Below, piece after piece: positions 1 through 64,000 of a stretch of DNA of 64,000 nt. The notes under the pieces are model-generated. The model had not been told where the DNA came from, ran no database searches, and saw only the letters and a list, made by a program, of their open reading frames with translations. The stretch spans positions 10,702-74,701 of the IMG/VR virus record IMGVR_UViG_3300008110_000181; one strand, written 5' to 3'. A program made the position numbers and the translations under genes. Origin of the DNA: a virus. The stretch's first letter is position 1, and every line of letters begins with the position of its first letter.

Positions 1-255
1 AAGGTCACTAACCAATGCTTCATTTACAACATCTTCGATGGCATTATCACACTCTGGGTGCAATGCCATTTCTCTATATCTTTTAATTAAATCTTGCTCA
101 GTTCTGTAAACACCTTCAATATCTACATAGGAACCATAAAATCCACTTGCAATATAATTATCAACCCCGTCATCGTTGTTAGGCGGGACGGGGGAAATTA
201 TAGAAGTGGATTTGGTATTTTTATCTTCAATAGAAAAACCAAAAAGTTTTGCCAT
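1..255 (-). CDS. g20: portal vertex protein gp20 (N-terminal part, runs off window)
   Basis: Manual translation from ATG at 255: MAKLFGFSIED...GFYGSYVDIEGVYRTEQDLIKRYREMALHPECDNAIEDVVNEA, typical cyanophage gp20; follows gp19. Confidence 0.95.
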   Translation of the reverse strand, partial: MAKLFGFSIEDKNTKSTSIISPVPPNNDDGVDNYIASGFYGSYVDIEGVYRTEQDLIKRYREMALHPECDNAIEDVVNEALVSDL

Positions 256-287
256 ATTATAAAGTTTAAACTGCTATTATGTACTAT

Positions 288-881
288 TTAGCTGATGTCT
301 TCTCCACCAGCTTTAGCAGAATTTCCTCTGTATGCTTCCCACCAATGTACTTGTAGTTCTACAGTAAATTCTTCAATGGTATCACCAGTTTCATAACTTA
401 CATCAATTGCAGAAATATTGGTTGGGAAAATATCCCAGAACTTATAAGATCTGAGAATTGACCCATCACGGTCTAGTTGATGAACTGTTGCATCTTTATG
501 GTATTCTGCAGGATTTGTCAATCCTGTTGCATTATCCATTTTATTAATTACATTCATCCACTTTTCAAAAGCAGAACGAATTGAGAAGTCTACATCATTA
601 ATTACTGTAATTGTCCAGGTATCAAATGTTCTATCTCCTGCAACTTTTAAAATACGACCTCTAAAAGGAACTTCAATTGGAGTAATATTTGATGCTGGCA
701 AGGCAGCTGCTTTCACAAGAAATCTTGCCTTGTTCAAAATTTCATTATCAACATTTACATCAGTTGGAAATGCTAATTCAACTTCAAAAAGATTAGGTCT
801 TGCACCACCACCAGCTAACTTCCCTTTGAAGTCAGTGATTTTTCTGAGTGGGATAGTATTTTGTTGTTGACGATTTGCCAT
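288..881 (-). CDS. g19: tail tube protein gp19
   Basis: GGARPNLFEV, IEVPFRGRILKVAGDRTF and IEEFTVE motifs; synteny. Confidence 0.95.
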   Translation of the reverse strand: MANRQQQNTIPLRKITDFKGKLAGGGARPNLFEVELAFPTDVNVDNEILNKARFLVKAAALPASNITPIEVPFRGRILKVAGDRTFDTWTITVINDVDFSIRSAFEKWMNVINKMDNATGLTNPAEYHKDATVHQLDRDGSILRSYKFWDIFPTNISAIDVSYETGDTIEEFTVELQVHWWEAYRGNSAKAGGEDIS

Positions 882-904
882 TGTTCTTTAAACCTCTTAA
901 TGAA

Positions 905-3073
905 TTAAACGTTACCAATTACTTCTTCAAATGCAACACCAGTTCTGGTGGCAACGAAGGTTAGACCAATAAAGTTGATTGATCTTGCTGGTTTAATATA
1001 GATGTCAGCAACAAATTCATTATTATCAATTACAGAAGCAGTATTATTAGTTTCATCACAAATAACGACATAATCAGAAATACCTCGTTTTGATTGAATA
1101 TCACGGAGGAATGGTTCAATAATATTTACGAAGTTTGTTCTTGTGATCTCATCATTAAATTCAAAGAGTTGATCTTTTGCTGCAGCAGAAATTGCATCTT
1201 CAAGATAGATGAACAGTCTGCGAACATTTACACGATCAAATGCAGATGCTTTAGCAAGTCCTGTTTTATCCCCAAATAATACGATACCAGAACCAGGTGA
1301 GAAGATTACAGGATTGACTCTATTGCTGTAGAGACGATCTCTTTGTGTCTTCGATGGATTATATGCAAGTTTAACTGCATTGAGAATTGTACCTCTGGTT
1401 GTTCCTGCTGGTGAGAACCATGGGAAATTATTAATGTCATTACGGGCACAAATGCCAGCAATATCTCCATTTAATGGTACATATCTAAATGTATTATTAA
1501 ATCTGTCGTACATGTACTTATAACCACTATCAAAAATTGCATATGATGAAGATGTTAGTGGTGCATAGAAACCAACAACATTAGATGTGATTGTTTCACT
1601 ATTTTCAACGGTTACTGATCCAACTGCAGTATCGGTAATGAATGCTTTTCTATATGGTGAGATAAATGCAATAGAATCTTTTCTGATCTCAGCAACAGAG
1701 ATTAATTTATTTGCAAGTGCTTGTGCAGATTCTTTTTCAAGGTTAGCGGAACCCATGATAAGAAAATCAACTTCATATTGCTCTTGATTTTCTAAGATAC
1801 CATATCCATTTACAATATTGCTTAGACCAGCTGTGAGTGATCCAGTATTTGTAACACCATTTAGACCACCGTAATCTCTACCACCTGCTAATTTTGAATT
1901 AAATGCACCAATAGATGAGAATAATTTTCCTTCCGTGGTTTGATCCCAGGCACCATTAGTAGCAAGAGTAAATCCACTGCTATAACCGGTTGTCACAACT
2001 CCAGTTGGTTGTGATCCACCATAAACATATAGAGAATTCTCAGAAAGATATTTTCTCCAATATGAAGTGGATCCAGCAGAAAATTCTGCATCTTTTGCTT
2101 TAGAAAGACCTAAATGCTTCTCTAAAATTGTACCAGCATTTCCAGTGATACTTCCATCTCCATCAATTACTACAACATGTAACTCATCAAATCTAGAAGC
2201 TCTAGCATCGGCATAAGTGGTTGTTGTTGGTTTATCGGCAATGGTTGACCACTTTATTGAAACCTCTGTAGTTGCAGTACCAACTACGGCAGTGCTTACC
2301 ACAAGATTTTGTTGCTCAAACCAATCTTGAATTGTTGATGGTGTTAGTGATGTAAAAGATGTTGTGGTTCCAACCGTATGAATGCCAATATCACCAGATC
2401 CGAATGCCCAAACACCTGCTTGCTGATAATCAACGGCAACTTCAGTTCCTGCTGCAGAAACATGACTTAATACTTTTACTTCAATGCTAGCAGCACCTAT
2501 ATTAGTAATTATACCTTTTAAGTGACCATTTAATGCAGTAGTTGTTCCAGAACCAATATTAACTTTGCCTAAAACAGATTGTGTAACACCCATACCAATC
2601 GAAAGACCAGATGTGGTTACACCTAAGATTTGATCTGCCTCAGAGTCAATAATTCCGATTCTTAGACCGTTTGCCCATGAACCTGGTGTTCTTGCAGTAA
2701 CAACTACACCATTAATTGTGGTTTCATCATAACCAAGTTGCTGATAGTGCTCACTACTTTTAATCTTTGTAGTTCCACCTACACCAGCATTTGCAAATCC
2801 ATTGTCATCTGCTCTAATGACTTGTAATGCTCCACCATAAGCTAAGTATGATGATGCACACAGCCAGGTCTCATACTGCTTATCTGTTGAGTATGGTTTT
2901 CCAAAAAGTTCTATTAAATCCTTTTCACTCTGAACTAATGTTGGTAACTCGACTGGTCCTCTTTCAAAAGGACCAACAATTGCCCCTACTTTATCTGAGG
3001 TTGGGTCAATTCTACCAACTGTTAGATCAACTTCTCTTACTAAAGTTCCAGGAGATGCTAAATTTAGTGGCAT
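905..3073 (-). CDS. g18: tail sheath protein gp18
   Basis: SPG..VREVDLT N-terminus; PWFSPAG, FDRVNVRRLF, IKPARSINFI C-terminal motifs. Confidence 0.97.
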   Translation of the reverse strand: MPLNLASPGTLVREVDLTVGRIDPTSDKVGAIVGPFERGPVELPTLVQSEKDLIELFGKPYSTDKQYETWLCASSYLAYGGALQVIRADDNGFANAGVGGTTKIKSSEHYQQLGYDETTINGVVVTARTPGSWANGLRIGIIDSEADQILGVTTSGLSIGMGVTQSVLGKVNIGSGTTTALNGHLKGIITNIGAASIEVKVLSHVSAAGTEVAVDYQQAGVWAFGSGDIGIHTVGTTTSFTSLTPSTIQDWFEQQNLVVSTAVVGTATTEVSIKWSTIADKPTTTTYADARASRFDELHVVVIDGDGSITGNAGTILEKHLGLSKAKDAEFSAGSTSYWRKYLSENSLYVYGGSQPTGVVTTGYSSGFTLATNGAWDQTTEGKLFSSIGAFNSKLAGGRDYGGLNGVTNTGSLTAGLSNIVNGYGILENQEQYEVDFLIMGSANLEKESAQALANKLISVAEIRKDSIAFISPYRKAFITDTAVGSVTVENSETITSNVVGFYAPLTSSSYAIFDSGYKYMYDRFNNTFRYVPLNGDIAGICARNDINNFPWFSPAGTTRGTILNAVKLAYNPSKTQRDRLYSNRVNPVIFSPGSGIVLFGDKTGLAKASAFDRVNVRRLFIYLEDAISAAAKDQLFEFNDEITRTNFVNIIEPFLRDIQSKRGISDYVVICDETNNTASVIDNNEFVADIYIKPARSINFIGLTFVATRTGVAFEEVIGNV

Positions 3074-3158
3074 CTTAATTCCCCTCGCGATCCAAATTTA
3101 TCTACAAATATTTATGAAAAGGTATACTTTCAGGTGGGAAACGATGCGTGAACACTAA

Positions 3159-3389
3159 TTACCAATCAGGATAATCCCACAAAACCATATTATCTTTTAT
3201 TTTTCTTTTTTTCTGCACTCTACCAATTGTGCATTGCTTACATTCATATGAATATGAGGATGCTATTGTATTTTTATTTTTTCGAGTTAAATAAAAATCA
3301 TTCATTAAACTTTTTATCTTCCCACACTTTTTACACTTTCTATCAAAAAATAATAAATGTTCAAATTCTATCTGATCATCTAAATCCAT
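3159..3389 (-). CDS. small CxxC...CxxC protein (likely start MDLDDQ)
   Basis: RKCKKCG...YSYECKQC zinc-ribbon-like pattern; start abuts the gp17 stop. Confidence 0.6.
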   Translation of the reverse strand: MDLDDQIEFEHLLFFDRKCKKCGKIKSLMNDFYLTRKNKNTIASSYSYECKQCTIGRVQKKRKIKDNMVLWDYPDW

Positions 3390-5032
3390 TAAACATAATC
3401 CCACATGTAGGATCGATCACCATATTCATCTGTATACCATCTGTCACCATCAGCATCTACAAAACTGTCCTCATCCAATCCATCAAGAATAAATCCAAAC
3501 GGTGCCATATCTTGCTCAATTTGATTTTTTTGTTCTTCATAGATTCTTTTACGAACATCATTATCTGTCATCTCTTTAAAATAGTCCTGAGCAACTAACC
3601 AAGAGAAAATAACAAGACACATTGCTAAGTCATCATTACAGCCTTCTTCTGCTTCAAAGGAATTGTGCTTTTGTGCAAATGTCGTTAATTCAGAAATAAT
3701 ATCATAATCAACAGTCAGTAACTTATCATCTTCTAACAACGTCTTTAAATTAGAACATCCCAACTTCTTAACTGCGGCAGTCATCCTCACACCCAATTGA
3801 GACTTCTTACCACTAAATCCAGAACCTACAATCTGACCAGCACGACCACGCATGGCACACATCAAAACATTGTCATATTCTAGATCAAAATGTAAAATAC
3901 TTGCGACTTGATCTCCAATATCATTGACTTCAATTAATAACCAAGCATCATTATACCCCTTAGCAACTTCATGAATGATATTGGGGAAGAGCATTGGTTT
4001 TATTTCGTTGTTTTTATATTTTGCAACAACTTTATATGGAAACTCTGTAATGTCAAAAACAATAAATGCCGAATAGTCATTACCAAGACCTCGGGCAACG
4101 TCTACAGTAATCAAATAATTATTTTCTTCTTTGGGTTCTTGATATATGTCTAAACCAGCATTTCTTTTGATTGGATCTTCGTAGACAAGATTTCTTAACT
4201 TTGATGCATTAATTAAAGTATTGACAGATCCTAAAAATTCACATTCAAACTCAACCTTAAACTGTTGCTCAGAAGTGTTTGCAATAGTCTGTTGCTTCCA
4301 TCCTTCGTCTCTACCAGGCACTTCCGACCAATGAACGTCTGTGGGTACATATTCGTTCTTGCCCCGTTCAGAGTCATGCCACATGCGGTAGAAGTGATTC
4401 ATACCACGGGGAGTAGAAACTATGATGACCTTCGTGCTTTGTCCAGAAGAAATAGTAGGATAAACAGAGGCAAAGAAGTCATCAGCAATGTGATTCGGGA
4501 TGAAAGCGAATTCGTCAAGAAAGATGACATTATAGGATCCGCCTCGGACAGCAGATGACGAAGTAGAGTTAGATGAAATTTTGGAGCCATTTTCTAGTTC
4601 TAATGATCCTTTATTCCAAGATATAATACCTTGTTGCATCCACTTTGGTAGATTTTCATAAGCAAGTTGTAATCTTCCAAGTAAGTCTCTTGCAGTAGAT
4701 GCTTTGTTTGCTAATATAGCTATATTAACATTATCGTTAAAAACAGCATAATGCAACAGATATGAAACAACAGTTGTAGATTTACCTGTCTGACGAGGCA
4801 TTTTACAAATGTTGAATCTATTGTCATGGAAATTTTGAATTAACCTTTCTTGGAAAGGATACATCTTGAATGGAACAAGTCCGTGATCCAGAGACACAAT
4901 CTTAATATAATTCCTAGCAAAATATACAGGATCTTCTTTACACTTTAAGAACTCAATAATTTGGTCCTGCGTAAATTCAATTGCTGTATTTGCTTTTTTT
5001 AGATTAGGATTACCAAGATAAACTTCACTCAT
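3389..5032 (-). CDS. g17: terminase large subunit gp17
   Basis: Walker A PRQTGKST, Walker B IFLDEFAF, nuclease motifs VDVARG and NDDLAM. Confidence 0.97.
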   Translation of the reverse strand: MSEVYLGNPNLKKANTAIEFTQDQIIEFLKCKEDPVYFARNYIKIVSLDHGLVPFKMYPFQERLIQNFHDNRFNICKMPRQTGKSTTVVSYLLHYAVFNDNVNIAILANKASTARDLLGRLQLAYENLPKWMQQGIISWNKGSLELENGSKISSNSTSSSAVRGGSYNVIFLDEFAFIPNHIADDFFASVYPTISSGQSTKVIIVSTPRGMNHFYRMWHDSERGKNEYVPTDVHWSEVPGRDEGWKQQTIANTSEQQFKVEFECEFLGSVNTLINASKLRNLVYEDPIKRNAGLDIYQEPKEENNYLITVDVARGLGNDYSAFIVFDITEFPYKVVAKYKNNEIKPMLFPNIIHEVAKGYNDAWLLIEVNDIGDQVASILHFDLEYDNVLMCAMRGRAGQIVGSGFSGKKSQLGVRMTAAVKKLGCSNLKTLLEDDKLLTVDYDIISELTTFAQKHNSFEAEEGCNDDLAMCLVIFSWLVAQDYFKEMTDNDVRKRIYEEQKNQIEQDMAPFGFILDGLDEDSFVDADGDRWYTDEYGDRSYMWDYV

Positions 5033-5038
5033 AAAAAA

Positions 5039-6039
5039 TTACCTCTGTTCAATCCAGTTCAGAACTGCAAGTGCTTTCTTATTGGTACTAGGACTTGCAC
5101 AAGCAAGAGTATAAGTATCACTGATTGTTCCAATACCACTTCTACCCAACTGAAGTGCTGCTTTATCATCAAGATCAACTAATGTACCATTACCATTAAT
5201 TACAAAACCACTCAAAAGAGTATTTCCACCAGTCGTTGCAGTTTCAGTAATATTGTATTGCATAAAGGAGTTTGGATCTGGATGATCTACCCAAGTTCCG
5301 CCTGTATTTGTTGCATTTTCAATAAGTTCCCAATAGACATTTGCATTATCATCCGTTGCTGCTTGTAATGATCTCAAAAGCATCACCGCACCTAGATTAC
5401 TAGATTTTAGACGAAGACTTATAATTGGATAGAATGTATTTGCAAGAGGCATCGTTGTCCCTGTGATGGGATTTGATATACTCTCAAGAGCTCCAAGTTT
5501 TTCTGGTTCTCCTTCTTGAATGAGAGAATTAGAACCCTGATACAGATAATGAGTTCCTGCAACACCAGTTACATTTTCTATCTCAAGTCTAATTGGTAAG
5601 AATGGAGTAGAACACCACACTCCTGGATTTGTATTTGAGTTCTCAAAAGTATGGGATACAACAGTCTCATTCTTCATCAACCAAGCAAATTCTACAATGC
5701 CAGCACCATACCAGGAATGTATCTCATCACATTCTTGGTTTGGCGAATGATTTTGCTTCCTGTAGTGGAACCAACTTGCATGATTACATTACTGGCATTT
5801 ACATTAAATGTTGCGGTTGCAATTCCAACTATTCTTTCATCCCATACATCAGTCTCTTTACCATACTGAAAGGTGTTAAAGAATACTGTTTGATACGGAG
5901 CAACTTTGAGACGATTGTTATTGGTGAATTGAGGTCTCCAGTCAGTCTGGTTTCCCCAGTGATCTGCGATATTATAAACCTCAAATAGACTTCTCTCCTG
6001 ATCTAGAAAGTCTTGTGTTTTCTTATTCCACTGTGCCAT
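5039..6039 (-). pseudogene. probable single gene split by a frameshift near 5710 (ORFs 5692-6039 and 5039-5680)
   Basis: Upstream ORF ends RYIPG-MVLAL*; the downstream frame reads WYGAGIVEFAWL into MKNETV from 5713. Confidence 0.55.
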
Positions 6040-6041
6040 AA

Positions 6042-6356
6042 TTAATCAGTCCAAGTTAGTCTTTCTGGTTGATATCTTTGTGAATTTTTGATTCTTAAAG
6101 AACTTTGAGATTGTGATGGATAGATGTTATGAACAATCGCACCAGGATATTCTCCTTGAAGTTGTTCTGCAAGAGCGTTCTTATCCATCATAGAACCTTC
6201 AACTTCCATACGATATAGTTTTCCTTCCCAAACTACATCAGCAAGGAAAGATTCTGTTGCTTGCTCTGGTTGAGATCCACCACTCATATAGAGATTTCCA
6301 TTGAAATCTCCGGCGATATTGATGCTTTCTGATAAGAATTGTTGAAAAGATTTCAT
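6042..6356 (-). CDS. hypothetical protein with capsid-targeting-like N-terminus
   Basis: MKSFQQFLSE resembles the T4 internal-protein capsid targeting sequence MKTYQEFIAE. Confidence 0.65.
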   Translation of the reverse strand: MKSFQQFLSESINIAGDFNGNLYMSGGSQPEQATESFLADVVWEGKLYRMEVEGSMMDKNALAEQLQGEYPGAIVHNIYPSQSQSSLRIKNSQRYQPERLTWTD

Positions 6357-6357
6357 T

Positions 6358-7896
6358 TTAGTTGCAGTTCCAACGACGGAGGGCTTTGTTGATTCTTGAA
6401 TCTGGGTCTCTTGCAGTTTTTGCAGAAGTCAGTTTAGACTTCATACCAGACATACGTGAACAGAATGATTTGCGTCTTGAGGCTCTTTTTCCAGTTGGAT
6501 TTTTTTCAGTTACAGCAGTCTTAAGTTTAGAACCTGGATTCTCACGACGATAAGCATTGACTGCCTTTTGACTTAATCCATCAGTTTTATCTTGGCGATT
6601 GACTTTTTGCCAATCTTCACCAAGTTCTTGTCTCCAATCTGAATACTGCTCTGGAACACAATTGGGAACTAGTTTTTTGCCTTTCTTTTTTAGACCAACT
6701 TGATTATATCCTGTCCAACATGCTTCATCAACTTTACCTTGTCCACTATCAAGATAATCTGCCGCAGTATCAATATAATCTGCTGCTTTTGTAATTTTTG
6801 ATTGTACCCATGCTTCAAGACCACCTTCACCTTTACCCATTTTCTTCTTCAATCTTTTTGCAGCAGAAATAATCGTTGAGAGTTCCGAACGAGCCATTGA
6901 ATACTCGTGATCCTTTTCTTCATTTGCTGGATGAACCTGAGCAACACTGAACTTCATTTGATTATCAGTTAAACCTTGTGCTGGTTGTGAGTATGCTTCC
7001 CAAAACTTAGGACCGTACTTACATTCTGACTGAGTTTCATTCTTCTCACATGCTGGGCAATATCGAATCATGTCCACCGATTCTGATTTATTTCCCCAAT
7101 TAGCAGCACCAACTTTACGACACTTGACAAGTGCTCCTGATGCATATGCACTTGGCCAAACACTATATCTTGATTTTACTTTATTATAACAGGCATCTTT
7201 TTTTGCTTTTTTCTCTGCTTCTTGTAGATCAATTTCTTCTTTCATCTTCTTTTTTGGTTTATCTGTTGAAACATAAGTTGGTTTTGCAGCACCAGATTTT
7301 TGTTGCTGGCCAGGATCTGCTGCTTTTTTTCTTCTTGCTGCTGAAAGTCTTTCTGCCTTTGTCATGCTTGCTCTTTTTGCAGAAGACACGCATTTTGGAG
7401 TTCCTTCTCCTGGTTCATCACTTGCACATGTTCCACCAGTTACGACATTGACCCAACCAGGTTTTCCATCCTTTGATTTGGATTTTCCAAACCAATCACG
7501 AAGACCCTCTTCATTCATAGTTTCTTCATATGCCATACCTCTTCTGGTATGCTTTAATTCACCTTTTTGTTTTGCCATTAGTTCTTTGGAATATTTTTGT
7601 GCTTTTACTGCACTTGAAACATTCTCATCTGGAGTTTTTTTCTTTGGATTGTCATATACATCAACATCTCCATCAGCATCTCTATCAACATATTGAACGG
7701 TTGAATGATGTACAAGATGCTTGAGTTGAAGATTAGGATCTAATTGATGCTGTGATTTTTTTAAATGGGGTGTTTTATGGGTAAAAACAGCCTCATCAAC
7801 TTTTTTGAGTTTACGTCCCTGACAATGGGCACGTTGACTAAATCCTTTTGGATTATCACAATCAATTGATTTTTTATATTTTTCGGACCAACCCAT
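6358..7896 (-). CDS. basic multi-module hypothetical protein, possibly head-internal
   Basis: 512-aa ORF of Lys/Arg-rich modules; late-type box at 7920-7926. Confidence 0.7.
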   Translation of the reverse strand: MGWSEKYKKSIDCDNPKGFSQRAHCQGRKLKKVDEAVFTHKTPHLKKSQHQLDPNLQLKHLVHHSTVQYVDRDADGDVDVYDNPKKKTPDENVSSAVKAQKYSKELMAKQKGELKHTRRGMAYEETMNEEGLRDWFGKSKSKDGKPGWVNVVTGGTCASDEPGEGTPKCVSSAKRASMTKAERLSAARRKKAADPGQQQKSGAAKPTYVSTDKPKKKMKEEIDLQEAEKKAKKDACYNKVKSRYSVWPSAYASGALVKCRKVGAANWGNKSESVDMIRYCPACEKNETQSECKYGPKFWEAYSQPAQGLTDNQMKFSVAQVHPANEEKDHEYSMARSELSTIISAAKRLKKKMGKGEGGLEAWVQSKITKAADYIDTAADYLDSGQGKVDEACWTGYNQVGLKKKGKKLVPNCVPEQYSDWRQELGEDWQKVNRQDKTDGLSQKAVNAYRRENPGSKLKTAVTEKNPTGKRASRRKSFCSRMSGMKSKLTSAKTARDPDSRINKALRRWNCN

Positions 7897-7902
7897 TAGA
7901 AA

Positions 7903-8334
7903 CTAAGACTCTTCTTTATTATTTAGGAAACCCTGTTTCAACAATTTTGATAGTTCTGCTGTTGAACCTACGAATAAAGCATTATTAGTGACATTATTTG
8001 TAGTTTTTGGTGAGTCTTCTTCAACATCTTTTAATTTCTTCTGAAGATCAATTAACTTATCGGTCGTATCAGCAACACTTTTGATCAATTGACCTGCAAC
8101 TTCATAGGCTCTTGGACTTCCCCCTTCACCGGCAAGTTCCATGATACCATTAATTGCCTCTTGCCCTTTTTCAATTAATGAATATAAATTTGCACGAGTA
8201 TATTCGTAATCTTTTTGGATATCATCATTTTTTATATTTAAAATTGGTTTATTTATCTCTGAAGGTGCTTTTTCAACTTCTATGATAGAACTTTCAATAT
8301 TCAATGCTTTATCCAAATCTTCATAATTTGCCAT
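7903..8334 (-). CDS. g16: terminase small subunit gp16
   Basis: DYEYTRANL, SPRAYEVAGQLIK, ALFVGSTAEL. Confidence 0.93.
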   Translation of the reverse strand: MANYEDLDKALNIESSIIEVEKAPSEINKPILNIKNDDIQKDYEYTRANLYSLIEKGQEAINGIMELAGEGGSPRAYEVAGQLIKSVADTTDKLIDLQKKLKDVEEDSPKTTNNVTNNALFVGSTAELSKLLKQGFLNNKEES

Positions 8335-8339
8335 AATTT

Positions 8340-9188
8340 TTAATAATCAGTTTGTCTTGGTTGACTATATGTTTTAGTATCCAATAAATCTTGCCACGAC
8401 TCATTAAAACCAAAATCATCATCTGCTTCTACGAATGGATCATCCGATGATGTGATTGCACCATCGTTGTTATAATCCTGTTTTGCTTTTGGTGTAGCAA
8501 CATATCTTACTTCTCTCGTTGCAGTTGCTATATTAGTGCTGGTTGCCATGTCAACCTGAACTTTTTTAATCAGTCCATCAGTATTGTCTGCTATTGCACC
8601 GAAGAGATATGTTTTTACTGTAAATTGTAATGTGTATATCAATGCTCTTCTGGTTGAAAAATCACCCTCATAATCATCTTGAAAACTGATACTATCTAAA
8701 ACTACGGGTATATCTCTTTTTTCACCAATAGAATCCACAAGATCTAATGTAATTGTAAATGATGGTTGAAAATATGGTAATATTTGTTCTACTATTTGCA
8801 AGGCATCATCATTTAATTTTGAAAGAATATTAAGTTCAAAACCAATGTTATATGGCACTGGCATAAAAACTTTTTTCACTTTATTATTGCTTTCATCAAC
8901 TGCTTTAAAAGTTTGTGTTACTGTAGTTTTTCTTGTAGGATCATATGAAATACTATTATGCTCAAATGACATTCTAGGCAATGTGATTTGATATGGTCGG
9001 TTCAAATCTTTTTGTTCTGTAATTCTTGCTAGAAATTTTTGAGCTGGTCCATAATTCAGAGGAACTCTAAGAACACTTAGAACATCAGAATTTTCATCTT
9101 TATGTTTGATATGAATATCATTAAATAAAGTACCAAAACCAATAATGGTTTTTCTAATAATTTCGTGATAGTAATAATTTCCAAGCAT
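8340..9188 (-). CDS. g15: tail sheath stabilizer/completion protein gp15
   Basis: YYHEIIRKTIIGFGTLFN, TLPRMSFE, QIVEQILPYFQP. Confidence 0.93.
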   Translation of the reverse strand: MLGNYYYHEIIRKTIIGFGTLFNDIHIKHKDENSDVLSVLRVPLNYGPAQKFLARITEQKDLNRPYQITLPRMSFEHNSISYDPTRKTTVTQTFKAVDESNNKVKKVFMPVPYNIGFELNILSKLNDDALQIVEQILPYFQPSFTITLDLVDSIGEKRDIPVVLDSISFQDDYEGDFSTRRALIYTLQFTVKTYLFGAIADNTDGLIKKVQVDMATSTNIATATREVRYVATPKAKQDYNNDGAITSSDDPFVEADDDFGFNESWQDLLDTKTYSQPRQTDY

Positions 9189-10651
9189 TAATAGACACCA
9201 AATGGATTATCTTGACTAAAATCTATAATATCTATACCCTCATTCTCAATTTCGTCATTTTGTGCATATGGATCTTCTGTAATAAAGGTATCATACTTCT
9301 TAACAGTCCATAGAGCACTAGATGCCGCTCCAACAATTGACTCACCTTTTATAAAATCACCTGATATAATAGAAATTAATAATTGTTTATTATTTATGTT
9401 CCAATTCTTAACCCTAGCTTTCGCACCAGAAATAGATCCAGTAACAATTTCATTATCTTGAAATGTTCCTATACCAGTATTATTTACTATTGCGGATGGT
9501 GATGAAACAGTAATAGATGGATCAACAACTCTATTTAAATCGTCATATTGAATTGAATATCCACTACCTGCATTTCTTATACCAAAAGTTAAAATACCAG
9601 AGACTGAATCTTTTATATTTGCAACTATAATTGCACTAGTTGAACCAATACCTGTTGGTGTCTGATTAATTGTAATAGTTGGAATTGTAAAATACCCTAA
9701 ACCTTGATTTATAGCAGTAAGAGACTTTATTCCTACCCCACCAGAAGTATTAATCATACAAGTAGCAGCTGCCCCAGATCCACCTCCACCAATAAAAGTC
9801 AATATTGGTGCTTCAGTATAACCATAACCAGTATTTGTAATTAAAACTTCCTTAATAGAATGTGCATCTCCAACTGAAGTTGTGATTGCAACTGCTCTTG
9901 CATTAGCGCTTGATAATCCAATTGGAGATGTTGAAATTGAAACTACAGGTGGATTGATATAACCATTTCCATCATGATTTAAAATTATACGTTGTACATA
10001 CCCAGTTTGTGTTGCCTGTGCAACTTTTAGAGTAGCATTTTGTGCATCATCATAATCAATGAGATATAATGTAGCAGTAACATCCTTAATAAGTTCATCA
10101 ACTTCATCAACCGTAGTATCCATAATCTCATCTTCATATTCAAATAGTTCACAAACTAATTCATAAACATAAAGTTTTCCTAGTTGATAAAAAGGTTTTT
10201 CATGCTCAACAAATTTAACTTCAAATAATCTTTGACCCAATGGAAAATAAATTAAATCACCCTCTCTTGGTCTAGTTACAAGTTCTACTTCATTTGGGTC
10301 ATTGTAAATTAAGTTTGGGTTATAAATTGAAGTTAAGATTGGTGCAATAAATTCTTCAAATCTTTCTTTTGAAATTGTAAGAGTTACTTCATCACGCAAA
10401 GAAACCCCAAATTTTGTCATAATATCACCGGCACCAGCATATCCTTCATAGTTATTGACATATGCTTCAATAATAAAATTGTCATCAAATTTTGATGATT
10501 GTATTTCTTTGAATACGTTATCCGATCTTAATATTTTTCTTGGGATATACATAACGTCAATTCCATATATCCTCAACTGTTCATTTATTAGATCTTGAAT
10601 TAAGTTTTGTTCAGTTGATGAACCATTTAAAAAGAAAGGATTAAGTGCCAT
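9188..10651 (-). CDS. g14: neck protein gp14 with central insertion
   Basis: RPREGDLIYFP, FEVKFVEHEKPFYQLG, C-terminal DFSQDNPFG. Confidence 0.9.
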   Translation of the reverse strand: MALNPFFLNGSSTEQNLIQDLINEQLRIYGIDVMYIPRKILRSDNVFKEIQSSKFDDNFIIEAYVNNYEGYAGAGDIMTKFGVSLRDEVTLTISKERFEEFIAPILTSIYNPNLIYNDPNEVELVTRPREGDLIYFPLGQRLFEVKFVEHEKPFYQLGKLYVYELVCELFEYEDEIMDTTVDEVDELIKDVTATLYLIDYDDAQNATLKVAQATQTGYVQRIILNHDGNGYINPPVVSISTSPIGLSSANARAVAITTSVGDAHSIKEVLITNTGYGYTEAPILTFIGGGGSGAAATCMINTSGGVGIKSLTAINQGLGYFTIPTITINQTPTGIGSTSAIIVANIKDSVSGILTFGIRNAGSGYSIQYDDLNRVVDPSITVSSPSAIVNNTGIGTFQDNEIVTGSISGAKARVKNWNINNKQLLISIISGDFIKGESIVGAASSALWTVKKYDTFITEDPYAQNDEIENEGIDIIDFSQDNPFGVY

Positions 10652-10658
10652 ATTAAGA

Positions 10659-11501
10659 TCATCCTATCATATCTAATGGTGGTAGTTCATATTCAAGTGC
10701 CATTCTTTGTTTAATATCTTCTAAATCTCTCTGTGCATCGTCGTAAATTTGTCTTCCATTGAGTTCTATACCACCAGGAAGTTTTACCCCCTGGAATTTA
10801 ATCAAGTTCTGTCCCCACTGTCTTTTTATGAGTGCAGTTAGATATTTTTTTAAGAAACTGTCATTATAAACCTTAGTAAAGGTATTTGGATCTAAAATTC
10901 TGTAGCATTCAATAACAATATAAGTATCTTTTGTTTGTGATCCCCAATCAATATCCAGATAAAGTCTATTTTGTCTCTTGTTGAATCTTATTTGTTTATC
11001 TGTAGTAAGTAAAAAGTCAATATCTTCTAAGTAACTTTTTACCATTGCATATTGCAAAAGTTCAACAGAATTAAAATAATATAAGTCATTTAAAAATAAT
11101 TGATATTTGATACTCCACATTCCACCAGAAATAGAACTAGTATCAAATTTAAATATCTTTTCTATTCCAATGACAGAATCTGGGACTTGTATATAATTAG
11201 AAGCTTCGTAAAAATTAAATGTAGTTGTACCAATACCAGCAATGTTGGAAGAACCTGTCGTAGTTGTAACACCAACTCCACCAGGAAGAGTACCTTTACC
11301 TTTATTGAGATCTTGCTCAGTAAATTTGTACTTTAAGTACATTTTTTCAATACCATCAAAATGACGTTCTTGAAAGTATTGAAGAGCATCATCTACTAAA
11401 TCATCTAATTGTTCTTCGGCAACGTTAATTTCAATAACTGGTTCACCAAGTTGTCTTAAACAATAATCAATTAATTCTTGTCTTGAAGCTGGTTTTGACA
11501 T
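10659..11501 (-). CDS. g13: neck protein gp13
   Basis: ELIDYCLRQLGEPVIEINV, QWGQNLIKFQGVKLPGG. Confidence 0.93.
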   Translation of the reverse strand: MSKPASRQELIDYCLRQLGEPVIEINVAEEQLDDLVDDALQYFQERHFDGIEKMYLKYKFTEQDLNKGKGTLPGGVGVTTTTGSSNIAGIGTTTFNFYEASNYIQVPDSVIGIEKIFKFDTSSISGGMWSIKYQLFLNDLYYFNSVELLQYAMVKSYLEDIDFLLTTDKQIRFNKRQNRLYLDIDWGSQTKDTYIVIECYRILDPNTFTKVYNDSFLKKYLTALIKRQWGQNLIKFQGVKLPGGIELNGRQIYDDAQRDLEDIKQRMALEYELPPLDMIG

Positions 11502-12091
11502 CAGTAGAATCCTCCATCGATACTGTCAGTCCAAACAGGTACATTATTTGCATTAGTGGTTAGTAATAAATTTGTAGTTTGAATTCCCACCGATGGGGTT
11601 GCAGTCGCAATAACTTCAGCATTAGGACCAAAATATGCAATACCGTAAGTTTTTCCAACCCCTGCTTGTAATGTTGTAATTCCTGTTAATGAAAAATCAA
11701 CAACATTAATTGAACCCCATCTTTGTGATGGGGTTCCCAGACTATAAGTATTATCAATATTTGGTACAATATTGGAATTTACTTCTCCAGAAAATACAAC
11801 ATTATCTGTTGTTGAATTTCCAAGACCAATAGTGCCACCATAAAAAATTGCATTACCTACAAACGTAGACGTTCCTTCAACCTGAATATTTTGGTCAAAA
11901 TAAACATTATCGTAGAATGTACTTATGCCCAAAAATTCAGATGGACCGTCAACAGATAATGAACTAGATGTTACACTACCTCCTACAACATTAGTGGCAT
12001 TAACTGCTAGATATGGAATATCTGGAGCACCAAATGCTGTGATAACTTTTATTCTGTTTTCTTGTCCGATTCTTACTGGTATTCGGGGCAT
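11501..12091 (-). CDS. putative virion/fibre-associated protein
   Basis: Beta-rich; fibre-type VPNIDNTYSLGTPSQRW motif; C-terminal IDGGFY; inside structural module. Confidence 0.6.
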   Translation of the reverse strand: MPRIPVRIGQENRIKVITAFGAPDIPYLAVNATNVVGGSVTSSSLSVDGPSEFLGISTFYDNVYFDQNIQVEGTSTFVGNAIFYGGTIGLGNSTTDNVVFSGEVNSNIVPNIDNTYSLGTPSQRWGSINVVDFSLTGITTLQAGVGKTYGIAYFGPNAEVIATATPSVGIQTTNLLLTTNANNVPVWTDSIDGGFY

Positions 12092-12429
12092 TAGTAAGTT
12101 ACTCCTTTTCTTACAAATACCATTCCTTCAACGACCTTGGTTTTTTTGGAACCATCATCTAAAACTACATCATAAACGTATCTACCTTCTTTCAATGCTG
12201 CAGTTTGTTGTTGAGTCAAACTGATTTGAAGTATCCCTGCACTAGGGACTACAAAAGTTACAGCAAATCCAACTTTTGTTGCACTATATGGATGCTTAGA
12301 TAATTTAGCAGCAGCGGTATATCCACTGAGATTTAAAGCACTATTACCAGAACTACTAGCTAAGGTAAAAACTTGATCAAAGTCTACTCCTGTATTAATG
12401 ATTAAATTGTTAACATAAACAGCAGACAT
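12091..12429 (-). CDS. small virion structural protein
   Basis: GRYVYDVVL...VVEGMVFV pattern common in cyanophage structural clusters; late box at 12452-12459. Confidence 0.65.
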   Translation of the reverse strand: MSAVYVNNLIINTGVDFDQVFTLASSSGNSALNLSGYTAAAKLSKHPYSATKVGFAVTFVVPSAGILQISLTQQQTAALKEGRYVYDVVLDDGSKKTKVVEGMVFVRKGVTY

Positions 12430-12476
12430 CTGAATATTCTGTTATTTAAACTATTTATGAATGCTATAGATTATGT

Positions 12477-12846
12477 TTATTTAAACTTAGAACCTTCTAA
12501 ATCTGCTAAAACTTCTTGTTGCTTCATGTACAACTTAATATATGATTTAGTCAGATTGCGAAGTTTATTTAAATCTTCACATTCATCAATTTCTCTACTG
12601 AGTTTCTCATATTCAAATAATTTATTCATATCACTTAAACTAATTTTACTTGGATCCATTTAAAATCTCCTTTAATAATGATTTAATTTCATCAATATCT
12701 TTTTTCATTTCATTGATTTCTCTTTTTTGAAATTCTCTTTGATTGATTGAATTTACATATTGGTCATATGCTGTAGAATCGCAATTAATTATAGCACCAC
12801 TATTTTCATCACGATATAAATTTTGATACCCTTCTACCTTAATCAT
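12477..12846 (-). CDS. two small hypothetical proteins (12477-12659 and 12646-12846)
   Basis: Overlapping ORFs directly downstream of the VrlC-like gene. Confidence 0.65.
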
Positions 12847-15800
12847 TTATCGAATTGCTAATGTTCTTAAACTCTTAATTCTAGGTGCTCTAGATTGATC
12901 TGTACCAGACATAACTATTTTAATTGTGTATCCAACAAAAAGATCCAGATTGTCTGCAGTAAATTCATATTCCAAGAATTCATTATCTAAACTTGGTTGT
13001 ACATATCTATCTGGTCTGCCCGTATTCTTAGAAGAGTCGAGAACGAGGAATCCTTGATCCGATACAGATCTTAGATTATCATATCCAGGGAATAGTTCAA
13101 AAGTTTGAGGAATACCATCAGAATCTGCTCTGATCAAACTGTAAAGAACTCTAAAATCAGCTGATGCATGTCTATATGCACTTAAAATCACTTTCAATGT
13201 TGTTGCTGGTTGTGCTAGATTAACAGTATTTGATACATAAACTGCAGCATGAGGGTCATTATTGATTGAATTAACCCTATTGTCTGTTACATAATTTGTA
13301 ATCGGTACGTTTAATCTACTACATCTAAACTCTGTAATTGCATTATCTAGATAAATTATTGGAGATAAATTAGAATTTTGTGTATTTAAAGTTATACCCG
13401 TTACAAAAGATTTGTTTCTCAATAGTTTAGCTAAACCGGGTTGATTTTTCTCATTAATCTCTGAAGCCACTATTCTCATTGATCCTAACGTATTGACAGC
13501 ATTTAGTTGAACCGGTTCGGAAACTTGCTCAACGAATGCATTTTCTGTTCCATTTGCACTTCTACCACTTACAGTTCTAATGAAAGCATTTACAGATGTG
13601 TCAGCTCCTGGTGTCAATAGATCATATGATGGAACCAGACTACTATAATTAATATTTTCAGATGCTTCTACTTTTGATCCACCATAAGAAGATTCATCAA
13701 TAAATGACAACTCTGGAGCAGATGTTGTTGAACCGTCAGAAGATCTATTAGCACCATTTCCAGTTCTAGAAACTTCTATATGGTAGTTATCAATTCCAAT
13801 TCCAGTTAAACTCATATCATGATCTTTATTGATTCTTCGTAAAGATACTCCATTTAGTTCGTATTTGTAAACTAAACTATCTTTATCATGTAAGGTAATT
13901 AAAGATTGATCAATACCTCTTCCACTTGGTGAATTTGAAATAGTCAAGGATCCATTTCCAACTGCAGAATAACCTATAATCTCCTGACCAACCAAGATAT
14001 AACCAGTATTTCCTGCTCCAACAGGAATACCTTCAAAGGTAGTAAATATCGATGTGTTTGCAACACTGACAGTATTACTTTCACTAATAGAAAGTTCCGC
14101 ACTTAATGAAGTTGGTGAGTAACTAGATTCTACGTTTGCAATTCTAACTTTATCAATACCAGAATACATTCCATGATCAAAATGTTCTAGTCTAAAGTAA
14201 TTGCCAGAATTAACACCACCATCAGGGACAAAACTTCTTATAGTTGTTGTTGCTAGTGAAACTATGGTTGAGGACGGGAAGTTATCTGGATAGAAACTTA
14301 CTCCAGCACCAACTCCAAAAGAACTAGACTCTCCTTGTATACCAGATAGGTATAAAGTATCCACTCCAGAGATGGATGAAATTGATACTCTTGCATCTCT
14401 ACCCAAAGTCGTTACAATACCAACAACATCACCTATCTTGTAACCAGTACCTGTTGCGGTAGTTGCTGCAATACCCGTAATTGCACCACTAGAGTTTGTT
14501 GTTACAGTGAGTTTTAGACCAGATCCACGACCGATAATATTAGTTGTATCTAAATTAATCAATGTTGAACTTGCTGGGTAATTTGTACCACCACTTGTAA
14601 TCACTGTTTGTGTTACTGAGCACCCAACTCCAACGATATAACCATAAGTATTCGGTTTTGTTCCTGAAATTTTTCTACCGACTTTTAAAATGTCATTGAC
14701 TAGAGTTGCGTTTGATGCCGTTAAAACAGTAGAAATTCCAAGAGTTGCAGTTTTTGGTAATGTTCTAATTGGATTATTATTTAACCTTGCAATATAACCA
14801 TTGCTCTGATTTAGAGGTGGAGTAGTAAAGAATGCGGTACCAGTTTCTGCTGTAAACTTAGCTTTATATAATTTAAACTTAAGATCTTGATATTGATTAG
14901 CAGTCCAAATAGATCCATTCTGTGATTTAAACAGACTTCCCATTGAGAACTGCTTAGAGTAGATTACAGATTCTGTAATTGGTAGTGATTGGGTTTTCTT
15001 GCTAGCTTCACCCATTGTTGCAATCCACATTTCATATTTGTCACTATGTGCAGATATAACTACAACCGCATATTCATTGTTGGGTGCCAAATAGATTGGT
15101 TCTGGGAAAGTTACCTTTGTTTCTATTTCACCATCATCTGAAATTAGAATATCAGATGGTCTTAAAGTTACTGATTTACCCAAAACAATTCTAGTTGGGG
15201 TACCTAAATCAACCGTTCTAATTTCAACTCTTACTGGAGCATTTCCATCATCTTTCTTAGCAAAGAACAATCCAACAGAAGTTAAAAATGCACCATTGAT
15301 ATCATCAATACTATCATTTTCTCCTGGTGCTTCTACACTTCCACCCACTGTAAATGATTGTGCTAATGGATCAAAGAATTGTGCAACAGTATTTTGGGTA
15401 TTTCTTGTAATTGTTGTTAGATTTGTAGTTAGACTTAGATTTAAGTTTGTAACAGTTTGAGTGGTTAAATTATTTGTAATAGCAGTTACTTCATTTTCCC
15501 ATTGATTTAATGTACCATCAGAACTATATGCAACTTCTGCAAAAGAAATTGAATTACTTCCTGGGATTCCCAATTCATTAGTTGGGCTAGAAGTAAGTTT
15601 AAATGTTTTAGTTCCTGTTGGAATTCTTACTGTAGGAACTGGTGTACTATTTGGATCTCTCAAGAAGAAAGTACCGATTAAGTCACCATAGTTATCAGAT
15701 ACTAATCTGAGATCTTTTACATATGCTATAGCACCACTAGTTTGACCAATCAATAACATACCTTTGGTTAAATAACCAGTATATCTTCCTTGTGCCTCTT

Positions 15801-18800
15801 CTGCCAATGAATTTGTATCTATATTCAATACTTTTGTTGTATTACTATATGATGTCTGTAAAGATTCTGTTTTAATATATGGATTAATATTGTATTTCTT
15901 TGATGGAGCATTAAAAGGACCATACTTATGATCAGGTGTTGCCAATCTAAATGAAATTAAATTAACACCATTGACAGATCCAACGACAGTTTCACCTGTT
16001 CTAAAGATACCGGTAGTTCCTGGTGTAGATAGTGTAGTATCTGTTGCAACTTCAATTAATTTTGGTGTAAAATCAACAGCACTATTGCTATCAAGGAATT
16101 GGTAATATTGAGTTGATGGTTTTAAATTTGATACAGAAAATTCTGTATTTCTTGATCTCATGAAAGATTCATCTGATGAAGAAACTAAAACATTTCTAAT
16201 AGAAACATCAGTATTTGTTACTGTATCAAAAGTAACATTGGTAGATGAACTTGAACTATTAAATGACTGTGTATCTCTAGATTCTGAGACACTGCTTCCA
16301 ATTACTGCACTACTTCCTGCTCTACGTGGGTTTGCTATTCGAACAACAGATGTGGATGAAGTTTCTCTGACAACTGGATTCGTAATGTCTTGTCTAAGAC
16401 TACCATTAAGATCCCTAGTAATAGTTCTACTGGAGTTATTTGTGATATTAATATTTCTATCTGGGAGCTGAATAGTTCTAACCCAGGTATCTACTGCTGG
16501 ATTTAGATTAATAATACCGGTATAAACAACAACATTAAATGGATTTACATTCTCTACACCAGTTGCATATAATTGGGAAATCCAGTCAATTTCTTCATAT
16601 TTTAAAGTTACAGAATTGCCTGTTTTTTGAACATTTGCATCTAATAATTTAAAATCTTGTTGATAATCTAATGATTCATCGATGACATCAGTTGCTGGTA
16701 ATACTCTGGATTTAATAGAATTTCTAGTAATTAATGGTATTAATTCTTTAGCAGATGGATTAACCTGTACATTTGATAATCCACGATTTATTAAACTATT
16801 ATTTCTAAAGTCATCAACGAAAAATCCACTCTTAAATCTATTTCTACCTTCACTATCTTGAACTTGAAGAGTTTGTGTTTGAACCTCTAAGAAAGATAGT
16901 GAAGTTACTCTTTCTAGATTTTGAACTCGGTTATCAATATAACCGATATCTCTCATGGTATATCTTCTATTATCTCTAAGTTGTATTACTGCATCTTGTG
17001 GATTAAACAAATATGGGGGCAACTGAATAGTTGCTATTTCCATCATAGCATCATTTTTTGTAGGAGCTTTTGGATTAATTGCAGATATCCCTTTTTCTAA
17101 TATAAAGTTTCCAGATTTATCTAAGTATAATCTATCAATTCTTGGAAGGTAAAAATCATAAGATACTGAGAATGATTCATTTGGTGTCAATAATAATTTT
17201 GGATCGGTATTAAAATTTCTGGATGAGAAATCAAATGGTGATGCTGAAGTTGTAGATGGATTAAAAGTTGAAACCCTAGGTCTAAAATCTAATATATCTG
17301 ATGCTCTAATACCAGAAACAATAGATGGGATATCTGTGGTATATCTGTCCTTATCATAACTTAATACCGTAAAGACGTCCCCATTATCGTTAGATTCTAC
17401 AGTATAGTAATCATATACAACTAAAAGTTTTTTAGATGGTTCAGGAACATCTTTGTTTCTAACTATCTTAGAATAATCATAATATTCTTCTTTTTGACCC
17501 TTATCTAGAGTATATGATGATGTAATATCTTTACATTTACCCAAAGTTACTAACTCAACCTGAGTTTTAATATTCGATTCTTCAAATGTTACTTCTTCAC
17601 CAATTACAAATCTATCACTAGTTAAGTAAATAACTTCTAAAGTATTTGTTGGATTAGATACTTTTTCGACAACTCTTGCGACTGTTTTAGAAGATCCACC
17701 AAGTATTAATTCTCCAACTATTGCATTATTTGTAACATTTGCAGTTGATGTAAATAAAATTCTATCTAAAGATGGAGATGATGAATCGTATGATTCAAAT
17801 ACTCCCATAATTTTTACAACATCTGGTTTTAGTAACGATATTTCTTCATCTTGAACTCTTAAACCATAATATGGACTATATGTTAAACCATCGGAGATTG
17901 AGGTATTGATACCAGTTCCAGACTGTTGGAATTCTGATCTAGTTATTTCTAATTTTTCACTTCTTACATATTTTTTAATTTTATTCTTTACTCCAGACTT
18001 AACTAATGTTACATTTATTGTTGCTGAACCATTAGTCAAATTTCTAATCGTTAAAGTGTTATTTGTTACATCAACAGAATCACTAGATAGTGGTGCTATA
18101 GTACCATTAGCATAAACTACTGAATATCTTTCTTGGTCGAATGAATCAAAAAATGCGGAAGTAATCCCTAAAGTCGAAGATACTGTAGATGCATTTAAAA
18201 CTATTTGGTTACTGGCAATAGTTTGATTTATTAACTGAGCAGAAATTTTTAGTGAGGATCCTGTAAGACCTACACTTGCAATATTTTTATGCGGTAATAT
18301 GCTGTAGAGATAAGAATCGGATGGATTTCTTATAATCGTTGCAGATGGGAATGCATCAACTTGTATAGTACTCGTTGGTAAATTACCTTCAAAAACACCA
18401 GAAACTGATGGACTTATTGCAGAAAGTTGGAATGATGAACCATCTGAGGAAACTGCTGAAATTCTATTATAGGTTTCTGTAGAAAATCCTGGTTTTTGAT
18501 ATCTAACAATGGTACCGGTTCTAACATTAAAGAACTTTCCTGGACAAGTTACAGTTGATATACCTCCTTGTGCTGTAGATATGGAGACATTTGTAATTCC
18601 ACCAAAAAATCTAAATCTCTCTAATACTGCATCGGCAGTAAATGTTGGAATACCAACAGCACCAAATACATCTTGCTTGAATGATTTTATGCTTTGAGTA
18701 TTGTATACTGTAGCAGAATTGATTGTTCTTGGAAAATCAACACCATTTACAATAATTGATTCACCGACCATGAAACTTCCAGAAGTCTGTCTAACATCAA

Positions 18801-20292
18801 TCGTATCGGAACCTGCAGCTGCAGATACAACATAACCATTTGCACCACTACTTTTTCCTTTGATATATGAAGATGCTGGTATTTCTGTTGAACTCGCAGA
18901 TCTATTTAATACTAATCTTGTATTGGTTTGTATATCGTATAAGTATAAATCATGATTTGTAGCTGCGTTAGAATATGCAGAGTCTGTTAAATTGAATGCA
19001 TATACTCTTGCGCTACCAATTCCAACTCCACCTGCAGCAAATTCGTCATATAATGTTACAACTCCTTTTGTTTGTGGAGTACCTTTAACATTATTAACTC
19101 TTATCAAATTCCCCATCTCAAAGGAAATACCAACATTAGATTGTGATTGAGTATCTCTTGGTTTTTCTACGTCTAAAATTGTTGATGAAACTTTTTCAAT
19201 ATCATAACCTCTAACGTATGCTTTTCCCGGAGATACTTTTACACACATCAGATCGTTTGATGGTTTTGATCCTCCAGGGGTAGTTTCATTTGAGAAAAAT
19301 AACCCATTTCCACCTAATCTATCGTTGAGTGAATTGTGAATTGATGGGTTAAATGGATCAACTGCATAATCACCAGACTCTTCGTAAGTTCTTTGTGCAA
19401 GATAATCTCTAAATTTATCATTGGTGGATTTATTTTCTATCTTTTTAATTTTACCACCATCAATTCTCAATAATTCAATAAAATTACTGTCATTAAAATC
19501 TGTTAATAATTTTTTATCTAACGTTAATTTAATTTGTAATCTATCTGCACCAGGTGCGGCATAGTTTTCAAATCCTTTTGCATTATCATAAATTGACTTA
19601 TCATCCTTTGGTGTAATAATAACTTCATCAATAGTCAAACCAACACGATAATTTGGTGTATTGCTATAATAATCTAGCATCAATATTTGTTTGGGGACAT
19701 TTACAAAATATCCTCTTACAAAATATACACCATTATTAATAAAAGCTGCTGAACCAATTGACGTGGCATTAAAAGAAATCAATGATGCAAAAGAAGAACC
19801 AGCATTAATCGTGGTTCCTCCGTATGTAATATTCTCATTGATTGTCAGATCTTCACCATCACTAAACTGTCTAAAAATAAAATCATTATCAGAATCTAAG
19901 TATTTTACATAAATTGTTGGATCTAATACTGTATTACCATTAGGAATTTCTACATGTTGTATAGTTGCAGTTATTCCAGAAACAGAACCAGTAATTTTTT
20001 TACCAACTAAATCTTCTAGATATAAAGTAATGTCTGTTCCAGCATTTGTTTGATTTAACTTTACTGCATAGAACTGACCGTCATATATTAAATTTCCGGG
20101 GATAACTACAGATCCCTCTTTAAACATATGACTACCAAATGTTTCTATTTGGTTTTGTAATAAAGATTGTATAGACGTTAATTCTCTGGCTTGAACTGGC
20201 CTTCCTGGATTAAATAAAATCTTATAAAAATTTTTATCAGAACTGAAATCGTCGTAATATGGACTAATATTTAAATTTGTTTTTTGTGCCAT
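12847..20292 (-). CDS. large virion structural protein, VrlC/DUF4815-like
   Basis: N-terminal NISPYYDDF...PGRPVQARELT; FKSGFFVDDF; FDPLAQSF; follows gp8. Confidence 0.85.
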   Translation of the reverse strand: MAQKTNLNISPYYDDFSSDKNFYKILFNPGRPVQARELTSIQSLLQNQIETFGSHMFKEGSVVIPGNLIYDGQFYAVKLNQTNAGTDITLYLEDLVGKKITGSVSGITATIQHVEIPNGNTVLDPTIYVKYLDSDNDFIFRQFSDGEDLTINENITYGGTTINAGSSFASLISFNATSIGSAAFINNGVYFVRGYFVNVPKQILMLDYYSNTPNYRVGLTIDEVIITPKDDKSIYDNAKGFENYAAPGADRLQIKLTLDKKLLTDFNDSNFIELLRIDGGKIKKIENKSTNDKFRDYLAQRTYEESGDYAVDPFNPSIHNSLNDRLGGNGLFFSNETTPGGSKPSNDLMCVKVSPGKAYVRGYDIEKVSSTILDVEKPRDTQSQSNVGISFEMGNLIRVNNVKGTPQTKGVVTLYDEFAAGGVGIGSARVYAFNLTDSAYSNAATNHDLYLYDIQTNTRLVLNRSASSTEIPASSYIKGKSSGANGYVVSAAAGSDTIDVRQTSGSFMVGESIIVNGVDFPRTINSATVYNTQSIKSFKQDVFGAVGIPTFTADAVLERFRFFGGITNVSISTAQGGISTVTCPGKFFNVRTGTIVRYQKPGFSTETYNRISAVSSDGSSFQLSAISPSVSGVFEGNLPTSTIQVDAFPSATIIRNPSDSYLYSILPHKNIASVGLTGSSLKISAQLINQTIASNQIVLNASTVSSTLGITSAFFDSFDQERYSVVYANGTIAPLSSDSVDVTNNTLTIRNLTNGSATINVTLVKSGVKNKIKKYVRSEKLEITRSEFQQSGTGINTSISDGLTYSPYYGLRVQDEEISLLKPDVVKIMGVFESYDSSSPSLDRILFTSTANVTNNAIVGELILGGSSKTVARVVEKVSNPTNTLEVIYLTSDRFVIGEEVTFEESNIKTQVELVTLGKCKDITSSYTLDKGQKEEYYDYSKIVRNKDVPEPSKKLLVVYDYYTVESNDNGDVFTVLSYDKDRYTTDIPSIVSGIRASDILDFRPRVSTFNPSTTSASPFDFSSRNFNTDPKLLLTPNESFSVSYDFYLPRIDRLYLDKSGNFILEKGISAINPKAPTKNDAMMEIATIQLPPYLFNPQDAVIQLRDNRRYTMRDIGYIDNRVQNLERVTSLSFLEVQTQTLQVQDSEGRNRFKSGFFVDDFRNNSLINRGLSNVQVNPSAKELIPLITRNSIKSRVLPATDVIDESLDYQQDFKLLDANVQKTGNSVTLKYEEIDWISQLYATGVENVNPFNVVVYTGIINLNPAVDTWVRTIQLPDRNINITNNSSRTITRDLNGSLRQDITNPVVRETSSTSVVRIANPRRAGSSAVIGSSVSESRDTQSFNSSSSSTNVTFDTVTNTDVSIRNVLVSSSDESFMRSRNTEFSVSNLKPSTQYYQFLDSNSAVDFTPKLIEVATDTTLSTPGTTGIFRTGETVVGSVNGVNLISFRLATPDHKYGPFNAPSKKYNINPYIKTESLQTSYSNTTKVLNIDTNSLAEEAQGRYTGYLTKGMLLIGQTSGAIAYVKDLRLVSDNYGDLIGTFFLRDPNSTPVPTVRIPTGTKTFKLTSSPTNELGIPGSNSISFAEVAYSSDGTLNQWENEVTAITNNLTTQTVTNLNLSLTTNLTTITRNTQNTVAQFFDPLAQSFTVGGSVEAPGENDSIDDINGAFLTSVGLFFAKKDDGNAPVRVEIRTVDLGTPTRIVLGKSVTLRPSDILISDDGEIETKVTFPEPIYLAPNNEYAVVVISAHSDKYEMWIATMGEASKKTQSLPITESVIYSKQFSMGSLFKSQNGSIWTANQYQDLKFKLYKAKFTAETGTAFFTTPPLNQSNGYIARLNNNPIRTLPKTATLGISTVLTASNATLVNDILKVGRKISGTKPNTYGYIVGVGCSVTQTVITSGGTNYPASSTLINLDTTNIIGRGSGLKLTVTTNSSGAITGIAATTATGTGYKIGDVVGIVTTLGRDARVSISSISGVDTLYLSGIQGESSSFGVGAGVSFYPDNFPSSTIVSLATTTIRSFVPDGGVNSGNYFRLEHFDHGMYSGIDKVRIANVESSYSPTSLSAELSISESNTVSVANTSIFTTFEGIPVGAGNTGYILVGQEIIGYSAVGNGSLTISNSPSGRGIDQSLITLHDKDSLVYKYELNGVSLRRINKDHDMSLTGIGIDNYHIEVSRTGNGANRSSDGSTTSAPELSFIDESSYGGSKVEASENINYSSLVPSYDLLTPGADTSVNAFIRTVSGRSANGTENAFVEQVSEPVQLNAVNTLGSMRIVASEINEKNQPGLAKLLRNKSFVTGITLNTQNSNLSPIIYLDNAITEFRCSRLNVPITNYVTDNRVNSINNDPHAAVYVSNTVNLAQPATTLKVILSAYRHASADFRVLYSLIRADSDGIPQTFELFPGYDNLRSVSDQGFLVLDSSKNTGRPDRYVQPSLDNEFLEYEFTADNLDLFVGYTIKIVMSGTDQSRAPRIKSLRTLAIR

Positions 20293-20297
20293 TTTGC

Positions 20298-21860
20298 TTA
20301 AAATTCCAGAATAATTTTAACGTCTTCTTTTTGTCTAAGATTTCTTGCCACCAGAGGTCTATTATCGATGTAAATAACATCTCCTGACTTTTTATTTATC
20401 TCTGGTTCTGCAAGTCCATTTGTAAATAATACTCCTAGATCTATTACTTTATTTCCTACTGTAACTTTATTATCATTAAATGAAGTATTGATTGGTGCAT
20501 TAAAACCAGATGTTATAAAAAAGATATTGTTTGCGGATGATTCAAATTCGTTAATTTTTGATTTTGTCGTAATATTCGAATTATCAGTCTCATTAGACTT
20601 ATTTGGATAATATAATGATCTATCTCTGAAATACTTTAGAACTAATGTATCACTATCATATGATGCTACATATCCTCTAGCAATTGTTCCATCAGATCTA
20701 GTTTGATTTATTTCTTCACCAATTACTGGTTTTTGACCAATAGAATTTAATTTTATTGAATACAATCCAGAAAAAGCATTTTCATCAAAAATAGTACTAG
20801 ATGCACCATATTTTGGATTTTTTAAAATACCAATTTGAGCAAACTTAGTGTCAATCGGAACATCTTTCGTTGAATCATCAAATCTTGCATAAATCAAAAC
20901 TCTATCAGCACCCAATTCTCTATAAACATCATATCCATGACCGTTAGAGGGTGGAATGATGGGTATTAATTTTGCATTTTGTGATAAAGTTCCTGTTCTT
21001 AGAGCACCCAGATCAACAATACCGTAAGTATAACCCTTCCCGCCTGCAGTAACAACGGCAGATTTAATTGAACTATTTTCTACCGTAACTAGTACCGTTG
21101 CTCCAGACCCATCACCATTAATTGAACAAGTATATGTACCATTAACATATCCATCACCAGCAGTATCAATATAAACTTTCTTGATTTGATTTTCTTCTAT
21201 TTCAGAATTGCCAGCATTTCGAATTCTTTGAATTTCACTATCAGTGTCAGTTTCCCAATTGTTAGGTAAGATTATATATTCTGTAGAATCAAACTTGATA
21301 ATGTCTGACGGAGAAACTGTAAATAAGTATTTCCAAACATAACCATCATTACTTGATCCAGCAGCAGAAGGTTCCGCATCAATAAATGATGGTTCATCTT
21401 GTGACTTATTTCCTAGTAAATTAGTACCAGAAGAACCATTATCAATGCAAATATAAACTCTATAGTTGCTGTTAATTACATAAAAATCCGAATCAAATAA
21501 TCTTGGTAGGTTGGAGTTAGGGGTTAAATTTGTAATACTATAATCATGACGATACATATCATATCTTGTATTAGAAGTCCAATTGACTTTTCTAACTACT
21601 CTTCTAACATTTGCTGGTGTAATTTTTTTACCAAATAAAAGAGTATCTCTATAATGTGAAAGATACTGTAAATTGTCAGTTGGTGATGGTGGGTTTGAAT
21701 CCCATGTTGTTTCCGTACCTACAGTACCACTTGTTCTACTAAAACCACCATCATTAGGATTTGCTAATCCCAAAAAAACATAGTAGGAGTTAGTATTAAC
21801 AGAATCAACAAAATTTCCTGCATTAAATATTCTAAATTGATCTGTTATTATAGATGCCAT
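20298..21860 (-). CDS. g8: baseplate wedge protein gp8
   Basis: IITDQFRIFNA, RVYICIDNG, DGYVWKYLF, QKEDVKIILEF. Confidence 0.9.
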   Translation of the reverse strand: MASIITDQFRIFNAGNFVDSVNTNSYYVFLGLANPNDGGFSRTSGTVGTETTWDSNPPSPTDNLQYLSHYRDTLLFGKKITPANVRRVVRKVNWTSNTRYDMYRHDYSITNLTPNSNLPRLFDSDFYVINSNYRVYICIDNGSSGTNLLGNKSQDEPSFIDAEPSAAGSSNDGYVWKYLFTVSPSDIIKFDSTEYIILPNNWETDTDSEIQRIRNAGNSEIEENQIKKVYIDTAGDGYVNGTYTCSINGDGSGATVLVTVENSSIKSAVVTAGGKGYTYGIVDLGALRTGTLSQNAKLIPIIPPSNGHGYDVYRELGADRVLIYARFDDSTKDVPIDTKFAQIGILKNPKYGASSTIFDENAFSGLYSIKLNSIGQKPVIGEEINQTRSDGTIARGYVASYDSDTLVLKYFRDRSLYYPNKSNETDNSNITTKSKINEFESSANNIFFITSGFNAPINTSFNDNKVTVGNKVIDLGVLFTNGLAEPEINKKSGDVIYIDNRPLVARNLRQKEDVKIILEF

Positions 21861-21908
21861 GCTAATAGTTTTTTATATATTTATAAACCATTTCGATGAG
21901 TAACTATT

Positions 21909-24900
21909 TTATGTCAGTTGTTTTGGTAAAGCACCAGTATCATAAACCAATTTCAATCCAATAGATCTTCTTTGTACCGTTGGATATGTTGTCAATCCAA
22001 CATCAACTGTATTTGTTGTAACAGCAATTGAAACTGGATTAGTTCCTCTGGTAAATCCAGATAATCTTCCCCATGAAAATTTGCCAACTGGTCTTAATTC
22101 AGTTCCTGATGTAGAAAGACCTGCTATATTAGCATTAGAGTGTACGTTACATGTTATAATTCCAGCATTATCATCACCCACAACCCCAGACCAAGCACTT
22201 ACATGATAAACACAATCTAGATAACTAGTTCCAATACCAACAACATTAGTATTAGAACTATTTGTGGCAGTTATACCATTACCAATTCTTGTATCATATA
22301 TGTAAATTGGATATCCAGTAGATAGACCTGCTGTAACAAAAGTATCTGAATCTAAGTTATTAACAAAGAATTTTAATGCTTTTGAAGTTCCTATTCCGGT
22401 TGTAGTTCCTATGCCCGTAATTACTCCGCAGAATCCATTAACCGTAGTCACTGACTTAAGAGTTTCAATCAATCTTGGACCAGTGGTTGATAATCCTACC
22501 GTGCTAGAACTTCCAACAATTAAGAGATCAAATGATTTTGCAGCAATTTGATTGTTATAGTTAAAGAAAGTTGCATTATCTACAAATATTTCTGTACTTG
22601 ATGTTGTTATACCCGATATGACCTTTGCAGTTGGATAAACTTGTCCTTCAATAGAGTCTCTGGTTTTATATACTGTTTGTCCAAATACAATTCTATCTCT
22701 CTTTTGTTTGGTCCAGTTAATTGGTTTTGAATTAATTTCATCAATACCAGATCCACTGTACAAATCCGTTTCAATTCTATCAGCAAATTCTATATTTTGT
22801 ACAAGTCTTTCGTTTTGCGTAATTGTATTTGGATATGCATTATTTTTGATTATTTGTACAGTATCACCTATTTTAATTGTTTGTGGAATATCAGAATTTA
22901 GCACACTATCTGAACCAATAGTCCCTCTATAGAAGAAAATTGCGATATTATCTTCTGGTTTTGGTGCGCTAGTGAATACAAATGTAGTGCCACCATTAAA
23001 ATCATATGATTTGCCTGGTTCTTGTAAAATTCCATTAACAAAAATTACAAGCAAATTCTTCATATCCAGATCATAATTTTTATCTTTTTCAAAACTTAAT
23101 AACTGACCATTGTAATATAATGGGAAAGCAAGTCTAAATCCATCTTGATATGCAGCAATAGAATCAATGTAATCCAGATTACCAAATTGCCATAGTGCAA
23201 AAGAATCTGTAAATGTATCTAAAACAGTTAATTCAAAATTAGATAATGGTTCACTCAGTCTTGCATCAGTTACAAGTCCAACAGGTCTGATTACATCACC
23301 CCTCTTAAATGAGTATCCAGGTCTTGTGATAGTGAAATTTTTGATACTAAACAAAGATCCTGGTGCAACAGTTTTAGTTGCAGGTACTGTTGCAGTTGCA
23401 CCATATGAAATTACATTTGCAATAGTTCCTGTAACAATACCAACATAAGATCCAATTGCTGATGCAACGTTTGCACACTCACCACTAAATGTGTACACCC
23501 CTGGTAATTGGGATACATCTCCAATAATAGTATTGTCAATTACTTGCACTTCAGTCGTATATCCACCTGTATCGACGACTTCATTTCTCATTACCTGAAT
23601 TGCAATATCTCTTGCTTGGTTAAATGCAAATATTGACTGCTGCTCTTCACCAGCCAGTAATGTTTGATTTGTTTTGTATATATTTGCTGCTTCCCAAACT
23701 TGATCATTTCCACCAAATCTTAAATTGTATAAAACTGTTTCTAGAACAGCTTTGATGTCATCTGTACACTCTTTATTACCACCTGGTACTGTAAAACCAG
23801 GATAGTTTGCTAACATTCTACCGACCGCAATATCAGCAATAAACTGTAAGTTTCTAGAAATTAAATTAGCAGCATCATAGAATCTACCTCCAGCATAATA
23901 TGGATTACTATCAACATCCAAACTTAGTACCAATCCAACTCCTGTTTGTGTTGTAGATCCTATACCAATACGGGAAACTCCTTGTACAGGTAGATTTGCG
24001 TAAGATGGGTCTGGAAGGAACACTTCACATGGTGTAATAGTGCTATAACCACTTCCACCAGTGTTAACTGTAAAGGAGAGAGTTCCACCAGCACCTACAT
24101 TGGCAGTTATAGATGCTATTGTACCACTATGACCAGATTGTGTTATGGCAACAGATACAGGTCCTCTATATCCAGAACCAATATTTAAATTATACCAAGG
24201 GAATACTGTACCAAAACCAATATATGTATGCGGTAATGTACTTGTCCCAACTTTTGCAGTAAACGTAGTACTTGATGCGACACTGACAATTGGGAAAAAT
24301 GTCTCCAATCTAGATACGGTATCTCTTGGGAAAAATGACGTAACCCCAGCATTAGATGGGCAAGTAAAACCTAAACCAACCAGTCTTACCAAATCACTTT
24401 CAGATAATCTATGTGGTTGTGTCGTTGTTATTTCAATTATTCCAGAGAAATTGTTATAACTTGCAGTGCTTACAGATACTGCAGTTCCGGTATATGATGT
24501 CCCAACAACAGAAGTAATTGTACCTGCAGCACTAACAATTGGTTTTACTATTGCCCCAACTAATGGTGCATAACCAATCCCAAGTGTTGAACCTATAGAG
24601 ACTATTAAACCACCTCTAGGTCTGTCATTTTGATTAATATCATATTCAGATACAATATCAACTTCTGCACCACCTCCTGGTCTAATGCCTGAGAACACAA
24701 CACTCGTTATTCCAGCATTTTCTCTAAGTGCAAAATTATTTTTAGGGTTATTACTTGTTGTAGGAGTTTGGAATATGCCGTTGATTAATAGCAATCCATT
24801 TCCACCACTTGTTCCTAGACCTACTGTATTTGCACTGCCAACTGTCAATGTAAATGTTCTACCGATTCCATTGAATTTTGTTGAAATATCATCATAAATG

Positions 24901-27900
24901 ATATTTGTAGTATAATCATTTCTTAAGAAAACTCTTCCTGTAAAATCAGACTTAATTGAATCTAAATTACTTTGATCTTTTTCTTCTTGAACATTGCCCT
25001 TTGGTGGGTCAGCAAAATATAAAATATTTTGGACAATGTTAAAAGCACCAACATTTACAGATACTTGGGCACCTGCAGAGTGTGAGGTTGAGGCAGTTCC
25101 TAAGTAACCTCTCGTTACTGTTACTAATGGATAAGTGCCAATTCCATTTACGGGACCAGTTGATGTTGTTCCAAATCCAACACTAATTACACCCATATAT
25201 TCATTATCAACTTTTATAATATCTTTAGGTACAATGGTGCTAATTCCAGTAACTTGGAAAGACGATTGACCAGCACCTATAGTGTTATTCAACTGATAAT
25301 ATATTTGCTTAGGGAATATTGGATATTGAATTACATCGTCTATTGTTATTACACATTTTTCATTTTTCTTCTTCATTTCTAAAACATGTGCGTTACCTTC
25401 ACCAGCAGATGTAAACGTAACGGCTGTTCCAGTTTTTGTGGTTGAAATTTGGAAAGAATCTTCCGTTTTATTAACAACATAAACTGTTGATGGTAAGATC
25501 CCTGTAGCAATACCAGATTTATATGTTAATGCAACTGTTCCAATACCTATTATTGTTGATTTAGGTGTGTAAATTAACTCTTCATCTTCACTAAAGAAAT
25601 GCTTTGATGATTTAAATGTCCCAGTGGTTAAATCTAAATCGTCAGGGTCACTTGTATCAAATTCTCTAGCAAAAATTGGTAATTCATCAGAGAACATTAC
25701 AAAATCTGTTTTATTGATTCTTCCACCATTAAATGAGTTATAAAACTTGACAATTACGGAATCTCTTGTGAATGTTAATCCATTACTGTCTTTATAATTT
25801 AATGGTGGTGCAATATTAATTGCATCAGTAATAGTATACAACAATTTATTAAAACTTGATAATTTAACAGTTCCTGATAGATTGTTATCTGGATAGAATG
25901 TCAAAATAACATTTCCACCGGAAATATTCCCACCAAAAGTACCTAACCCAAGTCTAGTATCATTTGTTGAAATACCACTAACTGATAAAAATGGTAGTTG
26001 TTTTACATATACTGAAGAACCATCATGAATTGTTAAAACTTGATGAACTGCTTTAGTAGAACCAATACTTACTTCTACTAGAGATTTGCTCGAATTAAAT
26101 AAGGTGTAATTGTATGAAGATACTACTAATGGATTAGTGGTTAATCCCGATGTAGCATATGAGTCGTATATTGCACTTCTCTCTGAACCATTTGGAGTTC
26201 CAGATGTTTTAAACCTATATGTCGAAATACCAATTGTTGTAGTTCCAAAACCAACAATATTTGCCTTAACTGAAACATTATTTTGGGAAGTTAGATTTTC
26301 AAAATCTAATGATAAGACATTAGAACTTAAATTGGCTGCAAATGATCCAATAAATCCAGCAGTATATCCATTTTCATCTGCACCAAAGTCATCAAAGTAA
26401 AATTCAGAAATAAAAGTATCACTATTATCATGAGTCACATATAACTCAGAATATTGCATCTTGTTACTAACAGTATCGGTTATATGTACAGATGCATGGA
26501 GAGATTTAAATACTGACGCATCTACAGATAAAATATTGGTTGTAAGACCAACTGTAGTGCTTAATCCAGATGTACTTTTTATGGAGTTAAATTTTGTAAT
26601 AAATCCTATCGAAGTTGATGCCACTCCAATTGCATTAGTTTGGAACGACTTTTGTATAAATTTAATATCATAATCCGTATTTGCAAAATCTACAGGTGCA
26701 AATCTTAAATTGACTTCAGTATTTTTTGTTTCTAAAGAAAACTCACCAATCTTTTCTCCAGCATATTCTGTAGATCCAATTCCTGCAGTGACAATTGTGC
26801 CTTTCTCTAGTAAGAAAGCATCAGATCCATTATTTACAACAACTAAATCTGTCAATTGAACTTTAGAGCCATCACTAGTTGATATTTTTACAAGAGCATC
26901 CAAGTACTGAATATTGGATGTAGATAAATTGATTATATCAAGATATTGATTTAAATTTGAATCTAAATTTGAAAACTGTTTATTGATATTATCAATTTTT
27001 AAAACTCTATTGGTTTTGTTGCTAATAAATGGAGTTAAAAGTTTACTATCAAATTTTATAAACTTTGAATAACCATTAAATGAACCAATATCTTTTACAA
27101 GATCAAAACCATAAACAGTTTCAGTTCTTTGCTCAGTAATAATATCTTTTATTGCAATGGTAGAGTCTTCACTAGTAAATGTGAAATTACGTGATGAAGT
27201 TATGCCAGTATCATTAAAGTTTTTTGTACCAATCGTATGCAAGAAATTATTTACAACTGTTTTAGATTGATCATATGTAATAGGGCTCTTAATTGTATAT
27301 GATAAATTTTGATAATAATCATTATCAGGAACAACTTGTATGTCATTATTTAATTTACCGATATTATTTGCCCATCCAGTATTTGTTTTTGTTGCATAAT
27401 CTATCTCAAATTGTCCAAAATTCTCTCTAATTTCAGAGATAGTTACAATAGTTCCAGATTGTTTCCCAGTAATTTTTTCTCCAACATTTAATTCATATGA
27501 ACCAAAAACTTTTATGTATGAATTATTAAAAGAAGTTACTTTTAAATCTCTCTCTATTCCATTTGAGAACACTTTTTCATTTAAAGCAAATCCCAATTTC
27601 TCCTTAGTTAATTCAAATTCTGGATAGATTTTTCTATTAACTATTACTGGAACAAAATCCTGAATTGTTTTTGGCGTCCCAACATCATCTGTTAATGCTG
27701 ATGCGTCTACTCTTATTCTTGCTAATAAACCTGTAGTATTAAAATCAATTACCTTAAAGAACTTATAACCATAATTTTCAGAATTAAATCCGTTACCAGA
27801 AAGACTGGTATTTTTCTGAATACCTTCGATAAAGACTTCATCTCCAGGAGCAAAGGGTGCAGTCACAAATCCATCGGTTGGTTGTGAAATATAAACATCA

Positions 27901-30900
27901 AAAATTACCGAAGAATAATATTCAATCTTTTGAATACTGAATCCATTTGTGTTATTTGTTGCTGCTAATTTTATTTCTGTATCTACAAGACCTTTTGGTT
28001 TTTGAATAATAGCAACTGAAGATACTGAACTACCAGATAATCTAGCTTCTAAAATTCCTGTATCTAATTTTTGACCCGTTAGAACATCAACTATTACTAT
28101 ACTTGGTGCATTAGTATAATTTGAACCACCTTTTAGAACAGAAATATCTTTAATTGTATTTGCATCTTTAATGAATATTTGTGGTGAAATATACGCAGAT
28201 GGTTTTAACGTAATATCAGATTGATATGAAAAACCTTCATTAATTATATTAACTTCCTTTATGTCACCAATTGTTTTTGAATCTAAAATAATATTTGCAT
28301 CAATACCATCATCTGTTACAATTTCATTTAAAACTGGAACTGTATTATAATCTGATTTTGATGATGTTATCTCAATCTGATGAATTGGTCCCTTAGTAGT
28401 CTTAGATGAAGTGACATATTCTAAACTTTGACACTCTGTACTAGCATAAGATAGTCTCTCCGGTAATCTCTTTAAGAAAATATTGAAGGTTGTGGATGCT
28501 ACCCCTACCACAGTATATGTGTCACTTTCTATGAATAGACTATCTTCATAAGAAATTGATGAATTTTGCTTAACATCAAAGTCTGAATTTATAACTTTAC
28601 CATCTTTTTCTAAACCATAATATAATCTTTGTGGAATCTGATCATCAAAAATAATTTTTAAAGATGCATTTGTACTAATTCCAGGATTTCCTACCCTGTA
28701 ACTATTAAACGAACTAGTAGAAGCTGTTGAAACAAATTCATGTATAAATGATTTGTCAAAATAAACTTTAAAATCATAACCAGAGAGAGAAGGATCTAAT
28801 AGATCAAAATTGATAGAATTATTTTTAGTTACTTTTATTTCTGGGTTAATCAATCCAACTGATTGACCCTCCATACCACTAAACCCAATACTGACAGTAT
28901 TTGGTGGATCAACGGTGCAATCTTTGTAGGTTAATGCCAGTTGAATATTATCTTTATCAACTCTAACAATATAATATTCACCATCATCTAATGGTTGTAA
29001 TAAATTGTTACTGTTACTTGTATATAATACTTTGTCTCCAGTTTTAAATCTATGATTTATTAGTCTAATAGTACCTCTTAAAGAAGATGGGTTATATACT
29101 CCAGGTTTACCTAGTCCATCTGTATTTGTAAATCTCTTAAGAAGTTCTCCATCAATTGAGGCATCTACTATTCCACTATTATTAATATCATAAGTTGTGC
29201 TGCCAATGCCAACATTAGAAGTTAAAGAGTTTATATAAGACCTTATTGATGTTGCCGTTCTTCTTGTGGCATTTCCTGGGAATATCACATCTTTAATCAG
29301 AGCATCTCCAGTAAATCCAACTCCAATCATTTCTCTAGTAGCCACTAGAGCATCGTTGTAACTTACTACACCATCACCATCTAAGTCAAATTTTGAGTAA
29401 TTACTCCAAATAAAATCGTAAACATCTTGCCCACTTCTATTGCCAGTAGTTCCAAGTCCCACCGTAAATCCTAACCCCACCAATACTCCGATTGATGGTT
29501 GTTGAGTGGGTTTTGTATAATAAAAATTTGAAACTGTTATAGATGTAGAACCAAATCCAACAGGATCTAAAACAAGTTTTTGATAGTCTTCATTAAAAGA
29601 AACCCTAACAGATGTAGATTCTCCAGTTCCAATAGGACCTGGAGGTACTAATCCAATACCAACATTGAGATTTGGTTTAACATTTAATTTTACAGTATCA
29701 CCACTAATTAATCCATGAGAACTTGCGACAGAAACTGTTGTTTTAAATCTTGTTAAAGAACCCGTAATTTGATTAAAAGTACTTTCTAGCAAATAACGAT
29801 CATCATCATTTCCATTTGTATGGAAGAACAATTCTGGGGCATCAAAAGATGTTTTTAATCCAATACTATTGATTGTTTTATTAACAATGTAAAAATCTTG
29901 ATATTGCCCGTTAATCGGTATACTAAATGTGGATGAACCGTTTGTTGAAACTGATATTGTACCAGAGGGTGGAGTAAATCTTACCTTTTGATTAGTTATG
30001 AATGGATGATTTTCTAAGTAGATTGTCCTTGTTGGAATATCTCTAGATACTGTAAAATCAGCAAAATTAAATGATACTGACGTTCCATCTCCAGATCCAG
30101 TCCCAACACCGATAGATTCTCTAGGATTAAAATAAACTCTGTCATTCAATTTAGAATCAACATTATCTCCTAGATTTTTATCAATAGTAAATGAATTTGG
30201 TAGAAGTGAAATTTGTGCTTGGGCACTATGAGCAACTCCAACAGTATCTCTGTAAACTCGAATTATATTTTTTATTCTGAATAGATTTAAAACTTTTACA
30301 ACTTCTGTGCCAATTCCAATACTACTTCCTGCTGAAATTGTAGATGGTATTTGAGAAACATAAATTTCAGTTGAACCAATTGATACATTTGCAGGTATAT
30401 TCTTAGTTAAAGTTGTAGTTATAGAAGATACACCAATTTGATAAATTCCATCTAATTTTGTAAAAATAGTTGAAAAACCAGTTAATGAAATAAATTCATT
30501 ATTAAGTAAATCATGTGATGGCAATATAGAAAGTTGCAACTTTTCTGGATTAATCTGAGTAAGAATTACGTTATTGTAAACATCTTGGTTGCAAACAATA
30601 TTTGTAACATCTTTACCTTTTAATGAAGATACTTTTGCTGATAAATCTTCTCCATCATCAGATTTAAATCTTAATATATCATTAATTTTATAATTATCCC
30701 CATCATTTACAATCTCATATGAATCTACATTTCCAGTGGAAACAGATTGTACTTTAACAACCTGATTTTTTAAATCCGAAAAACTTGAAAGAAAATCATT
30801 TTCAACGTTTGGATCAATTAGTTTATATGGGTAAGTATTCCTTAAAACTCCAGATGTTGAAAAATCAAATAATTTTTGATTTAAGTATAAATTATCTTCA

Positions 30901-33900
30901 ATCACATTTGATTTAAAAGCATCACCAATATAATATGGGAATTGAGGTTGGAAGCTAATATTATTGATTGGTGCAAAATAAGCATAAACACCAAGTGGAA
31001 ATTCTGGTGTTTTGCAGAATCTTCCATTATTTTCATCAAGATCACCATTTTCCGTATATTTGTAATCCTCAACAAAAAATCCAGACACAAATCCAGAAGG
31101 ACGATCAGTATAAGTAATGTCTAATTGATATCCAGATACAAGAGATTTTGGAGCAGAATTTACGTTCTGTGGATTGGTGTATCCATATGCACCATAAATT
31201 GGATTGCCATCATATGCCCATCCGATAATTTTAGAGTGATTAGCACCGTTATCACTAAATGCATCTTGCAATTGCTTATTGTATGCAATAGATGCATACT
31301 TTAAATCATTTTCTAGGGTTTCAGAAATAAATTCACTACCAAACCTAGATACATTATTTAAAGTTAAAGATCTAACTTCAGAATTAAAGAATCCATTTGA
31401 ACCTGCAGAAACAACAGAAATTTTAGAAGTCGATGAATAACCTATACCAGAATTTATAACTTTAACTGACTTTATTCTTCCATTTTCTATAATTGGTAAA
31501 AATTCAGCTCCACTTCCCTTACCACTTGGATCTGTAACTACAATATCTGGTGTAGAATAATATTCTAATCCACCATATTCAATTTTTACGGTATTAATTC
31601 TTCCTTCACTAATATTTGGAGTAACTTTTGCATCTTTACCATTCTTAATTGTTATGATTGGTTTTTTCTCAAAATTTAATATTGTAGATCCATATCCAGT
31701 TCCAGATTCATATAGATATGCATCTATAATTTTTCCTCTAACTGATGGTGTTATATTTAAAACTTTTGTTGGTTGAACTGTAGATGCAATGCCTACAGAA
31801 GTGAACTCAACCGAAACCAAAATTGAGGGATAACTAAAATATTGATAACCAGAACCTTTTGATTTAAATTTAACATAATTTTTTCTTTCATAATTGGTTG
31901 CAACTGTTCCATTTATTCCAGCATCACAAATCCTAAATGAATTGTCATCTATTTTTAGAATATAAAACTGATTAGAAGTATCTGTTGAGACTCCAACTAT
32001 TGGACTTGTCTGATAATTATATACTACCAAATCACCATCATTAAATCCATGATTTGTGAAATTAACAGTATTACTTGATGTGGATATCCCCGATGGTTTT
32101 ACAATCAACTTTCTATTAGTATAACCTTCTCCACCATCAATTATTTTAATTTCTGTTAAGGTTTTTTTATTTGATTTTGTATAAAACTTATGAACACCAA
32201 AATTATTATCAGTGTTAAACTTTATAGTATTAATACCAGTAGAGTAATCCTTTAGACTTGGATATAGTAATACTGTTCTTGGACTTGTGCTTTTTGGATA
32301 ATATGAAGAACTATCAATCAGAGTTGAAGTTCCTATTCCAACACCAATTCCTTTATTACCATTTGCATTATAGAAGATTTCTTCACCATCTGCAAAGAAA
32401 TGGTCTGTATCAAACGTTAGTTGCCCTGTAGTGGTGTTTATACCACCACCTGTAGTAGTTGCTCTACCATCAAAAAGAACTTCTCTAAGTCTTAGATTCA
32501 AGATAGGTTCTAAAACTGCCCCACGACCATTACCACCATTTACCCCAATAGAAACAATCCTATCAATGTCAAAATCTTGTGGATCAACGTATACTTTTTT
32601 AATTAAACCACTGATTACGGGTTGAATGAGTGCAGTAGTTCCAATACCAGCAGAGACAGAAATTTTTGGTAAATTGATAACATCATAATCTCTTCCACTG
32701 TTAATCACAGAAATTGACTTTAATGGTCCATAATAAATCTTATCCTGAGATTTATAACTATCAATTTCAACACCATTAACTAGCATTCCAACTGGACCTG
32801 GTAAAATTACTTTACTCTTATCATCAGTAACATTTGGATTAAAGTTAAGTGGGAACTTTTTCAGTAATTTTTGTGGTCCAATTACTCCAGATTTTTGCGA
32901 TGCAAGTGTAAAAGTATGTGTTCCTATTCCAGAATTATATGGAGATCTAAAAAGAACATAATTTGAACTTCCAATAAAAGATGAAGATGCATATAATCTT
33001 ATTTTCTTTGCATCTGGAGACACCATTTCTACAAAATAAAATCCAGTATCTAATCCAACAAGAGTATCTGTGTTTGGTTTATAAAAAATTCTATCTCCAG
33101 TAATGAAAGTAATTGGATTTTCAAATGCTATTACACTATAATTAATATCAATTAAAGTTTCTAAAGCACCACTAGTATTATTAATTGTATAACTATCTAA
33201 CTTTTTAGTTATCTGATAATTATATGGAATACTAAATCCTCTATTACTAGATGGTAAAGAATTTGATGCAACGTATCCATAGTTTGTATCTGTATATAAG
33301 TTACTAATGTCAGATATTAAAGTATCGTTACCAAATTTTATAGGAGCATAAACACTACTTGCTTTATTAAGTTTTCTTCTTAAATCATATAATACACCAG
33401 ATACGGGTGTAAAGTTTCCTAAAATCTTAATAGAAGTTGTATTTTCACCAATTTTCTCGTCAATATAAGAAGTAAATACGACGTTGTTTGTACCTCTTTG
33501 AACAATTTCTACTTGATCACCATGTTTAAAACTAGTTTGATCATCTTTTAAAATTGGTGACTTTAAATTTAATGATTTTGGACCATTGAAATTATCAATA
33601 TGAAATCTTGAGTTTGCATTATATAACCAAGAATTTACAAAAACTTCTTTGAACGATTTATTAGAAAATCTAGTTTTTATAATTGGGTTGCCTAGACTTT
33701 TAATATTAATAGAATCTCCTTCTGCAACACCATTAAGATATTCCGAAATTTGTTCAAATTTTGCTAAAGACCCTAAAATGCTAAAAGTAACCTTCTTTGT
33801 TAGATCCCCATTTTCATACCCAAAATATATTTGATCATTACGAATATCTGCGGCAAATGGAATAGCAGTTTCTATACCAGAACAACCGAAAAATTGATTA

Positions 33901-34967
33901 ATTGATTTATTTGTATATGTTATATTAGTATTTTCACCCGAAACAAGAACTCCAGATTCTTCAAAACCAATTGTAGAATCTACTGAAATTATTGAAGACC
34001 CAATAGATACTGCTTCTGTACATTTTGAGTTAGGTGTAACTTTAAAAGTACCTTGAACTGCAGATGGTATATCGTAACCAACAAATAAAGATAATTTATA
34101 ATATGTTTTAAAATTTCTTGTTAAAATTTCAACATTAGATACTGATGCAGTTGTTGCAGGATCATTATTTTTTTGAATTTGTTGACCAACTAGGTTATTT
34201 GGTTCTCCAGAAATTTTTTCAATTAAAACAACTTCTCTTCTGAGATATTCTGCTGTTGATGGTTTAAGTAGAAAATTTTCTAAGTTAACAATAGATGCGT
34301 TAACACCATATAAAACTTTGAATAAAATTTTAAACGATTCTGAAGTTCCTTTAGATTGATAAAATGCCCTAATAGACTTAATAAAGTTTCCTGGATTGAG
34401 ATTTTCATCAAAATCAATTTCTTCAAATCCTGGTGCAAAAGTATACTTTAATTTTTTAAATAATTCTTTTAAGAATAAAGCACTTAAGTTGGTAATTTTT
34501 GCAGATGCTTTATGAGATGAAGCCTCAGAATTTTGGAATATTAATTCTTCTTGATTTATTTCTTGATGGTAGTTAGTAATACCACTAAAACCACGTTGAC
34601 AATTTAAGAAAGAGTTTGTGGTTATTCCAGTATAAGTAATGATTTCATCATCAATCTTTAGTAAACCGTATTTTTCAGGAAATCCTTCTGTAGTGTTTAC
34701 ATTAATTGTAATTTTATTTTCAGTTCCAATATCAGAAGTCAAGTATATACTTCTATTTGAAATTGATGATGATAAAATATTGCTAACTTTTGAATATTGA
34801 TCTAAATTTTCGGCAATATCAACTGGACCACCCTGATATTCCTGTGAAATGTAATACTGTTTTAAAAATTCTCCCACTTTTGGATTTTCATCCAAAACGA
34901 AACTTGGAAGTTGACTTTCAATAATTTGATGAATTTTAACCCTTGAATCAAATCCCGTCTGTATCAT
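21909..34967 (-). CDS. g7: baseplate wedge initiator gp7-like giant protein (4352 aa)
   Basis: IESQLPSFV, FYQSKGT...FKILFKVLYG, HSKIIGWAYDGNPIYG, DNDYYQNLSY; lies between gp6 and gp8. Confidence 0.85.
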   Translation of the reverse strand: MIQTGFDSRVKIHQIIESQLPSFVLDENPKVGEFLKQYYISQEYQGGPVDIAENLDQYSKVSNILSSSISNRSIYLTSDIGTENKITINVNTTEGFPEKYGLLKIDDEIITYTGITTNSFLNCQRGFSGITNYHQEINQEELIFQNSEASSHKASAKITNLSALFLKELFKKLKYTFAPGFEEIDFDENLNPGNFIKSIRAFYQSKGTSESFKILFKVLYGVNASIVNLENFLLKPSTAEYLRREVVLIEKISGEPNNLVGQQIQKNNDPATTASVSNVEILTRNFKTYYKLSLFVGYDIPSAVQGTFKVTPNSKCTEAVSIGSSIISVDSTIGFEESGVLVSGENTNITYTNKSINQFFGCSGIETAIPFAADIRNDQIYFGYENGDLTKKVTFSILGSLAKFEQISEYLNGVAEGDSINIKSLGNPIIKTRFSNKSFKEVFVNSWLYNANSRFHIDNFNGPKSLNLKSPILKDDQTSFKHGDQVEIVQRGTNNVVFTSYIDEKIGENTTSIKILGNFTPVSGVLYDLRRKLNKASSVYAPIKFGNDTLISDISNLYTDTNYGYVASNSLPSSNRGFSIPYNYQITKKLDSYTINNTSGALETLIDINYSVIAFENPITFITGDRIFYKPNTDTLVGLDTGFYFVEMVSPDAKKIRLYASSSFIGSSNYVLFRSPYNSGIGTHTFTLASQKSGVIGPQKLLKKFPLNFNPNVTDDKSKVILPGPVGMLVNGVEIDSYKSQDKIYYGPLKSISVINSGRDYDVINLPKISVSAGIGTTALIQPVISGLIKKVYVDPQDFDIDRIVSIGVNGGNGRGAVLEPILNLRLREVLFDGRATTTGGGINTTTGQLTFDTDHFFADGEEIFYNANGNKGIGVGIGTSTLIDSSSYYPKSTSPRTVLLYPSLKDYSTGINTIKFNTDNNFGVHKFYTKSNKKTLTEIKIIDGGEGYTNRKLIVKPSGISTSSNTVNFTNHGFNDGDLVVYNYQTSPIVGVSTDTSNQFYILKIDDNSFRICDAGINGTVATNYERKNYVKFKSKGSGYQYFSYPSILVSVEFTSVGIASTVQPTKVLNITPSVRGKIIDAYLYESGTGYGSTILNFEKKPIITIKNGKDAKVTPNISEGRINTVKIEYGGLEYYSTPDIVVTDPSGKGSGAEFLPIIENGRIKSVKVINSGIGYSSTSKISVVSAGSNGFFNSEVRSLTLNNVSRFGSEFISETLENDLKYASIAYNKQLQDAFSDNGANHSKIIGWAYDGNPIYGAYGYTNPQNVNSAPKSLVSGYQLDITYTDRPSGFVSGFFVEDYKYTENGDLDENNGRFCKTPEFPLGVYAYFAPINNISFQPQFPYYIGDAFKSNVIEDNLYLNQKLFDFSTSGVLRNTYPYKLIDPNVENDFLSSFSDLKNQVVKVQSVSTGNVDSYEIVNDGDNYKINDILRFKSDDGEDLSAKVSSLKGKDVTNIVCNQDVYNNVILTQINPEKLQLSILPSHDLLNNEFISLTGFSTIFTKLDGIYQIGVSSITTTLTKNIPANVSIGSTEIYVSQIPSTISAGSSIGIGTEVVKVLNLFRIKNIIRVYRDTVGVAHSAQAQISLLPNSFTIDKNLGDNVDSKLNDRVYFNPRESIGVGTGSGDGTSVSFNFADFTVSRDIPTRTIYLENHPFITNQKVRFTPPSGTISVSTNGSSTFSIPINGQYQDFYIVNKTINSIGLKTSFDAPELFFHTNGNDDDRYLLESTFNQITGSLTRFKTTVSVASSHGLISGDTVKLNVKPNLNVGIGLVPPGPIGTGESTSVRVSFNEDYQKLVLDPVGFGSTSITVSNFYYTKPTQQPSIGVLVGLGFTVGLGTTGNRSGQDVYDFIWSNYSKFDLDGDGVVSYNDALVATREMIGVGFTGDALIKDVIFPGNATRRTATSIRSYINSLTSNVGIGSTTYDINNSGIVDASIDGELLKRFTNTDGLGKPGVYNPSSLRGTIRLINHRFKTGDKVLYTSNSNNLLQPLDDGEYYIVRVDKDNIQLALTYKDCTVDPPNTVSIGFSGMEGQSVGLINPEIKVTKNNSINFDLLDPSLSGYDFKVYFDKSFIHEFVSTASTSSFNSYRVGNPGISTNASLKIIFDDQIPQRLYYGLEKDGKVINSDFDVKQNSSISYEDSLFIESDTYTVVGVASTTFNIFLKRLPERLSYASTECQSLEYVTSSKTTKGPIHQIEITSSKSDYNTVPVLNEIVTDDGIDANIILDSKTIGDIKEVNIINEGFSYQSDITLKPSAYISPQIFIKDANTIKDISVLKGGSNYTNAPSIVIVDVLTGQKLDTGILEARLSGSSVSSVAIIQKPKGLVDTEIKLAATNNTNGFSIQKIEYYSSVIFDVYISQPTDGFVTAPFAPGDEVFIEGIQKNTSLSGNGFNSENYGYKFFKVIDFNTTGLLARIRVDASALTDDVGTPKTIQDFVPVIVNRKIYPEFELTKEKLGFALNEKVFSNGIERDLKVTSFNNSYIKVFGSYELNVGEKITGKQSGTIVTISEIRENFGQFEIDYATKTNTGWANNIGKLNNDIQVVPDNDYYQNLSYTIKSPITYDQSKTVVNNFLHTIGTKNFNDTGITSSRNFTFTSEDSTIAIKDIITEQRTETVYGFDLVKDIGSFNGYSKFIKFDSKLLTPFISNKTNRVLKIDNINKQFSNLDSNLNQYLDIINLSTSNIQYLDALVKISTSDGSKVQLTDLVVVNNGSDAFLLEKGTIVTAGIGSTEYAGEKIGEFSLETKNTEVNLRFAPVDFANTDYDIKFIQKSFQTNAIGVASTSIGFITKFNSIKSTSGLSTTVGLTTNILSVDASVFKSLHASVHITDTVSNKMQYSELYVTHDNSDTFISEFYFDDFGADENGYTAGFIGSFAANLSSNVLSLDFENLTSQNNVSVKANIVGFGTTTIGISTYRFKTSGTPNGSERSAIYDSYATSGLTTNPLVVSSYNYTLFNSSKSLVEVSIGSTKAVHQVLTIHDGSSVYVKQLPFLSVSGISTNDTRLGLGTFGGNISGGNVILTFYPDNNLSGTVKLSSFNKLLYTITDAINIAPPLNYKDSNGLTFTRDSVIVKFYNSFNGGRINKTDFVMFSDELPIFAREFDTSDPDDLDLTTGTFKSSKHFFSEDEELIYTPKSTIIGIGTVALTYKSGIATGILPSTVYVVNKTEDSFQISTTKTGTAVTFTSAGEGNAHVLEMKKKNEKCVITIDDVIQYPIFPKQIYYQLNNTIGAGQSSFQVTGISTIVPKDIIKVDNEYMGVISVGFGTTSTGPVNGIGTYPLVTVTRGYLGTASTSHSAGAQVSVNVGAFNIVQNILYFADPPKGNVQEEKDQSNLDSIKSDFTGRVFLRNDYTTNIIYDDISTKFNGIGRTFTLTVGSANTVGLGTSGGNGLLLINGIFQTPTTSNNPKNNFALRENAGITSVVFSGIRPGGGAEVDIVSEYDINQNDRPRGGLIVSIGSTLGIGYAPLVGAIVKPIVSAAGTITSVVGTSYTGTAVSVSTASYNNFSGIIEITTTQPHRLSESDLVRLVGLGFTCPSNAGVTSFFPRDTVSRLETFFPIVSVASSTTFTAKVGTSTLPHTYIGFGTVFPWYNLNIGSGYRGPVSVAITQSGHSGTIASITANVGAGGTLSFTVNTGGSGYSTITPCEVFLPDPSYANLPVQGVSRIGIGSTTQTGVGLVLSLDVDSNPYYAGGRFYDAANLISRNLQFIADIAVGRMLANYPGFTVPGGNKECTDDIKAVLETVLYNLRFGGNDQVWEAANIYKTNQTLLAGEEQQSIFAFNQARDIAIQVMRNEVVDTGGYTTEVQVIDNTIIGDVSQLPGVYTFSGECANVASAIGSYVGIVTGTIANVISYGATATVPATKTVAPGSLFSIKNFTITRPGYSFKRGDVIRPVGLVTDARLSEPLSNFELTVLDTFTDSFALWQFGNLDYIDSIAAYQDGFRLAFPLYYNGQLLSFEKDKNYDLDMKNLLVIFVNGILQEPGKSYDFNGGTTFVFTSAPKPEDNIAIFFYRGTIGSDSVLNSDIPQTIKIGDTVQIIKNNAYPNTITQNERLVQNIEFADRIETDLYSGSGIDEINSKPINWTKQKRDRIVFGQTVYKTRDSIEGQVYPTAKVISGITTSSTEIFVDNATFFNYNNQIAAKSFDLLIVGSSSTVGLSTTGPRLIETLKSVTTVNGFCGVITGIGTTTGIGTSKALKFFVNNLDSDTFVTAGLSTGYPIYIYDTRIGNGITATNSSNTNVVGIGTSYLDCVYHVSAWSGVVGDDNAGIITCNVHSNANIAGLSTSGTELRPVGKFSWGRLSGFTRGTNPVSIAVTTNTVDVGLTTYPTVQRRSIGLKLVYDTGALPKQLT

Positions 34968-34968
34968 A

Positions 34969-36900
34969 TTACTTTCTTATAAGATTTCCGTTAAGGTAAC
35001 TAGATGTATAATAATTTTTAGTAAATTCTGATCCAGATACTTCTTCACCAGAAGATATTACATCCTTTATCATATTTATTTCACTTTTTGAAATACTGAA
35101 ATTTAAATATAATTCTTTTAATCCAACCACATCATTTGATTCTGGTATTGCCTGAACTTCGATAATGTTATTTTCTTTTACCGTAGAAGTAATGTTTATA
35201 TTATTAATGAGGATTTCTCCCTTTTCATAATCAATTGTTCCAGCAGATTTTAAAACAACTCTCGTCTCTGTCTCACTGATGGGTTTAACTATTGATAAAA
35301 ATCCTGTTTTTCCATCATCACTTGGAATATCTGTAAAGTACACAGTATCAGATTCACCAAATATTGTAAAACCAGTTGATTTAATATTATATCCTTTCTT
35401 GCTGATATGAAACTTATTACCAAAGCAAAGTTCATATTGTGCATATTGATTTATATAAGCTGGTAAATCTCTTCTAATTCTAACTTTTGTGATATTTGAG
35501 GTGATTGAAAAATCAGTATTGTCTATAATTTGTAAAACTTTACTATACTTGAATCTCCCACCAAATTTATTAAGATCTAAAGAGTTTGCATATTTGTTCA
35601 GAGAATTTACAACTTTATTCTTTAAAAATTCTGCAGAAGAAATTTTTGAATAATCATAGTAAATACCAGCATCAATTTCAACATATAGAACTTTAAGGTC
35701 AACTATTTTTTGATTAATTCCAGAAACACTATATTTTCTTAAATTGTCTAATATATTTTTCTTATTAAAATCTGAAACAAATGTTCCATTTTTAGGCTTA
35801 ATGCTAATCATCACCGTGCCATATTCTGGTGGATCTAATTCTTCACCACCAACAATACTGACAGATTCTGTATCTGGATAAACTCTTTTGATTATTGATT
35901 CATAATCACTTGCGGTAACTGCTCTATTTTGTGATGCATAAATTCTTGGTGCAAAATATTTAATAGAATCAATTCTTTCAATGTCAGATCCATTTTGGGA
36001 TACTTGATTTGTCGTCACCGTAACGGGTGAATCTAGAACTAAAACATCATTATTATCATCTTCTAAAGAACCAGAAAATAAGAATCTTCCTACACCATTT
36101 CCCTTCTTACCTTCAGTGACAATATAATTTGCTGTTATAATATCTCCGTCTTGATTTGTACCATTTCCTAACTTTCTACCAATTAATCCATCACCAAAGA
36201 ATATTTCATATTTTTCATCTTGAACTTCTTGAATCAAAAAGATTCTCGATGTTTCATCTAAATTTAAAATATTTTCTACTTGATTATATTTAAATCCTAG
36301 TTCTTCTGCATTCGATGCTTTTTTTACATAAACTCTAACTGTAGAAGTATCAATAAATGGGTTATCTAAAATAAATCTTTGGTCTAAGGACCCGTCATAC
36401 TTAAATTTACTTGTTAAAAATGTTCCTTGATATACTGTTATATTATTGAAACTTGCTATACCAGCAGAACTTACATTTACTGTGATATTTTCTGGTATTG
36501 AAAATACATGAGAAGTATTTTGTATATCACCTGTACAAACTAATCCTGCTTTTAATGTTAAAGTCTTAGTAGTTTGCTTACCATTACCATCTAATAACCC
36601 AGTTATGCTAAAAGATATTTGTGCTTTAGATGCTGTTGTTGAGTGAGGTATATATCCAACATTTCTTGCTAGTGAGACTACATTCTCTCTAAGAGTTGCA
36701 GAGTCTAAGAAAGACTCATTAACAACCATGTTTGTATTGAATGCTGTAATATATGTGTTATATGCTAAAGTATCAATCAGCACAGAAAAATTAGATCCTT
36801 CAAAGTCAAAATCCGTGAAGTCTGAATTTTCACGAATATAATCTTTTATAGAATCTCTGATTTGATCGAAATCTAAATTAGTAAATTTAGTAAAAGGCAT
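34969..36900 (-). CDS. g6: baseplate wedge protein gp6
   Basis: LDFDQIR, DFDFEGSN, ESFLDSATLRENVVSLA, QNRAVTASDY. Confidence 0.95.
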   Translation of the reverse strand: MPFTKFTNLDFDQIRDSIKDYIRENSDFTDFDFEGSNFSVLIDTLAYNTYITAFNTNMVVNESFLDSATLRENVVSLARNVGYIPHSTTASKAQISFSITGLLDGNGKQTTKTLTLKAGLVCTGDIQNTSHVFSIPENITVNVSSAGIASFNNITVYQGTFLTSKFKYDGSLDQRFILDNPFIDTSTVRVYVKKASNAEELGFKYNQVENILNLDETSRIFLIQEVQDEKYEIFFGDGLIGRKLGNGTNQDGDIITANYIVTEGKKGNGVGRFLFSGSLEDDNNDVLVLDSPVTVTTNQVSQNGSDIERIDSIKYFAPRIYASQNRAVTASDYESIIKRVYPDTESVSIVGGEELDPPEYGTVMISIKPKNGTFVSDFNKKNILDNLRKYSVSGINQKIVDLKVLYVEIDAGIYYDYSKISSAEFLKNKVVNSLNKYANSLDLNKFGGRFKYSKVLQIIDNTDFSITSNITKVRIRRDLPAYINQYAQYELCFGNKFHISKKGYNIKSTGFTIFGESDTVYFTDIPSDDGKTGFLSIVKPISETETRVVLKSAGTIDYEKGEILINNINITSTVKENNIIEVQAIPESNDVVGLKELYLNFSISKSEINMIKDVISSGEEVSGSEFTKNYYTSSYLNGNLIRK

Positions 36901-36901
36901 T

Positions 36902-37303
36902 TTATCTTGTTGCCTCTAATAGGAACGAATATTCTTGAGTGGGAAACTCTTGACCAATAATATTAAACACAATATTCACATAAAAAGCATTTTCATCTGG
37001 ATTTGGTTCAACTTCAACTTGAATAACTTCAACTCTAGGTTCATAATTTGCAATCGCAGTTTCAATTTCAGTTTGTATGACAGAAGCAGTACCAAAATCT
37101 ACAAAATCAAATAGACTGTCTCTGACTCGGGAACCAAATGTTGAATTAAAGAACTTTTCTGTTGGTATCGTTTCGACAATATTTCTCACAGATCTACGAA
37201 TCGCATTTTCATTCTTTAAAACTTGAAGATCTTTTGTTACTGGATGAGGTTCGAATGATAGGCTAATATCTTTGAAAGATCTAGATATTTTTTGAGATGC
37301 CAT
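36902..37303 (-). CDS. g25: baseplate wedge protein gp25
   Basis: FKDISLSF, NENAIRRSVRNIV, YEPRV. Confidence 0.92.
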   Translation of the reverse strand: MASQKISRSFKDISLSFEPHPVTKDLQVLKNENAIRRSVRNIVETIPTEKFFNSTFGSRVRDSLFDFVDFGTASVIQTEIETAIANYEPRVEVIQVEVEPNPDENAFYVNIVFNIIGQEFPTQEYSFLLEATR

Positions 37304-37334
37304 TGACCAAGAGTTTTCTTTGCTTTATTTATAT

Positions 37335-37577
37335 TCAGTGCCAGGGAGAACCATATGTTGGTTCTGTTCCATACTCCCAATCATCATAATCGTCATCATT
37401 TCTTATTTTTTCATGTAATTCTACTTGTTTCTTCAAATCGTGCTTTGGTGCCAAATCGTGCATAACCTCTTGAATAATTCTTTTCGGTTGTGCAGATTCA
37501 TAATCTGTAATTAGTTTAGATGTACCCCACATTTCTCTCATGTAATTGGGGTCTCGATCAACGGGTAAATTCGACAT
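37335..37577 (-). CDS. hypothetical protein
   Basis: 80-aa ORF with AGGAG ribosome-binding site. Confidence 0.7.
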   Translation of the reverse strand: MSNLPVDRDPNYMREMWGTSKLITDYESAQPKRIIQEVMHDLAPKHDLKKQVELHEKIRNDDDYDDWEYGTEPTYGSPWH

Positions 37578-37645
37578 AGTAGCTCCTGTTTTAACTGAAT
37601 AAAACAGAACTTTTATAAAGGAGGTTGCTATCTCCCTACCTCTAT

Positions 37646-37987
37646 TTAACGATCTACTTCCCGAAGACTATAAGAATCTGAATTTAAATATTTTAAAATT
37701 TCAAGTGCAATTAATCGTGGATTTCCTTCTCCACATGTATATACATCCACGGCAATGCATCCGTTTTCTGGCCAAGTATGGCACGATACATGACTCTCTG
37801 CTAGTGCCACAACGACCGTACAACCCTGTGGAAGAAAGCAATGTGAGAAAGTATTCAGAATAGTCATTTTGGCACGGTTAATGCCTCTTATCATTGCTTC
37901 TTGAAGTGATTTCACGTCATTAATCGCTTCAAAATTAACACCATACACCTCTAGAAGCAGGTGTTTACCCATCGGAAACTGTTTCAA
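37646..37987 (-). CDS. speD: S-adenosylmethionine decarboxylase proenzyme
   Basis: GKHLLLE, autocleavage motif LAESH, HTWPE, DVYTCG. Confidence 0.93.
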   Translation of the reverse strand: MKQFPMGKHLLLEVYGVNFEAINDVKSLQEAMIRGINRAKMTILNTFSHCFLPQGCTVVVALAESHVSCHTWPENGCIAVDVYTCGEGNPRLIALEILKYLNSDSYSLREVDR

Positions 37988-38010
37988 TTCACTTGATTGA
38001 AAAAATCTAT

Positions 38011-38601
38011 TTAGTTAATGTAAAATCCTTTGCGAAAATACTCCCCATCATCAATAAATTTCATATTTTCAACTTTTTCTTCGTCCCAAACGGGTATTGC
38101 AACCGAGTTTCCATGCCTAAAATCAGGATTTCTACGAAAATGCACTTCAATTAGGTTTCCATTGATAAATTCGCAGTTGATCCAGTCATAGTCACCCTTT
38201 AAATTATTTAAAATTTCTGGAAATTCAATATTACAGTCGATTTTTTCCCATTTTTTCCATTTATAGTATGGATCAGAATCATCTTTAGTGCCGACGACAA
38301 CGAGTTCCGACCATTTTTTGTAATAATCGACACTTAAATGAGTGCCAGTGAAGATTTCACACCAAAATTCTGCAGGGTGAAAGTGATCTGTCTCATTTTC
38401 GACCCATTCTTTACGTGCAAACCGACCCATACCAAGTAAATTGAATGATGGTCGGACAATATAAAAGTCGGGTTTAGGTACCGTGGTACCGACTGGACCA
38501 CAAGTATAACCTAAAACCCGACTTAAGAATAATTTATTGTATATCCAAAGGTCTGATGGATGAATATTGTACCATTCATCATCTCCCTCTAGATAGTACA
38601 T
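38011..38601 (-). CDS. hypothetical protein, possibly ATP-grasp-like
   Basis: YIVRP...GMG...HLSVDY...LIEVHFR pattern. Confidence 0.55.
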   Translation of the reverse strand: MYYLEGDDEWYNIHPSDLWIYNKLFLSRVLGYTCGPVGTTVPKPDFYIVRPSFNLLGMGRFARKEWVENETDHFHPAEFWCEIFTGTHLSVDYYKKWSELVVVGTKDDSDPYYKWKKWEKIDCNIEFPEILNNLKGDYDWINCEFINGNLIEVHFRRNPDFRHGNSVAIPVWDEEKVENMKFIDDGEYFRKGFYIN

Positions 38602-38748
38602 TTATTTTCCCTGCCCACGGTATTTTTTTCTGGCACCATTACGAGACGTTGCTGCGTATTTAGTACCACCACCATCACCCTGCCGAGACTTTTTCGGAGG
38701 ACCGGGGATATAAGAACTTTTATTTAAACCGACTTTTGCTTTGGCCAT
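38602..38748 (-). CDS. 48-aa basic hypothetical protein (not in ORF track)
   Basis: MAKAKVGLNKSSYIPGPPKKSRQG...KKYRGQGK with GGAG RBS. Confidence 0.65.
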   Translation of the reverse strand: MAKAKVGLNKSSYIPGPPKKSRQGDGGGTKYAATSRNGARKKYRGQGK

Positions 38749-38915
38749 ACATTATCTCCTTTTAAAATTTCAGTTTCAAGATCTTCAGGACATGGAGCAC
38801 CTGTCTGATAAAATTCAATTGCCAGATCTTCCATGGTATCGAAATATTCTTCTTCTGTTAGACCAGTGTAAATTCTACGGCCTTGACAGAGAATATTATA
38901 GCGATCGTTTGACAT
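38724..38915 (-). CDS. hypothetical protein
   Basis: 63-aa ORF in operon context. Confidence 0.6.
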   Translation of the reverse strand: MSNDRYNILCQGRRIYTGLTEEEYFDTMEDLAIEFYQTGAPCPEDLETEILKGDNVWPKQKSV

Positions 38916-38919
38916 ACTA

Positions 38920-39678
38920 TCAAATCACTCTTGTTTTCTCGTGACCAACTCTAATACGTGGATCGCACCAAATTTCAAATCCTGCTTCTTTAGCATCTAA
39001 ACAGAACGATACGTCTTCTCCACACATGTCCTGAACTTCACCCGATTCAAAGACTTGCATTTTAGGTGCAAACCAGGGGTACTTCATTTCGGGATGCTCA
39101 AAGACACCTTTCTTAATCAGAAGCCAACCAAAACCAGTATAATCGACAGTGAATGGTTTACGACGTTTTGAGATACTTTCAAGAGTTTCATGATTCATCA
39201 CACCACCATTGTTGCGGAAATCATCTTCCTCAAGCCAGTGGGCAACAGAAGTCGTCACTCCATCTTCGGTGCAGTACCAACCAGCCGCAATGTCTTTTTC
39301 CATCAGAACAAGTTGAAAAAACTTTTCTGTATTGAAAACAATATCGTTATCAATCCAAAGTTGCCAATCATAAGGAAGCTTGCCATCCCAGGGCAGTTGG
39401 TCAGGACCACGCAGCACATTCGCACCTAAGCACTTGCATCTTGCAAAGTTTACCATTGATGAATAATCTTGCGAGATTTGAATGCTTGCCCCTGCCTGCA
39501 CCAAGTCAAAGCAGAGTTGTACAAAACTTTTTAGGTAAGTGTAAGATACACTACGACCTGGCAGACAAAAGACAATGACTTTACCACGCACTAGTTCTCG
39601 GGCTTTTTCATAATCCCATTCTTCTACAGACCCCCCAGCTGCGGGTGCCTTTGCTTTTACAGTAAATCCTTTAGCCAT
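38920..39678 (-). CDS. GT-A fold glycosyltransferase-like protein
   Basis: WIDNDI (DxD), TGFGWLLIK, GEDVSFC, RVGH; sigma70 promoter TTGACA-17-TATGAT at 39701-39729. Confidence 0.75.
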   Translation of the reverse strand: MAKGFTVKAKAPAAGGSVEEWDYEKARELVRGKVIVFCLPGRSVSYTYLKSFVQLCFDLVQAGASIQISQDYSSMVNFARCKCLGANVLRGPDQLPWDGKLPYDWQLWIDNDIVFNTEKFFQLVLMEKDIAAGWYCTEDGVTTSVAHWLEEDDFRNNGGVMNHETLESISKRRKPFTVDYTGFGWLLIKKGVFEHPEMKYPWFAPKMQVFESGEVQDMCGEDVSFCLDAKEAGFEIWCDPRIRVGHEKTRVI

Positions 39679-39725
39679 AATAGATTGTAATTACTTCAAT
39701 ATCATACTCTATTATGTATGACCTG

Positions 39726-39896
39726 TCAATCTCTCTCAGATAGGATAATTTCCGCACCAGATAACTCTAATTTAATTTCTGTATCTTCGTACCAATCTAA
39801 GTCATTAATTAATTCTTCTGGTATTACAAGATAATACTCCCCAGTAATTGGATCGACTTGTAGGGGCTTAAAAATTTCTCCGGAATTTTTTCTCAT
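39726..39896 (-). CDS. AbrB/MazE-like small DNA-binding protein (not in ORF track)
   Basis: Manual translation ...GEYYLVIPEELINDLDWYEDTEIKLEL... fits swapped-hairpin pattern. Confidence 0.55.
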   Translation of the reverse strand: MRKNSGEIFKPLQVDPITGEYYLVIPEELINDLDWYEDTEIKLELSGAEIILSERD

Positions 39897-40067
39897 TTAC
39901 ATCAAACTTATTTTTATTTTTTATATATTAAAAAAAATTTTTATATTCGTTGTATAGAGAGATGGCAAAAGCAAGACTTTATAGATTACAGGGACCCATG
40001 GGTTTTATATAACGGCGGCAACCCCCGAACCGCACGGGCACGGGGGCACTGTCTTGGTCACGAACGA

Positions 40068-41326
40068 TCAGGCAGGGGCACCGCTGCGGATGTGACGGTT
40101 GGCATGACCTGCTTTCACTGCAGGTCGCCATGCGGTCTTGCTGCCTCCAACCTGAGACATGGTTGCCTCACCCGTACGGGGACCACGGACGGGCAGACGG
40201 GTGATCTTGAATTGACCTGCTGCGATTGCTGCGTTCAGTTCGGTTGCGGTCATGATGGGGGGTCGGTTGACTTGAGAGTATTGTAGCAGATCGGGGGCAG
40301 GGGTCAACCCTGCTTCAGGTCATCCCGAAAGACATCAGCGAACTGCCCTGCGATGGCATAGGCAGAGATGCCCAATTGGGGCTGAAGACGTGACCCCATG
40401 AGGGAGTCGTCGTTGCCACGGGCAGTCCAAACGATTTGACGGGTACGGAGGTCGGTTGACTGAGAGAGGATCATGGGGGTCGTTTGAACTGAGATCATCC
40501 TAGCAGATCGGGTCACCAGATCACGGGGTTGCCTTCAAAATCCGTAACAGTGCCCTGCTCCGTATCGGTGGCAATGCTCTCCAGGATCTCCAGGAGTTGG
40601 GTGCCAGTGGTGGCACGGTTCAGCAGGGAGGTAGCGAGATCTTTGGTCATGGGTCTGTGTGTTGACTGAATCAGTATAAGGGGTCAGAGGGGCATCAGAT
40701 GATCGAACTGTGCCAGAGAGGAAGGTGCCACGTGGGCAGGAGATCCACAGGATCGATAGAAGTCCACCATGCACTCTGCCTCTGCCAGACTGGTGAACCA
40801 TTGAGACCTCCACTCACAGGAGTTGTAGGGGGTCTGGTAACGGACTTCGATTCGCATGGATCGGTTGTGGTTGTGAGAGTATTGTAGCAGATCGGGGGGA
40901 GGTCACTCCTCCGACAGTTCCTCCATCATGTCGTTGATTTCGATCCCATCGATGGCAGGATCATCCCATCGGCATCCGTCAGGAGTCTCCTTGCTGCCAC
41001 ACTCCCAAAGCATTGCCACCAGGTCCTGATAGGTGCCTCCACGTCGGGCAATGCGACGTGCCTCATGGTAGAGTCCCTCATCGTTGCCGATCCAGAGAGA
41101 GACATTCCAGGTCTCCCAGTTTGCCCATCCGTTGTAGGTTTCGGTTTCGGGGATCATGGAGGTGAGAGCGTTCATGGGTGGTTGCGTGTGAGTGTATTGT
41201 AGCAGGTCAGGGGGGTCAGTCCCACCATCCGTTGCGGGTGTTGACCTTCATGCCCAAGGCGGCACACATCATGGGGAAACCGATGGCGACGATCATCAGG
41301 AGAGCGGCAGCAAGGTAGTGATTCAC
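40068..41326 (-). CDS. six tiny early genes: 40068-40253, 40304-40474, 40513-40650, 40684-40857, 40903-41175, 41216-41326
   Basis: Manual translation (e.g. MTKDLATSLLNR..., MRIEVRYQTPY...); five have their own -10 box upstream. Confidence 0.6.
40280..41201 (-). promoter_or_regulatory. extended -10 early promoters of the form CTGC-TACAAT/TAGGAT
   Basis: -10 boxes at 40280-40285, 40497-40502, 40881-40886 and 41196-41201, each preceded by CTGC; TTGACC -35 at 40302-40307. Confidence 0.75.
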
Positions 41327-41330
41327 TCCC

Positions 41331-42227
41331 TCATGCGGCACACTGGAAACGACCGTGGTTGAAATTAGCATTAGAAAAGACCTCACGATTCACCAGTTTG
41401 AACATACCAAACTCATTGGTCAGTACATAACCTTCGGCATCAATGCGATTCCCGTAGAGGTATGCTGCAGGACCATTGTTGCGGCAGAGATAGAGGCAGT
41501 CATCTTTGATAGACTTCACCAGTGCCCACAAACGCAGCAGGTTGGTATCACAATCGAAGTCTTCAGGGTTGACTTCCTCACCAGCACGAATGCAGGCATT
41601 GATCTGTTGCTTAATCTTTGCTGCCTCTTTATCAGTTACAAAGGTGGCAGTGGTTGCCATCTGTCGGGCAAAGTTGCAGACTTCCTCTACATCAGCAAAT
41701 CGGGTTTGACCGTGTGCAATCCATGCATCAGGTTTCACGAATAGCACGGAATCAGTAGACTCCAGATTCACCGTGAGAGGGATTGCCCAACTATCACGAA
41801 GATCTGCAATTGCCTCATAACGAGTGTGAGGTGCAATGATCACCTGTTGATCTACTACCTCTGGGAACTTGTAAGTGAGTAGGTTGGAGTTGTATTCATC
41901 AGATCCACCAAACCCGATAAAATCTCCCTGCAGAATGGAGTCTGAATGAGGAAGGCAATCATAACAAACGTGCAGAATTTTTGCAACTTCACCATCATAG
42001 AATTGATCGATTTCTTCATGATTGTGTGCAATGCGAATCTTTACTTTGTTGAAGACTGCTTTGGTGCCAATGAAGAACTTACCAGTTGCAGGGTTTGTGC
42101 CCCATACAATTGCGGGAGCACCGTCAATCTTAACACTGAGAGTGCCAGCAGCAGTGAACCAATCCAGAACATCAAGATTGCCCGTGAGGATCTCATCTTC
42201 GGGGTGTTCGAGGTGTGTGTTTTTCAT
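41331..42227 (-). CDS. conserved T4-like phage protein (DUF6267-like)
   Basis: MKNTHLEHPED, KIDGAPAIVWG, EGYV...KLVNREVFS. Confidence 0.7.
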   Translation of the reverse strand: MKNTHLEHPEDEILTGNLDVLDWFTAAGTLSVKIDGAPAIVWGTNPATGKFFIGTKAVFNKVKIRIAHNHEEIDQFYDGEVAKILHVCYDCLPHSDSILQGDFIGFGGSDEYNSNLLTYKFPEVVDQQVIIAPHTRYEAIADLRDSWAIPLTVNLESTDSVLFVKPDAWIAHGQTRFADVEEVCNFARQMATTATFVTDKEAAKIKQQINACIRAGEEVNPEDFDCDTNLLRLWALVKSIKDDCLYLCRNNGPAAYLYGNRIDAEGYVLTNEFGMFKLVNREVFSNANFNHGRFQCAA

Positions 42228-42247
42228 GCTCTTAGTATAGGGGGTGA

Positions 42248-42457
42248 TCAGTTGAACCAGTAGGCAAGTTGTGCCAGTTCCTCTGCCGTCTCTTGCAGGT
42301 TGTCAGGGGTCAGACGTGCCAGGATACGCTCCGCATCCTCCTCAGGCACGTAGGAGAGGTCACCATTGATCTCACCTGCCAGGATCTCAGCGAGTGCGAT
42401 GCAACGGTCCTGCAGGGTCATGGAGAAGTTCAATGCCTTGAGTTCGGTGCTGTTCAT
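42248..42457 (-). CDS. hypothetical early protein (probable start MNSTEL)
   Basis: ATG 6 nt downstream of TATACT. Confidence 0.6.
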   Translation of the reverse strand: MNSTELKALNFSMTLQDRCIALAEILAGEINGDLSYVPEEDAERILARLTPDNLQETAEELAQLAYWFN

Positions 42458-42645
42458 GCTCTTAGTATAGGGGGTCTGGGGGTGCTGTGGGGGTTTGGTG
42501 TCCAGTCCACGAAGTGGCACAGGGTCAGCCGCTGGGGGTGCCCTGAGATCTTATACTAAGGGCACAACGGAGAGAGGGGTGAGGTAACCCCGAAGACGAA
42601 AATGATCGACACCTCCCCTGCCATAAAATAAAAAATAAAAACTAT

Positions 42646-42670
42646 AAAAAAGGGGGCACGAATGCCCCCG
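42646..42670 (-). terminator. intrinsic terminator
   Basis: Minus strand GGGGGCA-TTCG-TGCCCCC followed by a T run, just after the stop at 42677. Confidence 0.85.
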
Positions 42671-42676
42671 AATTCT

Positions 42677-45038
42677 TTATGCAAACATGAACCCATCTTC
42701 GAAGTCGTAGCAGTTAAACACAGGGGAAGTTCCTGCCTGCCCGATGAACTTGTGAATGAACCAATTGAAGTTCTTTTGAAATACACATTCACCCTTGATT
42801 CCGTGCTCCGAAAGAATAGCATTCAGACGGGACTTAGTTGTCTTTGACTGATAACCACCGTCAAAGATTTGCACGAAGTCATCACCAACGACTGCAATCT
42901 TGTTACCGTGAAGGTATACAGTAGACTCGTTAGTTTCGGAATCGTAAGTAACTTCGGTATTGTCACAATGCCAGTTCAGGTTGTTAGAAATGGCATTGTT
43001 CATTTCACGTTCGATCTTACGCATGAGTCCGTTTCGTGTGAACAAAGGTAGTATGGACCAGATCGGGAGGCATTGCAACCCCCCTTGTGCCACTTAGTCG
43101 ATTGGCACATCCTCCACCAGTTCAGGGTAGTATTCTTGACACTCAGTGATCAATTCTTCGTCCGAATACTTAGCATAACCCTCATCCAGATAATCATAAC
43201 AGAGTTGGGTCATTGTTTTGAGATCCATGTCATCCAACATCTGCTGAATGAGTTGATCTTGAAGTTCAGAACGGTTCATGAGTTTCAGTTAAGAATGATA
43301 CGATAATCAATGGATTTGATGCACCAACCTGTAGCAAATGTGATCTCTTCTACGAGGTCATCTTCATCATCTGCTTCCCAGATTGTACCAAACACAACAT
43401 CACGGAGTTCTTCTTTGTATTCATCAGTGACGGGTTCATCATAAGCATCATCGCTAAAATCAAAGGCGATTTCAGTAACTTGGAATTGCATCAGTAGGTC
43501 ACCAGTGCGGAAACTTTATCATACAACTGGGCGACATTCACACCCAGTTGTTCACTCACTTCATCCCAATCTTCATGAAACTCAATGAGATCCAGCAGAG
43601 CACGAATCTCTGCTTGGTTTAGTTCAAGAACTTCAGGCATTGTTTTCAGTAATCGTAGTTTCCGTTCAGGTACTCATTCACATCGAACTTTTCATCTTTG
43701 AGTTCAGGAATGTCCATGTCGAAGATTTCACCAGGCATGTCCTGAATCTCACTCCAAAGTTCATCAAACATGGTTCAATTTCTGACGACTTGAATACAAT
43801 ACACGATCTCGGTGCCCCATGGGGGTTTAGTGTACGGTTCCCCAACTGGCACAGGGTCCGCTCCGATTCTCAATAAGAAAATATTATTGAGAACGGAAAC
43901 AGTTAGTGTTACTTACTGACCAAAGAATTCTTCGTAAACATCAGCAATGCGATCAATCAACCAATCGGTGGCGTTTACATCAAACACCTCACAAACCCAA
44001 TCCACGCAATCATTCAGATCAGTGTGATTGTTGCACATAAAATCACGCAGGGCGGGAGCAATGTCGAGATCGAACTGGTGAACCTCAGTAGCAGTAGGCA
44101 TCGCAGTGGTGTTGTTCATGTGTACACATTAGGGCATCAGGGGGCACAGCACAAGGGGGGTTGTGCCAGTTCAACGATTGGCACACACGTAGTTGTAAAC
44201 ATTGCGGCAATCTTGGTACAGTGCCTTACACTCAGGCACGAACACGTTCTTGACCCATGCCCAGAAAGTCTTGGCACCTTCGATGACACGAAGCACGAAA
44301 AGTTGAGTCCGTTCGGTCATATTGTGCTCTTGCCACTTCTCAGCAGTGATCATAGCAATTGCAGCAACGAATGCACAGAAGATCTCAACACCATCCATGA
44401 AAGTGTTGAAGTGTTTCTTATAATCAATCTCGGCGATCATCTCCACGAAAGCATCAGCAGGAGGGAAAGATTTGGTCAGTTCCATTGTTGTTTTGTGTGG
44501 CGGGTTGTTGTAGAGAATTCCTCAACCACGAAACCAACATAAAATATTTTTCAGCAATCCGCAAGGGGGTCTGTGCCACCACGTGGATTGGCACACGGGC
44601 AGCTGCCATTCTCAATAAGAAAATATTATTGAGAATCAATAAGAGTACTGTTATTGAGAATAAGACCAATTAATCAACTGGCACATTCACCAATCGATAT
44701 CGAATTCCTTGATGCTAGCATGTACATCTTCGTCAGATTCTAGTCCTAGGATATCTCGCCAATTGAGATCTTCTAGTTCTAAATCATCATAACACATGAG
44801 ATCTAGTGTGACGCGTACCATACGCTTTGTGTGTGTCGCAGGCATGTGATTCTCGTGCGTGGTGTGCTACATTCTATCATGCATAATGTATATACGCAAG
44901 TGTATCATAGTCTTGCGTATCTCGTGCATAATCCTCGTCGATGTCTACGTCACGTTGTGCATAATTCTCGTAATACGTATCCTCGTCGAGATTATAATCG
45001 TTACTGAAAGTGTAGTCGAGATCGTAATCGTCGTACAT
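42677..45038 (-). CDS. cluster of small, mostly acidic early genes: 42677-43024, 43094-43279, 43285-43491, 43491-43640, 43646-43771, 43913-44119, 44171-44485, 44687-44845, 44877-45038
   Basis: ORF track plus manual translation; tightly packed, several with promoters. Confidence 0.6.
43866..44635. repeat. two identical 28-bp inverted-repeat elements ATTCTCAATAAGAAAATATTATTGAGAA
   Basis: Exact copies at 43866-43893 and 44608-44635; related half-sites at 44651-44661 and 45350-45402. Confidence 0.85.
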
Positions 45039-45218
45039 AATGCTCGTCGAGATTGTGTAACTAGATGTAGTATAGCATAGTCTCGACGAGTTTGCAAGCC
45101 TTATGATGCACCGTCTCGTCGAGATCATAATGATATATATGTATTCTTGTCGAGATTTGTTAAGAAATGCTTATAAGTCTCGTCGAGATTTGTGTGGGTC
45201 TCGTAATATCTCGTCGGG
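44934..45218. repeat. phased CTCGTCGAG palindrome array
   Basis: Exact or near copies at 44934, 44982, 45012, 45043, 45082, 45115, 45146, 45179 and 45210. Confidence 0.85.
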
Positions 45219-45222
45219 GGTC

Positions 45223-45251
45223 TTGACATTGAGACCTTCGTGTGTTATAAT
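45223..45251 (+). promoter_or_regulatory. consensus sigma70 promoter on the + strand
   Basis: TTGACA (45223-45228), 17-bp spacer, TGn-TATAAT (45246-45251). Confidence 0.8.
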
Positions 45252-45472
45252 CCGCAGACTTAACTCACAAGTCCTAGAGGCATTTATGAGACTTTTAGAA
45301 GGTATTAAACACAAGTCCTAGAAGGGTTTAGAAGGCATTTAGAAGACCTATTCTCAACTATATTCTCAATTGATTCTCAATAATTATCATCTTATTGAGA
45401 ATGTTATAAAACAATAACATATATTTTTTAATACCTTTTTTAATTAACTTTAACCTTATTTTGTATCAATCA

Positions 45473-45736
45473 CTACCATTTTTGCACTGGACAATAGGCT
45501 GCCACAAACTTCACCTTATGTTCTAACCAACAACCACAATGTCTACAACGTTTCTGTTGTTCATGATAATATTCACAGGTCTTACATGTATTCAATCGTT
45601 CTTCCCTTAACTGATCACTGGCATAGATCTGATGTTCTATAGGCATCATTGCATCCTTGACAACTTCAAATGTAAACTGTGCAAGATTCTTTCCTTGCTC
45701 AACTAATGACGGAAACTCTTCTTTATTGTCCGACAT
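45473..45736 (-). CDS. small Cys-rich protein (DUF6171-like)
   Basis: RLNTCKTC...RCRHCGC...CPVQKW. Confidence 0.7.
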   Translation of the reverse strand: MSDNKEEFPSLVEQGKNLAQFTFEVVKDAMMPIEHQIYASDQLREERLNTCKTCEYYHEQQKRCRHCGCWLEHKVKFVAAYCPVQKW

Positions 45737-46322
45737 AGAACCACCCTGTGATTACATACTTTGTTCCTTTTAAGACTAATCCACCACGATGACAATGTGT
45801 TAAACCAGCAGGCCAAATAAGTAATGTTCCTTTGCTTGGATTGATTCTCTTCTTATAATACAGAAACTCAGTCTCTCCACCTTCAAAATCATCATTCAAA
45901 TAAAACATCCAAACAGCAACTCTTGCCGAATGTTGCATGGCACTGTTCTCATCATGCCAGACATGATAACCACCACCAGCAGGAGTCTTTTGTACCTTTT
46001 GATTGATCGAATACAAGGTAATTGGTTTAAGATGTCCAAACACGGTCGTATACTCAGACAGACATTGTTTTAGAACTTCATTAACCTGTTGTTGTGGATT
46101 TGTCGGTTTAATATGAGCACCGAGTTCACCTAGATCAAGTGCCCAATCAAATCGTCCTGCATTACTATTCTCAAACTGATGATCTTCACAAAAGACGGCA
46201 TCCATATCATGATAATAATCAAATGCGGATACGATCTCATCACACAGATCAAAACTTAATATATTTTCGTATGTGCCGATGAAGTCTTCATACGTTCCTT
46301 TTAATTGTGTAGATTCTTCCAT
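45723..46322 (-). CDS. 2OG-Fe(II) oxygenase, prolyl-4-hydroxylase-like
   Basis: YHVWHDE, FYLNDDFEGGETEF, HCHRG, KYVITGW. Confidence 0.9.
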   Translation of the reverse strand: MEESTQLKGTYEDFIGTYENILSFDLCDEIVSAFDYYHDMDAVFCEDHQFENSNAGRFDWALDLGELGAHIKPTNPQQQVNEVLKQCLSEYTTVFGHLKPITLYSINQKVQKTPAGGGYHVWHDENSAMQHSARVAVWMFYLNDDFEGGETEFLYYKKRINPSKGTLLIWPAGLTHCHRGGLVLKGTKYVITGWFYVGQ

Positions 46323-46624
46323 TGTTCTGCTTCTGGATACTTTTCAATCACCTTATTCACAAACAAATCATAATACGTCTCATTCCATGATTCGACATTA
46401 CGTCCCCACTTTTCGATCGGACATTCTTCATACAAATGTTTCACCTTATTCGGCACATAACAATTGCACAGAATACAACCTTGATTCTCTGCATGATAAT
46501 GTTTACAATCAAGACAATGATCTAATCGTTTCTTTTCTTCTTCGGGATGAACGGGAAACAAGAACTTTGCATCGTTCATTTCACACACAATATGAAAGAC
46601 AAACTCTGATAGTTCCATACTCAT
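46301..46624 (-). CDS. small Cys-rich protein (DUF6171-like paralog)
   Basis: RLDHCLDC...CILCNC...CPIEKW; TTGACA-17-TATAAT promoter at 46642-46670. Confidence 0.7.
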   Translation of the reverse strand: MSMELSEFVFHIVCEMNDAKFLFPVHPEEEKKRLDHCLDCKHYHAENQGCILCNCYVPNKVKHLYEECPIEKWGRNVESWNETYYDLFVNKVIEKYPEAEQWKNLHN

Positions 46625-46666
46625 TTCAATTGAATTCTTTGATTATAACATTCTGATGCTGAAATG

Positions 46667-47926
46667 TCAAGCAATGTTTGATCTCTGTACCAGTGCTCCT
46701 GATGCACCTTTGTTTGCCCAACGAGTATTGGATACATTCAACCATGGGCCAGCACTACCACCATTGGCGACGTTTGTTGAACCACCAGCGGCACCATAGG
46801 TTCCACCTGCACCGCCATTAAAACCTGCACTGGTATTCGATGTCTGATTCTGTGCCGAATATCCACCACCACAATTTAATGAAGCAGCAGATCCTGGTGA
46901 ATTACCACCAACTGGCCCTGCGGTATTGTTTGATCCTTGTCCCGTACCTCCACCACCACCTGCGGCGGCAGCTGCAGACCCAATGTTCGTGTCTGATCCA
47001 CCACTACATCCCAAATACCATGGTGTAAAATACCAGACACCCTGGGATCTTTGTCCTCTGAAATAGGTCACACTTCCACCTGCATTACAATAGTTTTGTG
47101 TCTCTCCAGCCGCACAACTACCTGGGCAACCTGCCCACCAGTCCCAGTTAAATGTCGTCTGATAAGAATAATAATTAGAACAAATTGTCGTGCCACTGAC
47201 ATTACCAAATGGCCCACCAGCACCACCACCTCCACCACCTGCAATCAGTGCCGTATTGGATAGATTTAAGTTAATGGTCGATGCATTCCCTGTCGTGCGA
47301 CTTGTCGTATTTCTCAGATACAATGCACCACCACCACTATTACCATTTGTCGCGGCAGAATTGACGGTTTGACCAGATCCACCCGTTCCTTCTCTTCCTA
47401 ATACTTTCGTCGCGGCAAATGTCAAATCTAAATTCAGTGCGGATGCAGAAAAGACAATGGCATGAGCACCTGTCGTGCTTCCCTTCCATGTTGAATTATC
47501 AAATGTAACTCTCTTAGGTACATTTAAATCAATGTTGGATGACCAGTTATCACCAATTTGTCCTCCACCAGGACTAATATCAACCTGACTATTACTTCCA
47601 CCCGTATAAGATACATCATAACGTTTGATCATATTTTTCAATGATGAAACTTTATGATTATTCGCAGCGGTAACTCCTGCACCATCGACACCACAAGTCT
47701 GATTCTCATAGGCATCGGGTACAATCGCAGTTGCCGCTGCTTTCTCATCGGGATTTGCATTAACATCCGCAAAGACTTCATTTGCACCTGTCTTTCTGCG
47801 ATAATCACCAAATCGAATATTTGTCCCAGGTCTACCCATTGTAGAGGCAATCGTACTGAAACTCAGTGCTCCCACACCTGGCCCAATATCTTGAAAGTAT
47901 TTGGTCTGTGTCGTATTAACAGGCAT
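46667..47926 (-). CDS. Gly-rich fibre-like protein with a Cys/aromatic insert
   Basis: IAGGGGGGAGG and GGGGGTG flank a Cys/Trp/Tyr-rich segment; CTAAATA late box at 47956-47962. Confidence 0.65.
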   Translation of the reverse strand: MPVNTTQTKYFQDIGPGVGALSFSTIASTMGRPGTNIRFGDYRRKTGANEVFADVNANPDEKAAATAIVPDAYENQTCGVDGAGVTAANNHKVSSLKNMIKRYDVSYTGGSNSQVDISPGGGQIGDNWSSNIDLNVPKRVTFDNSTWKGSTTGAHAIVFSASALNLDLTFAATKVLGREGTGGSGQTVNSAATNGNSGGGALYLRNTTSRTTGNASTINLNLSNTALIAGGGGGGAGGPFGNVSGTTICSNYYSYQTTFNWDWWAGCPGSCAAGETQNYCNAGGSVTYFRGQRSQGVWYFTPWYLGCSGGSDTNIGSAAAAAGGGGGTGQGSNNTAGPVGGNSPGSAASLNCGGGYSAQNQTSNTSAGFNGGAGGTYGAAGGSTNVANGGSAGPWLNVSNTRWANKGASGALVQRSNIA

Positions 47927-47967
47927 TGCGACAAGAATAGATGTCTATTTTTAGATATTTAGACTCA

Positions 47968-48480
47968 TTACCGATATTTGATCGCAACCGTGAACCGATG
48001 ACGATTTCGAAATGTTGTCGCACGATGTAAAATCGATGCATCAAAAATTGATAATCGATTTGGTAATGGACAAATACCCTGAATACTATCATCCATATAA
48101 AATTGTGTCTCACCACCATCATTCAGATTCCATTCTAAATGTGGATAATACAACAAGGTATAACCAGTCTGATCATCAATATGAAAATAAGGATTCTCTC
48201 CTGGTGCAAAACAATTCACATACATTCGATACATCTTCAAAGATCCAAGAAAATCAAATGTTTCTATAATCTTTCGACTGAATAACTTATAGACAAATTC
48301 ATGCCCAGAAATATGATGCACCATACCTGTCGGAGGATAACCAACAATATCAGGTTCACCATAATGATAATTCGCACTCAGACAGTATTGATATACTCTC
48401 TGATGCTCTGGTTTGGTTAAAAAGTTATCGACAAAATTAATTTGCATGAATCGTTGACCGAATGTGTAAATTAAATGCAA
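47968..48480 (-). CDS. 2OG-Fe(II) oxygenase
   Basis: YFHIDD, GGETQF, ILHRA, RFTVAIK. Confidence 0.85.
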   Translation of the reverse strand: MHLIYTFGQRFMQINFVDNFLTKPEHQRVYQYCLSANYHYGEPDIVGYPPTGMVHHISGHEFVYKLFSRKIIETFDFLGSLKMYRMYVNCFAPGENPYFHIDDQTGYTLLYYPHLEWNLNDGGETQFYMDDSIQGICPLPNRLSIFDASILHRATTFRNRHRFTVAIKYR

Positions 48481-49057
48481 CCGTGATTCTAGGATAATCT
48501 GGTGTCGGTTGTGATGGTCTCACCCGATGTCCCAAATGTGCAGGAAAGATAATCAAATCACCCTCACGAATCTGTGGATTGTACACATAGAAATTATTAT
48601 ACCTTCGATTCAATTTACTGAGTGAATCAATGAATGTCACGGGTACATGACGTTCTGGATCGAATTGTAAGAAATGAATTGCGGAAAAGTGTGCATCAGG
48701 TTCATTAAATGACATTCCAATATGATCGTGCTCTTCCTGATATTCACCGTTCTCATAGTAATTAAACCATGCAGTCGTGAACTGAAATTCTGTACCTTTA
48801 CCGAATACCTGACTGAAATGTTTCTCATAGTTCTGTCGAACTTCTGAGGGTTGAATAAACATTTTATAATTGATGTTATCCTGCTCAAATGTTGTATAAA
48901 CCTTATCTGTAATCCAACCAGCAGGTTTATCAATCTGATGATCTTTCTGATACTGCAATATCTTCGGAAGAAGAAGTTCTTTGAGAACTTGATTCTTCTC
49001 CCGAAGACTGTATTGATAAATGTAAGTCGGAAAGATAATCTTTCTATATTTGTTCAT
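48437..49057 (-). CDS. putative 2OG-Fe(II) oxygenase (TIGR02466-like)
   Basis: WFN...QEEHDH, EGDLIIFPAHLGHRV, RITVAFN. Confidence 0.8.
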   Translation of the reverse strand: MNKYRKIIFPTYIYQYSLREKNQVLKELLLPKILQYQKDHQIDKPAGWITDKVYTTFEQDNINYKMFIQPSEVRQNYEKHFSQVFGKGTEFQFTTAWFNYYENGEYQEEHDHIGMSFNEPDAHFSAIHFLQFDPERHVPVTFIDSLSKLNRRYNNFYVYNPQIREGDLIIFPAHLGHRVRPSQPTPDYPRITVAFNLHIRSTIHAN

Positions 49058-52000
49058 GCTTCACAGGTTGTTGATAGTACACATCATTCCAATGTCTTAT
49101 GACCCCCGCAACAATAAAAAGATTAGTAATGAGATAAGTGAGAAATATAAGAGTCCGTAAACAAGCAATGTGGTCTGCTTCTCTGTCATTTTTCGTCGCC
49201 TTCTGACCAAGTGCCTTCGCCCATAACCTCCACATATTCTTTTTCTTCTTCATAGACTGATTCTCTTGATCTTACATATTGGAGTTCATTCCATTGATTA
49301 TTATAGCACAAAACTAACAACCGATCATTACGATGCAGATTACATGCTGCATAGTTCTCATAATTCTTCGGTTTGACGTTTAATTCAATCGTGATATATT
49401 CTTTGCCCTTGAAATACACCCATCCCTCAACCTTGTGATTCCAATAGACATAATGATTGACTTCGGGTGTATAACTCATACAAAGCAAGACTCCAGTACA
49501 GTTTTCTTCGGCACCATTGCAGAATAGGGTGACGTATCATTTATACTAACAACGTCCCCGACCTTTCCTGAATTGATGGGGGAGTGATATTGTTTGGTTT
49601 TGGTGTTGTAGAAGCCCCAGATGCAACTGACTTTATCACCAAGGTTATAGTCAAAACTGCGATCAAAATGAATCCAGATTCCAACAATATTTCTTTGAAA
49701 TTGTTTTTGTTCATAATGATAACCTTTAGGTGCTTTGTGAGGGAATTCAATAGTCATCGCCATACTTGAGTCCTGATTCGGCATTGAGCAATTCTACAGT
49801 AGTTTGAAACCCTTTGGCAACTGTCAATTCATGAGTCTTTCCAATGTCATACACTGCTTCAACATCGTAGGTTGGTGCAGTAATCCAACTAAATCCCTTG
49901 CCAAAAGTATTATCAGGATTGACCACATACCAATGGCAAGCAGTGTCAGGGACGAATACAGAACATTTTTTCCAGTCATTGTCCCATTGAGGTACTTGTA
50001 CAAAGGATAGTGCGGCAAACAGAAAACCGAAAAGACTCAGAAACATGATCAATCTTCGTCGATAAGTGCTTTCAGATAGGCAGGATTCACTCCATCGGCA
50101 AGATAACCCTGAAGACGTACACTACACTCTTCTTTTGTAAGTTTAGTGTCGGTCACTTCCCACCCTTGGGTGAATACTTGTACGATTTTATAGTAAGTTG
50201 TTTCGGTCATGATCAGGTCAGAAATACATCAACAAGTCGGGACTCTTCATCTTCTGCAAGGGCAAATTTGGGTGCCTTCACAATATTTGGCATAATGCGA
50301 TCTTCATAGTTAACATCAAAACATGAAGTTTCATGAACATTTTTATTTGTCAGAAGATCAAAGCATTCTTGATCATCGGATGCAATCACACTGATCATGC
50401 CACCATATTCAGAAGAAGGAAATGGAACCCAATAATCAACTAGATAAATGTATTTCATTGTTACTTGTAAATTACTCCTTGATTGTAGATGAATGTTTTG
50501 TGTTTGTCAATAGAGTTTGTTGCCTTTCAATTTCAAACTTAATGGGCAATAGATGAGAAGTAAAGAAACCAGCATAGGGACCGTCTTTTAACAGTTCACG
50601 AATGTTCTCCACTTGCATCAGAGCAAGAGTTAGTTGCATTTTTCTATCCATCACATGAACTCTGCAATGTAATAATCACAAGTCACCTCAAGTTCTGCTG
50701 CTTTCCTCTCAATCTCATTATCAATAATCTTTTGAGCTTGATTTTCATATTCAAGATACCGTTGCTTGGCAAGATGATACATTTCCTGAACTTGAGCGTG
50801 CTTCATAAAATCATCAAAGGCATTCATGAATTGAGTGATTTCTTCATCGTTCATTGGCGCATCCAATCGTTTGACAGTAGTAGGCATCATACATCTTCTG
50901 ATCACGTTGGATCAGAAAGATATTATAACCAATAATGGTAATTGCCGCAACAGCAGCATAAGCAATATATTTCTTTTTCATCAGCAGGCACCATAAAAAG
51001 GATTACCCTCTTGAGGAGAGTTTTGATTGTCACCAGTCACCACATAATCATAAGCAAGACGTTCACGAATGGCAACTGCCTTCTCCACACGGTTCAGATA
51101 CTTCTTGGAGATCTGATCAATACCTTTCCAGGAAAGAATTTGCATACACCATTCTTCTGAGATGTCACCGAACGGAGTAGCAACAGGGTAGAAACCGATC
51201 AGCATGGTGCCATCTTTAGATTGCAGGGTGGGGAAGTCAGGCATGAGGTGTGTCCCGATTACCTCTGTATTATAGGTCAGAAAGACGGCACCACGTCGTT
51301 GCGTAGTCCAGTTTGGGAAGTGTCCATCTGCTCCCAAACGGAATAGAGTTTGTTATACAGTGCAGGCACACTCCCATATTCCCGTGCGATTCTATTTTCT
51401 TCACGGAGATTGAGTTCTTGCAGTGCAGATAGAATCACACCAAGTTCATGAACATTTAGATTTACTTGTGTTTCAGTCATTTCTTTTCAGTCTCCTTTAC
51501 TACAGGTTTGGTATAGGGAATTCTACCAGTCTCATTATAATTGATAATATCATACTTAAACTTACACTCTAATGGTTTTTGATTACAAAGTTTGAGTGCA
51601 TCATTATAAGATGACTGGCTATAAAAAGCACCCCCAGTAATGAATCCAAGCACGGCAGTTAAAATAAAACTTGGATAAACAACAACTTCTTTCATATTCA
51701 ATCCCAAGAAACATTTTGAAGTAAGAACCCAGGCATCACATATGTCCAGGCACCAGTGTCAGTGCTTCCACCGACCTTATATTCCCACTTATACTCATAT
51801 TTGTTGTGACTGTCCCAAGTCATGTACCCCTTCACTTTATCAAAACGACCTTTGATCGTCAACTTATGTTTGTTAGAAAAGATATTACGGGTGCGAAGTG
51901 CTCCACCAGTCTCACGGGTTTCGACAACCTTACAGACATCAGGATAGGTTTGAAGTCCTGCTTCAAGTACACAGGGAGTTTCATATACAAATGGTCGATA

Positions 52001-52099
52001 GACTTTAGGTGCAGGTGGTGCAGTCTGTGCAAGTGCTGGTGATGTGACCAGCAATGACATGATAAGAAAAAGTTTTTTCATCCAATTACTCTCCAACAA
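49044..52099 (-). CDS. run of small hypothetical genes (49044, 49186, 49476, 49747, 50213, 50472, 50651, 50844-50981, 50981, 51277, 51477, 51698)
   Basis: Tightly packed, overlapping minus-strand ORFs; several have TM or signal segments. Confidence 0.55.
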
Positions 52100-52392
52100 A
52101 CAACAGCATTGCCCTTACTTGTAGAAGCAATATGGGCAAAGGCAGCATAAGACAGATCAAGGTCAGCATGAGAATATGGACCACGATCATTTACACGAAC
52201 GATTACTTGTTTTCCGTTGTCTTGGTTTGTAACTCTAATTTTAGTTCCCATAGGAAGGTAAGGGTGAGCAGCAGTCCAACGGTAAGCATCAAATCGTTCT
52301 CCGTTTGCAGTAGTTTGTCCATGAAAACCATCACCAATTCCATAAAATGTAGTGATGCCACATGCAAGACCAGCAATCAAAGTTTCAATCAT
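52078..52392 (-). CDS. RlpA-like lytic transglycosylase (DPBB fold)
   Basis: TANGERFD, TAAHPYLPMGT, VRVNDRGPY, LDLS. Confidence 0.9.
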   Translation of the reverse strand: MIETLIAGLACGITTFYGIGDGFHGQTTANGERFDAYRWTAAHPYLPMGTKIRVTNQDNGKQVIVRVNDRGPYSHADLDLSYAAFAHIASTSKGNAVVCWRVIG

Positions 52393-52707
52393 TCCTTAAT
52401 TTCATCTCCCACAAATTCCAGATAATTATATCCAATTAATTTACGACCTTGATGTGTCTCAGTATCAATCAAAATATTTTCTTTTTCTAGTTTTTCCAAT
52501 CGACGATTGGTTGCAGTATTCAGTTTAGGTGTCCAGTAATAACTCATGAGATTCCTCCTTTCTTGTTATATTCTATCATAGATCGTCGTGCAGAGTAATC
52601 CTCAAATTGAGTTGCAAACGATGCAATCGTCCGACCATTATCTGCCCAGTGCAAATACCAACGATTTGCAAACTGTTTAATTAGAATTGGTTTATCCATA
52701 TTGGTAA

Positions 52708-52899
52708 TCATTTGATGTCACCCTCGGCAATCAAACCCATGATCTCACGGGCAGTGGCAGCAAAGTTAATGTGATCCTCAAGACCTTCATCACTGTAGAT
52801 CTTGAACACATCAGATTGCCGATAAGTGTCTACAATCAGAGCACAGGCATCATACAGAGCAGCAACGTGGTGTGCCTTAGAGGGAAAAGAGAGTGCCAT
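52708..52899 (-). CDS. hypothetical early protein
   Basis: ORF behind a TATAAT box at 52926-52931. Confidence 0.6.
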   Translation of the reverse strand: MALSFPSKAHHVAALYDACALIVDTYRQSDVFKIYSDEGLEDHINFAATAREIMGLIAEGDIK

Positions 52900-52926
52900 G
52901 GGGGTGTTCTCTTGATTACCTTGTAA

Positions 52927-53424
52927 TTATACTGCCGAACAAAGTCGGTTGCCAAAGGGATGTGCCACTTGCAGTTCTGGCACATTCAATTCATCGTACA
53001 AATAGTCCAGATATAGGGTTTCTTCTTGCTCCCGTGCCTCTATTTCGTGTGGTTGATGCCAATAATCCATATTTTCCATGCATTCTTTACCATAATACAT
53101 TTTTCCGCTTCGCAACCGCAGTGAACCGACTACCCACTGCCGCAGATGGGTCAGTTCATGTAAAAGAGTTTTTATATACAACTCATCATCCATATGGGTA
53201 TTCAGTTCAATCAGAAAGTGACGTGGACGATAGGTCTCACCCACAACGTCACAATATCCATAAACCTGCTCACGATTCAGACCACGATGAACAATATCCA
53301 CCGTAATCTTATGGCGTGGGAAGAATCGATTCAGAAACCAAGAGGTAACATCCTCACAGGTCCGCTTGCGATAACCATATCCAGAATGCGTGATGTAAGA
53401 CATTGACCCCAGTGCAAAAACCAA
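52927..53424 (-). CDS. zinc metallopeptidase-like protein
   Basis: HExxH (LLHELTHLRQ) and downstream PHEIEA. Confidence 0.75.
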   Translation of the reverse strand: MVFALGSMSYITHSGYGYRKRTCEDVTSWFLNRFFPRHKITVDIVHRGLNREQVYGYCDVVGETYRPRHFLIELNTHMDDELYIKTLLHELTHLRQWVVGSLRLRSGKMYYGKECMENMDYWHQPHEIEAREQEETLYLDYLYDELNVPELQVAHPFGNRLCSAV

Positions 53425-53467
53425 ATGAACGAAGAAACAAACAGGAGTTTTTCCTTAGCAGTCATAC

Positions 53468-54572
53468 TCAACGTGCAACAATATCCAAAGTCTCCATCAA
53501 CATCAGAGCAAGTTCAATCTGATGATCCTCATCAACCAGAGGAATGTTAGTTTCAACAAACTCCGATGCAAGTTGCTGCAAGAGGTCAGTCATTCGCTCA
53601 TCTGCGAATACTGAAGTAGCAAACTCATTCTTGAAACCATCACGCAGCAGTTTGAGAGACTTGGTAACAGTCAGTTCTTTGATGGTGTCCATGGCGGGTG
53701 ATGTGTTGAACATGATATTATTATAGGGCATCTGGGGGCAGGTGAGCGCCCCCGTGTGCCAGTTATCGAAGTGGTTCATCGGGCGTACAAATATGCCCCG
53801 CTCCAATCAGCATTCTCAAGCAACCACCAAAGTATAATGGTCATCATGCCCAGTGCTCCAAATACTCTTTGAGTGAATAGTCTTCTCCAGTGCTAGTTTC
53901 TTCAATCAACTCATCAATGCTAAGATCTCTCAAAAGGAAACGATAATCTTCTGGAGAAATGTCGGAATCTGGATCAAAGTCATCGTGACAGAGAAACTCA
54001 TACTCCTTAACAAGTGCGTTAATCAGTTTTTCTTTTGTAGGATTCATTTTCTTTGTCAAGATGATTAAACCGAGGAGAGAATAGTGCTAGTGCTGCCCAC
54101 GCAACACTAGCGGCAATGATAAGGAAGTAAATCATCGTGCGTACAAATATGCCCCACTCCAGTCCGCATTTTCCAGCAACCATTCACGCTGCTCAATGAT
54201 GCGAAGATCATATCGAACACCTTTGGCAGGTGCTTTCCAACTGGCACTTTTATAAATTTCTCCCGTCTTCTTATCCACAAAAGCATGAACACTACGGGAA
54301 CCATTGGCAACCATAATGATTTTGTGATACTTACGACCCGTTTCAGGGTAGAACTCATAGTCAGAAATACCCTCTTTCAGTTTGATAATCTGCTTTTGAT
54401 GATACTCTTGAGTGTCAGCATCATCAACAAACTTTTGATGAGACTTGATGCTGTAATCAACAAAGTTCTGACGCAGTGCCTCACAGAGAGCATAGGTGTG
54501 CCCCAGAACTGCCTCTGCAATGTTGTTTCGTGCTTCTTGCTGGGCAGAATACTCGGCAAAGGTGGTAGTCAT
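53468..54572 (-). CDS. hypothetical genes 53468-53713, 53844-54059, 54019-54135 (38-aa TM peptide) and 54132-54572
   Basis: ORF track with starts adjusted to promoter position; manual translation. Confidence 0.6.
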
Positions 54573-54828
54573 TGGTTTGTTGCGTATGAGTGTATTATAG
54601 GGCATCCCAGAGGGGTCTGGCAGGTCAGTATGCCAGTTCCACATCTGGCACCCAGGTGCTGTCATCTTTTAGGTATCCCATCCAATCTTGAGGGTCAGTT
54701 TCATAAATTTCAATCTCCCGCAGTTCCTCAATCAGTTCAGACAGATTCATGAAAGTTCCTCAATCACTCAGTTATAATAGCAAAAAACCCCTGCTTTCGC
54801 AAGGGTTAGTGTGCCAGTTGTCAGAGTG

Positions 54829-55233
54829 TCACTTGTTCATTTGCAAAGTTGGTACAGGAAGACCATTCTCCGTAGGAACATAGATGGTCACGTTACCTTT
54901 ATTCGATCCTTCTTCCAGCCCAGTGATATAAAGATACTGAAGATACTCACGGTTATCTTTCAAACTGTTACCAATGATTTGGTTTGCTTTTGCAACACCT
55001 TGAGCACGAATCACCTCAGCATCAGCAAGTTGTTGTGCTGAATCTTTCTTTGCTTGTGCTTCCAGAACTGCTACCTGACGAGTATATTCTGCTTTCTGAA
55101 GTTCTGCTTTACCTTGCAGAGATTGTGCCCACACATTATAGAGAGGACCAACCACAGCATTGATAATAAACAGAGAGAGAATAAAGGAAGCACCAATAAT
55201 TGTGGCGTTCCGCATAGTGTTATCTTCTTTCAT
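54829..55233 (-). CDS. SPFH/band-7-like membrane protein
   Basis: N-terminal TM, AQGVAKAN coiled coil, YLQYLYI...IYVPTE. Confidence 0.65.
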   Translation of the reverse strand: MKEDNTMRNATIIGASFILSLFIINAVVGPLYNVWAQSLQGKAELQKAEYTRQVAVLEAQAKKDSAQQLADAEVIRAQGVAKANQIIGNSLKDNREYLQYLYITGLEEGSNKGNVTIYVPTENGLPVPTLQMNK

Positions 55234-55832
55234 TTTGAGGAAACTCCAGAGTTTTTAAAGATCATGTTGGCAAGGATGATAATAGCAAGATTCTGCCAAA
55301 AGGTCAACGATATACTAAACCAGGACAGAATCAAACCAAGCAACCATGCTTCAAACAAAATGCTTGCCGTTACAATAACAACAGCAGCAAATACAACACC
55401 AAGAGCAGTAGTAGTTTTCATAGATCAAGCAGCAAGAGCACCAGAGGGAATTTCAACACCTTCCATATATGAATCGTGCCATTGGCAGGTATCATAGCAC
55501 AACCATTCACCAGATTGAGTATAGAGATAGGCAAACTCTTCACCATTCTGAAGATACTCTGCCAGGTCTTTATCGTGCCTAGGTTCAGTTACTTCACCAC
55601 GAGTAGAGTAATACAGAGGACCAGTTGTAGGCAGAGTTTCATTATCCCAACCTACATTTGTCCAGAGTGCAGAGATATCACCACCATCAATCAGTTGTGA
55701 AACTTTAGCACGAGTGTTGAAATGTTCTTTGAGTTTAACACCATTGAACTCAGGATAACCGTCCCAATGACAATAAACAGAAAGAATTGAACCATCTTTG
55801 AGTTCAATGCCAATGCGAGAACGGGTTGCCAT
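55230..55832 (-). CDS. small membrane protein (55230-55421) and conserved phage protein (55425-55832)
   Basis: Two TM segments; MATRSRIG...YCHWDGYP motif. Confidence 0.65.
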
Positions 55833-55910
55833 GGGGTGTCTGTCGATTACCTTGTAATTATAGTGCCAAACAAGGCAGGGGCAGGGGCAGAGTGGACAGT
55901 TATCAAACTG

Positions 55911-56339
55911 TCACCCAAAATACTTCTCAACTCCTATGGGTTCACCGAAACTATAATCATATGTGAGGGCATTGTGACAGATATAGTGAGCATGATTGGT
56001 AGAAACACCTAGTCTTTCACACAATTCCTTATGATTATCTTCCATAAGTTCAACAGCATAGAGCATATTTTCAAGAATGTGGTCTAAACTGTGATATTCA
56101 AGTAATTTGTCCCGCAGGGCAACCATAAAGTTGCCCGAGCCAGCAGAATTGTCTAAAAATTTAGAAGTAGGATCTTTCAGTACATCTTCTGGCAGATCAC
56201 TGACCATTTTTTGACAAACTTCCATTGGTGTGAACACTTCTTGAGTGATCTTGATTCTTTCATCAGATCTCTCAATTTTAGATCCAACTTCTTTATTGTG
56301 CTTGTTCTTGGTATTCGATATAGGATTCGATAAGTTCAT
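55911..56339 (-). CDS. DNA methyltransferase-like protein, SAM-binding part
   Basis: EVFTP and motif I FLDNSAGSGNF; no NPPY; start uncertain. Confidence 0.7.
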   Translation of the reverse strand: MNLSNPISNTKNKHNKEVGSKIERSDERIKITQEVFTPMEVCQKMVSDLPEDVLKDPTSKFLDNSAGSGNFMVALRDKLLEYHSLDHILENMLYAVELMEDNHKELCERLGVSTNHAHYICHNALTYDYSFGEPIGVEKYFG

Positions 56340-57534
56340 GCTTTGAGACGTGATTTCTACCGTTAGTTTGTGATGCAAGTTCAATCAGTTTTGGTTCAAG
56401 TTCTTTGATAGTATCAATCACTTGTTGAGTTTTTGCATGAATAAAAAAGTGAGAATATTCATAGTGTTGAAAATTTTCTGTAAGAACTTTGCCCGCATGA
56501 CCAGTTCTCATCACAAACAGATTAGCACTAGGGTCACCTTTCTTGACAAATTCAAAGTCTGGATGAGTTTTATAAGTTTCAATTTTAGTTCTTAGTTCAG
56601 ACCTAACTTCCCATCGTTGGACAACTGCATTGATACCACCAGGAAAAGACTTATCATCACAATCAATGTCTTCTACACAATGTAAATCTTTTCTGATTTT
56701 ATTTTGACTAGATGGTTTACGAATAGAAGTGGGCAAAACAAGACTAATAATACCACCAGGAACAACACGATCTGCTGCACAATTCAAGAAACGAATTGCA
56801 AGATTACCAGCATTACCATAAGGTGGGTTGCCAATTACAACATTAAATGCTTGAGACATAAACTCATCGTTTGAAATAAGATTTACATTTTCATTTTCAC
56901 TGACATACAATGGCAAAGAAGAATTTTCTTCAACATTATGAGTGAAAATATTCACAAATCCTTGATTGATTAGATACTCACAATATGCACCATGGGCATC
57001 ATAAGGAACAAATATTTTAACATTTTTTGGAAGATTTTGCAATAGATTTGTTTGGTAGATAATCAGTTCCATTGGCACGACTCTATGTGCTTCACCCTTT
57101 CTACCTTTTCTCTCCCTCAGAAACTTACCAGGCGATTGCCCAGTCTTTTTCTCGTACTCGTAGTAATAATCATTCAAATTGCGAATGATTTTAACAATAT
57201 CTTCAATTGCATCTTCATAACTTTGATGAGTAAAAGTTACAAAAAAGTCATGAGAACCTTCTTTATCTGGATTCTTCAAAAAATGGTGAGAAAGCATCCG
57301 ATCATGAACGGCATAGTCAGTCAGATCAGGATGAACTTCTAACATCGCATAAACTTCTGGTTTGGTGAAAAAATGAGAATAATCTCCATTTGCAAACCTA
57401 TATTCAAACATGCGATGTTCGGTCATACCAACATCAAGACCAATTGGATACTCTGATCCACCGATAAGTTCACTACATTTTCTCCATTCTTTTGTGGTAT
57501 GGACGTAAATGTGATTCTTTTCTCGAACTTTCAT
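56293..57534 (-). CDS. amino-methyltransferase (N6-adenine type)
   Basis: FNVVIGNPPY motif IV, followed by LAIRFL and ISLVLP. Confidence 0.75.
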   Translation of the reverse strand: MKVREKNHIYVHTTKEWRKCSELIGGSEYPIGLDVGMTEHRMFEYRFANGDYSHFFTKPEVYAMLEVHPDLTDYAVHDRMLSHHFLKNPDKEGSHDFFVTFTHQSYEDAIEDIVKIIRNLNDYYYEYEKKTGQSPGKFLRERKGRKGEAHRVVPMELIIYQTNLLQNLPKNVKIFVPYDAHGAYCEYLINQGFVNIFTHNVEENSSLPLYVSENENVNLISNDEFMSQAFNVVIGNPPYGNAGNLAIRFLNCAADRVVPGGIISLVLPTSIRKPSSQNKIRKDLHCVEDIDCDDKSFPGGINAVVQRWEVRSELRTKIETYKTHPDFEFVKKGDPSANLFVMRTGHAGKVLTENFQHYEYSHFFIHAKTQQVIDTIKELEPKLIELASQTNGRNHVSKHELIESYIEYQEQAQ

Positions 57535-57564
57535 AATTTAAATTGAATCTTTAATATTTTACAA

Positions 57565-57589
57565 TAAAAAAGGGGAGTACTACTCCCCC
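57565..57589 (-). terminator. hairpin plus T tract overlapping a promoter
   Basis: Minus strand GGGGAGT-AGT-ACTCCCC-TTTTTTT after cp12. Confidence 0.7.
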
Positions 57590-57613
57590 AGTGTGCCAGT
57601 TTTAAAACTGTCT

Positions 57614-57826
57614 TCAATCATCATAGATTTTACACTCTGCTGCATCAGGATGAGTGTCACAGTAGAGTTCTAAAGGTGTTGGATCGTGTGACTCACCAGG
57701 ATGATGTTCTTTATATGCTTTCAGTGCTTCTAATTCTTCTTCAGTATGTCTCCTTGATTGTGGAGAAATTGTTGGATCACTCAGAAGATCTTCATCTTTC
57801 TGAATATGTTGGTCGATGTTATCCAT
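57614..57826 (-). CDS. cp12: CP12 Calvin-cycle regulator
   Basis: C-terminal PTPLELYCDTHPDAAECKIYDD; 70 aa from MDNIDQ. Confidence 0.92.
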   Translation of the reverse strand: MDNIDQHIQKDEDLLSDPTISPQSRRHTEEELEALKAYKEHHPGESHDPTPLELYCDTHPDAAECKIYDD

Positions 57827-57854
57827 GGTTTTGTATCGTGATAATATATTTATT

Positions 57855-60499
57855 TTATCTAGGAGTGCAATCACCTTTTCCTTCAAGTGAACGAACCATA
57901 AGTTCAGTGAATTTTTCCATCTTTTCAGCAGAAACTGACTGGGGACGATAAGTTATAGCATCTTTGAGTGCTACAAGTTCATCCCATTCCTCTTGAGTAA
58001 GATTTTTAGGACCAGTTTTTGCTAGAGTCATAGGTGTTTTGCGATGTGTCCCAATATTAGCATTCCAATACATTAGTATCTAGTAACTTAATGTTTTCTT
58101 TGGGATCACGTTACATTACTTAATGAAGTCATCAAGTGCATCAAGATCATCTTTCAGTTCTTGTTCCCTTTTCTTATCATGATAATAAGACCAGAGAGCA
58201 TTATGAACATCCATCAGGTGATCAACCCAGAAACCAGCAGGATAGATGCCAAGTTCAGATTGAAGACCACGATGACTAGTTCCTTCACTTTCTGCCTTAC
58301 ACATAATGTAAGTGATTGCTTGGACCATATCAATTTTATCTTCTTCAGAAAGCATAAAATACTTTCCTACTGCACGTTGTTTTGCTTCTTCACTTGCCTT
58401 TTGAAGTTCTTTGCAGGCATCAGAAGCATACCATTGCTCTAAATGCTTTCGTAGATTGCTGGGTTGTTCAGTCATCTTTTCCAAAGATAGTTCCAAAGAA
58501 ACCAGAGTCTCCTGGTTTGCGGTTTTCAAGTTTATCAAGCAGAGAATCAGTGGTCATCACAGACTCAATGCGACTGATAAGATCGGCAATGACTGAACAT
58601 ACCATCGGACGTTCTTGACGGGCAGCATAAGCAAGTGCATTACGCAGAGATTGTTCTGCCTCTTTTAGGGATTCTTCAACAGATTGTGATAGTGCCATAC
58701 TTCGGGGTTCTCCAAGTCTTTACAACGGGGGTAGAAGATGCCGTCACGATAACAAGCATGTTCTGGGTTTGGTTTATCATATTTTACCACATTTGGAGGA
58801 TAATCTCTAACATTACAGAGTTCTCCTTGTCTGGTAATAAAGTTTTCAAGGCATAAACCTCCAACAAATGGAGCAAGACCTTGTAGCATATAGAGTGTAT
58901 ACATCAGCACTCATCGGGTCCAAGAGGTTTGGTAACTTTTTTCAAAGTGTAAGAACCAGCATTATCTACCCACTCAATCTGATCACCTTCTTTAAGGTTT
59001 GCTGCTTCTAACAAGTCATCTGGAAAAGATACAAAGTATTCGATTTCATCGGTATCAGCATCTTTACACTCTTCTACAGGAAGAATCCATTTCTTTACTT
59101 TATCAGGTTTTGTACTAGGTGTCCAATCATATCCACCTTCTTGACGGATTCGTTCGACTTCAGCATCAAGTTCTGCTTTATCACACATAGCATTCAGTTC
59201 TTCTTCAGTATATTGTTGAGGTTCTTCTGACCAATTATTAACATCTCCCCAGAAAGAATTCCAAGCACCTTTACATTCAGGAGACTGGTCATCCCTATCA
59301 CAAATACGTGGAAACTTTTCACCAGTTGCAGTATAGTCACATCCATCACCACTACGCAAGTCACCTACAGTTGCCTGCCAGGCATCCTTGAACTTCTCAT
59401 CAAACTCTTCAATAAAGTATCCGAGAAACTCATATGCTGCCATAGTCATACTTTCAGCACGTTCTTGTTGATTTGAACTACAACATTCATTTGCAATGTC
59501 AATCATTTCACGGGCAGAAACGACCTTTGCAATGACCTGCTCAAGGTCATTCATTGTGCGCCAAACTTTCTGGTAATCAACGGTCATTGAGGTGGTCTTT
59601 GATTGCTTGTTCTACTATAACCTGAATCTCTTTGGAAGTCAACCCATTCAACCATTTCCAATTTGGGTCTTCTTTATTCCATTCCATCGAAAAGGATCCA
59701 TCCTCATTTTCTGTTATCTTAAGACTATCAGCACTCATCGCAGTCACTATCCTTATGTTTTTTACGAATCTTTTTGAGTTGTTTTAGTTCTTCCTTGATC
59801 ATCTTATAGGCAGCATCACTATCAATCTTATCACCTATTTCAAGGGCAATAATAATATCTACACGAGTTCCAAAGTGTGCTAGTGCTTTCTCAAAACAAT
59901 CTAGTTCATACATCGGTATTAATCCTACAATGTTCGGCAAGAATATCTATGCGGGCATCCAGAGAGTTTTCCATCCGATAGAGTTCATTGGTGGTCTCTA
60001 TGTTTTCTTCTTCTAACACTTTGACTCTTGCCTCAAGATCAACAAGACGGTCATAAAGTTCGTCAATAAAAATAGGTTCATCTGAGAGGGGTTTAATTGA
60101 TGGTGCAAAGATCCAATCAACAAATTGTTTAATAATCATAATACTCCAACTTCTCTCAAATAATTACGATAGGCAGCATACCTTTGCCACTTTGGTTGGT
60201 TAGGAACATTAAGTTGATGACAAATCTCACAATAACACAACCACTCATACCAAGGAGTAGTAGGATCTAACTCATGATATGGGTATTCAGAGTTTTCCAT
60301 CCACTACACCCGAATGAACTTTTTCGGGTTCAGGCCAACCTTCCTGCCGTCCTTTAAGATAAAAACGGGTTCCTGATATACATTGCTCTTCAGTGAGAGC
60401 CGAGACCAATCCATTTCCTTCTTTGTCATAACTATCCCAGAGAAATCGCCCTTGTTTAACATAAAAACAATCGTCAATTAGTTTCTTTTCCATAATCAC
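57855..60499 (-). CDS. small hypothetical genes (57855, 58116, 58468, 58665, 58904, 59728, 59906, 60287)
   Basis: Packed ORFs; 58904-59587 ends in an AbrB-like segment; promoter TTGACT-17-TATAGT near 59614-59642. Confidence 0.55.
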
Positions 60500-61204
60500 A
60501 TTGTATATAAAATAATATTACTAATTTTTCCATGATCATCAAACTTTAATATGTGATTCATATTTAATGGTGTAACGATATCAGTATACTTAAATTTAAT
60601 CATGCAAGAAAACATATGTTCCCAAGGAACAATAAAAAGATGATCATCTACATCATTAGATTCTGGACAACAATTATAGGTTGAAGAAAATCCACCACCT
60701 GTACTCATTATCATTTTAATGCTCAGATTAATATTTTCAATAGGAAAATTTTTAGGATTGAAAGTACTTAGACATGAAAGTAACATTTTAATAGCAGAAT
60801 TTTTATCTGAAAAATATTCATTGCGTGTATATAAAAGAATATTCTCTGATAAAATTGATTTTAGTTCACTTATATTTTTTTGTCTAAATGCATGAATATA
60901 ATTATTTACTGTTAGATAATCTTTAGTCGTTTGATCTGATAAAGAAAAAACTTTACTATTTTCTTTTGTAAAATTTTCTGTTAAAGATTCTCTAATAATA
61001 GATTTTGTTGCACTATCCATTTTTTAAATCTGGATGAGGAGCATAAAGTGGTCCAGAATAATTTCCAGCAAATTTAATTTTATTTACTTGCTTTACAGTT
61101 TCATGAAGTTGCTTAATTGCTTTGATAGTTTCAGGAGTTTCTTCCCACTCCCATGAATTGCCATTTTTATCAACAAAGTTTCTAGTTGTCATAGAGTAAT
61201 CCAA
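60496..61204 (-). CDS. AT-rich hypothetical protein (60496-61020, possibly NTF2/SnoaL-like) and small ORF 61013-61204
   Basis: YIHAFRQKNISELKSILSENI...LKFDDHGKI pattern. Confidence 0.45.
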
Positions 61205-62217
61205 CGATTATTTTCAAGAGTCCATTGAGTAACTTCTGCGATGCGTTCTTTTACCGATTTGGCAGGAACCCAACCCAGTTGCTTCATTTTATCACCATCA
61301 AGAGCATAACGCAAATCATGTCCAGGACGAGAAGAATGAAAATCTACAAGATCATATTTTAATTCTTTTCCTTGTGCTTCTGCAATGATCTTTGCAAGTT
61401 CTAAATTGTTGAGTTCTTCCGAACCAACAATGTTAAACTTAGGGCATTTAGAGTTACCCCAAGTAGGTTCAAACTCACCCTCATAATTCAATAGGAATAG
61501 AACAGCAGATGCAACATCTTCAGCATGAATGTAATGACGAGAACCAGGAATCGTTCGAGTAGAATCACTGTGAATAGTCACAGTTTCACCATCACGAATC
61601 CGTTTGATACACATTGGAATGTACTTCTCAGGATGCTGACGTTCACCAAACACATTCATCGTATGGGTGATGTAAATCGGCAGACCATAAGTATTCTCAT
61701 AAGCAACCGCAAGTTCTTCACCACCTGCTTTAGTCGCACTATAAGGGTTGGTTGAATTATACCGATCATTCTCTTTATATTTGATTCCATTTGGGGCAGG
61801 ACCAAATACTTCATCGGTACTAAAGTAAATGAACCTTTCTAGGTTGTCTTTTTGAGTTCTTGCAAATTCAAGAATGTTGCACGTTGCCACAACATTATCA
61901 AGTACAAACTCCATAGGGTATTCAATACTGCGGTCAACATGAGAACCAGCAGCAAGATGCAGAATATAATCAACCTGACCAATTTCAAATCTAATAAGAG
62001 GATTAAGTTCTGCTTTTAGATCATGATGAACAACTTTAACCCTCTTACGAACTTCTAAGTCAAATGAAAGCATCAAATCATGAAGACGATTAAGGTTTCC
62101 ACTGTAATCGAGTCGATCAAGAGTAACGACTTCCCAATCAGTGTTCTTTAACACTTCACCAATTAAATGATGGGCAATGAAACCTGCACCACCAGTAATG
62201 AGAGCTCGTTTAGTCAT
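61189..62217 (-). CDS. NAD-dependent NDP-sugar dehydratase (dTDP-glucose 4,6-dehydratase-like)
   Basis: ITGGAGFI, HLAAGSHVDRS, STDEVFG, YSATK, RPGHDLRY. Confidence 0.92.
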   Translation of the reverse strand: MTKRALITGGAGFIAHHLIGEVLKNTDWEVVTLDRLDYSGNLNRLHDLMLSFDLEVRKRVKVVHHDLKAELNPLIRFEIGQVDYILHLAAGSHVDRSIEYPMEFVLDNVVATCNILEFARTQKDNLERFIYFSTDEVFGPAPNGIKYKENDRYNSTNPYSATKAGGEELAVAYENTYGLPIYITHTMNVFGERQHPEKYIPMCIKRIRDGETVTIHSDSTRTIPGSRHYIHAEDVASAVLFLLNYEGEFEPTWGNSKCPKFNIVGSEELNNLELAKIIAEAQGKELKYDLVDFHSSRPGHDLRYALDGDKMKQLGWVPAKSVKERIAEVTQWTLENNRWITL

Positions 62218-62219
62218 AA

Positions 62220-62393
62220 TTATTCTTCAAATTTGTAACTTAGTTTAATGTCTTTCTTTTTGAGTTTGTAACGATCGATGTGTTTTTGACGATTGTGTTC
62301 ACTATCAAAGTAACACTTACGAGTTTCATTTCCATCTTTATAAATTAATTTCCAGGGAAATTGGTCAAAAGGAAATTCTTCAGTACGATCCAT
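62220..62393 (-). CDS. 57-aa hypothetical protein (not in ORF track)
   Basis: MDRTEEFPFDQFPWKL...SYKFEE. Confidence 0.6.
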   Translation of the reverse strand: MDRTEEFPFDQFPWKLIYKDGNETRKCYFDSEHNRQKHIDRYKLKKKDIKLSYKFEE

Positions 62394-62478
62394 CAGGTAG
62401 GTTGTTCAACACGTTGAGTATACACGGTATCAAACAGTTCGTCAAGTACCTCACTACATGTATGATACTCTTTGCTGT

Positions 62479-62970
62479 TCAGCACGGTCTTATCATACTG
62501 ATACCGACGCACAGCATCACAGGTTTTTCGTGTGCAAGAATATGATATAGATCTGGGTTCTTTGCTGCCGATATAGGAACAAACTCGGTTTTATCATCAA
62601 ACTCTTCGTCACGAATCGCCTGATTAATGACAATAGATCCCTCTTCACCAGACCAGGATCGGTGGAAAGTCATTTTAGGAATCACAAGAGCCCCAGAACT
62701 ACGATTAAGATGTACAATGTGATATGGATATCTCCACTCAGGATTCACCAGTTCAAATGTACGAATACCTTGTAGAACACGATTGTGATCTACCTGATGA
62801 TAGTGAATATAAAACTGTTTTGCACCCACAATATCATCGGGAGGACTAGTTGCTGGACCTTCGTGGACAACAAGATCCGATGCATTCGATCCTTCTACTG
62901 AAATATCGTAGAAGATAACTGATTGAGTTTCACGGAAGACTCTGTGCTTCTTAAAAGTTACTTCACTCAT
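62479..62970 (-). CDS. cupin-like hypothetical protein with a possibly aberrant C-terminus
   Basis: FYIHYHQVDHN, LVIPKMTFHRS. Confidence 0.6.
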   Translation of the reverse strand: MSEVTFKKHRVFRETQSVIFYDISVEGSNASDLVVHEGPATSPPDDIVGAKQFYIHYHQVDHNRVLQGIRTFELVNPEWRYPYHIVHLNRSSGALVIPKMTFHRSWSGEEGSIVINQAIRDEEFDDKTEFVPISAAKNPDLYHILAHEKPVMLCVGISMIRPC

Positions 62971-63564
62971 TAGTCGTAAATGTTTTGCTCTTGCTGTATT
63001 CTATCTAGGTGATGATAAATGGTCTCTTGTGAATACTTAAACTCATTAAATCGTTGCGGATTATTTTTTTGCATTTTAGTAAGCATATTGATCCACTGGT
63101 AACGACTATCAACGACCCAACCATAACGCCGTTCGTCTTGCATCATATCATAAATTGAAATCATTTGAACCCCTTGCTCTTTTTTTGTGGTATATCAATC
63201 ACTTCAATATGACTTACGAAGTTTGATGGTGACCGAAACCAAGCTGCTTGAACATCCATATAATTATCAAAAAGAACTTCTTGATTATTACTATATACCA
63301 ATTTGTAGTGATGTCTAATATACGGTTCATCCGATGTTTGTTTGAAAATTTTGGGTAATTCGGTAGTCATTTTAGATAACGTTCCTTTTCAGAGTCGAAA
63401 GTTGTCCACTTTGCTATTTTAAGGCACATCAGCAAAGTTTGGTGTTCACGATTATACAGTTCTAAATCTTCTTTAAGTTTTGCAGCATGTCGTCTTCGAT
63501 AGGCACAGCACCAGACATTATAATAGATTTTTGCCTTTTCAGAAAGAGTCATTAATTTAACCAA
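62970..63564 (-). CDS. three small hypothetical proteins
   Basis: ORFs 62970-63164, 63161-63370 and 63367-63564 with overlapping stop/start codons. Confidence 0.6.
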
Positions 63565-64000
63565 GATGTACAGAAATAAACTGACTCAAACAATATCTAC
63601 CTAATCCTTTGTTTTTATTGTCATCAGAAATGTATACTTTATTAACTGAGTGCCAAATATTAGAAGGAAATACAATACACGAATTATTCTTACATGGTAT
63701 TTTTATGTCATAATCTGGAAAAAGAAACTCACCTCCCAAAAATTGTTTTGGTTCTTTATATAACCAGGTACAGGCAGTTACATAGGAATCATCATTATGT
63801 TTTAGATAATGGTCTCCATCATCATAATAAGAAAGAAGCATAGTATCAGCATTAAAATTAATATCTTTAAAAAACCATGATGATGGGTGATTAATATAAA
63901 ATGGTTTATATAACTTTTTAAAGATATTTTTAAGATTTAACGTAGAAGCATTTGTGTGGTCACTATCTAACCAAATTCCACTATTTGCTTTTAATATTTT
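63557..64000 (-). CDS. 2OG-Fe(II) oxygenase (start probably outside the window)
   Basis: YLKHND, GGEFLF, VFPSNIWHSV, GRYCLSQF. Confidence 0.85.
   Translation of the reverse strand, partial: KILKANSGIWLDSDHTNASTLNLKNIFKKLYKPFYINHPSSWFFKDINFNADTMLLSYYDDGDHYLKHNDDSYVTACTWLYKEPKQFLGGEFLFPDYDIKIPCKNNSCIVFPSNIWHSVNKVYISDDNKNKGLGRYCLSQFISVHLG

Follow-up and report, generated by a model that had tools for sequence, protein, structure and literature searches.

A conserved palindromic element upstream of small-gene promoters in T4-like cyanophages, with arms like those of the host CGRE1 site

What is the function of a palindrome that recurs at a near-constant distance ahead of promoters throughout a block of small viral genes? 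The question arises from a 64-kb window (64,000 nucleotides, the whole stretch of DNA analysed) of a contig that belongs to a freshwater phage from lakes, identified as a T4-like cyanophage by its Pfam matches (gp6, gp8, neck, terminase, sheath and Kyano_Gp96). The dyad consensus in the window is the 24-mer TGTGMCASTT-N4-AASTGKCACA. A pattern search with GTGCCAGT-N6-ACTGGCAC, allowing up to three mismatches, returned 8 sites against 0.05 expected. Using a PWM trained on 360 IMG/VR sites, with a hit threshold of ≥8 bits, we detected 12 dyads on the gene strand where shuffled sequence gave 0.15; 10 of the 12 reach 12 bits. The hits lie at 57592, 54810, 54629, 53755, 52961, 44662, 44572, 44162, 43086, 42498, 42270 and 40709; all lie within 40.7–57.6 kb, the small-gene block, and the structural block (0–39 kb) gave no PWM match. 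The first-pass annotation had counted 13 copies. The repeat is real, with two of those copies being weak (43831, 4.1 bits; 55893, 7.0 bits), both with the right geometry and an ORF behind them, and a further dyad at 42270–42293 (18.4 bits), which retains the promoter-proximal half only, had been overlooked.

The 14 dyad–promoter units lie on the minus strand and are numbered here from the high-coordinate end. Unit 1 (57556–57615) has a dyad at 57592–57615 (PWM 20.2 bits) with a degenerate distal arm and an intact proximal AACTGGCACA, a terminator-like hairpin at 57571–57589 and the −10 TAAAAT at 57556–57561; it precedes a methyltransferase-like gene (57534→56293, 413 aa; Pfam Eco57I-like match), and its dyad overlaps the stop of a CP12 gene (57886→57614; Pfam CP12). 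The weak dyad of unit 2 (55857–55915), GTGACA...TGTCCAC at 55892–55915 (7.0 bits), is separated by a 29-nt spacer from TATAAT (55857–55862), followed by a 135-aa phrog_1987 gene (55832→55425). In unit 3 (54774–54833), a terminator-like hairpin (54786–54807) occupies the −35 position between a dyad of 28.5 bits (54810–54833) and TATTAT (54774–54779), ahead of a 41-aa gene (54750→54625). Unit 4 (54594–54652; dyad 54629–54652, 25.2 bits, within the upstream 41-aa ORF; −10 TATAAT, 54594–54599) precedes a 146-aa gene with Pfam DUF7717 (54572→54132). Unit 5 (53720–53778) combines a dyad with a degenerate distal arm (53755–53778, 23.7 bits) and TATAAT (53720–53725); the ATG of its 81-aa phrog_3298 gene (53713→53468) lies 6 nt past the −10, which makes the transcript a candidate leaderless mRNA. 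Unit 6 (52926–52984; dyad 52961–52984, 31.4 bits; −10 TATAAT, 52926–52931) has a −35-like TTGGCA, scores 11 of 12 in the sigma-70 scan and precedes a 63-aa gene (52899→52708), with dyad and −10 both inside the end of an upstream 165-aa ORF.

Unit 7 (44625–44685) is doubtful, as the dyad (44662–44685, 8.8 bits) has a degenerate proximal arm and is followed only by AATAAT, at 31 nt, in agreement with the earlier remark that this copy has no clear −10; ATTCTCAATAA/TTATTGAGAAT palindromes come next. Unit 8 (44536–44595; dyad 44572–44595, 28.2 bits; −35-like TTGCGG; −10 TATGTT, 44536–44541) precedes a 104-aa gene (44485→44171). The dyad of unit 9 (44126–44185), at 44162–44185 with 33.1 bits, contains the stop of the upstream gene, and the 68-aa gene behind TAATGT (44126–44131; gene 44119→43913) is again a candidate for a leaderless mRNA, with its ATG 6 nt past the −10. 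In unit 10 (43796–43853), the weak dyad (43830–43853, 4.1 bits) has an intact distal arm and a proximal CCGTACAC, followed by TATTGT (43796–43801) and a 41-aa gene (43771→43646). Unit 11 (43050–43109; dyad 43086–43109, 31.4 bits; −35-like TTGCAA; −10 CATACT, 43050–43055) leads into a 115-aa gene of the Kyano_Gp96 family (Pfam PF23790; 43024→42677). The −10 TATACT is shared by the last three units. Unit 12 (42464–42521; dyad 42498–42521, 8.3 bits, proximal arm TGGACAC; −10 at 42464–42469) and unit 13 (42234–42293; 18.4 bits, with only the proximal AACTGGCACA at 42270–42279 retained; −10 at 42234–42239) both have an ATG 6 nt past the −10, belonging to a 69-aa gene (42457→42248) and a 298-aa DUF6267 gene (Pfam; 42227→41331), respectively. 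Unit 14 (40673–40732; dyad 40709–40732, 14.1 bits; −10 at 40673–40678) precedes a 45-aa gene (40650→40513).

The spacing in these units is tightly held. In all 14, the −10 begins 28–31 nt past the 24-mer, equivalent to the 30–32 nt previously measured from a 22-mer, and an ORF starts 6–50 nt past each −10. Taking the transcription start 7 nt past the −10, the dyad covers about −65 to −42, close to the −44 to −65 proposed before. Behind the dyad follows a GC-rich spacer, which in some units holds the preceding gene's terminator and seldom a true −35, and then a good −10. The −35 boxes are indeed mostly weak: of the 14 promoters, just 3 reach the 9-of-12 threshold of a sigma-70 scan, and in the IMG/VR logo no more than 30–46% of the sites have the TTG. 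The dyads also overlap the ends of upstream genes, as had been noted, with stops of preceding genes inside the dyads at 57592, 55892, 54810, 44162 and 43086, and ORFs running in differing frames through those at 54629, 52961, 42270 and 40709. Contigs from RNA libraries (metatranscriptomes) are sparse and read through the dyads.

The same layout was found in many other genomes. IMG/VR holds at least 233 exact dyads in at least 120 stretches, and in at least 157 cases a stringent −10 starts 28–30 nt past the dyad, with a sharp mode at 29. The search of relatives suggested by the first-pass annotation recovered the dyad in Syn9, S-PM2, P-SSM2 and S-CRM01, and not in T4. Syn9 has five dyad-N29-(−10) promoters (46342, 48611, 49131, 51053 and 53049, i.e. 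46.3–53.0 kb), all within its block of matching synteny; the dyad counts were 9 in S-PM2 (control count 0), 13 in P-SSM2 (2), 19 in S-CRM01 (0) and 0 in T4 (2). The small-ORF dyad block is syntenic with Syn9 gp55–gp93/gp40–gp98, upstream of gp25/gp6. The promoter type is common to Kyanoviridae generally and not peculiar to this contig.

Is the palindrome recognised by a protein, or does it act as a nucleic-acid hairpin, i.e. as a terminator, a 3′-end stabiliser or a PeSL-like cassette stem-loop for recombinational shuffling of gene modules? The dyad lies at gene ends just ahead of promoters, as PeSL stem-loops do (PMC4122927), and its perfect copies have a predicted folding energy of −9 to −11 kcal/mol. 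In addition, two joins in variant contigs from RNA libraries, 40692/41324 and 53473/54159, suggest that cassette indels terminate near promoter units. However, the conserved property is the sequence of the arms and not their pairing. In the IMG/VR logo, the arms are 10 nt long and flank a variable centre of 4 nt, and changes in the two arms are independent across copies (C5→A 97 times, G20→T 47 times). The stem is unpaired by 90 of 103 single changes, and compensatory double changes are not enriched, with 5 found where the two commonest changes by themselves would predict ~11. The proximal arm is more conserved than the distal arm. A hairpin is further disfavoured by the 7 of 14 window copies that fold no better than shuffles, by the absence of a T-run 3′ of the dyad, and by a loop that would have to be 4–10 nt of free sequence of fixed length; where terminators are present, they are separate GC hairpins downstream of the dyad, found by a terminator scan in only two units. 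Since each arm changes independently of the other and half of the copies are unable to fold, a protein site is indicated, and we regard the hairpin as very improbable. Judged from this pattern of variation, the dyad is a sequence-specific protein-docking site ahead of small-gene promoters. The dimeric-activator site postulated earlier survives as a two-armed protein site with a good −10, a poor −35 and activator-dependent geometry; a phage-specific regulon of a phage-encoded activator finds no support.

A candidate for the protein comes from the host. [quoted passage not shown] 2018, PMC6191309). In 45 yfr2 upstream regions, AACTGKCACA-TGTGACAGTT lies 46 nt ahead of a TAnnWT box; this set stems from metagenome contigs of high-light marine Prochlorococcus, the phage studied here being lacustrine, and of 10 loci sampled, 7 proved to be Rfam Cyano-1. 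The 10-nt arms of the dyad are identical to those of CGRE1 (AACTGKCACA/TGTGMCAGTT), and G/T (C/A) is tolerated at the same position in each. Both elements are palindromes well upstream of the −10, and CGRE1 is an activator site. The arms are, however, arranged inside-out. All 38 host sites read TGKCAC-N2-GTGMCA (N1 in the low-light type of CGRE1), which puts AAC/GTT on the outer flanks and leaves 10 bp between the centres of the abutting arms. The 377 phage sites read GTGMCA-N10-TGKCAC, with arms that face away from each other around a fixed 4-nt centre, GTT/AAC innermost and 14 bp between arm centres. Phage loci yielded these 377 phage-type and only 6 host-type arrangements, and host loci 38 host-type and 0 phage-type; the two arrangements cannot both fit on one rigid dimer. 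The positions differ as well, CGRE1 spanning about −79 to −58 with 46 nt to the −10, and the phage dyad lying ~15 bp nearer the promoter with 29 nt. CGRE1 is a 21–22-nt palindrome with abutting arms, whose proximal edge lies 55–57 nt upstream of the transcription start, and the phage dyad departs from it in both respects. Only the like-oriented arm TGTGMCAGTT is in similar register, at 46 nt from the −10 in the host and 43 nt in the phage.

Six-frame searches of this contig, Syn9, S-PM2 and S-CRM01 detected no GntR domain, with 14 of 14 control genomes positive. Together with the identity of the arms to those of CGRE1, this suggests that the likeliest reader of the dyad would be a host factor present at infection. 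The first-pass annotation had favoured a dimeric activator and a delayed-early or middle promoter class. On this view, an activator encoded by the phage and produced early in infection would bind the dyad and stand in for the absent MotA/AsiA. The geometry of the site fits such an activator, many genes in the block are of unknown function, and motA and asiA are missing from T4-like cyanophages according to published text (PMC5780444). The ORF at 58904–59587 has a faint AbrB/MazE-like C-terminal segment. A second promoter type, the dyad-less extended −10 cassette that had been annotated alongside, is real and present in four copies (40258–41211), so two promoter classes are possible. Against a phage activator stand the arms shared with a host regulator's site, the lack of a GntR-type domain in the contig and three complete relatives, and the fact that no DNA-binding family was detected among the dyad-driven genes or their neighbours. 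Moreover, the dyad promoters head the small-ORF block in which, as Doron et al. 2016 reportedly found, the earliest Syn9 genes reside. These points, and the Kyanoviridae-wide occurrence of the element in a block syntenic with Syn9, do not support the assignment to a delayed-early or middle class; a phage activator appears unlikely, and less likely than a host factor.

A bound protein could also act negatively, with the dyad being an operator for later shut-off of early genes or a decoy array that titrates host PlmA off its yfr2, nitrogen and light targets. The 10–20 copies per genome would be enough against a low-abundance regulator, and inside-out arms might bind it without activating. Yet a decoy needs no strict 29-nt phasing to the −10, −42 to −65 is a poor position for repression, PlmA activates at CGRE1, and weak −35 boxes point to a need for help and not to hindrance. 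We consider a negative or sequestering role improbable.

Our preferred reading, to which we assign a rough probability of 0.55, is that the dyad serves as the protein-binding upstream half of a promoter type that Kyanoviridae put before small genes of the early-type region, helped by a protein already in the cell, with PlmA as the leading candidate. A sequence-specific protein present at DNA entry would dock on the arms, the promoter-proximal arm counting most, and the docked protein would assist host RNA polymerase with the primary sigma factor onto a −35-less promoter in the style of class-I activation. Within this explanation, we infer that the protein activates, that the genes are expressed early and which protein is involved. 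To our knowledge, PlmA is present in all cyanobacteria, and it is tied to the PII–PipX nitrogen/energy network and to high-light responses. That PlmA itself reads the dyad is a serious candidate reading at somewhat under even odds, the inside-out arms being what holds it there. The broader proposition, that PlmA reads the dyad and thereby turns on the first genes in practically every T4-like cyanophage, we hold more tentatively still; we know of no publication linking PlmA to these promoters. If PlmA does read the dyad, the onset of infection would be wired to the light and nitrogen state of the host, and the inside-out arms would represent a second DNA-binding mode of PlmA, e.g. as two dimers or as a PlmA–PipX–PII complex.

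Among known systems, the PeSL cassettes of the T4-type phages RB49/phi1, T4/PST and KVP40/nt-1 (Arbiol et al. 2010; Comeau et al. 2014, PMC4122927) resemble the dyad units in being compact repeats between small ORFs of hyperplastic regions, in placing an inverted repeat ahead of an early-type promoter, a short leader and a start codon, and in having indel variants that seem to end near units, here at the two joins. In PeSLs, the stems resemble terminators and differ in sequence, and the promoters have a near-consensus −35, whereas the arm sequence of the dyad is fixed family-wide, its pairing is not required and the −35 box is poor. An assignment to PeSL stem-loops with near-consensus sigma-70 promoters fails on these three features. 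The dyad is not a MotA-dependent middle promoter either, as element and position are wrong and cyanophages lack motA and asiA according to the literature (PMC5780444). T4 MotA/AsiA middle promoters do share with the dyad a −35 substitute, a good −10 and, on the reading preferred here, the need for a DNA-binding activator; the MotA box, however, is a single 9-bp element at −30 that needs phage MotA and AsiA, whereas the dyad is 24 bp at −42 to −65.

The closest counterpart is the 'novel regulatory element' of early genes that Doron et al. 2016 are said to have described in T4-like cyanophages (Syn9, P-TIM40), reportedly a conserved upstream element plus a −10 box in place of the canonical −35/−10 pair, and reportedly abundant in cyanophage genomes and metagenomes. 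Most probably, the dyad is this element and has thus already been described. Going by the reported features, the identity is probable; the present contig comes from a freshwater phage. Both share the virus family, the small-gene region and an upstream element combined with a −10, and Syn9 itself contains the unit five times.

The long ORFs of the window all lie on the minus strand, and Pfam searches identified T4-type gp6, gp8, neck protein, large terminase and tail sheath genes, together with families specific to Kyanoviridae. The gene order is that of Syn9, with small ORFs clustered in a block upstream of gp25/gp6 and giant baseplate genes. DNA near-identical to the window is present in 18 DNA runs from lakes or freshwater, spanning a dozen studies. 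The T4-type genes, the Syn9-like gene order and the freshwater runs together identify the virus as a freshwater T4-like cyanomyovirus, as the first-pass annotation had assumed. The source record measures 74.7 kb, of which 64 kb fall in the window, and CheckV estimates its completeness at 35%. Two giant virion ORFs lie on the minus strand between the gp6-like and gp8-like genes, one of 4352 aa carrying a YHYH domain (21909-34967) and one of 2481 aa with DUF4815 (12847-20292). These giant ORFs raised the idea of N4-like hairpin promoters, which was dropped in view of the T4-type structural genes found in Pfam. A 1.6-kb contig in a Chitinophagaceae MAG bin (CAYPET010000125.1) encodes a CP12 77% identical to the phage CP12 and is probably a misbinned cyanophage fragment. 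All CP12 homologues retrieved were phage-like, and a CP12-based search of genome contigs matched a misbinned phage contig and no host contig.

A 24-nt palindrome, TGTGMCASTT-N4-AASTGKCACA (the dyad), recurs upstream of small-gene promoters in this genome. Using the pattern from the first-pass annotation with up to three mismatches, we found 8 sites against 0.05 expected; a weight matrix derived from related viral sites gave 12 gene-strand matches of at least 8 bits against 0.15 in shuffled sequence, all within 40.7-57.6 kb, outside the structural genes of the window. Of the 13 copies listed earlier, two are weak (43831, 4.1 bits; 55893, 7.0 bits), and a further copy at 42270-42293 was absent from that list. 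In all 14 candidate promoter units on the minus strand, a -10-like hexamer begins 28-31 nt past the 24-mer, confirming the fixed distance first noted, and an ORF starts 6-50 nt beyond the -10. The -35 boxes are generally weak, as had been remarked, since only three units pass a sigma-70 scan at 9-of-12. This spacing and the weak -35 support the proposed activator-site geometry. A GC-rich terminator hairpin stands between dyad and -10 in two units. Nine dyads share sequence with the stop or final codons of the gene ahead of them, again in line with the earlier reading; because the genes and the frames differ, coding constraint is ruled out as the source of dyad conservation. The repeat is thus real and, judged from its sequence, functional-looking.

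Several other features were observed in the same block. At four dyad promoters an ATG lies 6 nt past the -10 hexamer (start codons 53713, 44119, 42457 and 42227, minus strand), so that the mRNAs starting there would be leaderless; three of the four contexts read TATACTAAGAGCATG or similar. The leaders of the remaining dyad promoters are 21-26 nt long, C-rich and without a Shine-Dalgarno sequence. A second palindrome, ATTCTCAATAA...TTATTGAGAAT, adjoins dyad units at 44600-44660 and in two unrelated IMG/VR contigs (L004 near 9850-9920; L033 near 785-835), and may be a second operator-like element. The motif-less extended -10 promoters described previously correspond to a minus-strand cassette without the dyad, reading CCCGATCTGCTACAATACTCTCA... 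with an extended -10 (TGnTACAAT), present in four 38-nt copies of 68-100% identity, one before each of four tiny genes (40258-40295, 40475-40512, 40859-40896 and 41174-41211). A perfect TTGACA-17-TATAAT promoter with a TG was seen at 45215-45251 on the plus strand, opposite to all genes, where it overlaps an 11-bp hairpin. In two freshwater RNA libraries, contigs bridge window positions 40692/41324 and 53473/54159, at or near promoter units; they lack 631 and 685 nt, in whose place stand 21-22 other letters, and represent variant genomes without a gene cassette. Two freshwater metatranscriptome runs yielded short contigs only, several reading through dyads and none giving starts, and window parts without cover are uninformative.

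The dyad could act as a nucleic acid stem or as a protein site, and variation of its arms distinguishes the two. Across 408 related sites that were anchored by their geometry, C5→A was the most frequent arm change (97 occurrences), followed by its mirror G20→T (47), and the two arise independently. Single changes gave a non-pairing position in 90 of 103 cases, and only 5 compensatory double changes were found, where the two most frequent changes by themselves would lead one to expect about 11. The arm nearer the promoter is retained at more sites than the distal arm. Seven window units whose proximal arm is intact and whose phasing is correct fold no better than shuffled sequence, and the spacer is invariant in length but free in sequence. 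On the basis of the arm statistics and the folding, a hairpin function is rejected. Given the independent arm variation, unenriched compensation, non-folding units and fixed spacer of free sequence, the dyad behaves as a site for a sequence-specific DNA-binding protein and not as an RNA or DNA stem. No Rfam family matched anywhere in the 64-kb window, which speaks against an RNA family as well. Sites of sigma-54 (TGGCAC), CRP/NtcA and CIRCE type differ in spacing and orientation, and readings of the dyad as one of these are discarded on that basis.

T4-like cyanophages are among the most abundant viruses of oceans and lakes, and how their transcription starts without MotA/AsiA, and which factor recognizes their early promoters, is a mechanistic question on which the dyad bears. 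The exact 14-base core TGTGCCA-N10-TGGCACA occurs at no fewer than 233 sites in at least 120 IMG/VR stretches. Among the matches listed, contigs commonly carry 3-7 copies, and a stringent -10 hexamer lies 28, 29 or 30 nt past the dyad in 157 cases, with a sharp mode at 29 against a background of 0-9 per offset. The IMG/VR logo shows the same ten-base arms, TGTGMCASTT-N4-AASTGKCACA, and, where a -35 box would be, only a faint TTG. Scanning relatives, as had been proposed, revealed five dyad units in Syn9 (46.3-53.0 kb, within the small-gene block), 9 in S-PM2, 13 in P-SSM2 and 19 in freshwater S-CRM01, with control counts of 0-2; the same search found none in the T4 genome. With so many carriers, the dyad is not a regulon private to the window phage. 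Doron et al. 2016 reportedly described, for Syn9 and P-TIM40, a new regulatory element controlling the transcription of early genes, an element said to be abundant and conserved among T4-like cyanophages, and the window dyad is probably this early element. Our literature search found no open text describing the early motif. The window is a new freshwater example of a promoter class that is common to T4-like cyanophages and has probably already been published.

Which protein reads the dyad was addressed by domain searches. Searched in six frames with the Pfam GntR model, the window contig, Syn9, S-PM2 and S-CRM01 gave no GntR domain, while all 14 control genomes were positive, and Pfam, PHROG and NCBIfam gave no DNA-binding family among the dyad-driven genes and their neighbours, barring one faint AbrB/MazE-like segment. 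This segment, at the C-terminus of a 227-aa ORF (58904-59587, minus strand; Pfam E 0.0066; phrog_661), is the sole sign that the small-gene block may encode a DNA-binding fold. A divergent phage protein is a less likely reader; the phage-encoded middle-gene activator suggested by the first-pass annotation found no support in these searches. Since neither a GntR domain nor, apart from the faint segment, a DNA-binding family was detected, a host protein already present at infection is the simplest reader.

A candidate host protein is suggested by CGRE1, a 21-22-nt palindrome upstream of the yfr2 small-RNA promoters (Lambrecht et al. 2018, PMC6191309). Both pull-down and EMSA show binding of CGRE1 by PMM1637, a GntR-family homologue of PlmA with homologues in all cyanobacteria, and a reporter shows activation through the site (PMC6191309). 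We fetched yfr2 loci by pattern from marine metagenome contigs, the host sequences being marine Prochlorococcus only; Rfam Cyano-1 matched 7 of the 10 loci put through Rfam, and the start-to-terminator RNA length agrees with the known Yfr2 size. In 45 yfr2 upstream regions we found AACTGKCACA-TGTGACAGTT, with 46 nt between its end and a TAnnWT box. In high-light Prochlorococcus contigs (L143 793-870, L146 1411-1488 and others), the Yfr10 small RNA immediately precedes CGRE1 and yfr2, and about 25 nt separate the end of its terminator from the PlmA site. Both 10-nt arms of the phage dyad are base-identical to the CGRE1 arms, including the tolerated G/T (C/A) position. This half-site identity makes PlmA a concrete protein to test and, from sequence, a candidate reader of the dyad. 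If PlmA does read it, the early phage genes would rely for their expression on a host protein sensing light and nitrogen status, with a bearing on the light- and nutrient-dependence of cyanophage infection.

The arrangement of the arms is different, and any PlmA model, in which the protein would bind a site with arms rearranged relative to its known target, must account for this. In host CGRE1 the arms abut with AAC/GTT outside (TGKCAC-N2-GTGMCA, 38/38 sites), whereas the phage dyad has them inside-out, with 4 nt as the fixed centre between them (GTGMCA-N10-TGKCAC, 377 sites), with almost no cross-use of the two arrangements. No phage-type dyads occurred in 273 kb of Prochlorococcus-like metagenome contigs, an amount of sequence too small to count. 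In one IMG/VR contig (L111 6968-7010, 8250-8290 and 8410-8450), three successive arms, TGKCAC-N1-GTGMCA-N10-TGKCAC, link the host-type (low-light, N1) and phage-type arrangements via a shared middle arm. By its sequence, the phage dyad is a rearrangement of the host site's arms and not a copy of the host site. The arm centres are 10 bp apart in CGRE1 but 14 bp apart in the dyad, and the sites occupy about -79 to -58 and about -65 to -42, respectively; only the like-oriented arm TGTGMCAGTT stands in a similar register, 46 nt from the -10 in the host and 43 nt in the phage.
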